Positions 1 through 50,708 of a stretch of 50,708 bases of DNA are shown here, piece by piece. The notes below the pieces were generated by a model. That model did no database searches. It was not told the origin of the DNA and was given only the letters and a program-made list of their open reading frames with translations. Source of the stretch: Candidatus Woesearchaeota archaeon (lineage in GTDB: Archaea; Nanobdellota; Nanobdellia; Woesearchaeales; ARS49); NCBI GenBank assembly GCA_016203305.1, contig JACQMY010000039.1, positions 1 to 50,708 on the forward strand. The letters are read 5' to 3'. The position numbers and the translations under genes are program-made. The number at the start of each line of letters is the position of its first letter. Positions within the stretch are counted from its first letter, which is position 1.

Positions 1-1546
1 CATCGTCGTCACCATACTTGAGCTGGTGCGTGAACGCCGGAGAACCACCAGTCAAACCAAGGGCTGCAGCAGTGTTTCCTGCCTCGTTGCTTGCCAAAGG
101 AACATCGAAAAAGATGCCCTCCTGGTTGGTGAACTCCAAGTCATACTCGTCGTCACCAGCTGCATCAACACGAACCAACGTGACACCAGTGTCCATCAAG
201 CCCTCGTATCGAATGTCCCAGTTCGGAGTCAACAAGCCCTCAGGCTCATCAAGCTGCGCACGAACACCAGTTCCTGGCGGGATATACATGTCGCCAAGCA
301 CTGCGTCAGCAGTCAAGTGATACCTCAAAGATGCCACTTCATACTCTGCGCCGGTCAAACTGTTGGCCTGCGGCGGGTTCGTTACGAACTGACCATTGAT
401 CAACACAAACGAGTCCTCAATGGTTTCCTCATTCACTTCAGCACCTGCAGCGACAAAGAGTGCATTCGACGTGTTTGTATCACGGAACTCAACCTTGTAC
501 GCACCAAGATAGAACTGAACGATGGACTTCTGAATGTCCTTACCAGTCGCGAGGATGTCACGAATACCAATCTGGGTACCGTCTGCAAGGACGTCAGTCT
601 CACCATCTTCAAGCTCATCGGTAATCTCTCCGTTGATACGGAACTTCACCGACCCTTCACCTGCGTTGGACGTCTCGGAAATAACGAGAACTTCAACCTC
701 GTACTCCTTGCCATCAACAACATAAGTCTCCTTATCGTTCTCTCCGAGAACAGCGGAAACCGCACCACCGATAAACTCAATGGTAAGGTCTGGCGTCGCA
801 TTAGTCCCTGTCAAAGTATTACCCGCACTACCCAAGTTTGCCAAGACCACGTTGTTAACTCGCAAATCCGTGTCAACAATGACAAAAGGCTGGCCGAGAA
901 TGGTGACATCCTCGTCTTCCAAATCCACCAAGTCGTCGCCCTCAACCTCAGACTCAAGACCCTCTTCAAATTCGAGTTCCCACTCAAAAATCAAGTCGCC
1001 ATCGTCCCAAAAAAGGTAATGACCAACACGATCACGCTCATCCTCAGCAAAAATCACTGAACTCGAACGCAAATTCGTGTGCGCCACCGGAGTACCCGCC
1101 GGAGTAACAAACCTCAAATACTGATTAAACTCCGTGCTACCCTGATCAGTAACAATCTGACCACCCTTGAGCATGTCAAGGTCCACTTCAGTAAGAGTCT
1201 CACGAACGTCCCCAATCTTCTCGCCAATTTCCAGCAAGTCAGAGGTCGATCCGATCTCCACCGCATCACCCTCAACCACGAGCTGCGAAGGCGCACCAGT
1301 TGCTGCGACCTTCACTACTGCCTGCGATTGAAGGCTCTGAATAATGTCGACTGCACCGACAACGTCTGAACCATCTGCTTGGTCACCGACAATAATAGCC
1401 AGGTTTGAAGCAGGCGTTCCATTCACGACGAATGGCGCCGGGTAATCTGACAACTTGGCCGCTGATGCACCGAAAATCGTCGCACCAACCATGGTCAAAC
1501 CCATACCCAAAGCCACCATCTTTTTTACCGCTTGTATTGCTTTCAT
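1..1546 (-). CDS. S-layer protein (Methanococcus/DPANN-type); 3' end lies outside the window
   Basis: Not in the ORF track because it has no stop in the window. ATG at 1546 with GAGGTG SD. Translates MKAIQAVKKMVALGMGLTMVGATIFGASAAKLSDYPAPFVVNG...IIVGDQADGSDVVGAVDI, a typical S-layer N-terminus. Confidence 0.85.
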   Translation of the reverse strand, partial: MKAIQAVKKMVALGMGLTMVGATIFGASAAKLSDYPAPFVVNGTPASNLAIIVGDQADGSDVVGAVDIIQSLQSQAVVKVAATGAPSQLVVEGDAVEIGSTSDLLEIGEKIGDVRETLTEVDLDMLKGGQIVTDQGSTEFNQYLRFVTPAGTPVAHTNLRSSSVIFAEDERDRVGHYLFWDDGDLIFEWELEFEEGLESEVEGDDLVDLEDEDVTILGQPFVIVDTDLRVNNVVLANLGSAGNTLTGTNATPDLTIEFIGGAVSAVLGENDKETYVVDGKEYEVEVLVISETSNAGEGSVKFRINGEITDELEDGETDVLADGTQIGIRDILATGKDIQKSIVQFYLGAYKVEFRDTNTSNALFVAAGAEVNEETIEDSFVLINGQFVTNPPQANSLTGAEYEVASLRYHLTADAVLGDMYIPPGTGVRAQLDEPEGLLTPNWDIRYEGLMDTGVTLVRVDAAGDDEYDLEFTNQEGIFFDVPLASNEAGNTAAALGLTGGSPAFTHQLKYGDDD

Positions 1547-1724
1547 CTAACAAACACCTCCGTGTTTTTCGGTATCTTTACTTGATACAGCAAGAATTTT
1601 CCAAAACCGTCGTACATGGCTGTTTTTTGAATGACCATTTTTGTGGAACACGCCCTCTCTTTATTTTACAAGCCACAATCTGGTAACGAGTTCAAGCTAC
1701 CAGACAACTAGAAAATTTGTCTGC

Positions 1725-1740
1725 TTATAAATTTTTCGCG
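1725..1740 (-). promoter_or_regulatory. BRE-TATA promoter of the S-layer gene (implies a ~150-nt 5'UTR)
   Basis: Minus strand reads CGCGAAAAA-TTTATAA. Confidence 0.5.
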
Positions 1741-1800
1741 CAATCCACCGTACTTTTTCTCTGGAAAACGTACTTGTTCCACGCGTTTATCGACGGTGAT

Positions 1801-2343
1801 TTATATACTGACCTTGCCGAAACGATCCCTTGAACACATCACCAACATCCTGGTACGTGAGTCTTCTTTTATAAGTTCTTTATAAACAGAAACGTCCTGA
1901 TCACTCGCCAAACACTCCCACACAGGATGACTATGCACATCAACAAGCACACCAGCAGGACAGGACACACTAGAAACATGAACAACAGACGCGCGCAACA
2001 CCTCCGGAAAAAACACGCGCTCTATAATATACTCCGAACCAGAAACCCTGCCAAACAAACACGCCTTAATCTCACGATGCTGATTAGCAACATACTCCTC
2101 TTGCAAACGCTCCAAAGAACCATTCACAAAAACAAAAGAAACATCAGAAAAAACCAAAGAAGCAGAACTAACCTTACTACTCTCAACCCAACTCTGCAAA
2201 GAATCAGAAAACACCAAAGAAACAACCAACACCAACAACAAAAAACCAACAACCATCAACAAAGGCTTCCTCAATGTAGAAACAGGCACGTCCTTCAACA
2301 AATCTTCTTCTTTAATACCTTCAAAAACCGGATTACGACTCAT
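1801..2343 (-). CDS. Membrane-anchored JAB/MPN+ (JAMM) metalloprotease-like protein
   Basis: N-terminal TM helix; E(IKACLFG)...HSHPVWECLASDQD matches E-HxH-x7-S-x2-D. Confidence 0.7.
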   Translation of the reverse strand: MSRNPVFEGIKEEDLLKDVPVSTLRKPLLMVVGFLLLVLVVSLVFSDSLQSWVESSKVSSASLVFSDVSFVFVNGSLERLQEEYVANQHREIKACLFGRVSGSEYIIERVFFPEVLRASVVHVSSVSCPAGVLVDVHSHPVWECLASDQDVSVYKELIKEDSRTRMLVMCSRDRFGKVSI

Positions 2344-2344
2344 G

Positions 2345-2447
2345 GCAATTAGCTATTGGCTGCTGGCTATTAGAAGGTAGTGGTAGGAAGAAGGACTAAG
2401 GCGGAAGGGCGAAGATAGACGTCTTCATCCTTCCACCCTATACCTTT
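2345..2447 (+). repeat. Degenerate 7-mer tract ending in a hairpin core
   Basis: gctattg gctgctg gctattag...gaagaag gactaag gcggaag ggcgaag, then atagacgtcttcatccttccacc. Confidence 0.75.
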
Positions 2448-2456
2448 ATAATCTAT

Positions 2457-2891
2457 TCATCGCAACGGAAGCCCTGAACTCGTAGCAGCACCATAGACAT
2501 ACTTATCACGAGGCAATCTGTACACCGGAGCGAGAACATCCTGATTATTGCCACCAGGCAAACAACACCACTGCTGCTTGTCCTCAAACCACAAGCACGG
2601 ATCAGGCCCATCAGAAGACGGGCCACAAACCAACTTATCCTTATTCGCAACGACCTTACCTTGCATACGCTGAACGAACAAATCATGCTCGTTCACAGAC
2701 GCAAGACGATCAGCACGCTGCTGAGCTCGCTTCAACCCAGGGCCATACAACTTGCCACCAGTGCCATAAGCCATCCAAGCACCATACGCCTGGCCGGTAA
2801 CCGAAGGGTCACCAACAGCAACAAACGTTGCAAAAGCCGAAATCACGACAATGCCAACAATCATAAAAACTACAAATTTTTCCATAGTCAT
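2457..2891 (-). CDS. Single-pass surface protein, Cys-rich C-terminus
   Basis: N-terminal TM, TG motif, KLYGPGLK motif, C..C..CC. Confidence 0.7.
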   Translation of the reverse strand: MTMEKFVVFMIVGIVVISAFATFVAVGDPSVTGQAYGAWMAYGTGGKLYGPGLKRAQQRADRLASVNEHDLFVQRMQGKVVANKDKLVCGPSSDGPDPCLWFEDKQQWCCLPGGNNQDVLAPVYRLPRDKYVYGAATSSGLPLR

Positions 2892-3367
2892 CACCTGCAA
2901 TTACCGTTATAACACTTCTGACCCTTCAAACACGCACGCGTCACCCAACCAAAACCAGATGACGTCCTCTCACAAACCATACGAACACCCTTCATACAAA
3001 CCTTCGAACCAGCCTTCTTAATATTCCAACGATCAATCCTACAACCACCACTACACATCAAATCAACAGAACAATCAGGATCATCACAATCAACCTTTTT
3101 ATCAAAATCATCATCAACACCATTCTGACAACGCTCCATAGACGTCGGACCAGGACCAGTCATACCCTTCGGCATAGCAGTACTCGGCCTGCCACCACCC
3201 TGCGGATCATAATGCCACTGAGGCTGGTTGCCAACAACAGTAGGAATAAACTGAGACGGCAAACCAACAGGAAACCCCTGCATGCCAGTCAAGGAAAGCT
3301 CACCAAGAACGGCAACCAACGAAATAACAACAATTCCCAAAATTGACAAAACAGCAAAACGTTCCAT
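2891..3367 (-). CDS. Single-pass Cys-rich surface protein with CxNGxDDDxDxxxDCxDxDC Ca-binding motif
   Basis: ATG 3367 with AGGTG SD; TM helix; motif CQNGVDDDFDKKVDCDDPDC. Confidence 0.7.
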   Translation of the reverse strand: MERFAVLSILGIVVISLVAVLGELSLTGMQGFPVGLPSQFIPTVVGNQPQWHYDPQGGGRPSTAMPKGMTGPGPTSMERCQNGVDDDFDKKVDCDDPDCSVDLMCSGGCRIDRWNIKKAGSKVCMKGVRMVCERTSSGFGWVTRACLKGQKCYNGNCR

Positions 3368-3430
3368 GAGCACCTTTTTTAACAAACATACACCGGAGAG
3401 TATATAAATATTACGAGAAGCAAACGCACC

Positions 3431-4047
3431 ATGCACGAAGTCGAGTACATCGGACCGCTTACAAACGAGCAGTATGAAAGACTATCACACTTCTTCCAAG
3501 AAAATGGAAAGTTCATCAAAGAAAAAAAGCGCTTATCTCTCCTATACTTCCGCGGGGAAATACCAGAAGACATAAACGACATCAAAGATGAACAAGTAGA
3601 CCTGCGCATAAGAATAACCAACAAACAACCAGAACTCACTCTAAAACACGGAACATTCCGCCCAACCAACGGTCGCAAAGAAATCACCGTACAACTAACA
3701 TCCGACCAACTACAAGCACAAACACAACTCCTCTGCCACTAGGATGGGAACACGGCATCATCCACCCCGCACACAGCAAAGTCTACACATACAAAAACGT
3801 CGAATTCGCCCTCGTCACTTTCCCAGGACATGGACACACCTTCGAAGCAGAAATCCTATGCGAAGAAAAACAAGCAAACGACGCACATGAAACGATCAAA
3901 AAACTCCTGAAACAACTCAACCTCACACCATACACCCAAGCAGAATTCTACGAACACTGCAACCAAATGAACAAAACAGCCATGCGATTTGATTTCAGCA
4001 AAGAAACAATAGAAGGATTAAGAGAGTATTACAAAGAATATTTCTGA
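3431..4047 (+). pseudogene. CYTH-domain protein, frameshifted near 3739 (pseudogene or consensus error)
   Basis: HEVEY, DLRIR and ELTLK motifs; continues in another frame as LGWEHG...VEFALV...TFEAEI...YF* to TGA 4047. Confidence 0.7.
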
Positions 4048-4187
4048 ATAGAACAGACGAAAAGGGTTTGGTCAGCAAAATATCCGGAAAACACTACAGA
4101 AAACAACTGTTTCTCCGGTTCAAACCATAAACTATCCCGATTTATCATCGACTGGTATAAATTTGAGTAAAAAAGAAAGAAAAACAC

Positions 4188-4303
4188 GCCGGCGTTGGCT
4201 AACCAGGTTGGCCGGCGGTCCGAAACACCGCTGCCCGTAAGGGCTTCTGGGTTCAAATACCTTTCGGTGTACGACCGTAGGGATGAAAATCCCGGCGCCG
4301 GCG
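4188..4303 (+). tRNA. Ser-type (long variable arm, G73) tRNA with a 32-nt intron at 59/60 (4258-4289) and atypical anticodon loop CCGAAAC
   Basis: GCCGGCG/CGCCGGC acceptor stem; GCGGT/ACCGC anticodon stem; GCCC-GTAA-GGGC variable arm; CTGGG-TTCAAAT-CCCGG after splicing; TATAAA ~30 nt upstream. Confidence 0.8.
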
Positions 4304-4312
4304 GCCTTTTTC

Positions 4313-4404
4313 ATGCGGCGGACAGGTAGTCGCCGACTGCGGTCGTCGGAACCTGTCCTTGCTTGTTCGCTTCGCTCACAATGCGGCGGACAGGATTCGA
4401 ACCT
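4313..4404 (-). repeat. Two partial duplications of the tRNA-Leu 3' end
   Basis: ATGCGGCGGACAGG at 4313, 4381 and 4482; the 4381 copy matches for 24 bp. Confidence 0.8.
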
Positions 4405-4482
4405 CAGCCCGTCTGCGGACGTTCGGAGCTTCGAATCCATCGTGATTTATCCACAAGAATATGCTGCGCATTTCCTATCTTA

Positions 4483-4566
4483 TGCGGCGGACAGGATTCG
4501 AACCTGCGAAGGCACTAAGCCGCTGGAGTCTAAATCCAGCCCGTTTGACCGCTTCGGTACCGCCGC
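4483..4566 (-). tRNA. tRNA-Leu(TAG)
   Basis: GCGGCGGTACCGAAGCGGTCAAACGGG-CTGGA-TTTAGAC-TCCAG...GCAGGTTCGAATCCTGTCCGCCGCA. Confidence 0.95.
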
Positions 4567-4610
4567 GTCAAAGTAAAAATAAGATGATTGTTCTTAAACT
4601 TATTGAGAAA

Positions 4611-4799
4611 TCATAGCTTGCTTCGCTTTCTTGAGTTCTTCCAAGCATAGCCACGCATTTTCGGACCATTGCCAAAACCACAGCTCGCACAAGCCTTCTT
4701 GGTAGCATGATAACTACACCTGCCACAACGCCTGCACGGAATGTGTGACTTCCCGCGCGAGCGCAATCCCTGCGAACCAGTACCGCCAAGTCCTTTCAT
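4611..4799 (-). CDS. rpl37e: 50S ribosomal protein L37e
   Basis: GTGSQG, HIPCRRCG..SYH...CASCGFG. Confidence 0.95.
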   Translation of the reverse strand: MKGLGGTGSQGLRSRGKSHIPCRRCGRCSYHATKKACASCGFGNGPKMRGYAWKNSRKRSKL

Positions 4800-4801
4800 T
4801 G

Positions 4802-5023
4802 TTATGCAGGACTGATGAGAATGATTGTGTCACCGCGAATAAACGCAGTGCCAAGCTTACGCTTCACTTCACCATCAACCCGTTCCTCTGTATCGTCTAA
4901 AACAACGTTAATGTGAATATCAAACGCTCTCAGCGAACCAACATACTGCCGGCCATTCTTGCACTCCACTATGACCTTGCGGTCACGAGCGCGATTCAAT
5001 GCATCAAGCGGTCTTGCTTCCAT
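4802..5023 (-). CDS. lsm: Sm-like protein (SmAP1/Lsm)
   Basis: RPLDAL, FDIHINVVL, FIRGDTI; conserved linkage to rpl37e. Confidence 0.95.
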   Translation of the reverse strand: MEARPLDALNRARDRKVIVECKNGRQYVGSLRAFDIHINVVLDDTEERVDGEVKRKLGTAFIRGDTIILISPA

Positions 5024-5156
5024 TTTAAATCCACCTCTTTGCTCGAAGCCAGAGGGAGACTATTTAAATGTTTCGTAATTCGATTTTCGATGTTCGACGG
5101 AACACCATAACAATACTCCGAAAACATTTTTAAACCTGCCTTTAACACACTGACTT

Positions 5157-5879
5157 ATGTACAAAGAGAAAAAAGTCAGCGTTGTGCTGCCAACCTACAA
5201 CGAAAAAGATTCCATCCGCAAAGCAATACAAGACCTTTATGCAACAGGACTTGTTGATGAAGTAGTTGTTATTAACAACAACGCCAAAAAAGGAACAGAT
5301 GAAGAAGTAAAACAAACACCAGCCACTCTAGTCTATGAAAAAAAACAAGGACTTGGCTGGGCGACAAGAAAAGGATTCCAAGAAGCAACAGGAGACCTCA
5401 TCATACTATCCGAACCAGACGGCACATACGTTGCAAGAGACATTGAAAAATTACTTGTCTTCTCAGATGATTTTGATGTTGTCTTCGGCACGCGAACAAC
5501 ACGAGCTCTAATCTGGAAAGGAGCAAACATGGGGCTATTCCTCAAATGGGGAAACTGGTTTGTGGCAAAACTTGTTGAAGTATTGTATGGAACACCTCAC
5601 CTGAGCGACGTAGGCTGCACAATGAGACTGCTACGCAAAAGCGCTCTCAAGAAAATACAACTATACTTCCAAGGAGGCCACAACATATTCAACGTACAAA
5701 TCCTCCTATTGGTAGCGCTCAAAAAACTCAAGTTCACAGAAGTTCCAGTAAATTACAAAGGAAGAGAAGGCGGAAAAGGATTTACTGAAAATAAGTGGAG
5801 AGCATTCAAACTAGGGTTAATCATGATTGCATACTTGCTCAAGACACGCATGCTATCCTGGCTAGGACGATACCCATGA
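5157..5879 (+). CDS. GT2 glycosyltransferase (polyprenol-phosphate sugar synthase-like)
   Basis: VSVVLPTYNE, VVVINN, EPDGTY, SDVGCTMR. Confidence 0.9.
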   Translation: MYKEKKVSVVLPTYNEKDSIRKAIQDLYATGLVDEVVVINNNAKKGTDEEVKQTPATLVYEKKQGLGWATRKGFQEATGDLIILSEPDGTYVARDIEKLLVFSDDFDVVFGTRTTRALIWKGANMGLFLKWGNWFVAKLVEVLYGTPHLSDVGCTMRLLRKSALKKIQLYFQGGHNIFNVQILLLVALKKLKFTEVPVNYKGREGGKGFTENKWRAFKLGLIMIAYLLKTRMLSWLGRYP

Positions 5880-6508
5880 AATATTTTGAGACCCGATACT
5901 CACAAGACCCCCGCAGAACGGTTGTTTGGAAACAAATTACAAGCTACCTCTCACGCTGGATAACTCCTGATGCAACAGTGCTTGAACTCGGTGGAGGCTA
6001 TTGCGACTTCATCAACAATGTCAAAGCAAAAGAAAAACACGTGGTTGACATAACGCCAAATGTCAAAAAATACGCTGCAACAGACGTACACGCACACGTC
6101 GCAGACGTGCGAACATTCACACTCAACCAAAAGTTCGACATAGTATTCGCCAGCAATCTACTTGAACACTTCACAGATGAAGACCTGGAAAAAATAATGA
6201 AAAACGTTTCACATCTGCTAAAGCCAGGAGGACAACTAATTCTCCTTCAGCCAAACTATCGCTACGCTACAAAAGAATACTTCGACGATTACACCCACAA
6301 AAAAATCTTCAGCCACATCAGCTTGTGCGACTTCCTCGCAACACAAGAATTCACAGTCAAGACCTGCAAGCCCAAATTCCTACCACTCTCATTCAAAAGC
6401 AGCAAGCTTCCCGCGCCAGGCTGGCTAGTATGGCTCTACCTACACTCACCACTCAAACCGTTTGCAAAACAAATGCTAGTGGTGGCAATCAATGAAAAAA
6501 ATAACTAG
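5876..6508 (+). CDS. Class I SAM-dependent methyltransferase
   Basis: VLELGGG, FDIVFASNLLEH, LKPGG; ATGA overlap with the GT2 gene. Confidence 0.9.
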   Translation: MKYFETRYSQDPRRTVVWKQITSYLSRWITPDATVLELGGGYCDFINNVKAKEKHVVDITPNVKKYAATDVHAHVADVRTFTLNQKFDIVFASNLLEHFTDEDLEKIMKNVSHLLKPGGQLILLQPNYRYATKEYFDDYTHKKIFSHISLCDFLATQEFTVKTCKPKFLPLSFKSSKLPAPGWLVWLYLHSPLKPFAKQMLVVAINEKNN

Positions 6509-8201
6509 CGTAATTCTCATACTGGTCGCATTCGTCCTCTTACGAGTAATTCCTGCAACCTTCTCATATTATGCAGACGAACACAAATGGGCACTCATCG
6601 TCGATCCAGCAGAAGGAATGCTAGGAAAAATCCCACACCCTCCACTTGGAGAAATAATCATGCACTACGGCGGAGTATTGACGGGCTATACAACTCTAAG
6701 ATTTGTGCCACTCTTCTTTTCAGTACTAGATGCAATTCTAGTCTTTTTCATACTCAGAAGGTACGCAGGAACATCCGCAGCAATCAGCGGACTAATTGCT
6801 CTGACGCTAAGCATGTATTCCGTGCTTGCCTCAACAATGCTTGACACAGACGGAGCAATAATGCCCTTCTTCTTTTTGCTTGGAGCGTACGCTTACTTCA
6901 GATATGAAGAGAAAAAACAAACTTCCTGGCTTGTTTTGTCAGCTGCAAGCGCGGCGGCAGGAACACTCATCAAGCTGCCATTTGTTTTATTCTACCCAAC
7001 ACTCGCACTGCACGTATTCTCAAAGAATACATTACGCAAAACAATCAAAAACCTCGCAATCTACGCAGGAATCACCATTGCAGCAGCAGCAATTATTCTT
7101 CCACTCCTCAGAGTGATTTATCCTCATTTCAACCTACGCTACGCCTTTGGCTACGGATCATCATTCCCCCTATTGAACATTTTAAGCAGAGACTACTTCC
7201 ACACAATGCTACTGCTCGCAATCACACTCATTTACGTCTCACCCTTTATCGGACTTGTCGTATGGAGCATGTTCAACAAAACACCAAAAAAAACATTCCT
7301 GCTCAGCTGGATCGCAATAGCGCTCGCATTCTATCTGTTCATCGTGGACGTTAGCCACAGACCACTCGAACGCTACCTAATGACGATAATTTACCCGCTT
7401 GCAATACTAGCAGGAATTTTCATCAATAAAATTCTGCCTGCGCTGAAGAAAAACGCAGCATTCTTCGCACGCGCAACACTGCTTTTCCTACTGCCCGGCA
7501 TATTTCTCAACAGCATGCAAGCAGAAACGCTACCACTATACCCAAAAACAGCATACGTTGAACACATACTAACTGCAAACCTCCTGTTCTGGGTACCGCT
7601 AACAGGAGGATCAGGACCAATAGGATTCCAAGTCACCGCAGCATTCATCATCACATTTTTCTCGCTCGCATTTGCATTTATAATAATAGGATTGCTCAAC
7701 AAAAAACGTGCAACAACATTTTTCCTAATGTTCCTATCAATAACACTCGCATACAACCTAATACTAACAGAAGAGTTTGTGTTTTCAGCAATGTCACCAA
7801 ACGTCCAAGCAGTCGGAAAGCAAACACTAAATTCAGTGCTAACAAACCCCAACATCAAAAAAATCATAACATTCAACGACGCATTCGCATACGAACTAGT
7901 CAAATCAGGAAAATACGGAGGACGATTCTATGCAGTGCCTGAATACTTCGATGCAAACTTGGCAAAATTCGACAAACACAACGGAACATTCATGATAATA
8001 GACTACCCACAAATCAGCAGAGAAAGCAAATACTGGAAATATTTCACAACATGCAAAACAATGCAAACATTCAGCGACAAAAACAGCACGCTAGGCTACA
8101 TCCTCGACTGCGCTAAAACCCAAAACCCTTCCGCCGCTTCCGATGATACTTCCAACAAGCCCTCCACACGTACGGCGAAACAACAACCAAAAACACAATA
8201 A
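6492..8201 (+). CDS. GT-C fold (ArnT/PMT-like) membrane glycosyltransferase
   Basis: YADE and HPPL motifs in the first loop; many TM helices. Confidence 0.8.
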   Translation: MKKITSVILILVAFVLLRVIPATFSYYADEHKWALIVDPAEGMLGKIPHPPLGEIIMHYGGVLTGYTTLRFVPLFFSVLDAILVFFILRRYAGTSAAISGLIALTLSMYSVLASTMLDTDGAIMPFFFLLGAYAYFRYEEKKQTSWLVLSAASAAAGTLIKLPFVLFYPTLALHVFSKNTLRKTIKNLAIYAGITIAAAAIILPLLRVIYPHFNLRYAFGYGSSFPLLNILSRDYFHTMLLLAITLIYVSPFIGLVVWSMFNKTPKKTFLLSWIAIALAFYLFIVDVSHRPLERYLMTIIYPLAILAGIFINKILPALKKNAAFFARATLLFLLPGIFLNSMQAETLPLYPKTAYVEHILTANLLFWVPLTGGSGPIGFQVTAAFIITFFSLAFAFIIIGLLNKKRATTFFLMFLSITLAYNLILTEEFVFSAMSPNVQAVGKQTLNSVLTNPNIKKIITFNDAFAYELVKSGKYGGRFYAVPEYFDANLAKFDKHNGTFMIIDYPQISRESKYWKYFTTCKTMQTFSDKNSTLGYILDCAKTQNPSAASDDTSNKPSTRTAKQQPKTQ

Positions 8202-9330
8202 TCAAAACATACCAATACCACGCAACACCTGAATCCTCAGCAACATTCGAAACGACAGTTTCATTATCTTGTTGCGCTTCTAAACGCGATTCTGATTGCT
8301 CAACCTTCACAACATCTTCGTCACACCCGTCACCTAAACCATCAGCATCCAAATCAGGCCAACTGCCAGGCAAATTAGGACAATTATCCACAAAATCAGA
8401 AAAGTCATCACCATCAGAATCCTCTTCCTGCACAAACCTAATCACACGATCCAAAGAACCATCCTCGTTCAAGTCACCAACATCACCCTCAGAAGAAACA
8501 AAAACCAACATTCTGCCGAACAACGAAGGATTGCTGCCAGTAATGCCAAGTTTTGCAACAGAATTGTTTTCAGACAAACCAAACAATTGATCACCACGCT
8601 CGAAAACAACACCCTCATTTATTGAGGGATTGGACCCTGAAAAATTCGTTAACCGCAATGACTGCGATTTCACGTCCAACAATGCTATCTTGCCATCAGC
8701 GCTAAAAGCTATCACGCCTTGCTTTGACAAAGACAACCTATCTTTAGCTGCCACTCGCGCATTCGAAACCTGCCTAGACTCCCTATCCAAAATTCTTACC
8801 ACCTTGTCAGCCTTGTCACCATCAGCGTTTAAATCAACACCAACTTGCTCCTCCTCAGTCAAAAACGCAATATGACGCTGGCCAAGAACAGGAAAATCGC
8901 CAACCGCCTTCAAATTCGCCAGCTCCTGAGTCTTCAAATCATACAAGCGCAAAATGTCATCATCCAGGTCACCATCATTCGAAAAATCAACACCCAACTC
9001 CTGCTCCAAAGTCGAGAAAACAACAAACTCAGAAAACACAAACGGATTTCTACCCGCGCCAACAATCTTTACATTTTTATCACGCAAGCTTAAAACTTCA
9101 ACATTGCCACCATTCTCAAATGCAACAGTAAAACCGAAAATAGAAGGATTACTCCCCGGACCCAGACCACCCTCCTCACGCTTGGACAGGTCATAATAGC
9201 CAACATTACCCTCACGCTCAAACACAACAACATCACCATACAAAGAAGGATGATCGCCCTTAATGACAACAGGCTCAACAAACAAGCCAGAAACAGAAGA
9301 CGCCAACAACAACAGCACGAGCCAAAGCAT
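8113..9330 (-). CDS. Secreted, C-terminally anchored protein with beta-propeller-like repeats and thrombospondin type 3 repeats
   Basis: Signal peptide; repeated GSNPSI and DxNxDGDxxD; DSDGDD..DNCP..DADGLGDGCD; C-terminal TM with basic tail. Confidence 0.75.
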   Translation of the reverse strand: MLWLVLLLLASSVSGLFVEPVVIKGDHPSLYGDVVVFEREGNVGYYDLSKREEGGLGPGSNPSIFGFTVAFENGGNVEVLSLRDKNVKIVGAGRNPFVFSEFVVFSTLEQELGVDFSNDGDLDDDILRLYDLKTQELANLKAVGDFPVLGQRHIAFLTEEEQVGVDLNADGDKADKVVRILDRESRQVSNARVAAKDRLSLSKQGVIAFSADGKIALLDVKSQSLRLTNFSGSNPSINEGVVFERGDQLFGLSENNSVAKLGITGSNPSLFGRMLVFVSSEGDVGDLNEDGSLDRVIRFVQEEDSDGDDFSDFVDNCPNLPGSWPDLDADGLGDGCDEDVVKVEQSESRLEAQQDNETVVSNVAEDSGVAWYWYVLIIVFLVVVSPYVWRACWKYHRKRRKGFGF

Positions 9331-9370
9331 AAGCCAAGATAACAGAATACTGATTTAAAGGTTTCGACCA

Positions 9371-9405
9371 GTAACAGGACGCAGGATGAAGGCGGAAGGA
9401 TGAAG
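9371..9405 (+). repeat. Degenerate 7-mer tract
   Basis: gtaacag gacgcag gatgaag gcggaag gatgaag. Confidence 0.65.
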
Positions 9406-9415
9406 AAACTTCTAA

Positions 9416-10012
9416 CTACTTTATGGCAAGGATGTAAAAACCGCGCGTAACAGTACGCTTATGAGTTCTGAACAACCTATCTAAAAAGTACGCAACACCC
9501 CCAAAACGAACCAAGTACACTTGACCGGGCAAAAAATACAACATTGTTTCAAAATAGCCACCAGTCTTATGCAATTGAAGCTTTGAAAAATCGCTGAACA
9601 ACACACGCAAACCATCATCAAAAAATCTGAAATTATCAGGATAAAACCCCTTCCTGGCATGATACGGATAAACAGCAGGAACCCAACCAACAAAAACTCC
9701 GCCCTGCTTCAAAATGCGATGCATTTCCTGAACCGCCTTCTTCGGATCAGAAACATGCTCCAAAACACTCAGACACAACACGCCATCAGCACAACCATTC
9801 TCCAAAGGCAAATTATGAATATCACCAACAATATCCGGACCAAAACGCGCATCAACATCAACAGACTTCACAACAGAATCATCGAACCAAGACCTATACT
9901 TTGCCAACGACTTCTGAAAAGGAGAGCCACCACCAACATCATAAATAACCTTGCACTTGGAAAGGACATGCAAAGCATGCTCGAAAAAACCAACATAATC
10001 TCTCATACGCAT
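9416..10012 (-). CDS. Class I SAM-dependent methyltransferase
   Basis: YDVGGG, VGDIHNLP, SVLEHV, LKQGG. Confidence 0.85.
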   Translation of the reverse strand: MRMRDYVGFFEHALHVLSKCKVIYDVGGGSPFQKSLAKYRSWFDDSVVKSVDVDARFGPDIVGDIHNLPLENGCADGVLCLSVLEHVSDPKKAVQEMHRILKQGGVFVGWVPAVYPYHARKGFYPDNFRFFDDGLRVLFSDFSKLQLHKTGGYFETMLYFLPGQVYLVRFGGVAYFLDRLFRTHKRTVTRGFYILAIK

Positions 10013-10087
10013 CAGAAACCAACCGTGCATTAAAAAGTTTGCCACACGAACGAAAGCTTTTTAAACACCCCCTCTGGTCTCAAACCC

Positions 10088-10468
10088 ATGGTCGTAATAC
10101 ACCGCGGAAGAATGAGCAAAAAGCCAACAGGAGGCGTCTACCACCCAGTTGGAAGAAAACGAAAATACGAACTAGGCAGCCAGCCGACCAGCACAAAAAT
10201 CGGCAAGCACAAAGTAAAAGTAGTCGACCTAAAAAGCAGCGCGATAAAAATGAAAGTTCTCGTAGCAGAATACGCAAACGTTTACGATCCAAAAAGCAAA
10301 AAATATACAAAAACACCAATCAAGACGGTAGCAGAATGCCCGGCAAACCGACACTTTGTGAGACGAAACATCATAGTCAAAGGCGCAATCATACAAACAG
10401 ACGCAGGAAAAGCACGCGTAACATCCCGTCCTGGACAAGACGGAACTGTTAATGCCATATTGGTATAA
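10088..10468 (+). CDS. rps8e: 30S ribosomal protein S8e
   Basis: KPTGG, KRKYELG, RRNIIVKGAII, VTSRPGQDG. Confidence 0.97.
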   Translation: MVVIHRGRMSKKPTGGVYHPVGRKRKYELGSQPTSTKIGKHKVKVVDLKSSAIKMKVLVAEYANVYDPKSKKYTKTPIKTVAECPANRHFVRRNIIVKGAIIQTDAGKARVTSRPGQDGTVNAILV

Positions 10469-10509
10469 TTCTAGAAAGCCATAAAAACCCCTGTTCTTCA
10501 TCGCTCATT

Positions 10510-11535
10510 ATGAACGTTGAAGAAAAGCTCGCACTGCTAAAAAGAAACACGCAAGAAATCATCACAGAAGAAGAACTAAGAAAACTCTTGCAAACCAAGA
10601 AAAAACCAGCAGTGTACCTGGGAACAAGCGTCACAGGAAGCCCGCACATAGGATACTTTGTCTGGGTAACAAAAATGGCTGACTTTATGAAGGCCGGCTT
10701 CAAGGTCAAAGTGTTACTAGCAGACATACACGGAGCGCTAGACAAAACACCCTGGCCACTATTGGAAAAAAGATACGAGTACTACAACATCATAATCCCT
10801 GCAATCTTCGAAAGCATAGGCGCAGACTTAAACAAGCTAGAACTCATCAAAGGAAGCGACTTCCAGCTAAAAAAAGACTATATGTTCGACGTGTTAAAGT
10901 TGAGCACTTTTGTAACAGTACACGACGCGACAAGAGCAGCATCAGAAGTTGTGAAAATGGGCGACTCGCCAAAACTCGCAGGACTATTGTATCCGTTAAT
11001 GCAGTCAATAGACGAAGAATACCTAAAAGTTGACGTCCAATACGGAGGCGTAGACCAGCGCAAAATCCTCGTATTCGCAAGAGAAAACCTGCCAAAACTC
11101 GGCTACAAGCCAAGAGTAGAATTCATGACCCCATTAATCCCCGGACTAACAGCAAGCGGCAAAATGAGCAGCTCAGAAAAAGGAAGCAAAATCGACCTGT
11201 TAGACGACGAAAAAACAGTAAACGACAGGCTAAACGCAGCGTACTGCCCGGAAAAACAAGTCGAAAACAACGGCGTACTAGCATTTTTGAAACACGTAAT
11301 CATGACACACAAAGCAGACAAAGGACAACAATTAACCATAGAAAGACCGGAAAAGTTCGGCGGACCACTCACGTTCAAAACTTATGAAGAAATCGAACGC
11401 GCGTATACAGACGGTAAATTGCACCCAATGGACTTGAAGAAAGCAGCAGCAAAAGAAATCAACGCACTACTCGCACCAATACGCGCCAAATTCACAGGCA
11501 AAGAACAACTTATCAGAGAAGCGTACCCTGAATGA
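10510..11535 (+). CDS. tyrS: Tyrosine--tRNA ligase (archaeal type)
   Basis: HIGY, YPLMQ, GGVDQRK, KMSSS, LHPMDLK. Confidence 0.97.
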   Translation: MNVEEKLALLKRNTQEIITEEELRKLLQTKKKPAVYLGTSVTGSPHIGYFVWVTKMADFMKAGFKVKVLLADIHGALDKTPWPLLEKRYEYYNIIIPAIFESIGADLNKLELIKGSDFQLKKDYMFDVLKLSTFVTVHDATRAASEVVKMGDSPKLAGLLYPLMQSIDEEYLKVDVQYGGVDQRKILVFARENLPKLGYKPRVEFMTPLIPGLTASGKMSSSEKGSKIDLLDDEKTVNDRLNAAYCPEKQVENNGVLAFLKHVIMTHKADKGQQLTIERPEKFGGPLTFKTYEEIERAYTDGKLHPMDLKKAAAKEINALLAPIRAKFTGKEQLIREAYPE

Positions 11536-12542
11536 TCAAACAACTCCAGGAAAAACTTTCCAATAACAATCTCGACCTTGCACTCTTCTTTGACAACGAT
11601 CCCGCCATAACCTATTTTACAGGAATCAAACCCTTTCACGCATGTCTTGCCGTACCTTCTGATGGAAAACCCCTTCTCTTCGTTCAAGGATTTGAAGCAG
11701 AACGCTTCGCACGCGCTTCAACTGTTGAAGTCGTGAAACAGGGCAAAAACCTGTTTGAAGAACTACAAAACAATTTTCCAGCAAAAAACATCGGCATAAA
11801 CAACAAACAACTCTCATTCGCACACGCGCAAAAAATCCAGGAAACAGCAAGCACGACAGACATAACAAGCCTTTGCACTGAACTTAGACTTGTGAAAACA
11901 GAAGAAGAAATAAGCAGAATCAAAAAAGCCTGTGCGATAACAGACAACATCCTTCACGAACTTTTTGAAAAGCTGTCAACACTCTCAACAGAGCTCGACG
12001 TGGCAAACTTCCTAAAACAACAGATGAACGAAGAGGAACTAGAGCCAAGCTTCCCGCCAATCGTCGCAACAGCAAGCAATGCGGCAACACCACACCATGT
12101 TCCGACAAAAACGAAACTCAAAGGATTCACTGTCATAGACTTTGGAGTTGTTTACAAGAACTATTGCTCGGACATCACAAGGACTATTTATTTTGGAACG
12201 CCAAACAACACAGACAAAGAGCTCTATCGAAAAGTGCTGCAAGTACAGCAAGAGAGCATCAAGAACTGTGTTCAGGGCAACACGCTTGAAAACATCAACG
12301 AGGAAGCACACAAAACACTCGGCAACCAGTTCATCCACCGAATCGGGCATTCAGTAGGAATAGAAGTGCACGATGCGCAGCCAACACCATACACCTTCTT
12401 GCCAGGATGCATTGTAACAATCGAACCAGGACTTTACGAAATAGGAAAATACGGCATCAGAATAGAGGATGACGTCCTGATAACAAAAAAGGAATCGATT
12501 GTTTTGACAAAAACGCCGAAAACGCTGCTTAATTTTACTTGA
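11532..12542 (+). CDS. Xaa-Pro aminopeptidase (M24B)
   Basis: PHH, DFG..Y.SDITRT, HRIGHSVGIEVHD, TIEPGLY, GIRIEDD. Confidence 0.93.
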   Translation: MIKQLQEKLSNNNLDLALFFDNDPAITYFTGIKPFHACLAVPSDGKPLLFVQGFEAERFARASTVEVVKQGKNLFEELQNNFPAKNIGINNKQLSFAHAQKIQETASTTDITSLCTELRLVKTEEEISRIKKACAITDNILHELFEKLSTLSTELDVANFLKQQMNEEELEPSFPPIVATASNAATPHHVPTKTKLKGFTVIDFGVVYKNYCSDITRTIYFGTPNNTDKELYRKVLQVQQESIKNCVQGNTLENINEEAHKTLGNQFIHRIGHSVGIEVHDAQPTPYTFLPGCIVTIEPGLYEIGKYGIRIEDDVLITKKESIVLTKTPKTLLNFT

Positions 12543-12730
12543 AATCTCCGACGATACCCGACGACCGTTACACTCCCCAGTTAGCAAAACTTTTTCTATC
12601 TCGATAAAGCACAAATAGTTTAACTGTCAAGTGGAACAACATTAGTGAAAAATTATTGGATAGAATATATGTTCAGGCGCGACAATGTTTAAATAGGATT
12701 TCCATTTATAGTATACTCCTCAGACGAGAA

Positions 12731-12746
12731 CCACAAGATGTTGTGG
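12731..12746 (+). promoter_or_regulatory. NrdR box
   Basis: CCACAAGATGTTGTGG, a 16-bp near-palindrome matching the NrdR box consensus, ~20 nt downstream of TTTATA (12705-12710). Confidence 0.75.
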
Positions 12747-12796
12747 TTTTCTGCCACTGGAGAGTGGGCTGGGACAAAAAAGATTGGTGATACGTA

Positions 12797-13261
12797 ATGA
12801 AGTGCCCGTTTTGCAAAGAATCAGAAACAAAAGTCCTAGACAGCAGGTTAACACCTGAAATGCACAGCATACGAAGAAGACGCGAGTGCATAGACTGCGA
12901 AAAACGCTTCACAACCTACGAACGCATGGAACTGGAAGAACTCACTGTTGTAAAACGCGATGGGAGACGAGAACCATTCTCACGGGAAAAGATTCTTAAA
13001 GGAATAATGCGCGCATGTGAAAAACGGCCGGTAAAACGCGAAGAATTAGAGGGGATAGTGGGCTTCGTGGAAAACGCCATAAGGCAAACCGGAAAGAACG
13101 AGCTAAAAACCAGCAGGATAGGAGAATTCATAATGCAAGAACTTGCCAAAATAGACGACGTAGCATACGTCAGATTTGCCAGCGTATACCGCAAGTTCAA
13201 ACACGCAGACCAGTTCGTTCACGCTATCAAATTACTCAAAAAAATGGAGGTCGTTCAATGA
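12797..13261 (+). CDS. nrdR: Transcriptional repressor NrdR
   Basis: MKCPFC..VLDSR..IRRRREC..C..RFTTYE, ATP cone, VAYVRFASVYR. Confidence 0.97.
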   Translation: MKCPFCKESETKVLDSRLTPEMHSIRRRRECIDCEKRFTTYERMELEELTVVKRDGRREPFSREKILKGIMRACEKRPVKREELEGIVGFVENAIRQTGKNELKTSRIGEFIMQELAKIDDVAYVRFASVYRKFKHADQFVHAIKLLKKMEVVQ

Positions 13262-15825
13262 CGCCAATCAAAGCAGATACAAAAGAAGTGAAACTGGACT
13301 GGGACAAACCAACATTTGGAAACATACCACTAACTGAAAACCAACGCAAAGTCATCAAAGACAAATACCTAAGAGACGACCCAAGCGTCGAATACTGGCT
13401 ATGGAACGTAGCAAAAAACATTGCACTCACAGAACTACTCTACCACCCAGATGTACCCCGCGACCAAATATTTGCAGGCGTACGATACACGCAAGAATGG
13501 GTTGAAGTAGGCAACGGAGAAACCAGCGAGCTAATCACAATTCACACAGGAGCCAAAAACCACGGCGACCAAGACCAAAACCACCACAGGTTCACCCAAA
13601 ACCTCTACAAACTACTCGAAAACAGCGCACGTGCAAGAGAAGTAGCACTAAAAGTAGCAAACCAGTTCTACGACATGCTGGCAAACTTCGACTTCCTGCC
13701 AAACAGCCCAACACTCATGAATGCAGGCAGAGAATTACAACAACTCAGCGCATGCTACGTCCTGCCAATAGAAGACTCCATCGAAGGCTGGGGAGACCTG
13801 GTCAAACACACCATGCTCATCCACAAAAGCGGAGGAGGAACAGGATTCAGCGGTTGCCGCGTACGACCAAAAGGAGACCGAGTAAAAAGCACAAAAGGAG
13901 TGGCATCAGGAGCGCTATCTCCTTTTTCAATCATAAACTACGCAACACAAGAAGTCAAACAAGGCGGAACCAGACGAGGAGCAAACATGGGAATCCTACC
14001 ATACTGGCACCCAGACGTGGTTGACTTCATAAAACACAAAGCAGAAGACGGAAAACTGGAAAACTTCAACATCTCAGTAGCAGTAGACAAAAAGTTCATG
14101 GAAGCAGTCAAGAAAGGAGAAGACTACGACCTTTTGAACCCGCGCACAAAAGAACCGATGGGAAAAGCAAACGCAAAAGAAGTCTTCAACATGATCTGTG
14201 ACTACGCATGGAAAACAGGCGATCCAGGAATGATATGGATAGACAACATCAACAACAGCCTATCCAACCCAACACCAAAAATCGGCCAAATAGAAAGCAC
14301 AAACCCCTGCGGAGAACAACCACTACTACCGTACGAGCCATGCAATCTAGGAAGCATCAACCTGTCAAAGTTCGTCGTAATGGGCAAAATCGACTATGCA
14401 CGACTAGGAGAAATAGTCAAGCTAAGCATAAGGTTCCTAGACAACGTAATCGACGTGAACAACTACCCACTGGCAGAAATCGAACACATCGCAAAAGGAA
14501 ACAGACGAATCGGCCTTGGAGTAATGGGCTGGGCGGAAGCGCTGGCATTACTAAACATACCATACGACAGTCCAGAAGCACTCGCAAAAGCAGAAGAGCT
14601 AATGGCATTTATCAACGAAAAAAGCCTCCAAGCAAGCGAAGAACTAGCATTGGAACGAGGAGTATTCCCCAACTACAAAGACAGCATCTATGACCCGAGC
14701 GGGCAGTACGCAAAAGAATGGGCAAAAGGAAGGCCACGCAACTGCGCACGAACAACAATCGCGCCAACAGGAACCATAGCGATCTGCGCAGGACTACAAG
14801 GTGGAGGAATCGAACCATTCTTCGGCATTGCATACACAAGATATAATGCCAAAGCCCTGGACATGCTCAAAAAAGGACAACAACCCGACGAAAAAGACGT
14901 CTTCCACGAAGTCAACCCAATATTCATGACAGTCGCGGAGAAAAACAACTTCTTTGGAATGCAACCGGTTGAGCTTTGGAAAAAAATAGAAGCAAACCAC
15001 AACTCAGTCAGAGGCGTCAAAGAAGTGCCAGAATCAATACAAAGGGCATTTGCAAGCGCACACGACGTAGCAGTAGACTACCACGTAAAACACCAAGCAG
15101 CATTCCAAAAATACACAGACAACGGCGTCAGCAAAACAATCAACCTGCCAAACAGCGCAAACGTGGAAGACATCAAGAAAACCTACCTGCTAGCATGGGA
15201 ACTGGGATGTAAAGGCATAACAGTCTACAGAGACGGGTGCAAGAGCCACCAAGTGCTCAACATCACCAAAAAAGAAGAAGTCAAAGCAAAACCAAAAATC
15301 GACCCATCAGAAGGAGTCGGCTCAGTGTATTACAAGCTCGACACAGGACACGGACCAATCCACATACACGTCGACCACCACAACGGAGAAATCATGAGAG
15401 TGTTCACCAACATAACACCTGTTGGAACAGAAATCTCAGGACTAACGTGCATCATGGGAATACTCATCTCCAAATACTTGGAAATGGGCGGAGACGTCAA
15501 CGACATAAGAAAACACTTGAACAGCATCAAAAGCGACAAGCCATACGGCTTCGGACCAAAAAGAGTGGAAAGCATCCCACACGCTGTCTCAATGGCGCTA
15601 AGCAAATTCCTGGCACAAACAGGCAACCTGCCAGGCCAACAATTGCTAAGCCCGCACGTCAGCACACCAGCACCAGAAGTCACAGCACAACTAAGCGTGA
15701 CAGTCAAACCAGAAGCACAAGACGACAAAAAGCACTGTCCAAAGTGTTACTCGCCAAATGTAGCCATGCTTTCTGGATGTTCTGGACCGACATGCTATGA
15801 ATGCGGGCATAGTGAGTGCAGTTAG
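13258..15825 (+). CDS. nrdJ: Adenosylcobalamin-dependent (class II) ribonucleotide reductase
   Basis: PNSPTLMNAG, QLSACYV, TNPCGEQPL, CNLGS, TIAPTGT, KGITVYRDG; C-terminal Zn ribbon; no intein seen. Confidence 0.95.
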   Translation: MTPIKADTKEVKLDWDKPTFGNIPLTENQRKVIKDKYLRDDPSVEYWLWNVAKNIALTELLYHPDVPRDQIFAGVRYTQEWVEVGNGETSELITIHTGAKNHGDQDQNHHRFTQNLYKLLENSARAREVALKVANQFYDMLANFDFLPNSPTLMNAGRELQQLSACYVLPIEDSIEGWGDLVKHTMLIHKSGGGTGFSGCRVRPKGDRVKSTKGVASGALSPFSIINYATQEVKQGGTRRGANMGILPYWHPDVVDFIKHKAEDGKLENFNISVAVDKKFMEAVKKGEDYDLLNPRTKEPMGKANAKEVFNMICDYAWKTGDPGMIWIDNINNSLSNPTPKIGQIESTNPCGEQPLLPYEPCNLGSINLSKFVVMGKIDYARLGEIVKLSIRFLDNVIDVNNYPLAEIEHIAKGNRRIGLGVMGWAEALALLNIPYDSPEALAKAEELMAFINEKSLQASEELALERGVFPNYKDSIYDPSGQYAKEWAKGRPRNCARTTIAPTGTIAICAGLQGGGIEPFFGIAYTRYNAKALDMLKKGQQPDEKDVFHEVNPIFMTVAEKNNFFGMQPVELWKKIEANHNSVRGVKEVPESIQRAFASAHDVAVDYHVKHQAAFQKYTDNGVSKTINLPNSANVEDIKKTYLLAWELGCKGITVYRDGCKSHQVLNITKKEEVKAKPKIDPSEGVGSVYYKLDTGHGPIHIHVDHHNGEIMRVFTNITPVGTEISGLTCIMGILISKYLEMGGDVNDIRKHLNSIKSDKPYGFGPKRVESIPHAVSMALSKFLAQTGNLPGQQLLSPHVSTPAPEVTAQLSVTVKPEAQDDKKHCPKCYSPNVAMLSGCSGPTCYECGHSECS

Positions 15826-15880
15826 GCAGTGGGTATTGGGCGTTAGGTTGTAGGCAGCAGGGCAAAGAACTGCAAGAGAT
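15822..15880 (+). repeat. Degenerate 7-mer tract
   Basis: ttag gcagtgg gtattgg gcgttag gttgtag gcagcag ggcaaag. Confidence 0.75.
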
Positions 15881-15915
15881 AGATTTTTATTTTCACTTCT
15901 GATTTTCTTCTCTCA

Positions 15916-16302
15916 ATGAAAACAAAAACGATCCAAAAAGCAGTGCTCAAAAAAGGCGAAAAATACCTTATCCTGCTGCGCTCAAAACAAGCACGATTCT
16001 ATCCTGAACACTGGGACTTCCCCGGAGGTAATCTCGAAGAAAAAGAACACCCCCTTCACGGCGTTGAACGGGAGGTATTCGAAGAAACAGGCCTCAAAGT
16101 CAAGGCTCTGAAACCAGTTACCGCCTTCGATGAATACGAAAACAACACCCGCTACCATTTCATCACGTACTCAACCACCATACTCTCTGGCGAGTTCCAA
16201 TTAAGTTCCGAACACACCGCGTTCAGATGGGCAACAAAAGATGAAATCCTTTCCCTTCAAATCGAGCCCTTCATTGCAGCATATTTTAAGAAAAACCCTT
16301 AG
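15916..16302 (+). CDS. Nudix hydrolase
   Basis: WDFPGG...REVFEETGL Nudix box. Confidence 0.9.
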   Translation: MKTKTIQKAVLKKGEKYLILLRSKQARFYPEHWDFPGGNLEEKEHPLHGVEREVFEETGLKVKALKPVTAFDEYENNTRYHFITYSTTILSGEFQLSSEHTAFRWATKDEILSLQIEPFIAAYFKKNP

Positions 16303-16651
16303 CCCTTCCACCATTCAATCCTTAGCTCTGGAAAAATTTCTTGCACGTATTTGAAATCCTTATCTTTAGTCACAACAACAGCAGAACGGTTCAAACACAT
16401 CGCCGCGATCAAAACATCAATTGTCCAATCATCGTTCCTCTCTTAAGAAGGTGAGCAGCAATCTCAACTGCTCTTGCAAAATCACCCGTGACAGGAAAGA
16501 GTACATCAAAATCACGATCCTTACAGGGTGGATACTCAATCGCGGTAAACACAGTTATTACTCCGCTCTTCGCATGAACCGCTACGGATGTATCAAGTAT
16601 CTTGCCCGCTTCTTGTCCTTCTCCCGTATCTTCTTCGTAAACTCTATCCAT
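16299..16651 (-). pseudogene. vapC: VapC/PIN toxin, frameshifted near 16425
   Basis: ILDTS..TAIEYP; continues in another frame as IDVLIAAMCLN..VVTKDKDF..* to 16299. Confidence 0.75.
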
Positions 16652-16851
16652 TCCTTCTCGCTCACCTTATCGATCGCCTCGCGCGTCTCTGGCGAAACCA
16701 ACCTGAAAAACTCCTTAACATGCATGCTCTTTTTCAAAAGCTTGGTGCGCTCAATAATGCGCTCTCGTGCAACCTCGCTCCACTTAATTTCAGGATGCTT
16801 TTTCATCTCCCTGTACACTTCATCCGGAATGCTCAAAGTTATATGTGCCAT
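16582..16851 (-). CDS. RHH-type antitoxin (VapB-like)
   Basis: MAHITLSIPDEVYREMKKHPEIKWSEVAR; overlaps the PIN gene. Confidence 0.85.
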   Translation of the reverse strand: MAHITLSIPDEVYREMKKHPEIKWSEVARERIIERTKLLKKSMHVKEFFRLVSPETREAIDKVSEKEWIEFTKKIREKDKKRARYLIHP

Positions 16852-16947
16852 ACATATTGTACATAACTGACATATTTGAATACTTTTCCTATTCGCGCGC
16901 GTACTCTTCAAACTTGTACGTTCTCAGGATACCTAGCTCGTGGTCAA

Positions 16948-17160
16948 TTAGAAATTCACATCCTCTCTTGTGAGACCTGCCTGCGTCATAATCGCCCGCA
17001 GAGTTCCTCTGTCTAGCTCGGCATGTTGTGGGACGCTCGTCTGGGCAAATGGACTGTCACGGCGCATGATCACGTGACTTCCCACACGGTGCTTGACATA
17101 GAAACCTTTCTTTGAAAGAATTTTTACCAGATCTGCGCCAGAGATTCTTGGAAGCTTCAT
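16948..17160 (-). CDS. hicA: HicA toxin
   Basis: KLPRISG..GSHVIM..SVPQHAELDRGTLRAI. Confidence 0.93.
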   Translation of the reverse strand: MKLPRISGADLVKILSKKGFYVKHRVGSHVIMRRDSPFAQTSVPQHAELDRGTLRAIMTQAGLTREDVNF

Positions 17161-17363
17161 GCCTCGGCAAGCATCAAACTTTCGGTTTCAGGAGGAACGG
17201 GAAGGTTATCTTTCTCAAGAGCTTCGATGTACGCTTGAATAGCCTCTCTGATGTTTTCACGAGCTTGCTCCACTGTCTTTCCTTGACTTACGCAACCCGG
17301 AAGAGTTGGACATTCCGCAATCCAATAACCATCTTCACCTTTGAATATGATAACACGTCTCAT
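17157..17363 (-). CDS. hicB: HicB antitoxin (short form)
   Basis: EDGYWIAECPTLPGCVSQGKTVEQARENIREAI. Confidence 0.93.
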   Translation of the reverse strand: MRRVIIFKGEDGYWIAECPTLPGCVSQGKTVEQARENIREAIQAYIEALEKDNLPVPPETESLMLAEA

Positions 17364-17425
17364 CGAGAACACTGAGCTTGCCCGCTATATTAAACTTTCT
17401 TGAGCTCGAGTTATGTCTTTAACTC

Positions 17426-17920
17426 CTACTCCAATGCGTATTCTTCAAACTTGTGCATTCTTAAGACGAGAAATCCACGCCAGTCTGCAATAATGGTCTT
17501 GAATTTTTGACGAATGTCTTGCGAGATTTGCTCTAGTTCTGAGGTATTTTTCGCAATAATCACGCACGTTAAATCATAATCACCCATTAACGAGAGAAGA
17601 TCTATCACTCTTGGATGGCTTTTCAAATGAGCAATGAATGCAACAGTATCTTCCTGACTGTTATTGTGCAGCTTGATTTTAACGTCTGCGACTAAAGGAT
17701 AGCCAACCGCCTTTGGGTTTATAAAGGCACCAACGTGCATGACGTTCTTTTCCTGCATACGTTCAATTCTTGCCTTAACTGTATCAATTGCCACATTGAG
17801 CTTTTTGGCAAGATTCGTCAGGCTAACTCTTCCGTCCCTTTGTAGTGCTCTTAGGATAACCTTGTCCTTCTCGTCTAACGGCTCTAGATTTTCCATCAAA
17901 CCAGGCTTTTCCACTACCAT
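17426..17920 (-). CDS. Lrp/AsnC family regulator
   Basis: LDEKDKVILRALQRDGR HTH; GDYDL RAM domain. Confidence 0.92.
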   Translation of the reverse strand: MVVEKPGLMENLEPLDEKDKVILRALQRDGRVSLTNLAKKLNVAIDTVKARIERMQEKNVMHVGAFINPKAVGYPLVADVKIKLHNNSQEDTVAFIAHLKSHPRVIDLLSLMGDYDLTCVIIAKNTSELEQISQDIRQKFKTIIADWRGFLVLRMHKFEEYALE

Positions 17921-17954
17921 AAATCGTAATAAATCGAGTTTCTATTTAAAATTA

Positions 17955-17969
17955 TCTATAAAATATAGA
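17955..17969. promoter_or_regulatory. Putative Lrp operator
   Basis: TCTATA-AAA-TATAGA, a 15-bp palindrome in the divergent promoter region. Confidence 0.45.
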
Positions 17970-18409
17970 AAAATAATGGAAAATTATAATAATATCTAAT
18001 GTACTACTTACTTGTAGTGAAAAACTACGGAGACAAAAGGTGAATGAAAATGACCAACGAAAAAACAACCAAATTCAAACCAGCAACAAGCACCTCTGAA
18101 GGCATCAAAATCTGCCAAGGAGACGCGTATTTGTGAGGAACGGAAGATGACTGCGACGCGCACCAGAAAGAAAGCGAGAAAGGCGCTATCCCCTCAATTC
18201 GCTAAGAAGGCATTCAAGCCACATCCATCCCCAACAGTACAACGGAACGCTTCAAAAACCTTGATTGGGAAGAGACTCCACCAAACCAACCAGGCCCGGA
18301 AGAGCACCAGCACATTGTAGAACGAGCTAAGAGAATCGATCTTCGCGACACAAGCGCACTCGACACAACTGATTCACAGCTGCAAACATGTCCCCCAGTT
18401 CACCAAGCC

Positions 18410-20596
18410 ATGTGGGTTGAAAGAAAAGGTACCAGTTTTACCATTTACAACGCACCCTGTCTTGGAAACCTGACCTTCATCTACCGTCCCTACCGGGGAG
18501 AAAGAGGGGTTGTTTTGAGTAGACTCCTAAATGCCCAAGGCGGAAGACTACAGAGCCTTGCTGAAGCCATCGTTGTAAGAGCAGCCATTGCCAACGATCG
18601 ACGCGCTCGCCAACAGAGCTTTCAAGACCCTGATTTAGAACGTATGATTTCTCTCGAACGGTCTGATGGACGCCCATATTCTGAAGTGCATTGGACTTAT
18701 AAGAATCCCAATACTAAAGCAAAAGAAAGACTCCTTCCCGCATATAAACAACAATTGGCCTTCTGGGAAAAAAGTGAAAACTACCAGCACACGCGCACCG
18801 TATCAATAAAATTCAAAGACGGTGACAACTATGTTCAAGCTTTCGCAGAACTCGGCACTGATAAAAAAAGTCAAGAACTTCTCAAAAGAATTGATGGCAC
18901 TTTACCTATATCACTTGATGATCCGCTTGTTGCCAAACTTGTTCAAACTGCACGAGAAAACAAAAGAATTACACTGCTCCGCAGATGTACTCGATCCAAA
19001 GAGGAGTTTGAATGGCATGACCGTGAAATCCTACTTCGGACAAACTGGTTGGAATATTCCATAGAACGAGAAAATGGCAGCTCTCAATATGGATCTAGCA
19101 GCACTGTGATTGCTGCAATTGGCAGCCAGGAAATTGCCGAACTCAATGCACAACACCTACGAGAAGCGCACAGAGAAGAGGAGCAAAAGAACCAAAAATT
19201 GTATCCTGACTGGAAATCAAGACTGCCAGCACCAGCAGGCATACTAGAATATACCATCGAAGGATTTGAAAACAGTTTGAACACCCATCAAAAAACAGCA
19301 GAATATTTTATTAGAGAACATAAAGGTGAATATCCAGAATATGAAAAAATGTCAAAACTTTTCAAAGGAGACCGACAAAAAATAGCACTCATCAACATTG
19401 TTGGTATTGGAGGCGGGAATTCCCCCAACCACTGCCTTTTCCAAACAGTTATTGACGCAACTGCCCGCGCTTATCCTGCTGGAGACGCAAGCCTCGTACT
19501 CACCACTGCGCATATCGCAAGCCTTCAGCAGACGACCGGCCACGCTGTGCACCCTGACAATACCCAGCATACCTCCCACTCCATTCAGGATGGTATTGAA
19601 AAAAGATTCAAGAACATTGAATTGAATGACTGCGCACCATCAAAGCCATCCCCGGAAGACTTTTCACGCATCAAAAAACGATTCAAAAATCTGAACTTAG
19701 AACCATACCGCCCAACCCCGCCTTCAAAAGACGATATTGATTACATTGTAGAACGAGCAAAAAAACTTGACTTAGAGCCATGCACTCCAAACCCGGCTCA
19801 AGAAGACACGCAACAGATCAAAAAACGATTTAGAAAACTTGAATTTGATGATGTTTCTCCTCTTGAAAAAATCACTCGACAACTCCAAACAAATTACCGC
19901 GCGCCAACCAATCCCGTCCAAGGATGGCGTGCAGAACGACAAGACTTAACAGAAAAAAATAAGCAAACCGTCTTGAACGAATTGAAAAAACTGTTGCCAA
20001 TCGCTGGAGAATATTACGCAGACCAGCAGCCTGCTTTCTTCACAAGCGACGAGGATGCATTTAATGGATTTCAAATGCGCTGGTGCGATAACAATTACAA
20101 ACCACACAACACTGAAGAAAAAGCATTAGCAAAAAAAGTTCACACTGCCCTGAACAAGCTAGGCCCCGAGCGCGACAGTGTAGATGATGTCGGTCGAGGT
20201 CCTCGAGAACAATACCGCTCTGGACATAGCAAGAAGGTGTTTGCTATTGACCAAAATGGAGATCTCGCAATTAGACACCATCATGTCTTTGAACATGGAA
20301 GCGCCACCTCTTGTTACCAATCTTATACGTATGTCGCTGCAGGATTTGATCTCGAAGAGACACATTTCAACCCTAAAGGAGAATTGATAACCGCAAAGGG
20401 ACCAGACGGTTTACGCATCTTGTGGTCCAAAATAGGGTGCAATCCAACATACAATCGCGTCCAACTCCTCGGACTAAAAAACAAAAAACTCCTCCCTCCT
20501 GCCAGACGACTTTTGCGCAGCGGAAACATCGTCTACGCACAACACTCGGATAGAGAAGTTGCTGCGTACCATTTGACTTTGCAAACACTACTTTAA
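18410..20596 (+). CDS. Large hypothetical protein with (K/E)RFKNL(E/D)L repeats; 5' part probably interrupted by stops
   Basis: 728-aa ORF; the same frame extends back to ATG 18044/18050 through TGA 18134 and TAA 18203. Confidence 0.7.
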   Translation: MWVERKGTSFTIYNAPCLGNLTFIYRPYRGERGVVLSRLLNAQGGRLQSLAEAIVVRAAIANDRRARQQSFQDPDLERMISLERSDGRPYSEVHWTYKNPNTKAKERLLPAYKQQLAFWEKSENYQHTRTVSIKFKDGDNYVQAFAELGTDKKSQELLKRIDGTLPISLDDPLVAKLVQTARENKRITLLRRCTRSKEEFEWHDREILLRTNWLEYSIERENGSSQYGSSSTVIAAIGSQEIAELNAQHLREAHREEEQKNQKLYPDWKSRLPAPAGILEYTIEGFENSLNTHQKTAEYFIREHKGEYPEYEKMSKLFKGDRQKIALINIVGIGGGNSPNHCLFQTVIDATARAYPAGDASLVLTTAHIASLQQTTGHAVHPDNTQHTSHSIQDGIEKRFKNIELNDCAPSKPSPEDFSRIKKRFKNLNLEPYRPTPPSKDDIDYIVERAKKLDLEPCTPNPAQEDTQQIKKRFRKLEFDDVSPLEKITRQLQTNYRAPTNPVQGWRAERQDLTEKNKQTVLNELKKLLPIAGEYYADQQPAFFTSDEDAFNGFQMRWCDNNYKPHNTEEKALAKKVHTALNKLGPERDSVDDVGRGPREQYRSGHSKKVFAIDQNGDLAIRHHHVFEHGSATSCYQSYTYVAAGFDLEETHFNPKGELITAKGPDGLRILWSKIGCNPTYNRVQLLGLKNKKLLPPARRLLRSGNIVYAQHSDREVAAYHLTLQTLL

Positions 20597-21100
20597 ATCT
20601 TTCGTTGTGTGTTCATTCACTTGTTCAAGCAAGTAATTGTACACGTCAATCGTAAAGAAATAGCCTTCATTACTTAGCTTCACAAGACCGTTTTTGAATT
20701 GTTCTCTGTTCAACAGTTTTTTCTTGAGAAGCATGAGCAAAATGCGTGTTGTTCGAATAGGTTCTATTCCCATAATCCTACAGCACTCGACTGCTTCTTT
20801 ATCATCAACAAGCATTTGGTGAATTTTCTCTTGCAAACAAAGTTGTAAAGCGCTTCTTTCGCCCTCGTGCAAGTTTTTGAAATCTTTTCCTCTTTTTGAA
20901 ACCACTCTTTGCTTGATAAAACCAGAACTCACGAACTGCTCAAGAACAACTACTTCTTTGAACCCCTCTTTTTTTCCAATGGTGATAACCTCTTCGTACA
21001 CCTCTGTTGGGATAATGATCTTTGTATACAGTTTTTGAACCAATTCAAGAACATTGAGCTTTGCGAGAAAAATCAAAGGCGATGAATCGCTTACAATCAT
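20588..21100 (-). CDS. PIN-domain toxin (DUF3368-like)
   Basis: IVSDSSPLI..IPTEVYEE..LHEGE..LVDD. Confidence 0.88.
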   Translation of the reverse strand: MIVSDSSPLIFLAKLNVLELVQKLYTKIIIPTEVYEEVITIGKKEGFKEVVVLEQFVSSGFIKQRVVSKRGKDFKNLHEGERSALQLCLQEKIHQMLVDDKEAVECCRIMGIEPIRTTRILLMLLKKKLLNREQFKNGLVKLSNEGYFFTIDVYNYLLEQVNEHTTKDLK

Positions 21101-21399
21101 CCAAACACCGCTTTCACTTCTTCTTGTGCCTCTTCACGCGTGTATTCCATACCTATTTTTCTCTTTTTAACCTCATCCAAAAACTTCCAAAGAGACAGAC
21201 CAGCCAGTTGAGCGGCCTTCCAAAGCGTGGCTTTTCCTTCCTTGTACTTCTGTATTGACATCTCCAGCTTTGCTTCTTTGAGCCCTTGTAAAATAAGTGC
21301 TCGAATGACCTCGGTCTTACCAGTATGTCTGGCTTTTGCCAATAGTTTGATGTCCTGCGCGGTTTCCTCTGGAATTCTTGCCGATATGAGTTCTGTCAT
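21097..21399 (-). CDS. UPF0175-family antitoxin
   Basis: RHH N-terminus; YKEGKATLWKAAQLAGLSLWKF. Confidence 0.88.
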   Translation of the reverse strand: MTELISARIPEETAQDIKLLAKARHTGKTEVIRALILQGLKEAKLEMSIQKYKEGKATLWKAAQLAGLSLWKFLDEVKKRKIGMEYTREEAQEEVKAVFG

Positions 21400-21506
21400 C
21401 GTATACAAATGATGTTAGATGTGCACATATAAAAATGTTGCGAATAATGAAACTGTAGCTTCCCCTTCCGCAATTTTTATTAACAAACACGCTTACCCTC
21501 AACTCC

Positions 21507-22046
21507 ATGAGCATCGCAACAAAAACAGGTGACAAAGGAGAGACGTCTTTGATTGGTGGGGAGCGCGTTCGTAAGAATGACGTTCGCATAGAAGCATACG
21601 GCACGGTTGACGAGCTGAATGCAGCCATTGGAGTTTCATTATGCTATGTGACGGACCAAAAAATACGGGAATCGCTAAGCCAAATACAACACCAACTGTT
21701 CACAATAGGAGCAGAATTAGCAGCATTAACATCAAAAAAGCTAACAATGACTTTGCCAAGAATAACCTCTGAACACACTGCCTATCTGGAAAAACTACTC
21801 TACCCGCTCGAACAAGAGCTACCAACACAAAAAGCATTCATACTCCCCCACGGAACAGAAGCAGGAGCGCATTTACACCTCGCACGCACAATATGCAGAA
21901 GAGCAGAACGCGCCCTCCTCGCCTGCCAACAACACACCCCTGATCCAGAAATCACAAAGTACCTCAACCGGCTAGGAGATTTACTATTCCTCTTCGCGCG
22001 TAAAGAAAACCACGGCAAAATGCCTGAAGAGGAAGTTAGGTATTAG
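21507..22046 (+). CDS. pduO: ATP:cob(I)alamin adenosyltransferase (PduO type)
   Basis: TKTGDKGET, RIEAYGTVDELN, ARTICRRAER, YLNRLGDLLF. Confidence 0.95.
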   Translation: MSIATKTGDKGETSLIGGERVRKNDVRIEAYGTVDELNAAIGVSLCYVTDQKIRESLSQIQHQLFTIGAELAALTSKKLTMTLPRITSEHTAYLEKLLYPLEQELPTQKAFILPHGTEAGAHLHLARTICRRAERALLACQQHTPDPEITKYLNRLGDLLFLFARKENHGKMPEEEVRY

Positions 22047-22115
22047 GCATTAGGAAGAAGGCTGTTGGCTATTGGTACTAATGGCTAAAAGCTAGCGATA
22101 GTAGGACGAAGGCAA
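22040..22115 (+). repeat. Degenerate 7-mer tract
   Basis: gtattag gcattag gaagaag gctgttg gctattg... Confidence 0.7.
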
Positions 22116-22153
22116 GCATAAAATTAATAAACGGTTTCTAAATAAGACAGCCA

Positions 22154-22300
22154 ATGCACGTTGACAAACAACTCACGCAACACCTCATAAGCCAACCAGG
22201 ATTCGACCCCTGCACTATATGCGGAATGCCCATGCTGGCAAACAAGTGCAAAATTCTTTGCATGCACTGCGGGTTTAAAAGAGACTGTTCGGATAGTTAA
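22154..22300 (+). CDS. 48-aa zinc-finger microprotein (HVO_2523-like)
   Basis: Below the ORF-track cutoff: MHVDKQLTQHLISQPGFDPCTICGMPMLANKCKILCMHCGFKRDCSDS. Confidence 0.75.
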   Translation: MHVDKQLTQHLISQPGFDPCTICGMPMLANKCKILCMHCGFKRDCSDS

Positions 22301-22377
22301 TGACTGTTTTTGATATTCGTTATTCGCCACCTAAAATCTTAAATACACAACACGCAATGAATAATCAGGGGTAAAAA

Positions 22378-23034
22378 ATGGGTGCATTAAACCAGCCAGA
22401 ACAAGTAGTGCTCACGTACGAAACACTCTACGAACACCTCCGCAAAGAAAAAACAAGAGAAGAACTGCAAAAAGTAGAGCCCAACTTCCACCAGGACGTT
22501 CTATACTATTTGAAAGACAAACAACAAGCATACGATGAAAGCTTGACCAAAAACGACATCTTCAGCCAAAGCGAGCGCGACAAACTCCACATCCAACTCG
22601 CAAACATCAAAAAAATACTAAGAGACCTCTACGACATAAGAGAAAGAAAAATAATCAACATGGCAGTCAACAGCAGCAGAATCAAAACACACATAATAGA
22701 CACTGCAAACCTCCTACCACCAGAACAAAGCCTCTTCCAAAGCATACATGCAGTATTAAGCCAACACCGAACAGGAATTGTTAACAGAATGCTTGAGCTA
22801 CGCGAACCTGAACTTCTGCCAGTCGTGCTACCCGTTCCTGAAATGAAAGCGCCAGAAACCTTTGTTGAGCCGGCGTTGCCAACCAAAAAACACGTCAAAT
22901 TCCTAGACAACATCGAACAATTCGTAGGCGAAGAACTCGAAATGTACGGGCCCTACGCAACAAACGACGAAGCAGAACTACCATGCGAACTTGCCGAGAT
23001 CCTCATTTCTCAAGGAAAAGCAGTGGAACTATGA
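22378..23034 (+). CDS. DNA replication complex GINS protein (Gins51-like)
   Basis: TYETLYEHLRKEK, LYDIRERKII, FVGEELEMYGP..AEILISQGKA; located upstream of rpl44e. Confidence 0.85.
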   Translation: MGALNQPEQVVLTYETLYEHLRKEKTREELQKVEPNFHQDVLYYLKDKQQAYDESLTKNDIFSQSERDKLHIQLANIKKILRDLYDIRERKIINMAVNSSRIKTHIIDTANLLPPEQSLFQSIHAVLSQHRTGIVNRMLELREPELLPVVLPVPEMKAPETFVEPALPTKKHVKFLDNIEQFVGEELEMYGPYATNDEAELPCELAEILISQGKAVEL

Positions 23035-23488
23035 ACCAAGGAGACAACGCGCCAGATTTCACATTAAAAGATGCAAATGAAAAAGACGTCTCTCTGTCTG
23101 ATTTCAAAGGCAAGAACGTCGTTCTATACTTTTACCCAAAAGACAACACACCAGGATGCACAATAGAAGCAATTGATTTCTCCGCGCTCAAGCAAGAATT
23201 CGCCAATAACGATACTGTTGTTCTAGGAATAAGCAAAGACACATGCAGCAGCCACCAAAAATTTATAGACAAACAAGGCCTAACAATAAACCTACTTTCA
23301 GATCCTGACGCCAGCGTACAAAAAAATATGACGTCTGGAAACCATTGAAATTCCTGGGTAGAGAATATCTGGGAACGCAACGAAGTACATTCTTAATAGA
23401 CAAAAAAGGAACAATTGCGCGCACCTGGCCAAAAGTCAGCCCAAAAGGACACGCAAAAGAAGTCCTGGAAGCGGTTAAATCGCTCTAA
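23031..23488 (+). CDS. bcp: Peroxiredoxin Bcp, frameshifted at the A7 run 23320-23326
   Basis: LYFYPKDNTPGCT; one extra A restores YDVWK..RSTFLID..VSPKGHAKEVL. Confidence 0.85.
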
Positions 23489-23535
23489 GCTGGCGAATAG
23501 CAAGCTTTTTAAACCCCCCTTCTCCCACGAGCAAT

Positions 23536-23853
23536 ATGAAGTTCCCAAAGACAAGAAATAAGTATTGTCCCTTTTGCAAAAAGCATACTGAGCACAAAGT
23601 ACTTGAGGGAAAGAAGAAAGGAAGAAATGACACTCACCCAATGAGCAGAGGAAGCAGACAACGCCTCAAACACAGAGGAAAACTCGGAATTGGAAACCAC
23701 GGAAAGTATTCCATGCCGCCAATCCTTAGCAGGCGAATGTTTGGAAGAAAAACAAGTAAGAAAACAGACTTCCGCTTCGAATGCAGCGGCTGCAAAAAAA
23801 TGCATGGCATGGCAAACGGCGGCTTCCGCGTGAGAAAAATAGAATTCAAGTGA
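23536..23853 (+). CDS. rpl44e: 50S ribosomal protein L44e
   Basis: YCPFCKKHTEH, KTSKK, ECSGCKK. Confidence 0.95.
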   Translation: MKFPKTRNKYCPFCKKHTEHKVLEGKKKGRNDTHPMSRGSRQRLKHRGKLGIGNHGKYSMPPILSRRMFGRKTSKKTDFRFECSGCKKMHGMANGGFRVRKIEFK

Positions 23854-23857
23854 CACT

Positions 23858-24046
23858 ATGAGAAACCGATCACAAGAAACCGAAACCAAGTTCATCAAAA
23901 TACAGTGCCCAAAATGCAAAAACGAACAGATAATGTTCGGCAAAGCAAGCAGCAAAGTAGCCTGCTTAATCTGCAACAAAGACCTAGCAGACCCGGTCGG
24001 CGGCAAAGCACGCGTCAAGGCACGAGTGCTTGAAGTACTTGATTAA
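23858..24046 (+). CDS. rps27e: 30S ribosomal protein S27e
   Basis: CPKCKNEQIMF..CLIC..GGKA. Confidence 0.96.
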   Translation: MRNRSQETETKFIKIQCPKCKNEQIMFGKASSKVACLICNKDLADPVGGKARVKARVLEVLD

Positions 24047-24052
24047 GCAGCC

Positions 24053-24616
24053 ATGCGAAGAGTCGTTCTGACCGGCACAGCATATTCTGGCAAATCAACT
24101 CTCCTAGAAGCATTAACAATGCAAGGCTATCGAACAGTACCCGAAGCTGAAACACAAATAGTAAAAGAACTTGTCGAACGGCTTGGCCCAACAGAGACCG
24201 GACTGTGGATTCGCAGAAACTATTTTAAATTCAAACAAAGAGTCGGAGAACGAGTAGCCGAACTTGAGTCAGACATCCATGCCAGCCAGGACGAAGTGGT
24301 TGTTTTCGACAGAAGCGCAATATGCTATATCGCATACTGCGCCCTACGAAGCTGCGAGGTCCCACCAGTTTTAGCAACGCTCGCGAACCGTAAAGAACCT
24401 GCACAAGTCTTCTTCTTAACAATGCTGCCATCATTCGACGAAAGATCCGCTACAGGACGCATAATGAAAAGAACTGAGGCTGAAAGATTATCAAAACTAA
24501 TCCAGCACGAGTACACAGAACGGGGCCATCATTTGACTTACGTGCCTGAATTTGATGCAGATCAACAAAAAAATATCCAAGCCAGACTAAAGCAAATCCT
24601 GGAACAAATACTATAA
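24053..24616 (+). CDS. AAA_28/NadR-type P-loop kinase/ATPase
   Basis: VVLTGTAYSGKST, VPE, VFDRS. Confidence 0.85.
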   Translation: MRRVVLTGTAYSGKSTLLEALTMQGYRTVPEAETQIVKELVERLGPTETGLWIRRNYFKFKQRVGERVAELESDIHASQDEVVVFDRSAICYIAYCALRSCEVPPVLATLANRKEPAQVFFLTMLPSFDERSATGRIMKRTEAERLSKLIQHEYTERGHHLTYVPEFDADQQKNIQARLKQILEQIL

Positions 24617-24678
24617 CCAGTTCGCAGCCTTAGTGAAAACGGCAACCTTTTTAAACAGTCATCATCCTCGAATAGCTC

Positions 24679-25455
24679 ATGCTCTTAAAGAAAACAGGGT
24701 TTCCAACAGACGAAGAATTAGTTCTTTGCACGGTAACAGGCATTACCCCACACTCAGTCTTCTGCACGCTTGATGAATACGGCGGCAGAACAGGAATGAT
24801 CCACATCTCTGAAATAGCGCCTGGAAGAATCAAAAACATCAGAGAATACGTACAAGAAGGCAAAAAAGTAGTGTGCAAAGTCCTCCAGACAAACAAGGAA
24901 AAAGGACACATCGACCTTTCATTGCGACGCGTCAACGAGATGCAAAAACGCAACAAGCTCAACCAAATAAAACAAGAACAACTCGCTGAAAAAATAATAG
25001 AATACTCAGCAAAACAACAAGGAGACAGTGTGCTCACTGTTTACAACAAGTTAGCAGAAAAACTAGTGCCAAAATACGGAACAATATTTGCAGCATTCGA
25101 ACAAGTAGCACACGACCAACTCGACCTCGAAACACTAGCAGACAAAAAAATCGCAAAAACTCTCACGGACGCCATAAAGCAACGAATAAAGCCGCCAATC
25201 GTAAAAATAGACGGAACAATGAAACTCACAAGCTACACTCCTGCAGGAATAGAAGACATCAAAGAAGCACTAAGCGAGGCAGTCAAAAAAGGAATCGATG
25301 TCCGCTACCTGGGAGCAGGAGCATACCACTTCGAGGTTCAAGCAGGAGACTACAAAGAAGCAGAAAAAAAGCTCAAAGAAGCAGTTGACGCAGTCGTGGA
25401 ACTAGCAGAAAAACACGACGTGCAAGCAGAATGGGCAAGAACAGAGACAGCATAA
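24679..25455 (+). CDS. eif2a: Translation initiation factor 2 alpha
   Basis: S1 domain HISEI, KGHIDLSLRRV, YLGAGAY. Confidence 0.95.
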   Translation: MLLKKTGFPTDEELVLCTVTGITPHSVFCTLDEYGGRTGMIHISEIAPGRIKNIREYVQEGKKVVCKVLQTNKEKGHIDLSLRRVNEMQKRNKLNQIKQEQLAEKIIEYSAKQQGDSVLTVYNKLAEKLVPKYGTIFAAFEQVAHDQLDLETLADKKIAKTLTDAIKQRIKPPIVKIDGTMKLTSYTPAGIEDIKEALSEAVKKGIDVRYLGAGAYHFEVQAGDYKEAEKKLKEAVDAVVELAEKHDVQAEWARTETA

Positions 25456-25625
25456 TGGAACACATATTCAAATGCCAAAAATGCGGAACGTACACAATGA
25501 AAGAAACATGCAAGTGCGGCAGCCAAGCAATCACGACCAGACCAGTCAGGTACGCGCACGATAATATAGGAAAATACCGAAGAGAAGCAAGAAGAGAAGA
25601 ACTCAAAAATAAAGGACTTCTATGA
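25455..25625 (+). CDS. nop10: Nop10
   Basis: CQKCGTYTMKETC.CG..GKYRR; follows aIF2a. Confidence 0.9.
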   Translation: MEHIFKCQKCGTYTMKETCKCGSQAITTRPVRYAHDNIGKYRREARREELKNKGLL

Positions 25626-26347
25626 ACTGGACAGTAAAGTACACAAAAAAACCAAGACTCACCAAGCCAGTCCTTATCGAAGGACTCCCAGGAATAGGAA
25701 CAGTCGGCAAACTCGCAGCAGACTATCTGATCGACTCCCTAAAAGCAAAAAAATGCGGAGAACTAACAGGCCCGCTACCTGCAACAGCACTAATCACCGA
25801 ACAAGGCCTAATACAGCTACCAAAAATAGAACTCTACAACAAAGACAATATACTAATACTAACAGGAGACGTCCAACCAAACGAAGACCAACCATGCTAC
25901 ACATTTTGCGAAAAAATACTTGACATCGCCCAAGAACTAAATTGTGCTGAAATCATAACGCTCGGCGGCGTAGGGCTAAAAGAAGAACCAAAAGAACCAC
26001 AAGTTTACGTCACAGGAAACACTACAAACGCAATAAAAACCTACGAAAAACTAGCCAACAAAGACCTCTACGGAATAGTGGGCCCAGTACTTGGAGTAAC
26101 AGGCATACTGCCAGCGCTTGCAGAAAAAAGAAACCTCCCTGCAATAAGCCTCCTTGCAGAAACCAGCGCCCACCCACTCCACCTTGGATTCAGAGCAGCA
26201 CGCAACATACTAAAAGTCATTGAGAAACGAACAAAAACAAACTTAAACCTAAAACTCCTAGACAAAGACATACAAGAGATAGAAAAAGAAGACATGCCAA
26301 GATTCTCAAAATTCCGCAAAAAAGGAGACGTTAACTATATTGGCTAA
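25622..26347 (+). CDS. PAC2-family proteasome assembly chaperone
   Basis: LIEGLPGIG.VGK, GDVQP, IITLGG, C-terminal YIG. Confidence 0.9.
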   Translation: MNWTVKYTKKPRLTKPVLIEGLPGIGTVGKLAADYLIDSLKAKKCGELTGPLPATALITEQGLIQLPKIELYNKDNILILTGDVQPNEDQPCYTFCEKILDIAQELNCAEIITLGGVGLKEEPKEPQVYVTGNTTNAIKTYEKLANKDLYGIVGPVLGVTGILPALAEKRNLPAISLLAETSAHPLHLGFRAARNILKVIEKRTKTNLNLKLLDKDIQEIEKEDMPRFSKFRKKGDVNYIG

Positions 26348-26390
26348 GGTTTAAATACACTTGTTCTTTATAAACCTCAAAAAGAGGAAA

Positions 26391-27650
26391 ATGTCAAAGA
26401 TATTAGAAATCAAAGCACGAGAAGTTCTAGACAGCAGAGGAAACCCAACAGTAGAGTGCGAAATACGAACAGCGGCAGGAATAAGCAGAGCAAGCGTGCC
26501 ATCAGGAGCAAGCACAGGAAGCCATGAAGCAATCGAGTTAAGAGATGGAGGAGAACGCTACAACGGACTCGGAGTTCAAACAGCAATAAAACACATAAAC
26601 GCGCTATCAAAAAAACTCAAAGATCACGACACGCTTAATCTAGGAAGACTTGATCACACTCTAATAAAACTCGACGGAACACCAAACAAGCAAAAACTAG
26701 GCGCGAACGCCATACTAGCAATCAGCATGGCAGCAGCCAAAGCAGGAGCGCTCGCGCAAGGAATACCGCTATACCAACACCTGGCAAACCTAGACCACAA
26801 CAAAAAGCTCACACTACCAATTCCCGCATTCAACATCATAAATGGAGGCAAACACGCAGGAAACAGAATCGATTTCCAAGAATACATGATACTTCCAACC
26901 GGTGCCAAAAGCTTTGCAGAAGCCCTCCAAATAGGAAGTGAAACGTACCACTCACTAAAAGAACAACTCATAAAAAAATATGGCAAACACTCAGTCAATG
27001 TAGGAGACGAAGGCGGCTTCGCACCCCAAATGAACTGCATCGAAGAACCGTTAGAGGAAATCATGAACGTGCTAATATCACTCGGATACCAAAATAAAGT
27101 CAGACTCGCAATTGACGCTGCCGCGAGCACTTTCTGGAAACACAACCACTACTCTCTCGAAGGAAAAGAACTAACACCAGACCAACTATTAGAACGATAC
27201 GAACAACTGGCCAGCACCTACCCACTAGTCAGCATAGAAGACCCATTCATGGAAGAGGACTTCGAACACTTTGCAGAACTCAAAAGAAAGCTCCCAATCC
27301 AGATCGTAGGAGACGACCTACTTTGCACAAACCCTACACGAGTCAAAAAAGCAATCGATTGGCGAGCATGCAACTGCCTATTGTTAAAAATAAACCAAAT
27401 CGGCACCATAACAGAAGCGCTAAATGCAGCCAGCCTTGCAAAACACCACCATTGGAATATAATGGCATCGCATAGAAGCGGAGAAACAGAAGACTCATTC
27501 ATAGCAGATCTCGCAGTCGGCATCAACGCAGGCCAAATCAAAGCAGGAGCGCCATGCAGAGGAGAAAGACTGGCGAAATACAACCAACTGCTCAGAATAG
27601 AAGAAGAAAGCAAAGCAAAATACGCAGGGAAAGAGATTAGTTTTTCGTAG
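26391..27650 (+). CDS. eno: Enolase
   Basis: DSRGNPTVE, PSGASTG, GDEGGFAP, SHRSGETED. Confidence 0.98.
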   Translation: MSKILEIKAREVLDSRGNPTVECEIRTAAGISRASVPSGASTGSHEAIELRDGGERYNGLGVQTAIKHINALSKKLKDHDTLNLGRLDHTLIKLDGTPNKQKLGANAILAISMAAAKAGALAQGIPLYQHLANLDHNKKLTLPIPAFNIINGGKHAGNRIDFQEYMILPTGAKSFAEALQIGSETYHSLKEQLIKKYGKHSVNVGDEGGFAPQMNCIEEPLEEIMNVLISLGYQNKVRLAIDAAASTFWKHNHYSLEGKELTPDQLLERYEQLASTYPLVSIEDPFMEEDFEHFAELKRKLPIQIVGDDLLCTNPTRVKKAIDWRACNCLLLKINQIGTITEALNAASLAKHHHWNIMASHRSGETEDSFIADLAVGINAGQIKAGAPCRGERLAKYNQLLRIEEESKAKYAGKEISFS

Positions 27651-27664
27651 TTCTCCATTCAAGA

Positions 27665-27751
27665 GCAGAGCGTCGGGTTATAGGGCGCAGGATGAAAACA
27701 GAAGGTACTAGGGCGAAGATAGACGTTCTTCATCCTTCCACCGTGTACCTT
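27665..27751 (+). repeat. Degenerate 7-mer tract with the same hairpin core as 2407-2447
   Basis: gttatag ggcgcag gatgaaa acagaag gtactag ggcgaag atagacgttcttcatccttccacc. Confidence 0.8.
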
Positions 27752-27752
27752 C

Positions 27753-28445
27753 TCATTTTGGATAATACTTCTTCAACACGTTATGCTTATCCGATGCCAA
27801 CTTTACATGCTCAGGCAACAAAACAGACTTCCACGACTTCCTTGACACAGCATATGCTGGCCCATCAGGAACCTCAACAGAATACTCAAAATAATCATCA
27901 TACGGCATCTCCCAACGCATCATTTCACTCACTGACGCCTTTTCAAAATATCTCCTAAAAGGACGCATGCTGTTCCCATGCGCAGAAATCGCAACATTAA
28001 GCTTGTGTTTTTTAATGAAAGCAAGCAAGTCCTTTATGAAAGAACGAACCCTTGCTTCCACCATCCTAACACTCTCTCCACCTGGCGGCGGGAAATCATA
28101 CGCACGATGGTACTTCTCATACAAATCCTTGCCAAACTTTCTAATAAAAGCATCATGCGAGTGTCCCTGCAACTCACCATAACAACGCTCAATCATACGA
28201 TCATCACGAAAAACACCTTTACATTCAGGATGGAAACGCAACACTTCCTTCAAGGTATGTTTGGAACGAATCAAACTTGAAGAGAATGCAACATCAATAC
28301 TCTTGTGTTTCAACTTTCTCGCAGTCATGCGCGCGTTTCGATGCCCCTTACCCGTCCAATCAGCATCAAGCCAGCCAGTAAAACGCTTACGCTTGTTAAA
28401 ATGCGTCTGACCATGACGAAACAAATAGACATTCACCCTTTTCAT
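27753..28445 (-). CDS. gpmA: 2,3-BPG-dependent phosphoglycerate mutase
   Basis: RHGQT..FTGWLD, ERCYGELQG, PPGGES, AHGNSMR. Confidence 0.88.
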   Translation of the reverse strand: MKRVNVYLFRHGQTHFNKRKRFTGWLDADWTGKGHRNARMTARKLKHKSIDVAFSSSLIRSKHTLKEVLRFHPECKGVFRDDRMIERCYGELQGHSHDAFIRKFGKDLYEKYHRAYDFPPPGGESVRMVEARVRSFIKDLLAFIKKHKLNVAISAHGNSMRPFRRYFEKASVSEMMRWEMPYDDYFEYSVEVPDGPAYAVSRKSWKSVLLPEHVKLASDKHNVLKKYYPK

Positions 28446-28482
28446 CACCAAACGCTACGAATAGCAGTAAATAAATGTTGTG

Positions 28483-28627
28483 GCGGCAATTGGCTATTAG
28501 GTTATAGGATGAAGGACGTGGGTTGTAGGACGAAGGCTATTGGCTATTAGGCGTTAGGTTGTAGGAATTAGGACGTAGTGTGCAGGATGAAGGGCGAAGG
28601 TATTAGGTTGAAGAACGAAGACCGTTG
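28483..28627 (+). repeat. Longest degenerate 7-mer tract (~20 units)
   Basis: gttatag gatgaag gacgtgg gttgtag gacgaag gctattg...gttgaag aacgaag. Confidence 0.85.
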
Positions 28628-28684
28628 CAAAACAATCATTCCACAACAATAAAACATTTAAAAGAAAAGCTTAGAATTACAAAC

Positions 28685-29161
28685 ATGGACAACTGGGAAC
28701 GCACACTAGTCATCGTCAAGCCACATGCGATGCAACACGCGGGATTGATTATCAACCAACAACTTACACAAGTAGGATGCCTGAAACTAGAGCGAGTTGT
28801 TGAAACCGTGCCTCGCGATCTTGTTGCGCGCCATTATGCAGTTCACGACGGAAAACCATTCTACCCTCTGCTCATCGAGCAGTTCGAAGGCAGACGAGTC
28901 CACGTCGCAGTCTACGAAGGACCAGATGTCATAAAAAACATACGCGACAGACTCGGACCAACAGACCCTGCAAAAGCGCGACAACTTGCAAGAGAAACAG
29001 GACGCTCATTCGTCCGTGCAATATACAGCGATCCAGAAGAAAGCATGGAACGCGCAAAACGAGAAAATAGAGCGACAAACAACGTCGCACACGCAAGCGA
29101 CAGCAAGGAATCAGCAGACCACGAGATTGGCATCTGGCTCCCTAGCTATTTCCAACGCTAA
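28685..29161 (+). CDS. ndk: Nucleoside diphosphate kinase
   Basis: ERTLVIVKP, HYAVH.GKPFY, GPTDP, NVAHASDS. Confidence 0.92.
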   Translation: MDNWERTLVIVKPHAMQHAGLIINQQLTQVGCLKLERVVETVPRDLVARHYAVHDGKPFYPLLIEQFEGRRVHVAVYEGPDVIKNIRDRLGPTDPAKARQLARETGRSFVRAIYSDPEESMERAKRENRATNNVAHASDSKESADHEIGIWLPSYFQR

Positions 29162-29214
29162 CTCAAACAATTTTGAGATACCTGCTTAAATATAAGTGCC
29201 AGTCTACAGTTTCT

Positions 29215-29925
29215 ATGGAACACGAAATCGAGCGCAAAATCATCCTGAAACTCATACACGCACCAACAGCAAGCTTTAACGAGCTCTGGGGTAAAGAAGG
29301 AGAAAGCAACACGTTCGCATACCACCTAGGCAAACTAGAAGGCAAAGGACTTGTTGTCAAGAATAAAGAAGGGACATACCAACTAACAGAAGAAGGACGC
29401 AAACTATCAGCATTCATCGAAGGAGACACAGGCAAACGCGCAGAATTCCCAATATTCAGCAACGTATTGCTCGTTCAAAACGGCAACAAATGGCTCTGCC
29501 AGAAAAGATTAAAAGAACCATTCTACGGCTACTGGGGATTTGCAAGCGGCAAAATAAACTTCGGCCAGAATTTGTACGAATGTGCAACAAGAGACCTCAA
29601 AGAAGAAGCAGGGCTAGACGCCACAACCTGGCAGCTAAAATGCATAGAACAAGTCAAAACCTACGAGAAAGGCAAGCTCATACACCACCACTACCTATTC
29701 CACCTCTATACGCAAGATGCAACCGGAACAGTCAAAGAAAAAACCCACAAAGCAGAACACGCCTGGCTAACACTCGACGAATACAAACAAAAAGAAACAT
29801 TCCCATCAGAAAAATTCTTCGACCACATTATTCCAGCCAAACGAGCAATCCTAATGGAAGCAGAAAGGTTCATGGAAAATGGAAAGTTTGTCGGGTTCAA
29901 GACTATAAAAGTGAATGAACTCTGA
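29215..29925 (+). CDS. wHTH-Nudix fusion protein
   Basis: FNELW..FAYHLGKL..YQLTEEG HTH; GKINFG..RDLKEEAG Nudix box. Confidence 0.85.
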   Translation: MEHEIERKIILKLIHAPTASFNELWGKEGESNTFAYHLGKLEGKGLVVKNKEGTYQLTEEGRKLSAFIEGDTGKRAEFPIFSNVLLVQNGNKWLCQKRLKEPFYGYWGFASGKINFGQNLYECATRDLKEEAGLDATTWQLKCIEQVKTYEKGKLIHHHYLFHLYTQDATGTVKEKTHKAEHAWLTLDEYKQKETFPSEKFFDHIIPAKRAILMEAERFMENGKFVGFKTIKVNEL

Positions 29926-30007
29926 ACAAATCCGAAAACTATACTGCTAACTTGTAAACTTTCCGGATTTCTCGTTGATGAGTATATTAATGAATAAAAA
30001 AGAAAAC

Positions 30008-30235
30008 GTGCCTGCGTGAGTCTGCAAACGGATAAAGCTATCCGCCCTCACCCATACGATAAGCATTAAACACCTGTTAAAACCGTTGGAAGAGTGAGTT
30101 CAAAACAGTCCCACAACGTGATGCTTCATTTAGGCAATAGCGCTGTTGGAAATGCAACAATGCGCAAAATGCATATTTTTGCTTCAGCTTCCAAAAATCG
30201 AGGTTCAACTCCTACACCATCATGCTGACACAGTA
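30008..30235 (+). ncRNA. Candidate structured RNA or degenerate tRNA-like element
   Basis: No ORF; TATA-like TATATTAA upstream; several stems; AGG-TTCAACT-CCT T-arm-like motif. Confidence 0.3.
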
Positions 30236-30236
30236 G

Positions 30237-31364
30237 TTAACTGTTCTTTCCGAGTTCTTTGAAATACATCGCAGAACTCTTGTTTAAGATAATTTTCCAA
30301 AACCCAGAAGGTCTACCGTAATGTGGTCCACTAAAAGAGTGTCCGGCTAATTCCAATAAAGCAGCTAGCTTTTTTTCATAGGCTCGTCCATGAGCCCAGA
30401 CACTAGTATTGATGTGTTTCCCATCATAACTCCTATCCAAACTCGCCACTTGAATTATTCCTAAAAGAAAGTGGTTCATTGTTTCAGTTGTCCATGCAAT
30501 GTCTGGCAAGGTTGAAACTCTTCCTGTTGCGAAGGGAAAATTATGTGCTTTATGCAAAAATGATGTTATTGCACGCGACCCTTTGTGAAGTACGAGTCCT
30601 TCAAGAGATGCATACTCCCTTGGAAGAACAGAATAAGACTCAGTATTATCTTGAACATCCATTTTGTTGTCTCGCACACCAAATTCAACATTAAAAGTTC
30701 GCTCGGCAAGCGGTTTCACATAATTCAATGACAGGTCTCTACTTTTTTCCCGAAAAGCTAGCCCCAATTCATGAGCTCCGCCTTTCTTTCTTAAACGACC
30801 TGTTGCCCAAATGTAACCGAAAAGTCTTGCAATGTTCCCATCTACTTCTTCTGGCAGGGGCAGACAAATTCCTTCTTGCCAATCAAATGAACTGATATTT
30901 ATACCAGGATACACTACTCTGTCAGAAACTTTGACGAGTTCAGTATCGTTTACCTCATATCCTTGCAATCTATGAAGATTGCTTCTGTTACATCCTGTTT
31001 CAATACGCAGTAAATGAGAGCATGGCATCCGCAGTTTTTTTAATTCACTACGTCTTTCCTTATAGTGATCAGCAATACTGTAAGAAATTTGACGTCTTAG
31101 TCTTCTACAACATAATTCATCAGTTTGCTCACATCCCCACTGCTCTTTAAACACAATCATTGCAATGTCTGAAGAAGAAAAACTTTGAAAACCTGCTTTG
31201 GCGCATATCCTTGAAGCGGCCTTGATTTTATCAATCAGTTGTGTTTCTCTAGAAACATCATTCAGTTCTTCATCAAAAATTCCCTTCCCAGTCAAATAAT
31301 TATTTACTTGTTCTGAAGACCACTGGTAACAAATACCCTGCACATGATCTTTCACTCTTGGCAT
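30237..31364 (-). CDS. Hypothetical protein with degenerate LAGLIDADG-like domain
   Basis: ARLFGYIWATG and HFLLGIIQVAS helices about 100 aa apart. Confidence 0.55.
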   Translation of the reverse strand: MPRVKDHVQGICYQWSSEQVNNYLTGKGIFDEELNDVSRETQLIDKIKAASRICAKAGFQSFSSSDIAMIVFKEQWGCEQTDELCCRRLRRQISYSIADHYKERRSELKKLRMPCSHLLRIETGCNRSNLHRLQGYEVNDTELVKVSDRVVYPGINISSFDWQEGICLPLPEEVDGNIARLFGYIWATGRLRKKGGAHELGLAFREKSRDLSLNYVKPLAERTFNVEFGVRDNKMDVQDNTESYSVLPREYASLEGLVLHKGSRAITSFLHKAHNFPFATGRVSTLPDIAWTTETMNHFLLGIIQVASLDRSYDGKHINTSVWAHGRAYEKKLAALLELAGHSFSGPHYGRPSGFWKIILNKSSAMYFKELGKNS

Positions 31365-31522
31365 GAATTTAAGACTGAAAGGTTATTTATAAACCTTTGT
31401 ACTTTTACTACTCGTAGATGGCAATAGACAGCTTAATTTCCTCTGGCTTCTTAATCGATTGAAAAACTCGTTCTTTTCGCAAGGTTTAAATATAAGTATG
31501 TTCTTATTAGGTATAAGTGTAT

Positions 31523-31810
31523 ATGAAAATGACAGAGCTTGCCCAACTAGAAAAACCAGAATCAGAACATTCACCTACGTTGAATACTGTTCTTATGGTA
31601 GAGGAAACGCTCAAGAAAACTGGCGAATTAGTAACGCTTGCGGAATTAAAGCGCAGGCTTCCCAGACAAGTCATGCACGCTACTCTTCTGACTATTCTTG
31701 ACTACTTGCAATTGAGTGGCAAAATAGTTATCGGAACAAAAGGAATTCTTTGGGTGTTCACTGAAAGGCCAGAACTTGATCGTCTCATCAAGGAAGGGCT
31801 CGAATTGTGA
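31523..31810 (+). CDS. wHTH protein, probable antitoxin
   Basis: PTLNTVLMVE..ILDYLQLSGKI; overlaps the RelE-like gene. Confidence 0.75.
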   Translation: MKMTELAQLEKPESEHSPTLNTVLMVEETLKKTGELVTLAELKRRLPRQVMHATLLTILDYLQLSGKIVIGTKGILWVFTERPELDRLIKEGLEL

Positions 31811-32163
31811 AACCAGTTAGAACCATCATGCAGGGCCAGGCAAAAGAATCATTTGAAAACCTCAACAAGATCGTTGGCGAACAAATCACCAAAGGCATGC
31901 AGAATTCTGACGAGATACAATTATTGAATTCAATCAAGCAGAAAATTGAGCTTGTCAAACAAAATCCATTCTACGGCGACAATATCAAGAAACAACTCAT
32001 TCCGAAAAACCTGAGCGTGCCAAACCTCTGGCGGGTCGAACTCTCGCAGTTCTGGAGAATGCTATACACTATCAGAGGAGATAACATAGAGATCATCTGT
32101 TTCATTCTACACATCATTGATCACCCAACATATGACAAACTATTCGGCTACAAAAAACAATAA
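31807..32163 (+). CDS. RelE/ParE-like toxin
   Basis: NPFYG..NLWRVEL..WRMLYTI..DH..YDKLFGY. Confidence 0.7.
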   Translation: MKPVRTIMQGQAKESFENLNKIVGEQITKGMQNSDEIQLLNSIKQKIELVKQNPFYGDNIKKQLIPKNLSVPNLWRVELSQFWRMLYTIRGDNIEIICFILHIIDHPTYDKLFGYKKQ

Positions 32164-32256
32164 TTTCTCACATCAATATTTGAACGAACAGTAAACACCA
32201 GCGCAGAAGCCAGGAGTTTCCCGACTGTTTGAAATGAGTTTTTGGAAGACCGAGTA

Positions 32257-34050
32257 TTACAACTTATCCACTGCCAAATTATGCGCCTCGATATATCTCG
32301 TGACAAAGCTCTTCCAGTCAGCAGTTGCTGCAAGCTGTTGCGCGACAACCTTATTTTCAACCCTTTCTTTTGTAGAGAAATGAACAAAACGACTCATCGC
32401 GTCTGTCAAGGCGCCTACAACATCTTCACGAGACTTCCCCAAACGAGGAATTACAAAAACGCCAGGATACTTGCCCTGTTTGCACTCCTGACACAAATAC
32501 CTGCCAAAACCAGCCAGGTCTGTTGTAACACTGCTAACGCCCAACGCAGCTGCCTCAAGAGGAGTATAACCCCATGGCTCGTAATAACTCGGAAAAACAC
32601 CAAGATGCGCGCCCTGCATGCTCTCATAATAACTCGTGTCCAACAAGCCATCAGCACCTGAAAGATAAATCGGATAAAATATCACTTTCACCGGATCGTC
32701 CTTACGATTCAACAAGCCGGCCTTCTTGAACCCGTTCAGAATAGCATCAGACTGCTCGTTATCCAACTCGTGAGTGCTCAACGGAGGCAAGCCTTCGCGT
32801 TTCAAACGGCGCAACTTAGGCTTAAGCTCCTGCATAAAGTCCTCGGAAAGCAAGCCATCTTTTGAAAGATCCTGGCCGGTTACAAGCAAGTAAAGCAAAC
32901 GACTATGAATATCCTCGTGCGCATCATTAACAGACTCCTGAACGTCGCGGAAAAACGCCTTGCTCTCCAACAACTCCTGACGAATGCTTTTCACAGCGCC
33001 AGGAATCCAGAAGAAAGCAACAATGGTCTTTTCACACTTTTCTTTTTTTAACTGCTCATTCAACCGTGAAAGCCCCTCTATGAAAACATCAACACCCTTA
33101 TCATGGAATTCATAACGGCCCGCAAGAAAATAGATGAGCACGTTGTCAATATCGAAGTAATAGTACGGGAAAAAGTACACCATCAAAAACTGCTTTATAC
33201 GATTCTTCAACAACTTATGCTTAACAGAAGCCTCCTCAAAGGTAGGAAATTTTGCTATGTTAAGTCCGTTAAACAACAAAACATCTGGCTTACGGCCGAG
33301 AAAGTGCTCCGCCTCCAAGCCAGTAATCTCGCTCACAGTCGTGAAAACGTGCGCCTGCCTTGCACTCTGCTTTTCAACCATGTGCTTAGCCAAGACAGAC
33401 GAGCCAAGACGCCGTGCTTCCTCATCAGGCTTTATCCTTTTCAACTCATCATAAATATCCCGTTCCTGCATTGCAAGCGAACGGCCCAATGTTGTCGCGT
33501 GAGTTGTAAATACTGTTCCAACCTTTACATTCTGCTTGCGCAAATACAAAAGACCAGCACCAGCAAGCCACTCATGAAACTGTGCAACAATCGCCTTCCC
33601 TTTGTAAACCTTGCTTAACTCCTCAATCAACCTGCCAACTGCATATGACCAAATGACTGGCTCGTCAAAATCAAAAAACTCAGTAAACAAGCTGTCAACC
33701 TGATACCACTCCCATAACTTGCGTTTGACATCATTCTTTTGCGCTGAAAACTTAGAAAAATCAATCAACATCACGCGCGGATTACCCTGCGTCAGCCACG
33801 TGCCACAGTGCACTTCTATGCCATCCTTGCGCAAAGCATCAAAAACTCCCTTGCATTCATCAGGAGGAACGTGTTCGTCAAAGATGCCAAAAACCTTCTT
33901 TGGAAAATAAGGGCCAACAAGCAGGTAATTCTCACCATAAAACTGCTGCATAGGCAAAATCTTGCTCTGCACAACGGTAAAAATGCCGCCAACCTTGTTG
34001 CAAACTTCCCAAGAAACCTCAATACAAAGATCTGCTTTTGGCTCGGCCAT
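32257..34050 (-). CDS. Glycogen synthase, GT3 family
   Basis: EVSWEVCNKVGGIFTV, FHEWLAG, FTTHATTLGR, GRYEF..KG, PSYYEPWGYTP. Confidence 0.93.
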   Translation of the reverse strand: MAEPKADLCIEVSWEVCNKVGGIFTVVQSKILPMQQFYGENYLLVGPYFPKKVFGIFDEHVPPDECKGVFDALRKDGIEVHCGTWLTQGNPRVMLIDFSKFSAQKNDVKRKLWEWYQVDSLFTEFFDFDEPVIWSYAVGRLIEELSKVYKGKAIVAQFHEWLAGAGLLYLRKQNVKVGTVFTTHATTLGRSLAMQERDIYDELKRIKPDEEARRLGSSVLAKHMVEKQSARQAHVFTTVSEITGLEAEHFLGRKPDVLLFNGLNIAKFPTFEEASVKHKLLKNRIKQFLMVYFFPYYYFDIDNVLIYFLAGRYEFHDKGVDVFIEGLSRLNEQLKKEKCEKTIVAFFWIPGAVKSIRQELLESKAFFRDVQESVNDAHEDIHSRLLYLLVTGQDLSKDGLLSEDFMQELKPKLRRLKREGLPPLSTHELDNEQSDAILNGFKKAGLLNRKDDPVKVIFYPIYLSGADGLLDTSYYESMQGAHLGVFPSYYEPWGYTPLEAAALGVSSVTTDLAGFGRYLCQECKQGKYPGVFVIPRLGKSREDVVGALTDAMSRFVHFSTKERVENKVVAQQLAATADWKSFVTRYIEAHNLAVDKL

Positions 34051-34289
34051 ACAAGGACAGAAGGGAACTGTTTAAAAAGGATTATTAACCACTATTGTGT
34101 GATAAAATTCCGCAAGGTTAATAAATGCCCCAAAAAAAGGAAGAAATATGAAAAACCAAAACTCGCAATCACGGGCGGTAAAGCGTAATGAGGCTAAAAA
34201 GGACCTGGTTTGCCAAAAAAAACTCAAAAACTCCTTCAATTTTAACCTTTCAAAAGCAAGCATAAAAGAAACACGCACACTATAAACCC

Positions 34290-35693
34290 ATGGCAGAAAA
34301 CCAACATCACGACACCAGAAAATTCACATTTTCAGGACAAAAAGCATTCTTTTCAGCGCCACCTAGGAGAGGAGACCCAAACGATGCAAAACGCATGAAA
34401 ACAGAACTATGGGGCAGACTAGGACAGATAATACCTGAAGGCGACGAAGGCGGCCAAGTATTCAAACCAGTAGAACACCCTGCTTTCCTAATGGCAAAAC
34501 TAAACTGGGCAGATGGAGAACAAACAGACTTTGAAGAAATCGAAATGGAAGGAGACGGCTGGCTACTGCAAGTAGAGGAACCAAAAGAAGAGAAACCTGA
34601 AAGACCAACCAGCCGCATAAAGCCAAAATGGATCTTTCAACTCCAAGATATTGTAACAGACCCCAACTGGCAAAAACTTGATCGCGATGGCACATTTTTC
34701 AACGCACCAAAAATACCAAGCCACAAGATAGATTCTGCTCGCTATCTAAAACGACTAACAAAAGAAAAAATCCAGTTCGTAAGCGACATGGCAAACATAG
34801 CGCCGGGAACTCATGGATATGAGAAAATAGATGATTGCTATGCAGACAGTCTTGGCAGACTACGTGACAAGGCATTCAACGATGGAAAAGCCCAATACAG
34901 GCTGAGTTTTCTTAAACTAGAAAATGACGCAATACCCCTAATACTTGCTCTTGCAGAACTTCACACTTTTGGAATGGCAGATGATTCAGCAAACCTAGAA
35001 AAAAAAGTACAACAAGCCATCCGAGACTCAAACATCACATACCTGATCGGGGAAGAAACACAACGCCACTTACAATCCAGCAACGCACAATACCTGCGAC
35101 TGCGCTCAACCGACTATGACGTTCCTGACTTGCTAACAAGCATAGGCATTGACGAACGCGAAAGCCTAAGGTTAACTCTTGAAAACATTTGCAAACAAAC
35201 AATGGCGTTCAGAGCAGCCCCCGGCTCTGCAGAATACCCAGAAGAACTCGGCAAACTCCTTCCACGAATACTTGAACTATACGGACTAACACACCCCGCA
35301 CGCGAAGGAATGAACTGGCTCATACCTGAACGAGAAACCACGAAAAACGTCTCCACACTAAACAAAATCGCACGCGTCTTTATCGGCTACTTTGGACACG
35401 AAAGAATGCCAGATGGAAGAAAACTCATCGATGCATACGCTGAAAGATGGGGACAAATTGACGGCGCACTTGCACACGTAGACAGAACTATTTTTCACAG
35501 CGCTCCTTGGCAAAATATTTACAACGCAGGAATCAAACTCACAATCCCCGTCGCAGATATAGACCAAATAGTCAAAAGCATAGAAGAAGTCGGCTATAAA
35601 CCTACTCTAAAACCGCTCACAACAAAACACGGCATCTACGCAAGAGTACAATACACAAAAGGCCAAGAAATTGGGCTCTGGCAGCCAACTTAG
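34290..35693 (+). CDS. Hypothetical protein (467 aa)
   Basis: Long ORF with host-like codon bias; no recognised motif. Confidence 0.75.
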   Translation: MAENQHHDTRKFTFSGQKAFFSAPPRRGDPNDAKRMKTELWGRLGQIIPEGDEGGQVFKPVEHPAFLMAKLNWADGEQTDFEEIEMEGDGWLLQVEEPKEEKPERPTSRIKPKWIFQLQDIVTDPNWQKLDRDGTFFNAPKIPSHKIDSARYLKRLTKEKIQFVSDMANIAPGTHGYEKIDDCYADSLGRLRDKAFNDGKAQYRLSFLKLENDAIPLILALAELHTFGMADDSANLEKKVQQAIRDSNITYLIGEETQRHLQSSNAQYLRLRSTDYDVPDLLTSIGIDERESLRLTLENICKQTMAFRAAPGSAEYPEELGKLLPRILELYGLTHPAREGMNWLIPERETTKNVSTLNKIARVFIGYFGHERMPDGRKLIDAYAERWGQIDGALAHVDRTIFHSAPWQNIYNAGIKLTIPVADIDQIVKSIEEVGYKPTLKPLTTKHGIYARVQYTKGQEIGLWQPT

Positions 35694-35785
35694 AGCTGTG
35701 ACAACATAATCACGCCAATGCCAACAACAAGAGAAATCACTACAAACACCGTGTACAGCTCAAATGCTTCTCCATGATGATTCAT
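35690..35785 (-). CDS. 31-aa single-TM microprotein
   Basis: MNHHGEAFELYTVFVVISLVVGIGVIMLSQL with GAGGTT SD. Confidence 0.5.
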   Translation of the reverse strand: MNHHGEAFELYTVFVVISLVVGIGVIMLSQL

Positions 35786-35830
35786 AACAACCTCAGAAAA
35801 AACTAAGTTAAAAAAAATAAAAAAACGGGA

Positions 35831-36439
35831 TTAAACAGTCCCGCCCAATGTTGGAGCTTGGCAGCAGTGGCTCACACCAATGCTCTGCACATACTCCAAA
35901 ACTTCACGCGTTCTTCCAAACGCATCCGGCGACACACGGTCAGCTTCAGATGCCATGTCAGATACACGCATGCATGACCTGCCCATTGCGCCGTAGCTTT
36001 CAGCTTCCTGAACACTTGCTGGTTCAGTCATGCTTGGTCTGTTAGACCGCTCGGACATGAACTGGCACGCTGCCTTGGACGGAATCTCTGTCAAAGCGCG
36101 CTCGTATGTCTTTCGGTAGTCATACTGCTCTCCACGTGGATCGGCTGTTCCGCCGTAGCTTTCGCCACCCACTAGAGTGCCTGCACTACCAGGCCACTGG
36201 GCCGAGAACGGCTCGTCCAACCCTGACGGGTATTCACGAGCCCTACCGGAGAATGCCCTTGAGTACGGGTCCTGAACACCGCGGATCGCACCACCATATT
36301 CCTTTACGGATGGCAATGCAAACTCACCGACTGCCGCTTTCCGTGCACCTGTAAACAGGAGCACTAGGCCAACAATCGCGATGATAGCCACGATGCCAAG
36401 AATTACCAAGGCAACTCCTTTACCGCTTTCTTCTGCCAC
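35831..36439 (-). CDS. Pilin-like N-terminal TM surface protein (paralog A)
   Basis: KG-VALVILGIVAIIAIVGLVLLF, KEYGGAIR, 4 Cys; GAGGTGA SD. Confidence 0.75.
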   Translation of the reverse strand: MAEESGKGVALVILGIVAIIAIVGLVLLFTGARKAAVGEFALPSVKEYGGAIRGVQDPYSRAFSGRAREYPSGLDEPFSAQWPGSAGTLVGGESYGGTADPRGEQYDYRKTYERALTEIPSKAACQFMSERSNRPSMTEPASVQEAESYGAMGRSCMRVSDMASEADRVSPDAFGRTREVLEYVQSIGVSHCCQAPTLGGTV

Positions 36440-36527
36440 AACAAATCACCTCGTTTCGTTGTACTGTAGCGTTTGTACGCATTATTCCTCTGCTAACTTA
36501 TATAGTTTTCGTTCGACCAGTCGTACT

Positions 36528-37007
36528 TTACTGCTGGCCTGCGATACCGCCAACCAAAGGTTCATTGGGGTACACGCAAACTCCTGCCTTGTCGCCACCA
36601 GTGTCCACAATCGTGTAGCCACGGTACGCAAAGTAGCTTGCATCAACACCATTGTCCGAGCTGTGTGGCACAAGGAAACCGCCACGGCCGCACTTCGTCA
36701 ATGCTGAAGGAACATCACCAATCGGATTACGCTTCGGGTCACCCTGATAGTTCCAACTTGTGTGCAAATCATCACTGCTAGTCCAACCAGGATTCCAACC
36801 AGGACCAGGAACTTCTCCTGGAATGTTACGCGGAACACCACGACCAACCCAGTTCGGATATTCAACTTGCTTGATCGCTCCGCCATAAACACCAAGACCT
36901 GCAGAAGATTGCCCTTGAACCAACATCAAAACCAAACCAACAACTGCAACCACGGCCACAATGCCAAGAAGAACCAATGCGATACCTTTTTGCTGTGCTT
37001 CGTCCAT
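36528..37007 (-). CDS. Pilin-like N-terminal TM surface protein (paralog B)
   Basis: KG-IALVLLGIVAVVAVVGLVLML, VYGGAIK; GAGGTGA SD. Confidence 0.75.
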   Translation of the reverse strand: MDEAQQKGIALVLLGIVAVVAVVGLVLMLVQGQSSAGLGVYGGAIKQVEYPNWVGRGVPRNIPGEVPGPGWNPGWTSSDDLHTSWNYQGDPKRNPIGDVPSALTKCGRGGFLVPHSSDNGVDASYFAYRGYTIVDTGGDKAGVCVYPNEPLVGGIAGQQ

Positions 37008-37110
37008 TCAGTTCACCTCAATAATCGAATAGGCGCTTACAACTATTACGCCTCTTTTTTACACCAATATAGGATTATGTATACCAGAAGTATTTAAATG
37101 TTTCGTATTC

Positions 37111-37300
37111 AAACTTTTTAAAAAGTTTTGAAGAGCAACTACTCTTCAAAGCCCCGCCGAAATCTTCGTTTCGGCGCGGTTTGATCAAAGCGCTCCTCGT
37201 TCGGGCTCGAAGAAGCAAGTCATAGATGTTTTCGGAGAAAACATGTTTGCTACTCTTCTCTCGCTCTCACGATCTCGCGCAAGCCAAGTGCAGCAAAACC
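37111..37300. repeat. Cluster of tandem palindromes
   Basis: AAACTTTTTAAAAAGTTT; TTTGAAGAG/CTCTTCAAA; CGCCGAAA/TTTCGGCG; ATGTTTTC/GAAAACAT. Confidence 0.6.
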
Positions 37301-37307
37301 AGATGTT

Positions 37308-37730
37308 CTACTTCTTCAGACCACGCAAAATTAGAACTAAGACAGCCACAGTAATAGCCGCATCTGCAACATTAAAAACAGGCCAGAAATGCACGTCGAC
37401 AAAATCGATAACAGCACCATAATACAAACGATCAATCAGATTGCCAAAAGCGCCACCGAGCACTAAACCTAATGGGATCTGCTCCTTTGGAAACTCCTTA
37501 TGCTTTGCTATAATATAGACAACTACTGCAAGAGAGAACAGCAATAAAAACAACGATGCACTCTTGCCCAAGCCGAAAAGAGTGCCGGTGTTCAACATAT
37601 GAGTAAATGATACCAATCCAAAGTTTACATCTGCACCAAGAGGCAACAAAGAAACAACCAACAACTTAGAAACACGATCAAGAACAAAAACAACAATTGC
37701 AACGCCCCAGAACTTCACAAGCCTTTCCAT
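37308..37730 (-). CDS. lspA: Lipoprotein signal peptidase II
   Basis: [34 protein letters not shown] (both catalytic Asp present). Confidence 0.92.
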
Positions 37731-38074
37731 CGCTGCTGATACGGACGCTCCTCAGGTTTTCTTTCCAACAAATCCAAACGATGAAGCACAGTCTCCAATT
37801 GCGCCTTTATCGTGTCCAACTTAGCACTAATCAACTGCAACTGCTGGTCAGAAGAAACCTCAGCCTTAGCAAACGCAGCAGGCTGAGCGAATGACGGTTG
37901 TGGAAATGAAGACGATGGCTCTGCAGGCGGCGCAGTAATTCCCTCAGCACCAGACATGCCCAAATTATCCATCGACGGAGAAGACGCAGGTTCTTCAGGA
38001 CGAGGAAACTCAGGAGCAGGATACTCGGTCACCTCTTCTTTCTTCCAAAACTTCAACTTATCCAGAACGCCCAT
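37715..38074 (-). CDS. Hypothetical protein (disordered middle, C-terminal coiled coil)
   Basis: [12 protein letters not shown]...[16 protein letters not shown]. Confidence 0.7.
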
Positions 38075-38148
38075 ACATCAATTGAAAGACTTTTCCGTTA
38101 TAAACCTTTTGTCGTATATTTTTTAAACAACACTTCAATTTCACGCAC

Positions 38149-39015
38149 ATGCACCATCTAAGTAAATACACCTGGATTTTTGTCATCACAGCAATACTGC
38201 TCGGATTTGTTTGGCCAACACCGGGCATCCTGATCAAACCAGCTGTCAGCATACTTCTAATCGGCCTAATGACCCTTTCATTCATCAAAATAAAAACCGC
38301 GGACATTATAAGGGCATTCACACACGCACGGATTTACATCATAGTTCTCATCACGCTTTTGATCACACCGCTCCTTGCCTTTCTTGCAAAACCCTTTCTC
38401 GCGCCTGAAATCTTTGCCGGCCTCATCATCGCCACAGCAGTGCCTGCAGGAGTTTCTGTTGTGTTCATCTGCACACTCTGCCATGGAAAACCAGTGGATG
38501 CACTTAACATTACAGCCCTAAGCCACATAATCAGTACAATCACGCTGCCTCTCTTAATCTGGCTCGCAGGACAGGAAGCACACATACAACCGAGCACGCT
38601 TCTCTTTGTACTGATAAAATTCATTTTCTTGCCACTGATACTTGCACAAGTGGTAAGCCCCGTTATAGAACAACGCAAAGCGCTAAACTTCACACTCTCA
38701 ACTCTGCTACTCATCGCAATCATATGGGCAATAATCGCACCCACTCGAGCATTCATCATGGCATATCCTGCCCAAACAGTCACCGTCCTACTGATCAGCG
38801 GGACATGCATGCTTCTTCCATTCGCTCTTGGCTGGATAATTGGGAGGAGCCCTAGTGAAAAAATCACCTACTCAATTGCGGCAAGCTACAAGAACTACGC
38901 ACTTGCAACTGTAATCGCATACAGCTTGCTGGGCGAGATAGGAACACTCGCGCCAATCGCATACACCATTCTCAACAACATACTTTTCGCAATCGTTCAA
39001 GAACGTTTTGGCTGA
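38149..39015 (+). CDS. Bile acid:sodium symporter family transporter
   Basis: Many TMs; PAGVS and YKNYALA motifs. Confidence 0.85.
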   Translation: MHHLSKYTWIFVITAILLGFVWPTPGILIKPAVSILLIGLMTLSFIKIKTADIIRAFTHARIYIIVLITLLITPLLAFLAKPFLAPEIFAGLIIATAVPAGVSVVFICTLCHGKPVDALNITALSHIISTITLPLLIWLAGQEAHIQPSTLLFVLIKFIFLPLILAQVVSPVIEQRKALNFTLSTLLLIAIIWAIIAPTRAFIMAYPAQTVTVLLISGTCMLLPFALGWIIGRSPSEKITYSIAASYKNYALATVIAYSLLGEIGTLAPIAYTILNNILFAIVQERFG

Positions 39016-39674
39016 ACGCGCAGAGATTTGCCCTCAGCAACGAACAATGCATGAAACTCGTTAAACAAAGCAGACCGTTCTTCGTTATTCGTAATTCGTT
39101 GTTCGAATTCGCCATAAAACAAACCCTGCAGTTCATGATAATCAACATCAGCAGAACAAATATCCAGATTACTACAAATTCGTTTGGTGTAAGCATCAAC
39201 AACAAAAACAGGACGTCTCCCAGCATAGAGCAACATGCTATCAGCAGTCTCAGGACCAACACCCCACAAAGAAAGAAGCTCTTCTCGAATTTCGTTTGTA
39301 ACACGCAGCCTGTCGAATAACTTGCTCATTGAACCATGCTTTTTCAGGACATACTGCGCGAACAACTTGAGCTTTTTCGCTTTTTGACGGAAATAACCAC
39401 TGCTCCTTATCAAAGAAGCAAGCCTTCGCTGATTAACACCAGAGAGCTTTTCTAAATCAACCAAACCAGCACCAAATAATGCATCAAGCGCCTTTTCAAC
39501 ATTCTTCCAGCTCGTATTCTGAGTCAAGACAGCACCGATGCAAATCTCCAACAGCTCTTCTTCAGACAACATCCGAGAACCATTCGAAGAATGGTAACCA
39601 AACTGCCTTGTAGGCCACCAACCCTGCGGGCCATGCCTGCGCAACAAAACACCATACAATTGAATGAGTTTCAT
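38997..39674 (-). CDS. Endonuclease III-related HhH-GPD protein
   Basis: GPQGWWP, GAVLTQNTSWKNV, GVGPETADSMLLY, VVDAYTKR. Confidence 0.9.
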   Translation of the reverse strand: MKLIQLYGVLLRRHGPQGWWPTRQFGYHSSNGSRMLSEEELLEICIGAVLTQNTSWKNVEKALDALFGAGLVDLEKLSGVNQRRLASLIRSSGYFRQKAKKLKLFAQYVLKKHGSMSKLFDRLRVTNEIREELLSLWGVGPETADSMLLYAGRRPVFVVDAYTKRICSNLDICSADVDYHELQGLFYGEFEQRITNNEERSALFNEFHALFVAEGKSLRVQPKRS

Positions 39675-40756
39675 CTTAACGATTTCAGCACTTTGTCTAA
39701 CGCTTTGGAAGTAACAGTCCAATCAAACTCCTTCCGAACCTTCTGCTGCAACAATTTCGCCATTCTTTTTGCCTTAACAGGATTTTTCAACACCCAGTTA
39801 ATCCGTTCACGCAAAGCAAGAACGTCCTTTGGTTTGATCAAAAAACCAGTCTTATCATCAATGATCTCGCGCGTGCCGCCAACATCTGTTGCTATCACTG
39901 GAACACCAACAGCACCCGCCTCCAAAACAGAAGTCGGCAAACCCTCAGCATAAGAAGGATTCACAAAAACATCCGAATAAGAAAGAACCTTCCTAATGCC
40001 AGCAGAATCCTGCTCGCCCAAGAAAACAACATTCCTGCCAGCAGCCGATCTAAGCTCACGCGCATAATTACCACTGCCAATAATGAGAACTTTCACGTTC
40101 TCCATTTCAGCAGTTGCTTCCACTAAATCCTGAACACCCTTCGCCTCAATCAAACGGCCAACAAATGAAATAACTTTTTGCCTGTACGGCTTGGTTGTTT
40201 TTACCGGCTTGAAGAATGAGGAATCAATCGCATTATGCAAAACAATAGTCTTGCGCTTACACAAATGTCTTGCAAACTTAGCAGAAGCATCACTAACACC
40301 CGCGACCGCACGTGCACGATGCACAACAAAATAGCCAATCGTATGATCATACAACCAGTTCACAGCGTAGACGAATGGCTTGCTGCCTGTGTGCATAGTC
40401 CCATGCTCGATATGCAAATGCGGAATCTTGTTTTTCCTGGCAAACCGAGCACCAACAAAAGACAACGTGAAGAAACGCGTATGCGTTATGACCGCATCAT
40501 AAGTTCCCAAAGTTTGCAAGAATTTGAAAACGCCAGGCAGGACAACAGGATAAGTTCCACCCAACGCATTCCAAGTTGGAACGCGAAAAACATGCATGCC
40601 ACGATAGGATTCCTTTTCTTTCATGCCACGAAGCAAAGCAGTAACAACATCAACCTTCCAACCATGCTTCACCAAACGAACACCAGTTTCTTCAGCATAC
40701 TTTTCCACGCCGCCACGATGCGGCCAAAAATACGGAGCGAAAATCAAGATTTTCAT
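39671..40756 (-). CDS. GT4 glycosyltransferase
   Basis: GGVE, FVGRL..KG, PSYAEGLPTSVLEA. Confidence 0.92.
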   Translation of the reverse strand: MKILIFAPYFWPHRGGVEKYAEETGVRLVKHGWKVDVVTALLRGMKEKESYRGMHVFRVPTWNALGGTYPVVLPGVFKFLQTLGTYDAVITHTRFFTLSFVGARFARKNKIPHLHIEHGTMHTGSKPFVYAVNWLYDHTIGYFVVHRARAVAGVSDASAKFARHLCKRKTIVLHNAIDSSFFKPVKTTKPYRQKVISFVGRLIEAKGVQDLVEATAEMENVKVLIIGSGNYARELRSAAGRNVVFLGEQDSAGIRKVLSYSDVFVNPSYAEGLPTSVLEAGAVGVPVIATDVGGTREIIDDKTGFLIKPKDVLALRERINWVLKNPVKAKRMAKLLQQKVRKEFDWTVTSKALDKVLKSLR

Positions 40757-40760
40757 TTTG

Positions 40761-40875
40761 TCACGGACCATCGGTTCCGCTTCTTCGCTTCGCTCGATCG
40801 CTCATAAAATTGCGATGGTCCGTGAGCACACTCGGAATTCCACCCAATTGATCATCAATTTCGGTGGAATTCCGA
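40761..40875 (+). mobile_element. Two-hairpin REP/MITE-like element, copy 1
   Basis: TCACGGACCATCG..CGATGGTCCGTGA-GCACAC-TCGGAATTCCACC..GGTGGAATTCCGA. Confidence 0.7.
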
Positions 40876-41195
40876 TGTTTTTTAAGCGCAAACTCGCGCA
40901 CCAATCTTGTCGTGTTACGCTCGAGATTCTCCAAGCGCAAATAAATACGAAACACCAGATAAAATAACAAAATGATTGAAAGATAAACAATAAGGTCAAC
41001 ACCCCGCTCAACACCAAAAGGCTTGCTAACACCAGATGCAAGGCCAGGCAAAAAAGCAATTACGCTTAATCCACCCCAAATCACCAGCCAAAACACGAGC
41101 CACTGACCGGTCAGACGACGTTCACGGAAGAGCGCAAAAGCCCTCAAAATACCGAAAACAGTCACAAGAATTGCAATAATCTGGATCGGAGTCAT
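40761..41195 (-). CDS. DUF2304 membrane protein; C-terminus extended by a hairpin element
   Basis: GVERGVDLIVY..TRLVREFAL. Confidence 0.85.
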   Translation of the reverse strand: MTPIQIIAILVTVFGILRAFALFRERRLTGQWLVFWLVIWGGLSVIAFLPGLASGVSKPFGVERGVDLIVYLSIILLFYLVFRIYLRLENLERNTTRLVREFALKKHRNSTEIDDQLGGIPSVLTDHRNFMSDRAKRRSGTDGP

Positions 41196-41199
41196 TTTG

Positions 41200-41880
41200 T
41201 TACCTCATGAATTTATGCAAAAGCATTTTGTATAAAATTCTAAACGCGTTCCACGAACTCTGACCATGCTTCTTCGAATACTCTGTATACTTGATAACAA
41301 CTGGAACTTCCTTATAACGCAACTGTTTCTTCCTTATTTCATCAATAAACTCAGACGCGTGCTCCATGCGGTCAGCACGCAATTCTATGGTCTGTGCAGC
41401 ATGCCGAGACATCGCGCGAAAACCATTATGCGCATCAGTCATTTTTACACCATACAAAAGCCAAATAAAAAAAATGCCGCCCTTCAAGAACAACTTGCGC
41501 ACAAATGGAACACCCGCTTTACCTTTCAAAAACCTACTGCCCAAAGCAATGTCAGCCTTGCCATCAACAACCGGCTTCAGCATTGCGGGCAAGTCCTCAA
41601 CACGATGCTGGCCATCAGCATCAAAAGTCACTATAAACTCCGCACCCTGCTGCAAAGCAAAATCAATACCGGTCTTCAACGAAGCACCCTGGCCCCTATT
41701 AATAATGTGGCGCAACGCCTGCGCGCCATGCTGTTCTGCCATTTGGAACGTTTTGTCCCTAGAACCATCATCAACAACCACAACGTTCTGATAACCCGCC
41801 TCCTTGAGCCCATCAACTACCTTGCCAATCGCATGCTCCTCATTATATGCTGCAATCACAATCCAAGCCCCCTGTTCCAT
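41200..41880 (-). CDS. GT2 (DPM synthase-like) glycosyltransferase
   Basis: AAYNE, VVVDDGS, NRGQG, FDADGQH, TDAHNGFR. Confidence 0.93.
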   Translation of the reverse strand: MEQGAWIVIAAYNEEHAIGKVVDGLKEAGYQNVVVVDDGSRDKTFQMAEQHGAQALRHIINRGQGASLKTGIDFALQQGAEFIVTFDADGQHRVEDLPAMLKPVVDGKADIALGSRFLKGKAGVPFVRKLFLKGGIFFIWLLYGVKMTDAHNGFRAMSRHAAQTIELRADRMEHASEFIDEIRKKQLRYKEVPVVIKYTEYSKKHGQSSWNAFRILYKMLLHKFMR

Positions 41881-41962
41881 ATCGACGATAATACAAACAC
41901 CCTTTTAAAAGGTTTATGAACTCCAGAACTAGTTTTATATAGGTTGTTCCGAAGATACATTT

Positions 41963-42769
41963 ATGCGTCTGCACGCACCAAATTTCAACCTTACACACAC
42001 CCTGGACAGCGGACAATTCTTCAGATACGACAAGATAGGAGAATGGTATTACTGCCAAGAAAGGGATGTTTTGTTCAAAATAAAGCAAAATTCAGATTGG
42101 CTAGAGTTTGAAGGAACAACAGAAGAACACGTAAAACGCCTCTTTGGACTACAGTGCGATTACGAACAAATCATAAAAGAACTCTCTAAAGACAAAACGC
42201 TCCTGCCCGCAATCAAAAAATACAAAGGACTCCGCGTGATGCAAAGAGACCCATGGGAAACCCTCGTAAGCTTTCAATGCAGCATAATGAGCAATATCAA
42301 AAAAATAAAGTTAAACATGAGCTGCCTTGCAAAAGAGTTTGGAACTCCAATCAAGCTTGATAAATATGCATCGCACACTTTTCCAAAACCAGGAATGCTG
42401 CATGACTTGGAAAAAATCAAAAGGTGCGCAACAGGATTCAGAGCAAAATACATACACCAAGCAAACAGCCTAGTTGATGACGAATACTTTGAAAAATTAA
42501 GAACGAAAAAATATGCTGAAGCACACGAACAACTAATGGAACTCCCAGGAGTAGCCGAAAAAGTCGCAGACTGCATCTGCATATTCGCACTCTGCAAAAC
42601 AGAAGCATTCCCAGTAGACGTCTGGATTGAACGAATCATGAAACAAACCTATCCAGAAACAAAAAAAATGAAAAACAAACAAATACGACAGTTTGCGTCT
42701 GACAGATGGGGAAAAAATGCAGGATATGCGCAGCAGTTCTTATATCACTATGCGAGGCACAACACATGA
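41963..42769 (+). CDS. ogg1: 8-oxoguanine DNA glycosylase (OGG1 type)
   Basis: TLDSGQFFR, QRDPWETLVSF, GFRAKYI, GVAEKVADC, FPVDVW, AGYAQQFL. Confidence 0.9.
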   Translation: MRLHAPNFNLTHTLDSGQFFRYDKIGEWYYCQERDVLFKIKQNSDWLEFEGTTEEHVKRLFGLQCDYEQIIKELSKDKTLLPAIKKYKGLRVMQRDPWETLVSFQCSIMSNIKKIKLNMSCLAKEFGTPIKLDKYASHTFPKPGMLHDLEKIKRCATGFRAKYIHQANSLVDDEYFEKLRTKKYAEAHEQLMELPGVAEKVADCICIFALCKTEAFPVDVWIERIMKQTYPETKKMKNKQIRQFASDRWGKNAGYAQQFLYHYARHNT

Positions 42770-43134
42770 AAGCACTCTCACTCAAACAACCATGGGCAGA
42801 ACTGGTTGTTTCAGGAAGAAAAACAATTGAGTTAAGAAACTGGGAAACCAGGTTTCGGGGAGAATTCCTAGTCCACGCATCAAAAAACCCAAACAAAAAA
42901 GCAATGGAACTCCTCGGCTACAAAGAACTGCCACTAGGCAGCATAGTAGGAAAGGCAACACTGGTTGACGTCAAACACTATAAGAACATGGACGAGTTCA
43001 ATTCGGATGCAAACAAACACTTCGCGACACCAGGATGGTACGATGACAAAGCAAAAGGATTTATCCTAAAAAATGCAAGCCGCTTAGAACCGAAACCACT
43101 AAAAGGCAAGCTCAACTTCTTTGAAGTAGGATGA
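42766..43134 (+). CDS. ASCH-domain protein
   Basis: ALSLKQPWAELVVSGRKTIELR..LVHAS. Confidence 0.92.
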   Translation: MKALSLKQPWAELVVSGRKTIELRNWETRFRGEFLVHASKNPNKKAMELLGYKELPLGSIVGKATLVDVKHYKNMDEFNSDANKHFATPGWYDDKAKGFILKNASRLEPKPLKGKLNFFEVG

Positions 43135-43592
43135 ACAATGTTAAAATCAAACAAACCAACAAAGGCAAAGGAATTTTTGCAGCATATGAACTGCAAAAAG
43201 AAACAAAGATTCTAAAATTTGAACGCAACTTTGTCACCCTGCCAAATACTGTGACCTTGCGCATTGATGAACACAAACACCAATTGAGCACAAATCCCCA
43301 CTCAGCTGAAAACTACATCAACCACGCCTGCGATCCCAATGCGTACATTGACTTCAACGACCTAAGTCTTCGCGCACTAAGAAAAATCAAGCTAGAAGAA
43401 GAAATCACCTACAACTACTTCACCAGCGATTGGGACAACGAAGACCCATTCGACTGCAAATGTGGATCTCCATGTTGCAAAAAGCTAATTAATGGATTCA
43501 AGCACCTCTCTCTCACTGAAAAGAAAAAACTTGCGCCACTCCTCTCGCCATTCCTAAAGAAAAAACTTGGAGAGGAACTCACACTCCTATGA
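43131..43592 (+). CDS. SET-domain protein with post-SET
   Basis: KGKGIFA, YINHACDPN, EEITYNY, CKCGSPCC. Confidence 0.92.
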   Translation: MNNVKIKQTNKGKGIFAAYELQKETKILKFERNFVTLPNTVTLRIDEHKHQLSTNPHSAENYINHACDPNAYIDFNDLSLRALRKIKLEEEITYNYFTSDWDNEDPFDCKCGSPCCKKLINGFKHLSLTEKKKLAPLLSPFLKKKLGEELTLL

Positions 43593-44242
43593 CACCAACA
43601 CATGACCAAATTGATCGAGTACTAAACATCCTGGTAAAGGAAGAAGGCAGCGCGACAATGCTCGGCAGAATGGGAAAAAAATACGAGCCATTCAAAGTCT
43701 TAATTTCAACCATACTTTCTGCGCGCGCAAAAGACGAAGTAACTGAGGTAGTCGCAGAAAAGCTGTTTGAAAAATATGACACAGCGGAAAAACTTGCCAA
43801 TGCTGACAAGAGAGAAGTGATCAGAATAATAAGAAAAATAGGATTCTACAACGCAAAAAGCAAAAACGTAATCAACACGGCAAAAATGCTTCTAGAAAAG
43901 TTCAACGGAAAAGTGCCAGACAAGCTAGAACAATTGATAGAACTCCCAGGCGTTGGAAGAAAAGTAGCAAACTGCGTTCTCGTCTACGCGTACAAACAAG
44001 ACGCGATACCAACTGACACCCATGTCCACAGAATAAGCAACAGACTAGGATGGGTGAAAACAAAACAACCAGAAGAAACAGAACAAGCACTCGAAAAACT
44101 CGTCCCAAAAAAACACTGGCAGCTCATCAATGACACCTTTGTAACACACGGCAAAACAATTTGCGTTCCAATCTCCCCATTCTGCAGCAAGTGCCCAATC
44201 TACAGATATTGTCAAAAGCAAGAGGTAACAAAAAGTAGATAA
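43589..44242 (+). CDS. nth: Endonuclease III
   Basis: LISTILSA, LPGVGRKVAN, DTHVHRI, C-x6-C-x2-C-x5-C FeS motif. Confidence 0.95.
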   Translation: MTPTHDQIDRVLNILVKEEGSATMLGRMGKKYEPFKVLISTILSARAKDEVTEVVAEKLFEKYDTAEKLANADKREVIRIIRKIGFYNAKSKNVINTAKMLLEKFNGKVPDKLEQLIELPGVGRKVANCVLVYAYKQDAIPTDTHVHRISNRLGWVKTKQPEETEQALEKLVPKKHWQLINDTFVTHGKTICVPISPFCSKCPIYRYCQKQEVTKSR

Positions 44243-44265
44243 ACACGTTGAACGCAAGGAGGAAC

Positions 44266-44661
44266 ATGGGGAATATAGTCAAAGTTGCAGTCCTGCCAAT
44301 AGTTGATAAAAGAGTTCTAATGTGCCGCAAACTAGGAGTTGACGCGCTCATCAACCTTGGCGGAAAAGTGGAAAATGAAGAAACTGATGAACAGTGCGCA
44401 GAACGAGAAACTCTGGAAGAAGCACAGTGTGGAGTAAAGGATCTTGTCCATTACACCACTGTCACAGCGCCGAGAGTCGATGAACCAAGCTCAACAATAG
44501 AACTCCGCTGTTATTTTGGCCAACTGGATGGAACACCCAAACCAAGAGAAGGTGACAAGATAATAGGCTTTGAATACATCGACAGAACATACAATGCTAG
44601 CAAACTTCCGCCGGCAATGCGAAAAGTCTTTGAGAAACTGGTATCAGACGGGCACCTCTAG
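44266..44661 (+). CDS. Nudix hydrolase (MutT-like)
   Basis: GGKVENEETDEQCAERETLEE; AGGAGG SD. Confidence 0.85.
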   Translation: MGNIVKVAVLPIVDKRVLMCRKLGVDALINLGGKVENEETDEQCAERETLEEAQCGVKDLVHYTTVTAPRVDEPSSTIELRCYFGQLDGTPKPREGDKIIGFEYIDRTYNASKLPPAMRKVFEKLVSDGHL

Positions 44662-44754
44662 TAAAAGACACAATTTTTAGGACAATAGTTGTGTCTTTTA
44701 ATAGATTAGAACAGCGGATTTGCGTTTCAATAATAAATGTCCTGTTCTAATCTA
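44662..44754. repeat. Twin perfect inverted repeats (possible terminator or repeat element)
   Basis: TAAAAGACACAA/TTGTGTCTTTTA and TAGATTAGAACAG/CTGTTCTAATCTA. Confidence 0.65.
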
Positions 44755-44792
44755 GCAAAAACCATTTAAACAACACCAACACTCTTCTGACA

Positions 44793-45362
44793 ATGGTCAA
44801 CATGATCAAAATTGTGATTGCTGCAATAGTGCTGCTTACCATAATAGGCTATGCCCTGCTTGGCAAAAACGTCAAACGTGCCATAATCTTCAGAAGCGCG
44901 AAAACAAAAGCTTCAGAAAGTCTCGTCCTAGAAGTTGTAACTGGAATAATAACACTAGCAACAGCGCTCGCATATTATTTGCGCAACCGGCCAGAAGCAA
45001 CCTGGTGGATGGGAGCAGGCATTGTTCTACTTATCCTGGGAGGCATTGTACAACTCATTGCCCGCAAACACCTCTACGAAGACAAAACCTTCGAACACAG
45101 ACTACTGAGCGAGTTCAGCGCAGCACAAACAGGCATATACCGAAAACTCCGCTACCCAGGCAAAACAAGCACCCTGCTACTAACACTCGGATTCTGCCTA
45201 GCAATGGGAAGCACGTGGAGCATCGCAGTATGGGCAGCACTATTCCTACCGAGCACTCTCTACCGCATTAGTCAAGAAGAACAAACACTCCAAGACAAGT
45301 TCGGAGAACGATGGATGAACTACCAAGAAGAAAGCAAAAGAATAATCCCAGGAATATTCTAG
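44793..45362 (+). CDS. ICMT/PEMT-family membrane methyltransferase
   Basis: TGIYRKLRYP, EEQTL..KFG..Y....RIIPGIF. Confidence 0.8.
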   Translation: MVNMIKIVIAAIVLLTIIGYALLGKNVKRAIIFRSAKTKASESLVLEVVTGIITLATALAYYLRNRPEATWWMGAGIVLLILGGIVQLIARKHLYEDKTFEHRLLSEFSAAQTGIYRKLRYPGKTSTLLLTLGFCLAMGSTWSIAVWAALFLPSTLYRISQEEQTLQDKFGERWMNYQEESKRIIPGIF

Positions 45363-45439
45363 GCTTTAGGTTGTGGGGTGTAGGTATTAGGGCGAAGGCG
45401 GAAGGACGAAGGTTGTAGGTGTTAGGTTGTAGGACGAAG
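45363..45439 (+). repeat. Degenerate 7-mer tract (11 units)
   Basis: gctttag gttgtgg ggtgtag gtattag ggcgaag gcggaag gacgaag gttgtag gtgttag gttgtag gacgaag. Confidence 0.85.
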
Positions 45440-45486
45440 AACACTTGACCAAAACATATATAAACACACTTTCTTGCAACAAAAAC

Positions 45487-46419
45487 ATGCCAAAAGAGGA
45501 ACCACGCGCGGCACGAGTGTTCAAAACACTAAACGAATTCATCACACTGCTAGGCAACCTATTCAAATTCACAATCCTTGTCTTCTTCACACTATTCATA
45601 CTAAGCGCACTGGCATCAAGCATGCCTAAACTTGCAAAAGGAAACGTCGCAGTCATACCAATCAACGGACTCATCGCCACGGAAAGCGACGACTTTATGC
45701 AGGGAACAGACAGCCAAGACATTGCCGAACTCATCGAAGAAGCAAATGAAAATGAAGACATCAAAGCAATATTGTTCGACATCGATAGCCCAGGAGGAAC
45801 GCCCGTTGCAACAGACCAAATAGCCCAAGCAATCAAAGAAATCAACAAAACAACAATTGCGGTCATCGGAGAAACAGGAGCCAGCGGAGCATACTGGATT
45901 GCAACAGCAGCAAACAAAATCTACGCCAACAGAATGAGCGTCACAGGAAGCATAGGAGTAACTTCAAGCAGACTGGAATTCGGAGGCTTGCTCACAGACT
46001 ACAATATCACATATCGCAGACTGGTAGCTGGTAAGTATAAAGACCTCGGAACTCGATGGCGAGCAATGACAAGCGAAGAACAACAACTCTACCAAACGAT
46101 CCTTGATGATCTGCATGATGAGTTCATAACAACAGTATCAGAAAACAGAAAACTAGAACGAGAAAAAGTAAAAGCGCTTGCGACAGGATTCGTCTACCTG
46201 GGCAGCGAAGCAAAAGAACTCGGGCTGGTAGATGAACTAGGCGGGAAAAAAGAAGCGCTGAAATACTTGGAACAAACACTCAACATCACGGCAGAACCAG
46301 TCGACTATGAAAAACAAAAAACCTTCTTCGAAGAATTATCAGGCGTCACGAGCAACGCATTCTACAATCTCGGAAGAGGAATGACAAACCAGCAAGCACC
46401 AGCCATTACCTTAACGTGA
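45487..46419 (+). CDS. sppA: Signal peptide peptidase SppA
   Basis: IDSPGG, ASGAYWIA, TGSIGV, GKYKD, GLVDELG. Confidence 0.93.
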   Translation: MPKEEPRAARVFKTLNEFITLLGNLFKFTILVFFTLFILSALASSMPKLAKGNVAVIPINGLIATESDDFMQGTDSQDIAELIEEANENEDIKAILFDIDSPGGTPVATDQIAQAIKEINKTTIAVIGETGASGAYWIATAANKIYANRMSVTGSIGVTSSRLEFGGLLTDYNITYRRLVAGKYKDLGTRWRAMTSEEQQLYQTILDDLHDEFITTVSENRKLEREKVKALATGFVYLGSEAKELGLVDELGGKKEALKYLEQTLNITAEPVDYEKQKTFFEELSGVTSNAFYNLGRGMTNQQAPAITLT

Positions 46420-46804
46420 TCTTCGCCTGAGAACCAACACCAACACTATTCTTCCCTGCCAAACCCGCATTAACTTCCAAAACATAACGTGCAGGAGGGG
46501 AAACATACAACCGACACGGATCAGACTTGCATGGAACGGCTGTCTGAACATCCACAACGGTTCCATTCTCAGAAATAAAAATCATGTCAAGCGAAATCAA
46601 AGTGTTCTTCATCCAAAAAGAACGCTGCTGCTCGCCGTCAAAAACAAACAACATCCCTTGATAGTCATGTAAAGACTCGCGAAACATCAAACCTTTTGCT
46701 TTCTCATCAGCAGTACGTGCAAGCTCAACGTCAAAAGAAGCACCATCAAAAACAACCTTGGACCCAGAGCATGCAATCAAAAATAACAACAATAATCGCT
46801 TCAC
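46406..46804 (-). CDS. DUF192 protein with lipobox
   Basis: MKRLLLLFLIAC; GLMFR, FWMKNT..LDMIF, YVLEVNAG. Confidence 0.9.
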   Translation of the reverse strand: MKRLLLLFLIACSGSKVVFDGASFDVELARTADEKAKGLMFRESLHDYQGMLFVFDGEQQRSFWMKNTLISLDMIFISENGTVVDVQTAVPCKSDPCRLYVSPPARYVLEVNAGLAGKNSVGVGSQAKITLR

Positions 46805-47502
46805 TTACCCAACCCCATCTTACTCTTCCAAATAGGAACCTCATAAGCCATGGGCTCTTTTTCCAGTTTTAGAATACCTGCGTCTATCAAGTCATCAATG
46901 TTAACCATCGCAGTACGCTCATCAGCAATCCTCGGACAGGCAGTATTAACCCAGAAATCAATGAACGAAAAATTCTCAAACTGACGCATGTCAAGCTCGT
47001 CACACGCAAAAATATAGTACTCCTTATCAACATTCTTTGCCAATTCAAACGCGCGCACCAAGTTCTTCTGACCAATCTTCGTGCTAACAATAATGCCAAC
47101 TCTTTTCGCATGAAGGTATTTTGAAAGCTCGCCTGCCTTCCGTCCAGCATGAAGTATCGCTGCTTTATCACTCAACAAACCAAGCTCCTGCGTCGAAGGA
47201 TTCCACAACCAAACCTCCTGACCAGTCTTTAACGCAACCTGAATGGGATGAAACTCGCCAGAACCAACAAACAACCAAGCATCAACCTTGTCCTTAATCT
47301 TCTCAGCCTCAGAAGCATTACAGCCAAGAACCTGGCCCCCAATAATCGCAGTGCGCAATTGTTCCAACACATCACCAATCTTGTGAGCATGCTGAATGGT
47401 GGTAACAACACCCCAACGCTGCTTTGGAAGCATGGCCAACTTGCCCTGGGGCAAACGCACATCCAAAGTGCTCTTTGCATGCACGTGCATAACCTTTATC
47501 AT
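46801..47502 (-). CDS. dph2: Diphthamide biosynthesis protein Dph2
   Basis: TTIQH, GQVLGC, GSGEFH, VSTKIGQ, NTACPRI. Confidence 0.88.
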   Translation of the reverse strand: MIKVMHVHAKSTLDVRLPQGKLAMLPKQRWGVVTTIQHAHKIGDVLEQLRTAIIGGQVLGCNASEAEKIKDKVDAWLFVGSGEFHPIQVALKTGQEVWLWNPSTQELGLLSDKAAILHAGRKAGELSKYLHAKRVGIIVSTKIGQKNLVRAFELAKNVDKEYYIFACDELDMRQFENFSFIDFWVNTACPRIADERTAMVNIDDLIDAGILKLEKEPMAYEVPIWKSKMGLGK

Positions 47503-47578
47503 GGTACAACGATCCAGATAACGATTTAAAAAACTATTGCTTGTATCTTCTAATGAAATGCTTCAAAGACTTGACATG

Positions 47579-47747
47579 TCGGAATGCCACCAGTCTGATA
47601 TGACTGGTGGTTTTGCTTGCGCAAACCACAATAGGGTGGCATTCCGAGCATGCTCAAGAACCACCGCTATTTTCTATGAGCACTTATAGTGCCCATCATG
47701 CCACCGGTGTTGAGCGAGCGCAGCGAGCGATCACCGGTGGTTCTTGA
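47579..47747 (-). mobile_element. Two-hairpin REP/MITE-like element, copy 2 (inverted)
   Basis: TCGGAATGCCACC..GGTGGCATTCCGA-GCATGC-TCAAGAACCACCG..CGGTGGTTCTTGA. Confidence 0.7.
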
Positions 47748-47804
47748 CATTTTGAACATGCCGTATTTTTTCCCATGCTGCCGAGCATATTCACGCTGCC
47801 CTCT

Positions 47805-50708
47805 TCATTTACTAGGATGTTTAGAACTTTGTCTATTCCTGCGTGGCTTACCATTCCACATAAAAAGTTGAGCGGGCCTTCCAGTGGTATTAGTTCTAGC
47901 CGTTGCGTGTTTCCCAGAATGAACCCTTTTGAACTTCAGCGTAGCTAGCAAGACAAGCACTGCAAAAACAAGTCCAACAGACCGCACATTCCCCAACCAA
48001 TCGCGAAACACCCAAACAGGATTTGCAGAAGACCCCTGCGCATCCCTTTCTTTCATGGCAGCAACAATTGACTCCTGACGGTTGGCTATTGGCTGTCGGA
48101 CATTGGCTATTGGTGGTTGGCTAGTAGCTATTGGCTGCTTGCCAGTAGTTGGTAGTGGGTAGTTTGTAGTTTGTGAAAGCTTTGCCAAAGCCAAAGACAC
48201 CTGCCTGTTGAAAACAACCAACACCTGAACACGCAAGTCAGAAACACCATCACCAGACACATCAACATCCTTAGACTGACCAGCAGACAACACAAACTCC
48301 TGCAGAACACTCTGAACGCTCAACAACACACGATCATACTCAACGTCCAAAACAGTCAACAAGTGCGCCCCCCCATTAACATCAAAAATCACACTATCCA
48401 ACTCGCCCAAATAAGGAGTAACAAAAGCATCAGACGTCATTACAAACTCTCTACCAACCTGAACCGGAGCAGACACTATAGGACGTGACGCACCACCACC
48501 GCCACCCCCTCCAGAAGGAACCCCTGGAGTTGGCGGAACAACAGCAACATTAACCACCGTAAGCTCAGAAACAACAACAGAACCATTGCCACCAGACAAG
48601 TTCTGGAACGAAACGTTCACAGAGTTGTTTAACGTTCCGCTTGCGCCTGCACTCACGTTCACAGTGATGTTGACAGTCGTGCTACTGCCTGAAGAAAGAT
48701 TGCCCAAGAACCAAGTATTGTTGCCAACACTGGGAACAGGCTGAGAATTGTTGAACACCACACTACTTGGATACAATTCAACCAAAGTAACGTTGAATGC
48801 AGTCTCGCTGCCTGTGTTGTTGATCGTGACAGTGTAAGATAATGCAGAACCATTATTCACAGGATCAGGACTATCCGACTTAGACACGCTAATCGTAACA
48901 TTACCCAACTCACCAGCAGCATAACTCGTGAAGCTAGAAACGTTAAAGACATACACGCCGCCAGTAAAGCTCACCTCAACACACTGCGGAGGATTACACT
49001 GTTCAAACACGCCGTCATCGTTGAAATCAACACGCGGACGAGGGTCGGTGAAAGACAAACCACGCAATGTGATCTGAGCAGACGTGTTCAGGAAGGACAA
49101 GTTGGTGCTGTTCACAAAAGTATTATTGCTGCTGACGTTGAACTTTGCACGAGTTATACTGTGAGCTCCCGACATGGTGAAATTGCCGAAAAATAGACTG
49201 CCATTACGAGTGAAAAAAGTCGTGCTGTTAAATTCTGCCAAAGTATTGACGCCTGTAGAAGCCCAAACAGGCGCGACAACATCCAGCAGACCAATCTGAA
49301 GAACACTCAAGTTCATCACAGTCTCAACCAAAGTCAAACCACTCGAGTTACCAAGATAAGTCAATGTGCTATTGACAATGCGAGCATTAGTAACACCCTG
49401 CGCATACAAACTATGCACCTCCCCTGTCCCATTTGTCCGAACAATAATATTGGAAAGAGTAATCGCTGTTGCATTGGTAAGATTAATCCCAAGAGTCTGG
49501 CTACCAGAAACATTAACCGTAACATTCCTCAAAACAAAGTTAGTACCATTTTGAACTGTAATACCCGCGGCAAAAGGCCCATCAACAACCATTTGTATCG
49601 CACCCCCAAACCCATCACTGGCAGTATCAACAACCGAGAAAATCCACGCCCGCCAGTTTGATCCACTACCTGACAAAAGAACATTATTGTTCCCAAACAC
49701 TACACTAGTCGTGTTGCTAAACTCGACACCAGTATGGTTGCCAGAACTAGAAATCCCAGTGATATTCAACGTCATATTGCCAACAGTCACATTGCTCACA
49801 TTACGCACCAGAACACCAGTGCTCGCGCCATTCCCAGTCAAATTTATAGTGTTGTTATTGATAAAAACGTTCAAAGAATTGTTGACAACAAACCCGCGCA
49901 CGTTCTCACCAACAATCCCCCACATGGTGTTACCAAACGCTTGATTATCACTGCCCGAATCATCCCCATAAACATCCGCATTCACTTTGAGCAAGCTGCC
50001 ACCATCCATCGTATTACCACTGACAACAGAATCAGTGACGAACAACAATCTAATCCATCGCGCCCTATTGGTAGCAGAAGGATTATTGAACGTATTTAAC
50101 TGAACTGTCGGACCAGTGCTATTGACGACCTCCAACCCAGTATACAAGTTCAACGCAGTTCCAAACACAGTATTATTCGCTATCACAATCACTCCAGAAG
50201 AATTGATGAGAATTCCCATAACTGTCCCATCTGAACCGTTAGCAACCAAAATAATGCTCATATTTGTAATGCTGACATTCGTGCTATTGAAAACCTGCAT
50301 TCCAGTCGTAACATTCGACGCGTTCGCCTGAACAGTCGTATTCGTAATAACACTGTTCGACACGTTTGACACATTGATGCCTATCCCGAAATTACCATCT
50401 GTCGAGTTATCGATTACAACGCAGTTGCGAACAGTAACATTTGTACGACTAACTGCAAGTATCCCATACGTCCCATCCCCACCATCCTCATTCCAACGCA
50501 CAGCGAAACCGCCACAGTCAAGCACAACATTACTCGCAAGAATGTTGATCGCAGTAGAAGGACAAGTGATATTCTCAGTCAAAATCGTATCAGAAGCAAT
50601 ACTTAGCGGACAGTCTTCAACAATCAACACATTATTACTCAAAACAGTACTACCATCACTCGCATTCCGATTATCATTAGGAGTAACAGCAACAGACCAA
50701 TTATCACC
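47805..50708 (-). CDS. Large surface glycoprotein (parallel beta-helix, DUF11/Ig-like domain, Gly linker, C-terminal TM); 5' end lies outside the window
   Basis: Frame open to the window edge (GDNWSVAVTPND); many N-x-S/T sequons; KSDSPDPV..LSYTVTINNTG; GGGGGG linker; TM. Confidence 0.85.
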   Translation of the reverse strand, partial: GDNWSVAVTPNDNRNASDGSTVLSNNVLIVEDCPLSIASDTILTENITCPSTAINILASNVVLDCGGFAVRWNEDGGDGTYGILAVSRTNVTVRNCVVIDNSTDGNFGIGINVSNVSNSVITNTTVQANASNVTTGMQVFNSTNVSITNMSIILVANGSDGTVMGILINSSGVIVIANNTVFGTALNLYTGLEVVNSTGPTVQLNTFNNPSATNRARWIRLLFVTDSVVSGNTMDGGSLLKVNADVYGDDSGSDNQAFGNTMWGIVGENVRGFVVNNSLNVFINNNTINLTGNGASTGVLVRNVSNVTVGNMTLNITGISSSGNHTGVEFSNTTSVVFGNNNVLLSGSGSNWRAWIFSVVDTASDGFGGAIQMVVDGPFAAGITVQNGTNFVLRNVTVNVSGSQTLGINLTNATAITLSNIIVRTNGTGEVHSLYAQGVTNARIVNSTLTYLGNSSGLTLVETVMNLSVLQIGLLDVVAPVWASTGVNTLAEFNSTTFFTRNGSLFFGNFTMSGAHSITRAKFNVSSNNTFVNSTNLSFLNTSAQITLRGLSFTDPRPRVDFNDDGVFEQCNPPQCVEVSFTGGVYVFNVSSFTSYAAGELGNVTISVSKSDSPDPVNNGSALSYTVTINNTGSETAFNVTLVELYPSSVVFNNSQPVPSVGNNTWFLGNLSSGSSTTVNITVNVSAGASGTLNNSVNVSFQNLSGGNGSVVVSELTVVNVAVVPPTPGVPSGGGGGGGASRPIVSAPVQVGREFVMTSDAFVTPYLGELDSVIFDVNGGAHLLTVLDVEYDRVLLSVQSVLQEFVLSAGQSKDVDVSGDGVSDLRVQVLVVFNRQVSLALAKLSQTTNYPLPTTGKQPIATSQPPIANVRQPIANRQESIVAAMKERDAQGSSANPVWVFRDWLGNVRSVGLVFAVLVLLATLKFKRVHSGKHATARTNTTGRPAQLFMWNGKPRRNRQSSKHPSK

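Follow-up and report, generated by a model that had tools for sequence, protein, structure and literature searches.

The window analysed here, a 50,708-nt contig and one of the 40 that make up the 1.13-Mb genome of a groundwater archaeon of the Woesearchaeota (DPANN; G000), carries arrays of a degenerate heptamer with the same words as the inverted arms of a TIGR02436/PF05635 four-helix-bundle gene cassette on another contig. The G-rich face of these arrays lies predominantly on the A/C-rich strand of the genome, irrespective of the direction of the neighbouring genes. We give about an even chance to the arrays being a cassette-derived heptamer satellite that lengthens in one orientation only, relative to replication.

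Phased 7-nt units, G-rich on the + strand, were present at all eight coordinates of the original prediction, which had also described their gene contexts correctly (after + genes, between − genes, and in convergent and divergent gaps). The + strand of the window is A/C-rich along its full length. A search with (GGNNKWA)x4, allowing at most one mismatch, returned 18 matches in the window, all on the + strand, with 0.00 expected from 100 dinucleotide-preserving shuffles. The arrays and their associated elements were as follows.

2341-2343, −: ORF start codon adjoined by the array 2344..2415
2344..2415, +: array between two − genes; GGCTATT-type units, then AGG-type units
2416..2446, +: loop TAGACG and conserved inverted 4-unit C-face arm, immediately 3' of the − gene 2457-2900
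9377..9407, +: short array of ~4 units (tract noted at 9371), between the − genes 8113-9330 and 9416-10045
15822..15862, +: array beginning within the stop codon of the + ribonucleotide reductase gene and preceding a T-run
22035..22118, +: array beginning at the stop codon of the + cobalamin adenosyltransferase gene; AGG-type and GGCTATT-type units mixed
27665..27719, +: degenerate G-face array 3' of the + enolase gene, in a convergent gap
27720..27752, +: loop and conserved inverted C-face arm, reaching the − histidine phosphatase gene at its stop codon (27753)
28483..28620, +: ~19 units, more than in any other array of the window, in the divergent gap that separates − 27753-28451 from the + NDK gene at 28625
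45362..45440, +: 11-unit array that directly follows the + PEMT-like gene's stop codon; the TATA-like box of the following + gene lies beyond it
48080..48175, +: array built of GGCTATT-like (second word) and GTAGTTG-like (third word) units, within a − strand DUF11 surface-protein ORF

The GGCTATT-like word occurred in tracts 2345, 22040 and 48080, and the GTAGTTG-like word at 48145. We also observed that tracts 2345 and 27665 terminate in a short inverted C-face arm, absent from the original prediction. The arm at 2416..2446 forms a weak hairpin with the end of its array (−9.8 kcal/mol, z −1.6), and so does that at 27720..27752 with the 27665 array (−8.3 kcal/mol, z −1.2).

Across G000, 232 arrays (11.9 kb) were located in more than 200 intergenic gaps, and the pattern matched 371 times. 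The consensus of 1814 units was G-G-N-N-(G>T)-(T/A)-A, with the core GG and the final A conserved and the middle positions free. Each array is a unique shuffle from a vocabulary of about 12 units, and no 5-unit word was found more than twice across arrays. Identical units were neighbours in 9/1233 cases, against 67 ± 8 or 52 ± 6 in two shuffle controls, and identity at lag 3 was enriched (52, against 42 or 33 in the controls). The claim that simple slippage would not produce such units was thereby borne out. Given these counts and the 62-92% matches in the TRF rows for the window arrays, they do not belong to the near-perfect head-to-tail class of simple-sequence repeats (SSRs). The arrays associated with + genes started at a median of 6 nt past the stop codon, with 55/79 within 15 nt. 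Spacing along the genome was irregular, and many gaps carried no array. In terms of structure, the units carry GG, compared to the runs of at least three G typical of G-quadruplexes, ViennaRNA with its quadruplex model predicted no quadruplex in three arrays, and solitary arrays folded as DNA gave −0.6 and −0.1 kcal/mol, weaker than shuffles. The G-rich single-stranded structures suggested earlier are therefore not supported by our predictions.

The two strands of G000 are compositionally extreme, one G/T-rich and the other A/C-rich, and at third codon positions the sign of the skew is the same whichever strand a gene is on (GC3 −0.41 / −0.38, AT3 +0.64 / +0.57). The G-face was on the A/C-rich strand in 208/232 arrays (11,211 bp) and on the opposite strand in 24 (732 bp). 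When polarity was compared with the local 10-kb skew, 226/249 tracts were concordant, and the concordant polarity was the majority in 38/38 tract-bearing contigs; orientation is thus non-random genome-wide, which had been posed as a check. All four gap types hold arrays (++ 51/206, −− 53/238, −+ 39/149 and +− 28/91; 22-31% each), in agreement with the proposed independence of polarity from transcription. Array length differed between the strands as well. On the A/C-rich strand, 111 runs had at least 6 units and the longest uninterrupted one had 17, whereas on the G/T-rich strand exactly 4 units were counted in 22 runs (0.2 expected), 5 units in one, and no run was longer. The 24 opposite arms consist of one conserved 4-unit sequence located 6-10 nt past a long G-face array. 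In the congener G001, dispersed TCAGNNN arrays placed their T/G-face on the A/C-rich strand in 41/44 cases (41 to 3), and in a 145-kb block with opposite skew in the two species, the arrays matched the local skew in each.

The skew is set by position and is not intrinsic to the genes: contig C1 of G001 had a skew opposite to that of its G000 orthologues in 12/13 alignments (over all alignments, 133 agreed and 16 disagreed). The G/T-rich strand codes for the ribosomal-protein operon, RNA polymerase A' and 626/1156 genes called by a crude in-house model, which is consistent with its being the leading strand. The proposed link to the replication strand was supported insofar as polarity is locked to the compositional strand, whereas no skew flip that would point to a replichore basis was found within any of the 40 contigs of G000, in 820 kb of G001, or at orc1 in two relatives (G013 and G018). 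Synteny suggests that there is no flip at orc1 in G000 either, where, as in G001 and G017, the gene sits at a contig end. Since no ori/ter flip was seen, a replicative origin of the asymmetry is unproven; we infer both this cause and the identity of the leading strand.

The only intact TIGR02436/PF05635 gene of G000 (C9:15040-15354; 125.9 bits, cut-off 24) is bracketed by inverted arms of the dispersed-array heptamer. The upstream arm reads GGAAGAA GGTAGAA GGGTGAA and the downstream arm, in reverse complement, GGGTGAA GGCGGAA GGACGAA GGCAGAA; all of these units belong to the dispersed vocabulary. C19 carries a frameshifted second copy, flanked on both sides by AGTNTGT, a word dispersed more rarely in G000 (polarity 22 to 9). 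No further PF05635 matches were found in G000. The original prediction named the family as an analogy and its gene as absent from the window; the absence holds for the window's contig, and the link was understated. With this contig free of PF05635 and most arrays solitary or accompanied by a 6-10-nt loop, the arrays are not simply arms beside a gene. The G001 four-helix-bundle gene is bracketed by TCAGNNN, which matched 53 times in G001 and 0 times in both G000 and G002, meaning that the dispersed word switches with the cassette between congeners. In other genomes, phased arrays flank both sides of 57/79 homologous loci, and the arm word follows the protein tree with 6 label changes, compared to 21.3 ± 0.8 in shuffles. 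The arm word and the gene could also co-vary through simple co-inheritance of a linked unit. The protein may recognise the word, although co-variation is no proof of binding. The family resembles Avd, and those of its relatives with solved structures assemble from five chains; the C9 protein scored 24.7 bits against the Avd model (cut-off 80). We know of no function of this very large family outside diversity-generating retroelements, and our literature search found no paper tying its genes to dispersed heptamer arrays.

The array pattern had 0 matches in 40 relatives of G000, and no arrays were found in the G001 gaps orthologous to G000 array gaps. At the G001 site corresponding to 15822, the T-run abuts the equivalent stop position without an array, and the 45362 array was likewise not found at its orthologous gap. 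As far as these sequences tell, the satellite is species-specific.

The satellite would originate from the inverted heptamer arms around the four-helix-bundle gene. Arm-plus-hairpin seeds would land in intergenic DNA, usually just past a stop codon and before the terminator or the next promoter, and an arm would grow only with its G/T-rich face on the A/C-rich strand, the opposite arm remaining at 4 units. The A/C-rich strand would correspond to the lagging-strand sequence, i.e. the nascent Okazaki strand and the leading-strand template. As to how units are added, we infer multi-unit duplication and exchange among arrays, not single-unit slippage. The arrays are probably non-coding filler, transcribed as the 3' UTR of + genes, without a dedicated cellular job. 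Kang et al. are said to have shown in 1995 that CTG/CAG instability in E. coli depends on orientation relative to replication. Similarly, growth in one orientation relative to the fork would give one long and one short arm. The triplet effect, however, rests on the hairpins of one strand, whereas the G000 units are non-identical and DNA folding predicts no structure for the arrays, so the usual structural basis of orientation-dependent expansion is missing. We must also note that a vocabulary of ~12 units shuffled over 200 sites is not an obvious outcome of duplication and mutation.

Dispersed heptamers such as STRR, the Xanthomonas/Nostoc SSRs and TAACTGA repeats have, to our knowledge, been catalogued for decades without explanation. 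STRR are tandem heptamers dispersed in intergenic DNA of heterocystous cyanobacteria. The G000 arrays are also dispersed, intergenic and tandem, but their words differ from the STRR words, and the host is archaeal (GINS51, aIF2-alpha, PAC2, diphthamide synthase). With the TIGR02436/PF05635 arms known elsewhere they share the 7-nt period, a conserved 3-4-nt core with the other positions variable, and inverted arms of ~4 units around a gene, the word following the protein clade. Unlike such arms, more than 200 arrays here stand alone at a great distance from genes of this family, up to at least 17 units long and directed at one compositional strand, in an archaeon. The Xanthomonas GGGAATC and Nostoc GGGGAYT SSRs are G-rich, intergenic and dispersed, and they resemble our arrays in being sometimes paired inverted, occasionally within ORFs, and nearer to the ORF on their 5' side than to the one downstream (Rehm et al. 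2015, PMC4692102). They are described as near-perfect and quadruplex-forming, and are reported to favour neither the leading nor the lagging strand (PMC4692102), whereas the units of G000 are unlike those beside them, folding predicted no quadruplex and polarity is near-absolute. TAACTGA direct repeats occur in Beggiatoaceae, Microcystis and Bacteroidetes (MacGregor 2015, PMC4679880), and the dispersed TCAGTTA of G001 is their reverse complement. According to the sections of that paper seen by us, they too are intergenic heptamer sets, apparently species-specific or horizontally spread; they are mostly directed at a downstream start codon, those sections reporting neither a four-helix-bundle link nor a genome-strand rule, and one same-orientation subset in Microcystis was posed as an open question (PMC4679880). 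Within G000, G+C-rich hairpins and not heptamers flank the only Y1_Tnp gene (C4:15478-15837; 100.9 bits with the IS200 model), which does not agree with a REP/RAYT or IS200/IS605 system. Both reverse transcriptase genes (C16 and C34) lie apart from the four-helix-bundle genes, with no arrays within 1.5 kb, arguing against a diversity-generating retroelement. Thus, of the co-occurring genes proposed for a search, those for four-helix bundles have heptamer arms (C9; C19, with AGTNTGT), and the reverse transcriptases have no heptamers nearby.

It is possible, although unlikely, that the arrays are polar sites for a chromosome-scale process, with selection and not mutation keeping one orientation; candidates are a KOPS/Chi-like guide, loading sites of the four-helix-bundle pentamer, and preferred Okazaki priming at C-containing pyrimidine tracts on a C-poor, presumed lagging-strand template. 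This agrees with a polarity that is near-absolute in two species whose words are unrelated, and with the conserved GG and final A around a free middle, as in a degenerate protein site; avoiding identical neighbours would stabilise arrays against slippage. Moreover, the mutation pressure of the A/C-rich strand, as deduced from codon skew, should erode G/T-rich arrays, yet they are abundant. The irregular spacing, the many empty gaps and the absence of arrays from 40 relatives and the congener's orthologous gaps argue to the contrary, and a different word in the sister species makes an essential chromosomal function unlikely. KOPS and Chi would also lie on the strand opposite to the G-rich face of these arrays. 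We consider it equally doubtful that pre-formed single-stranded heptamer DNA enters at the fork in the only orientation possible, supplied, e.g., as cDNA (orphan reverse transcriptase with the Avd-like protein) or as an excised arm, and entering like an Okazaki fragment or an IS200/IS605-type single-stranded element. Polarity indeed follows the strand and not the genes, G000 has two reverse transcriptases and an Avd-like protein, and the variable middle positions are reminiscent of error-prone templated synthesis; single-stranded DNA transposons reportedly show a replication-linked orientation bias (Ton-Hoang et al., in 2010). However, the reverse transcriptases share no contig with the four-helix-bundle genes, lie away from arrays and score below every curated NCBIfam cut-off, and the IS200-type transposase has hairpins of its own. 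The arrays are not copies of one master sequence, and the hairpin elements have both arms with one extended, as if they had grown where they stand and had not been inserted in a single step.

The arrays might instead be written: a fork-coupled process would extend one nascent strand by heptamers whose middle positions are free, guided by the pentameric Avd-like four-helix-bundle protein, possibly with the orphan reverse transcriptases, and each species would mark its lagging-strand sequence with its own word. Alternatively, the C-containing pyrimidine tracts so produced on the C-poor template would serve as preferred sites for Okazaki priming or protein loading. We find this improbable. A role at the RNA level seems quite improbable; the arrays would then stabilise 3' UTRs, terminate transcription or act as Shine-Dalgarno-like decoys (AGGA/AGGU), and the four-helix-bundle protein might bind them. 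Arrays directly after + gene stop codons and ahead of T-runs would lie in the 3' UTR, the G-face RNA folds moderately via G-U pairs (−12 kcal/mol for 78 nt), and related cassettes are reported to sit within rRNA as processed stems (PMC4990558). Nevertheless, orientation ignores the flanking genes, about half of the arrays would be antisense or untranscribed, some lie upstream of both promoters in divergent gaps (e.g. 28483 in the window), and an Rfam search of the arrays gave no family match. Ordinary slippage, with polarity as a by-product of skewed composition, is very improbable. Heptamers are a known over-represented repeat class in prokaryotes (PMC4692102, PMC4679880), and the genome is compositionally extreme, but composition would give the opposite of G/T-rich arrays on an A/C-rich strand, and their word is that of a specific gene cassette. 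The roughly seven-fold depletion of identical neighbours and the shuffle control contradict slippage directly.

New here are the test of polarity, the change of word from one congener to the other and the avoidance of identical neighbours. G000 ties heptamer repeats to the PF05635/TIGR02436 family in an archaeon and has a clean strand rule, which the best-studied bacterial case lacks. The rule yields a testable statement, namely that arrays grow or survive according to the direction in which a strand-asymmetric process runs along the genome, and a lineage with such extreme, transcription-independent skew lends itself naturally to deducing the direction of replication from sequence. The arrays also offer a way to study repeat expansion without slippage of identical units. 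In contigs from three runs of one study, the unit number of three arrays was constant, contigs masking rare variants, and public contigs from three runs all end inside the 28483 array. The 48080 array, translated in frame, forms a 32-residue linker ahead of a C-terminal hydrophobic (membrane) helix.

The window corresponds to the entire contig C22 of genome G000 (1,132,746 bases, 40 contigs, completeness rating 100%), and carries the archaeal genes GINS51, aIF2-alpha, PAC2 and diphthamide synthase. Public sequencing runs containing its sequence were groundwater metagenomes, with no RNA run among those listed. Phased 7-nt units, G-rich on the + strand, were present at all eight positions of the original prediction (2345, 9371, 15822, 22040, 27665, 28483, 45363 and 48080), and their gene contexts, after + genes, between - genes and in convergent and divergent gaps, matched its description. 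The pattern (GGNNKWA)x4 with at most one mismatch had 18 matches in the window, 18/18 on the + strand (0.00 expected, 100 shuffles). Across G000, 1814 units gave the consensus G-G-N-N-(G>T)-(T/A)-A, with about 12 dominant units, including GGTATTA, GGATGAA, GGACGAA, GGTTGTA, GGAAGAA and GGCGGAA. The sole Rfam match in the window was a tRNA at 4483-4566. An array is termed concordant when its G-face lies on the A/C-rich strand and discordant when it lies on the opposite one. Three elements of the window are referred to below:

2416-2446: conserved discordant arm of an array with an inverted arm
27720-27752: conserved discordant arm of a second such element
48080-48175: array inside the 945-aa ORF of a DUF11 surface protein (47805-50642, - strand), read in frame as the 32-residue linker TTNYPLPTTGKQPIATSQPPIANVRQPIANRQ

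The linker joins the DUF11/beta-helix ectodomain to a C-terminal hydrophobic helix.

GC and AT skew were of opposite sign in 40/40 contigs of G000, and each contig was either G/T-rich or A/C-rich on its given strand. The G-face lay on the locally C-rich strand in 226 of the 249 tracts of at least four units, local skew being taken from 10 kb flanks with the tract itself left out, and the majority orientation was concordant in 38/38 tract-bearing contigs. After merging, 208 arrays were concordant (11,211 bp; median length 49 nt, longest 166 nt) and 24 discordant (732 bp). The A/C-rich strand bore up to 17 uninterrupted units and 111 runs of at least six; on the G/T-rich strand no run exceeded five units: one reached that length and 22 comprised exactly four (shuffles predict 0.2).

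This polarity was independent of transcription, as had been proposed. Crude gene calls from strand-specific codon models placed 530 of 1156 genes on the A/C-rich strand and 626 (54%) on the G/T-rich strand. Concordant arrays occupied gaps of every kind (++ 51/206, -- 53/238, divergent 39/149, convergent 28/91), and 26 more lay inside called ORFs. Expressed in the letters of the A/C-rich strand, third-codon skew was alike for genes of that strand (GC3 -0.41, AT3 +0.64) and of the other (GC3 -0.38, AT3 +0.57); the asymmetry is therefore a property of the DNA strand, not of the coding strand.

The evidence that the asymmetry is replicative is indirect. Leading strands are canonically G/T-rich, and the G/T-rich strand here codes for the ribosomal-protein operon (L14), RNA polymerase A' and 54% of genes, which fits that rule. 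Between G000 and its congener G001, skew sign agreed in 133 alignments and was opposite in 16; contigs of G001 other than C1 all agreed, whereas C1 (145,572 bases) was opposite in 12/13 alignments to contigs C11, C13, C20, C26 and C27 of G000. Skew is thus set by position or direction and not by the genes themselves, and the C1 block has the appearance of a large inverted segment, or of one whose replication direction changed, with skew having re-equilibrated since. Arrays tracked the local skew in both genomes. No flip of skew was found within any of the 40 contigs of G000 (1.13 Mb) or in sampled G001. A stretch of about 3.5 kb in G000 (C2:79000-82300) had reversed skew in an otherwise uniform contig. 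It holds one ORF of 597 aa on the - strand and two ORFs on the + strand, and may have been inverted recently or acquired; rRNA was excluded as its content, the G000 assembly having no SSU or LSU match. The main orc1/cdc6 gene was located as follows:

G000 C40:194-1282, G001 C8:62450-63535 and relative G017 C10:527-1612: at most about 530 nt from a contig end
relatives G013 C21:24408-25496 and G018 C1:9813-10904: internal

Neither internal neighbourhood showed a skew flip, nor did the orc1 neighbourhood of a further relative (G019) show a clear one. By synteny, the start of contig C5 of G000 adjoins the start of the orc1 contig, with no flip between them. The active replication origin may lie elsewhere than orc1. 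At 20 sampled sites of a complete relative (G040) no G/T versus A/C skew was detected, and in a sample of 20 contigs of 10 relatives (first 8 kb each), strong skew was confined to some genera.

The arrays were absent from the relatives searched. A five-unit pattern had 371 matches in G000 and none in any of 40 relatives, among them two congeners of 88% completeness; with the pattern reversed as a control, there were likewise 0 matches. Contig C6 of G001 is collinear with window positions 1-47502 at about 72% identity and with skew of like sign, and its orthologous gaps were without arrays. Past the ribonucleotide reductase stop codon, G001 has a T-run at once, whereas in G000 about 40 nt of heptamers intervene; downstream of a PEMT-like gene, a TATA-like box in G001 stands against a 78 nt array in G000. 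The comparison also revealed a G000-only segment of about 5.7 kb (15825-21505; NUDIX, AsnC-type regulator, a 728-aa ORF and others), lacking at G001 C6:17633-17703 between like flanking genes, and an NDK gene (28625-29161) missing from the corresponding gap of G001. In three DNA runs of a single groundwater study, two of them possibly the assembly's own source, contigs ran ungapped across the arrays at 15822, 22040 and 27665, and broke at 28574. The joints listed in those contigs were cross-matches to other arrays.

Five-unit words recurred at most twice in 290 runs, which excludes a master-copy (MITE-like) model. Identical units were neighbours in 9 of 1233 cases, against 67 +/- 8 for a genome-wide unit shuffle and 52 +/- 6 for a within-run shuffle. 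Such strong avoidance rules out single-unit slippage as the source and upholds the original view that simple slippage cannot explain the arrays. Identity at lag 3 was enriched (52/781, versus 42 +/- 6 genome-wide and 33 +/- 5 within runs). Where the left neighbour was a + gene, arrays started a median 6 nt past its stop codon (within 15 nt in 55/79); where it was a - gene, 50-63 nt stayed free beside its start. The GGGAATC repeats of Xanthomonas likewise lie nearer the 5' neighbouring ORF, and the same report describes a leading/lagging preference as absent (Rehm et al., PMC4692102).

The 24 discordant pieces shared a conserved four-unit arm, TTCAYCC TTCCRCC TTATACC TTCAACC, separated by 6-10 nt from the long concordant array before it; a second word (TCAATTAGCTATTGG...) often comes next. 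Folded as DNA, the two elements of this kind in the window formed weak hairpins (-9.8 and -8.3 kcal/mol; z -1.6 and -1.2), and solitary arrays were unstructured (-0.6 and -0.1 kcal/mol, less structured than shuffles). No G-quadruplex was predicted in the three arrays modelled. The suggestion that G-rich or hairpin-prone single-stranded structures underlie them found no support in these predictions.

A four-helix-bundle gene of the TIGR02436/PF05635 family, which the original prediction named as something to look for, does co-occur with the arrays. G000 contains two copies:

C9:15040-15354: intact gene, 125.9 bits (cut-off 24)
C19: frameshifted copy

The intact copy is bracketed by inverted arms whose units belong to the dispersed vocabulary of G000, together forming a cassette. 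The broken copy is bracketed by AGTNTGT/ACANACT, and AGTNTGT-type words are also dispersed in G000, but rarer (22 to 9 by orientation; one at window 48145). At the locus orthologous to the broken copy, G001 has a gene with TCAGNNN arms; TCAGNNNx4 had 53 matches in G001, 0 in G000 and 0 in a further relative, G002. The T/G-rich face was on the A/C-rich strand in 41/44 TCAGNNN arrays (820,525 bases of G001), and two of the three discordant arrays adjoin a cassette or another array. Read on the opposite strand, the word TCAGTTA of G001 is TAACTGA, a repeat reported from Beggiatoaceae, Microcystis and Bacteroidetes (PMC4679880). At G001 C16:5015-5095 lies a perfect (TCAGTGG)n repeat, about 13 units long, in which identical neighbours are tolerated, unlike in G000.

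Among 79 homologous loci of other genomes, mostly Bacteroidota, phased arrays flanked the gene on both sides in 57, upstream only in 4 and downstream only in 15. Unpublished data of one genome (G011) entered only a PF05635 tally and one weak-skew sample. Heptamer arms were absent from the G002 homologue (182-aa open frame). On a FastTree tree of 81 proteins, with an arm core assignable for 63 tips, arm-core labels required 6 changes, versus 21.3 +/- 0.8 (minimum 18) in 1000 shuffles, and each paralogue of a two-copy genome fell in the clade of its own arm word. Relatives share labels and a gene is inherited together with its linked arms, so the tree is evidence of linkage and not of binding. 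Structures of relatives are available as 2gsc (XCC0516, E 2.5e-18) and 2rld, with five chains in each deposit; PF05635 is likened to the DGR protein Avd in a review (PMC10053308).

Other candidate partners in G000 showed no link to the arrays:

C4:15478-15837: IS200-type Y1 transposase gene, with hairpin GCGGGCTTTAGCCCGC then ...CGAGTTG on both sides
C16:14261-14881 and C34:12011-12628: two reverse transcriptase genes (397 and 355 aa)

The transposase gene carries its own, unrelated hairpins. Both reverse transcriptases scored under every curated NCBIfam cut-off (best, a group II intron model, about 161 bits vs 300) and had no physical association with arrays or cassette.

The observations fit a heptamer satellite that stems from the cassette. 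Arms of four units, or hairpins, would be seeded where intergenic DNA is free; whichever arm has its keto-rich face on the A/C-rich strand would then lengthen, and its partner would not. We give about even chances to orientation-dependent growth tied to replication. The mutation bias implied by third-codon skew would be expected to wear down G/T-rich arrays lying on the A/C-rich strand; their abundance would therefore imply recent or continuing generation, or selection. The latter is where arrays as selected polar sites would belong, a reading we consider improbable and against which the array-free orthologous gaps in G001 count. Insertion specific to one orientation of single-stranded DNA seems equally improbable; strand polarity speaks for it, and the elements in which only one of two arms is extended speak against it. 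A function at the RNA level is somewhat less probable still: the start of arrays close past stop codons of + genes favours it, but their polarity in gaps of every gene arrangement does not. Ordinary slippage is very improbable given the avoided identical neighbours. Orientation-dependent growth is the reading we prefer.

A literature search turned up no publication dealing with the strand polarity of archaeal heptamer arrays or with a link of such repeats to TIGR02436. New here are the polarity across the genome, gauged against both skew and gene direction; its persistence in a congener with a different word; the switch of heptamer word together with the cassette; and the fact that arrays avoid identical neighbours. 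The window also holds a base-damage repair and nucleotide-sanitation cluster, notable given the strong mutational strand bias of the genome: two HhH-GPD glycosylase genes and one OGG_N-domain (8-oxoguanine glycosylase N-terminal) gene (38997-39722, 41963-42769 and 43589-44242), and three NUDIX hydrolase genes (15916-16302, 29173-29925 and 44248-44661).

What the first reader, a model, noticed from the sequence alone, without database searches (positions are those of the whole stretch)
40761..47747. Composite two-hairpin element repeated with fully compensatory changes
Seen: 40761-40875 and 47579-47747 (inverted) share one layout: stem A, a TCGCT(T)CGCTC-rich loop, stem A', a GCAnnC spacer, then stem B. 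Stem A is TCACGGACCATCG vs TCAAGAACCACCG (3 differences); stem B is TCGGAATTCCACC vs TCGGAATGCCACC (1 difference). Every difference is mirrored in the partner arm, while the loops differ in length and contain nested hairpins. Inference: a structure-conserved REP/REPIN- or MITE-like family (HUH-type mobilisation would fit) or a structured RNA family. I do not recognise it, and no transposase is in the window.
Basis: partly seen in the sequence, partly recalled or inferred. Interest (0 to 1): 0.75.

Follow-up and report, generated by a model that had tools for sequence, protein, structure and literature searches.

The report
Mobile twin-hairpin repeats in Woesearchaeota
The two look-alike stretches are copies of a small mobile DNA repeat made of two perfect hairpins, found many times in this tiny groundwater archaeon and its relatives, and no known jumping enzyme can be found for it.

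Summary
Window 40759-40877 and 47577-47749 are two copies of a twin-hairpin element. Its junction motif occurs 16 times in this 1.13 Mb Woesearchaeota (DPANN) genome and in 34 of 77 genomes of its family. I parsed 109 distinct complete copies of 52-218 nt.

The stem feet are conserved (TCAAGAAC, TCGGAA). Distal stem positions vary with compensated changes, and G·T is not favoured over A·C. This points to DNA, not RNA.

New here: the terminal dinucleotides together complement the four central bases of the 6-nt spacer in 106-109 of 109 copies, so folding would bring the two ends side by side.

Six filled/empty site comparisons show that the insert is the hairpins plus 4 nt, with no real target duplication. 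It lies just 5' of a T-r-T-n-A-A motif, often a start codon.

Two 98% identical copies at different loci, and 4 of 7 copies missing from a sister species, point to recent movement. IS200-type Y1 transposase does not co-occur. Three copy-rich genomes lack Y1, TnpB, tyrosine and serine recombinases, rve and DDE_Tnp_1.

Best reading: a non-autonomous, hairpin-defined mobile DNA family, REP/BIME/PATE-like, whose enzyme is unknown. It is not a RAYT system and not an Rfam RNA.

The parts
40759..40877 (+). Copy 1 of the twin-hairpin element (119 nt, A->B on the + strand): TG + hairpin A + GCACAC + hairpin B + TG
   Evidence: Sequence. DNA fold z -7.8. The same-genus genome G001 lacks exactly 119 nt here.
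40761..40825 (+). Hairpin A of copy 1: 13-bp perfect stem (40761-40773 / 40813-40825) and a 39-nt loop with a TCGCTTCGCTCG stretch
40826..40831 (+). Spacer GCACAC of copy 1. Its core CACA is the reverse complement of the joined termini TG+TG.
40832..40875 (+). Hairpin B of copy 1: 13-bp perfect stem (40832-40844 / 40863-40875) with a nested small hairpin in the loop
47577..47749 (-). Copy 2 of the element (173 nt, A->B on the - strand): TG + hairpin A + GCATGC + hairpin B + CA
   Evidence: Sequence. DNA fold z -7.7. The B half is 98% identical to the copy at G000:C12:15799-15890.
47654..47747 (-). Hairpin A of copy 2: 13-bp perfect stem (47654-47666 / 47735-47747) and a 68-nt loop with nested hairpins
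47648..47653 (-). Spacer GCATGC of copy 2. Its core CATG is the reverse complement of the joined termini CA+TG.
47579..47647 (-). Hairpin B of copy 2: 13-bp perfect stem (47579-47591 / 47635-47647) and a 43-nt loop with two nested hairpins
40761..41195 (-). DUF2304 gene. Its reading frame runs on through the whole of copy 1 (about 37 extra codons) to the TGA formed by the foot of stem A. In G001 the gene ends in an ATGA overlap with the next gene.
   Evidence: ORF list. The Pfam match covers residues 4-107 of 144. Alignment with G001.
39671..40756 (-). Family 4 glycosyltransferase gene. Its ATG lies 2 nt beyond the A end of copy 1.
46801..47502 (-). Diphthamide-synthesis gene, 74 nt downstream of the B end of copy 2 on the - strand. 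An archaeal marker gene.
47805..50642 (-). 945-residue beta-helix/DUF11 surface-type protein gene. It ends 55 nt before the A end of copy 2.

Best explanation
The two stretches are copies of a non-autonomous mobile DNA element that is defined by structure rather than by a gene.

Anatomy (shown):
- Layout: 5'-yG, hairpin A (foot TCAAGAAC..GTTCTTGA), a 6-nt spacer G-C-N3-N4-N5-C, hairpin B (foot TCGGAA..TTCCGA), then two terminal bases f1f2-3'.
- Only the stem feet, the spacer frame and the termini are conserved.
- Distal stem positions differ between copies but stay Watson-Crick paired.
- The loops range from 3 nt to more than 70 nt and often hold further nested hairpins.
- The 5' dinucleotide pairs with C-N3 and the 3' dinucleotide pairs with N4-N5.

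Mechanism (inferred): on a single strand the element would fold into hairpin A, a bulged G, a 4-bp central helix, a bulged C and hairpin B. The central helix would carry a nick exactly where the element's two ends meet, and the flanking DNA would leave from that nick. This geometry suits a nick-and-join reaction on single-stranded DNA. In that reaction an internal 4-nt splint defines both ends in cis, much as the guide sequences do in IS200/IS605 'peel and paste' transposition.

Insertion (shown): the insert adds the hairpins plus 4 nt. There is no target duplication beyond at most one ambiguous base. The insert sits immediately 5' of a T-r-T-n-A-A motif that resembles the element's own 5' end, TGTCAA. 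Because TATGAA and ATGAAA gene starts fit this motif, many copies sit 1-3 nt upstream of a start codon.

Enzyme: not identified. It is not the resident IS200-type Y1 transposase.
For: Copy number and spread:
- The junction motif occurs 16 times in G000 (reversed control 1), in 12 of 41 relatives and in 34 of 77 genomes of the family (controls: 2 hits in all).
- In a scan of one genome per species, hits with hairpins came only from Woesearchaeota/Nanoarchaeia-titled records. The 4 bacterial or other-archaeal hits I folded, and the 1 viral hit, had no hairpins.

Structure:
- 109 distinct complete copies of 52-218 nt were parsed out of 181 motif matches. 49 matches lacked two parsable hairpins.
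- In the first 49 copies, variable stem positions stay paired. Hairpin A position 5 is GC 31, AT 6, CG 2: 39 of 39 paired, best shuffle 32. Hairpin B position 8 is CG 20, TA 18, GC 3: 41 of 42 paired, best shuffle 28.
- On a MAFFT alignment of the 17 shortest copies, 99.4% of cells pair, against 91.0% in shuffles (0 of 500 reach it) and 26-50% when partners are slid. 9 of 21 pairs have changes on both sides.

Splint: (-2)·N3 pairs in 106 of 109 copies, (-1)·C2 in 109, f1·N5 in 108 and f2·N4 in 108. Four N4N5 types each have the matching terminus (TG/CA, CA/TG, CG/CG, TA/TA). The next positions outward pair in only 34 of 109.

DNA rather than RNA: the 42 stem mismatches include 10 G·T and 13 A·C, and copies lie in both orientations relative to neighbouring genes.

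Mobility:
- Two 98% identical ~250-nt copies lie in unrelated flanks: G000:C37, and C16-start plus C34-end.
- Six filled/empty comparisons: window copy 1 against G001 (119 nt), and L039, L037, L031, L032 and L033 against sister species.
- Of 7 G081 copies tested, 3 are shared with G080 and 4 are missing there.
- Motif matches often lie within ~130 nt of a contig end.

Target: the right flank has consensus T-r-T-n-A-A, while the left flank has none. An ORF of at least 50 codons starts within 15 nt of the B end in 32 of 102 copies, against 12 of 102 at the A end.
Against: - No enzyme was found. G081, G080 and G052 have no hit to Y1_Tnp, TnpB, Phage_integrase, rve, DDE_Tnp_1 or Resolvase. G000 has no protein gene in near-identical copies.
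- Single-strandedness, a circular or end-joined intermediate, and nick-join chemistry are inferred from the anatomy alone. No joined-ends molecule was seen.
- Some 'empty' sites could be precise deletions, because hairpins flanked by short repeats are prone to slippage.
- One empty site (G080, L039 locus) holds 17 nt that match the element's B arm and tail at 13 positions. This may be a remnant.
- One orthologous copy is much better conserved than its flanks: 1 difference in ~64 nt against ~12% in the flanks. This could mean a host function rather than selfish DNA.
- The base after the element (f3) also complements N3 in 87 of 109 copies. An extended stem B is therefore an alternative to the 2+2 splint.
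Confidence: 0.5

Rival explanations
1. It is a structured RNA element, for example a cis-acting mRNA stabiliser, processing site, terminator or translation-control leader. On this reading the hairpins are selected at the RNA level and the family spread because it is useful.
For: Pairing is strongly conserved with compensated changes. Copy 1 lies inside an operon and must be transcribed: the two genes overlap in G001. The B end abuts start codons in 32 of 102 copies, against 12 of 102 for the A end, which is an orientation bias relative to genes. One orthologous copy is better conserved than its flanks.
Against: No Rfam family matches. The two window copies are in opposite orientation relative to their co-directional flanking genes, and G000 copies lie in tandem, divergent and convergent intergenic regions in both orientations. 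G·T is not favoured over A·C in stems: 10 against 13. The downstream genes are unrelated: RtcA-like, NrdR-like, Lrp-like, thioredoxin, ExoIII-like and PIN-like starts (the names are my reading of the N-termini, and only the window's genes were run against Pfam). Presence varies between sister species. The start-codon bias is explained by the asymmetric DNA target motif T-r-T-n-A-A.
Confidence: 0.12
2. It is a REP/REPIN- or PATE-type element moved by an IS200/IS605-family Y1 (HUH) transposase. The enzyme would be either the resident one or one supplied now and then by horizontal transfer.
For: G000 has one intact Y1_Tnp gene with HUH and Y motifs. The element has a hairpin near each end, makes no target duplication, and has its ends defined by short complementary sequences, all as in IS200/IS605. 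11 of 109 copies carry, in a loop, a GGGCT(G/A)AAGCC mini-hairpin like the end hairpins of the resident IS.
Against: The Y1 gene is flanked by its own, different hairpins (GCGGGCTTTAGCCCGC) in direct orientation, not by family members. Y1_Tnp is found in 8 of 34 motif-bearing genomes and in 6 of 43 motif-free genomes. Genus g16 has the element in 14 of 15 genomes and Y1 in 0 of 15. G080 and G081, which have recent turnover, have none. A survey of Y1 proteins reports that only the plain IS200 subclass occurs in Archaea (PMC6006769, passages read). No GTAG tag is present.
Confidence: 0.1
3. It is a classical MITE, or two adjacent MITEs. Each stem would be a pair of terminal inverted repeats, cut and pasted as duplex DNA by a DDE transposase encoded elsewhere.
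For: The size is 52-218 nt, the position is intergenic and the copy number is high. The commonest class ends 5'-TG...CA-3', as many DDE elements do. A MITE census reports a Woesearchaeal genome among the archaea with the highest MITE density, 105 per Mb (PMC11602168, passages read).
Against: No target duplication beyond one ambiguous base appears in the 6 filled/empty comparisons. Other classes end TG...TG, CG...CA or CG...TA, and always follow the spacer rather than each other. The inverted repeats are internal hairpins, not the two ends of the unit. rve and DDE_Tnp_1 are absent from G081, G080 and G052.
Confidence: 0.1
4. It is a domesticated or host-serving DNA site, for example a cruciform or hairpin bound by a host protein as BIMEs are bound by gyrase and IHF. 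It would be kept by selection and only rarely copied.
For: The foot sequences are conserved across genera. One orthologous copy is conserved above its flanks. In genus g16, 14 of 15 genomes keep copies. No transposase was found.
Against: Copy number ranges from 0 to 16 among relatives, and the same-genus genomes G001 and G002 have no exact motif. 4 of 7 copies differ between two near-identical species. Copies sit in places that look costly, such as between a ribosome-binding site and its start codon or in the tail of a gene.
Confidence: 0.1

Closest known systems
REP sequences and BIME mosaics of enterobacteria and pseudomonads (REPIN/RAYT systems)
   Same: Both are short, high-copy, mostly intergenic palindromes whose pairing is kept while the sequence drifts. 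In both, units are combined in alternating orientation with linkers of fixed length, and the elements are tolerated inside operons.
   Different: This family is archaeal (DPANN). It has no GTAG or CGTC tag and no RAYT gene flanked by copies. Its stems are 8-20 bp and nearly perfect, and its loops can be long and nested. Its termini pair with the linker between the two hairpins.
IS200/IS605 insertion sequences and their gene-less derivatives (PATEs of Haloquadratum; PMC3119063, seen only in a search listing)
   Same: Both have a hairpin near each end, make no target duplication, insert next to a short specific motif, and have ends recognised through short complementary 'guide' sequences.
   Different: Here one internal 4-nt stretch pairs with both termini. 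The conserved target motif lies 3' of the element, not 5'. There is no similarity to the ends of the resident IS200-like element. Most host genomes lack any Y1 transposase or TnpB.
Bacterial MITEs with no known transposase (Correia elements of Neisseria, Rickettsia palindromic elements; recalled, not checked in a paper here)
   Same: Both are small palindromic repeats, sometimes inside reading frames or next to gene starts, with the driver unknown.
   Different: Correia elements duplicate a TA target and have true terminal inverted repeats. The present family has twin internal hairpins, makes no duplication, and has termini that covary with the spacer.
Integron attC sites
   Same: Both are recombination-type sites defined by a folded single strand. 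Both have a conserved foot, extrahelical (bulged) bases, a stem of variable sequence and a variable terminal structure.
   Different: The foot sequence is not RYYYAAC/GTTRRRY. Copies are scattered in both orientations rather than in cassette arrays. There is no integrase: Phage_integrase is absent from 3 of 5 copy-rich genomes.

Membership tests
REP/REPIN-RAYT system | A single-copy RAYT (Y1 HUH) gene flanked by inverted REP copies of the same family | tested here: not met
   The only Y1 gene (G000:C4:15478-15837) is flanked by its own directly oriented GCGGGCTTTAGCCCGC hairpins, and no TC..GA family member lies next to it.
REP/REPIN-RAYT system | Co-occurrence of the repeats with the Y1 gene across genomes | tested here: not met
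   Y1_Tnp is found in 8 of 34 motif-bearing and 6 of 43 motif-free genomes. Genus g16 has 14 of 15 with the element and 0 of 15 with Y1.
REP/REPIN-RAYT system | A conserved GTAG (or CGTC) tag at one end of a 20-40 nt imperfect palindrome | tested here: not met
   The stems start TCAAGAAC or TCGGAA, and the flanks are yG and f1f2. The definition of the tag is taken from the abstract of PMC3733652 (listing).
IS200/IS605-derived non-autonomous element (PATE) | A hairpin near each end and no target-site duplication | tested here: met
   Hairpin A starts 2 nt from the 5' end and hairpin B ends 2 nt from the 3' end. The 6 filled/empty comparisons show the insert is the hairpins plus 4 nt.
IS200/IS605-derived non-autonomous element (PATE) | Ends like those of a resident tnpA/tnpB-bearing element | tested here: not met
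   The ends of the resident IS differ. TnpB is absent from 5 of 5 copy-rich genomes.
IS200/IS605-derived non-autonomous element (PATE) | Insertion 3' of a fixed tetra- or pentanucleotide that lies on the element's left flank | tested here: not met
   The left flank has no consensus. The conserved motif T-r-T-n-A-A lies on the right flank.
MITE (DDE-type) | Terminal inverted repeats at the two ends of the unit, plus a target-site duplication of 2-10 bp | tested here: not met
   There is no duplication beyond one ambiguous base. The termini are TG..CA, TG..TG, CG..CA or CG..TA, according to the spacer.
MITE (DDE-type) | A related autonomous IS with a transposase in the same or related genomes | tested here: not met
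   rve and DDE_Tnp_1 are absent from G081, G080 and G052. G000 has no multicopy protein gene. Only these Pfam families were searched, so other DDE families remain untested.
Integron attC | An R box RYYYAAC...GTTRRRY, arrays of cassettes in one orientation, and an IntI integrase | tested here: not met
   The foot sequences differ. Copies are scattered in both orientations. Phage_integrase is absent from G081, G080 and G052.
Any Rfam RNA family | A covariance-model match at E <= 1 | tested here: not met
   There were 0 matches in 40000-48500 at E <= 1. Over the whole window at gathering thresholds, only one tRNA matched.
Archaeal H/ACA guide RNA (considered because of the two hairpins) | An internal pseudouridylation pocket, a K-turn or K-loop, and an ACA box after each hairpin | tested here: not met
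   The minimal copies have 8-10 bp perfect stems with 3-5 nt loops and no internal loop. The defining features of this RNA class are recalled, not taken from a call.

The most novel reading that the evidence does not exclude
The twin-hairpin elements may be a new kind of self-splinting single-strand mobile element. An internal, freely evolvable 4-nt guide would hold the two ends together as a nicked helix between two hairpins. Cutting and joining would be done by a protein family not yet recognised as a transposase. That protein could be a housekeeping nuclease/ligase or topoisomerase of these reduced archaea, or an enzyme of their host or a virus. The ends and the target (5' of TGTCAA-like motifs) would then be set by nucleic-acid pairing plus a single nicking specificity, without any element-encoded gene.
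Probability: 0.2. Interest if true: 0.85.

Novelty: new variant of a known kind. Interest (0 to 1): 0.62.

Why it matters
DPANN archaea have very small genomes and are thought to carry few mobile elements. Yet these genomes hold dozens of structured repeats that move between sister species without any recognisable transposase.

The family offers a clean, testable system. A minimal unit of about 52 nt carries covarying termini and guide, which could reveal how hairpin elements are cut and joined in archaea. REP/RAYT systems have not been reported there (PMC6006769, passages read).

Practical consequences:
- The repeats break assemblies.
- They create false N-terminal or C-terminal ORF extensions, as in the DUF2304 gene here.
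- They sit between ribosome-binding sites and start codons, so they matter for annotation and for thinking about gene expression in these organisms.

Tried and rejected
- **RNA evidence.** No RNA run holder was listed for window 40000-48000. This says nothing about expression.
- **Contigs of four DNA runs laid on the window.** No empty-site allele was seen. The raised depth and the 'joints' over 47476-47742 are other copies of the family, for example the loop of the C12 copy.
- **Viral contigs.** There was one exact motif match. It lies in coding sequence without hairpins, so it is a chance hit.
- **Bacterial and Aenigmatarchaeota-titled matches in the species-wide scan.** The four I folded had no hairpins. 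About 35 chance matches are expected for that pattern in that much DNA (my estimate).
- **First relatives scan.** 3 of the 12 loci were chance matches in GC-rich coding DNA (L003, L007, L013).
- **Y2_Tnp and Viral_Rep searches.** Nothing rang, but the control genomes were silent too, so these are uninformative.
- **Composite-transposon idea.** Two inverted copies bracket 2.5 kb at G000:C12:15760-18505. The enclosed ORFs gave only a weak metallopeptidase hit and no recombinase.
- **Family feet separated by 0.2-6 kb** (an element carrying a gene): only noise.
- **Multicopy protein genes in G000:** none above 83% identity.
- **Target-site duplication of ATG or TG.** It fits some copies but fails at L037 and in the GCGTGC class.
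- **Bulge-helix-bulge intron reading.** The geometry does not fit: the bulges are single-base and both on one strand (my reading).
- **Closed or failed calls.** A find in PMC3733652 failed on a too-short term and was not repeated.
- **Literature.** Searches for Woesearchaeota + palindromic + repeat, DPANN + miniature inverted-repeat, RAYT + REPIN + archaea, and Woesearchaeales / transposable / hairpin found no description of this family. ISfinder could not be searched.

Full report
**1. What is in the window**

Each has two perfect 13-bp stems, a 6-nt spacer (GCACAC or GCATGC) and loops of different length with nested hairpins. The 3 + 1 stem differences between the copies are all mirrored in the partner arm. 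As single-stranded DNA the copies fold at -32.3 and -48.9 kcal/mol. The z-scores are -7.8 and -7.7, and 0 of 200 shuffles fold as well. No Rfam family matches at E <= 1 in 40000-48500, and over the whole window only one tRNA reaches a gathering score.

**2. The organism**

The window is contig C22 of a 1.13 Mb, 40-contig genome of 44-46% G+C. It encodes a diphthamide-synthesis protein. That protein's closest relatives (70-82% identity) lie on records titled Woesearchaeota or Nanoarchaeia. The DNA is held by groundwater metagenome runs. The host is therefore a DPANN archaeon with a reduced genome.

**3. A large family, not a pair**

- A scan for perfect inverted repeats found many hairpins with the same feet (TCAAGAACC.., TCGGAA..), often paired at a 6-nt distance.
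- The junction motif TGAGCRYRCTCGRRA occurs 16 times in this genome, against 1 for the reversed control.
- It occurs in 12 of 41 relatives and in 34 of 77 genomes of the taxonomic family, with up to 15-16 copies per genome. The controls gave 2 hits in all.
- Of the 12 loci fetched first, 9 showed the twin-hairpin layout (several cut off or nested) and 3 were chance matches in coding DNA.
- The two same-genus genomes have no exact motif. G001 does hold a diverged copy whose B foot has changed on both arms, CAAGAA..TTCTTG.
The matches with hairpins came only from Woesearchaeota/Nanoarchaeia-titled records. The four matches from elsewhere that I folded, and the single viral-contig match, have no hairpins.

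**4. Anatomy from 109 copies**

From 181 motif matches I parsed 109 distinct complete copies. A further 49 matches lacked two parsable hairpins: chance hits, copies cut by contig ends, or nested forms.

- Length runs from 52 to 218 nt, with a median of 108.
- The shortest copies have 8-10 bp stems and 3-5 nt loops. The long, nested loops of the window copies are therefore dispensable cargo.
- Feet and spacer frame are invariant, and distal stem positions vary with compensation. In the first 49 copies, hairpin A position 5 is GC 31, AT 6, CG 2: 39 of 39 paired, and the best of 500 shuffles reaches 32. Hairpin B position 8 is CG 20, TA 18, GC 3: 41 of 42 paired, best shuffle 28.
- On a MAFFT alignment of the 17 shortest copies, 99.4% of cells pair. 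Shuffles give 91.0% (0 of 500 reach the observed value), and sliding the partners gives 26-50%. 9 of 21 pairs change on both sides.
- The 42 stem mismatches in 218 stems include 10 G·T and 13 A·C. Wobble pairs are therefore not favoured, as expected for DNA pairing or for arm-to-arm correction, and not for an RNA read from one strand.

**5. The termini pair with the spacer**

- The two bases before hairpin A (yG) pair with spacer positions 2-3. The two bases after hairpin B (f1f2) pair with spacer positions 4-5.
- Pairing holds in 109, 106, 108 and 108 of 109 copies for the four pairs. Four types of N4N5 occur, each with the matching terminus (TG/CA, CA/TG, CG/CG, TA/TA), and T·A/C·G switches occur at N3. 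The next positions outward pair in only 34 of 109 copies.
- In the window, copy 1 has TG...TG with core CACA, and copy 2 has TG...CA with core CATG.
- On one strand the two short helices can form together. That would give hairpin A, a bulged G, a 4-bp helix, a bulged C and hairpin B. The nick in the 4-bp helix would fall exactly where the element's 5' and 3' ends meet. This fold is inferred. The minimum-energy folds show the extension of stem B past the bulged C.
- The base after the element also complements N3 in 87 of 109 copies. A longer stem B is therefore an alternative pairing.

**6. It moves**

(a) G000 holds two ~250-nt copies that are 98% identical and lie in unrelated flanks: C37:12677-12900, and a copy split between the start of C16 and the end of C34. 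Identity ends 4 nt to the left of hairpin A and 10 nt to the right of hairpin B.

(b) Six filled/empty comparisons:
- *Window copy 1.* It is absent from G001, where the DUF2304 and glycosyltransferase genes overlap by ATGA. G000 has exactly 119 extra nt, TG + 115 + TG.
- *L037.* It is absent from G080, whose flanks are 89-97% identical. Removing TG[hairpins]CA restores the G080 sequence apart from one base substitution.
- *L031.* It is absent from G080, G003 and G078. All three already hold the TGTTTAAAAG-like right flank.
- *L032.* It is present in G080 and absent from G003 and G076, where it would sit at a start codon.
- *L039.* It is absent from G080 and G078.
- *L033.* It is absent from G080 and present in G082. 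Removing CG[hairpins]CA restores the site.

In every case the insert is the hairpins plus 4 nt, with at most one ambiguous base of duplication.

(c) Of 7 G081 copies tested, 3 are shared with G080 (L029, L032, L040) and 4 are not.

(d) Many matches lie within ~130 nt of a contig end, as expected of repeats that break assemblies.

**7. Where it lands**

- The left flank has no consensus. The right flank reads T-r-T-n-A-A in both main classes. For the CA-ended class, position f3 is T in 48 of 67, f5 is T in 56, f7 is A in 48 and f8 is A in 55.
- This motif resembles the element's own first bases, TGTCAA.
- TATGAA and ATGAAA gene starts fit the motif. An ORF of at least 50 codons starts within 15 nt of the B end in 32 of 102 copies, against 12 of 102 at the A end. 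The first set gave 21 against 5 of 49.
- The downstream genes are unrelated, judging by my reading of their N-termini. The bias therefore looks like target choice plus selection against intragenic hits, not a regulon.
- Several left flanks carry a purine-rich stretch and an ATG. In those cases the element has been dropped between a ribosome-binding site and the start codon. How those genes are then translated is open.
- In the window, the DUF2304 frame runs through copy 1 to the TGA formed by the foot of stem A, 4 nt before the next gene's ATG.

**8. The enzyme**

- G000 has one IS200-like Y1 gene with its own left and right end hairpins, unlike the family.
- Across the family, Y1_Tnp is found in 14 of 77 genomes: 8 of the 34 with the motif and 6 of the 43 without. 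Genus g16 has the element in 14 of 15 genomes and Y1 in none.
- G081, G080 and G052 have no match to TnpB, Phage_integrase, rve, DDE_Tnp_1 or Resolvase.
- Searches for Y2_Tnp and Viral_Rep found nothing, but their controls were silent as well.
- G000 has no protein gene in near-identical copies.
- The driver is therefore unknown. It could be an unrecognised protein family, a housekeeping enzyme, or an enzyme supplied in trans.

**9. Weighing the readings**

*Mobile DNA element acting through hairpins (0.5).* This accounts for the copy number, the turnover, the lack of wobble bias, the termini-spacer covariation, the absence of duplication and the asymmetric target. Its weak points are the missing enzyme and the untested single-strand intermediate.

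*RNA element (0.12).* It is disfavoured by orientation, mismatch spectrum and turnover. RNA-level selection on where copies are tolerated remains possible.

*Y1-driven REP/PATE (0.1).* It fails the co-occurrence test and the flank test. A survey of Y1 proteins reports only the plain IS200 subclass in Archaea (PMC6006769, passages read).

*DDE-type MITE (0.1).* It fails on duplication and on termini.

*Host-function site (0.1).* It would explain why one orthologous copy shows 1 difference in ~64 nt while its flanks differ by ~12%, but not the turnover.

**10. Prior knowledge**

- A census of MITEs notes that a Woesearchaeal genome has one of the highest MITE densities among archaea, 105 per Mb, without describing families (PMC11602168, passages read). 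Its supplementary tables were not opened and may list such hairpins.
- My five literature searches found no description of a twin-hairpin family in DPANN archaea.
- I rate the finding a new variant of a known kind. It is a structured non-autonomous repeat, like REP/BIME, PATE or MITE. It is set apart by its archaeal host, by termini that are splinted by an internal guide, by its start-codon-like target, and by the lack of any recognisable transposase.

**11. Verdict**

Interest 0.62.

Noticed in passing
window 44662-44754: This is a second kind of twin hairpin, with feet TA(A/G)..(C/T)TA: TAAAAGACACAA/TTGTGTCTTTTA, then TAGATTAGAACAG/CTGTTCTAATCTA one base later. It lies between two + strand genes. 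The DNA fold has z -3.2, and 0 of 200 shuffles fold as well. At least 8 further twin or single hairpins with TAG..CTA feet lie elsewhere in G000, for example C24:27532-27623, C26:23867-23955, C26:28681-28769 and C11:22250-22338.
   Followed up: partly
G000:C15:9015, C19:9215, C19:36637, C24:11486, C27:14301, C31:12932, C32:997: Seven copies of a compact pair of mini-hairpins, catg-TCGGAAATT-nnn-AATTTCCGA-tcacc-TCGGAATTGCATTACAATTCCGA. They are embedded in intergenic stretches rich in GTAG/CTAC repeats and in GGATGAAGG/CCTTCATCC repeats. Longer arrays of 3-5 TC..GA hairpins lie at C9:19270-19460, C31:17420-17700, C32:880-1060, C12:490-640 and C7:9080-9290.
   Followed up: partly
L001 1277-1975 (G000:C4:15254-15952): This is an apparently intact IS200-like element. 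It has a 154-residue Y1 transposase (HVH and Y..Q motifs), a long nested left-end hairpin and a right-end hairpin. Both hairpins are built on GCGGGCTTTAGCCCGC and followed by (T)TCACGAGTT / ATTACGAGTT. It is single-copy in the genome.
   Followed up: partly
loops of 11 of 109 copies, e.g. G000:C3:27338, G000:C8:4333-4394, L062, L034: A GGGCT(G/A)AAGCC mini-hairpin, always in the same orientation, sits inside a loop: hairpin B in 10 copies and hairpin A in 1. It is the reverse complement of the end hairpin of the resident IS200-like element. It could be a nested module or a chance resemblance.
   Followed up: partly
G000:C37:12750-12850; also C8:5124-5413, L002 and G000:C21:6164-6226: Small double hairpins with feet CCAAGAAAA/CCCAGAAAA (or TCGCGAAAACGC and ACTTGACAACGC) are inserted inside the 3' arm of hairpin A or inside the spacer of some copies. 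The hairpin modules therefore nest inside one another.
   Followed up: no
G080, G081, G052 (whole genomes): No match to the tyrosine recombinase family (Phage_integrase) was found in three 97-100% complete genomes, although all 14 control genomes ring. These archaea may lack a XerA-type recombinase, or theirs may be too diverged to detect.
   Followed up: no
G000:C1:26759-26832, C10:2956-3032, C24:65068-65138, C25:22387-22458: These are inverted repeats of tRNA T-arm-like sequence (GGTTCAAATCC..) about 45-50 nt apart. They may be convergent tRNA gene pairs or something odder. One family copy (G000:C2:48110-48254) starts directly after a tRNA-like 3' end.
   Followed up: no
G000:C19:47198-65524: An open reading frame of about 6100 codons on the - strand, with internal repeats that match a 506-residue ORF on C23 at 50-54% identity. 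It is a giant surface-type protein typical of DPANN genomes.
   Followed up: no
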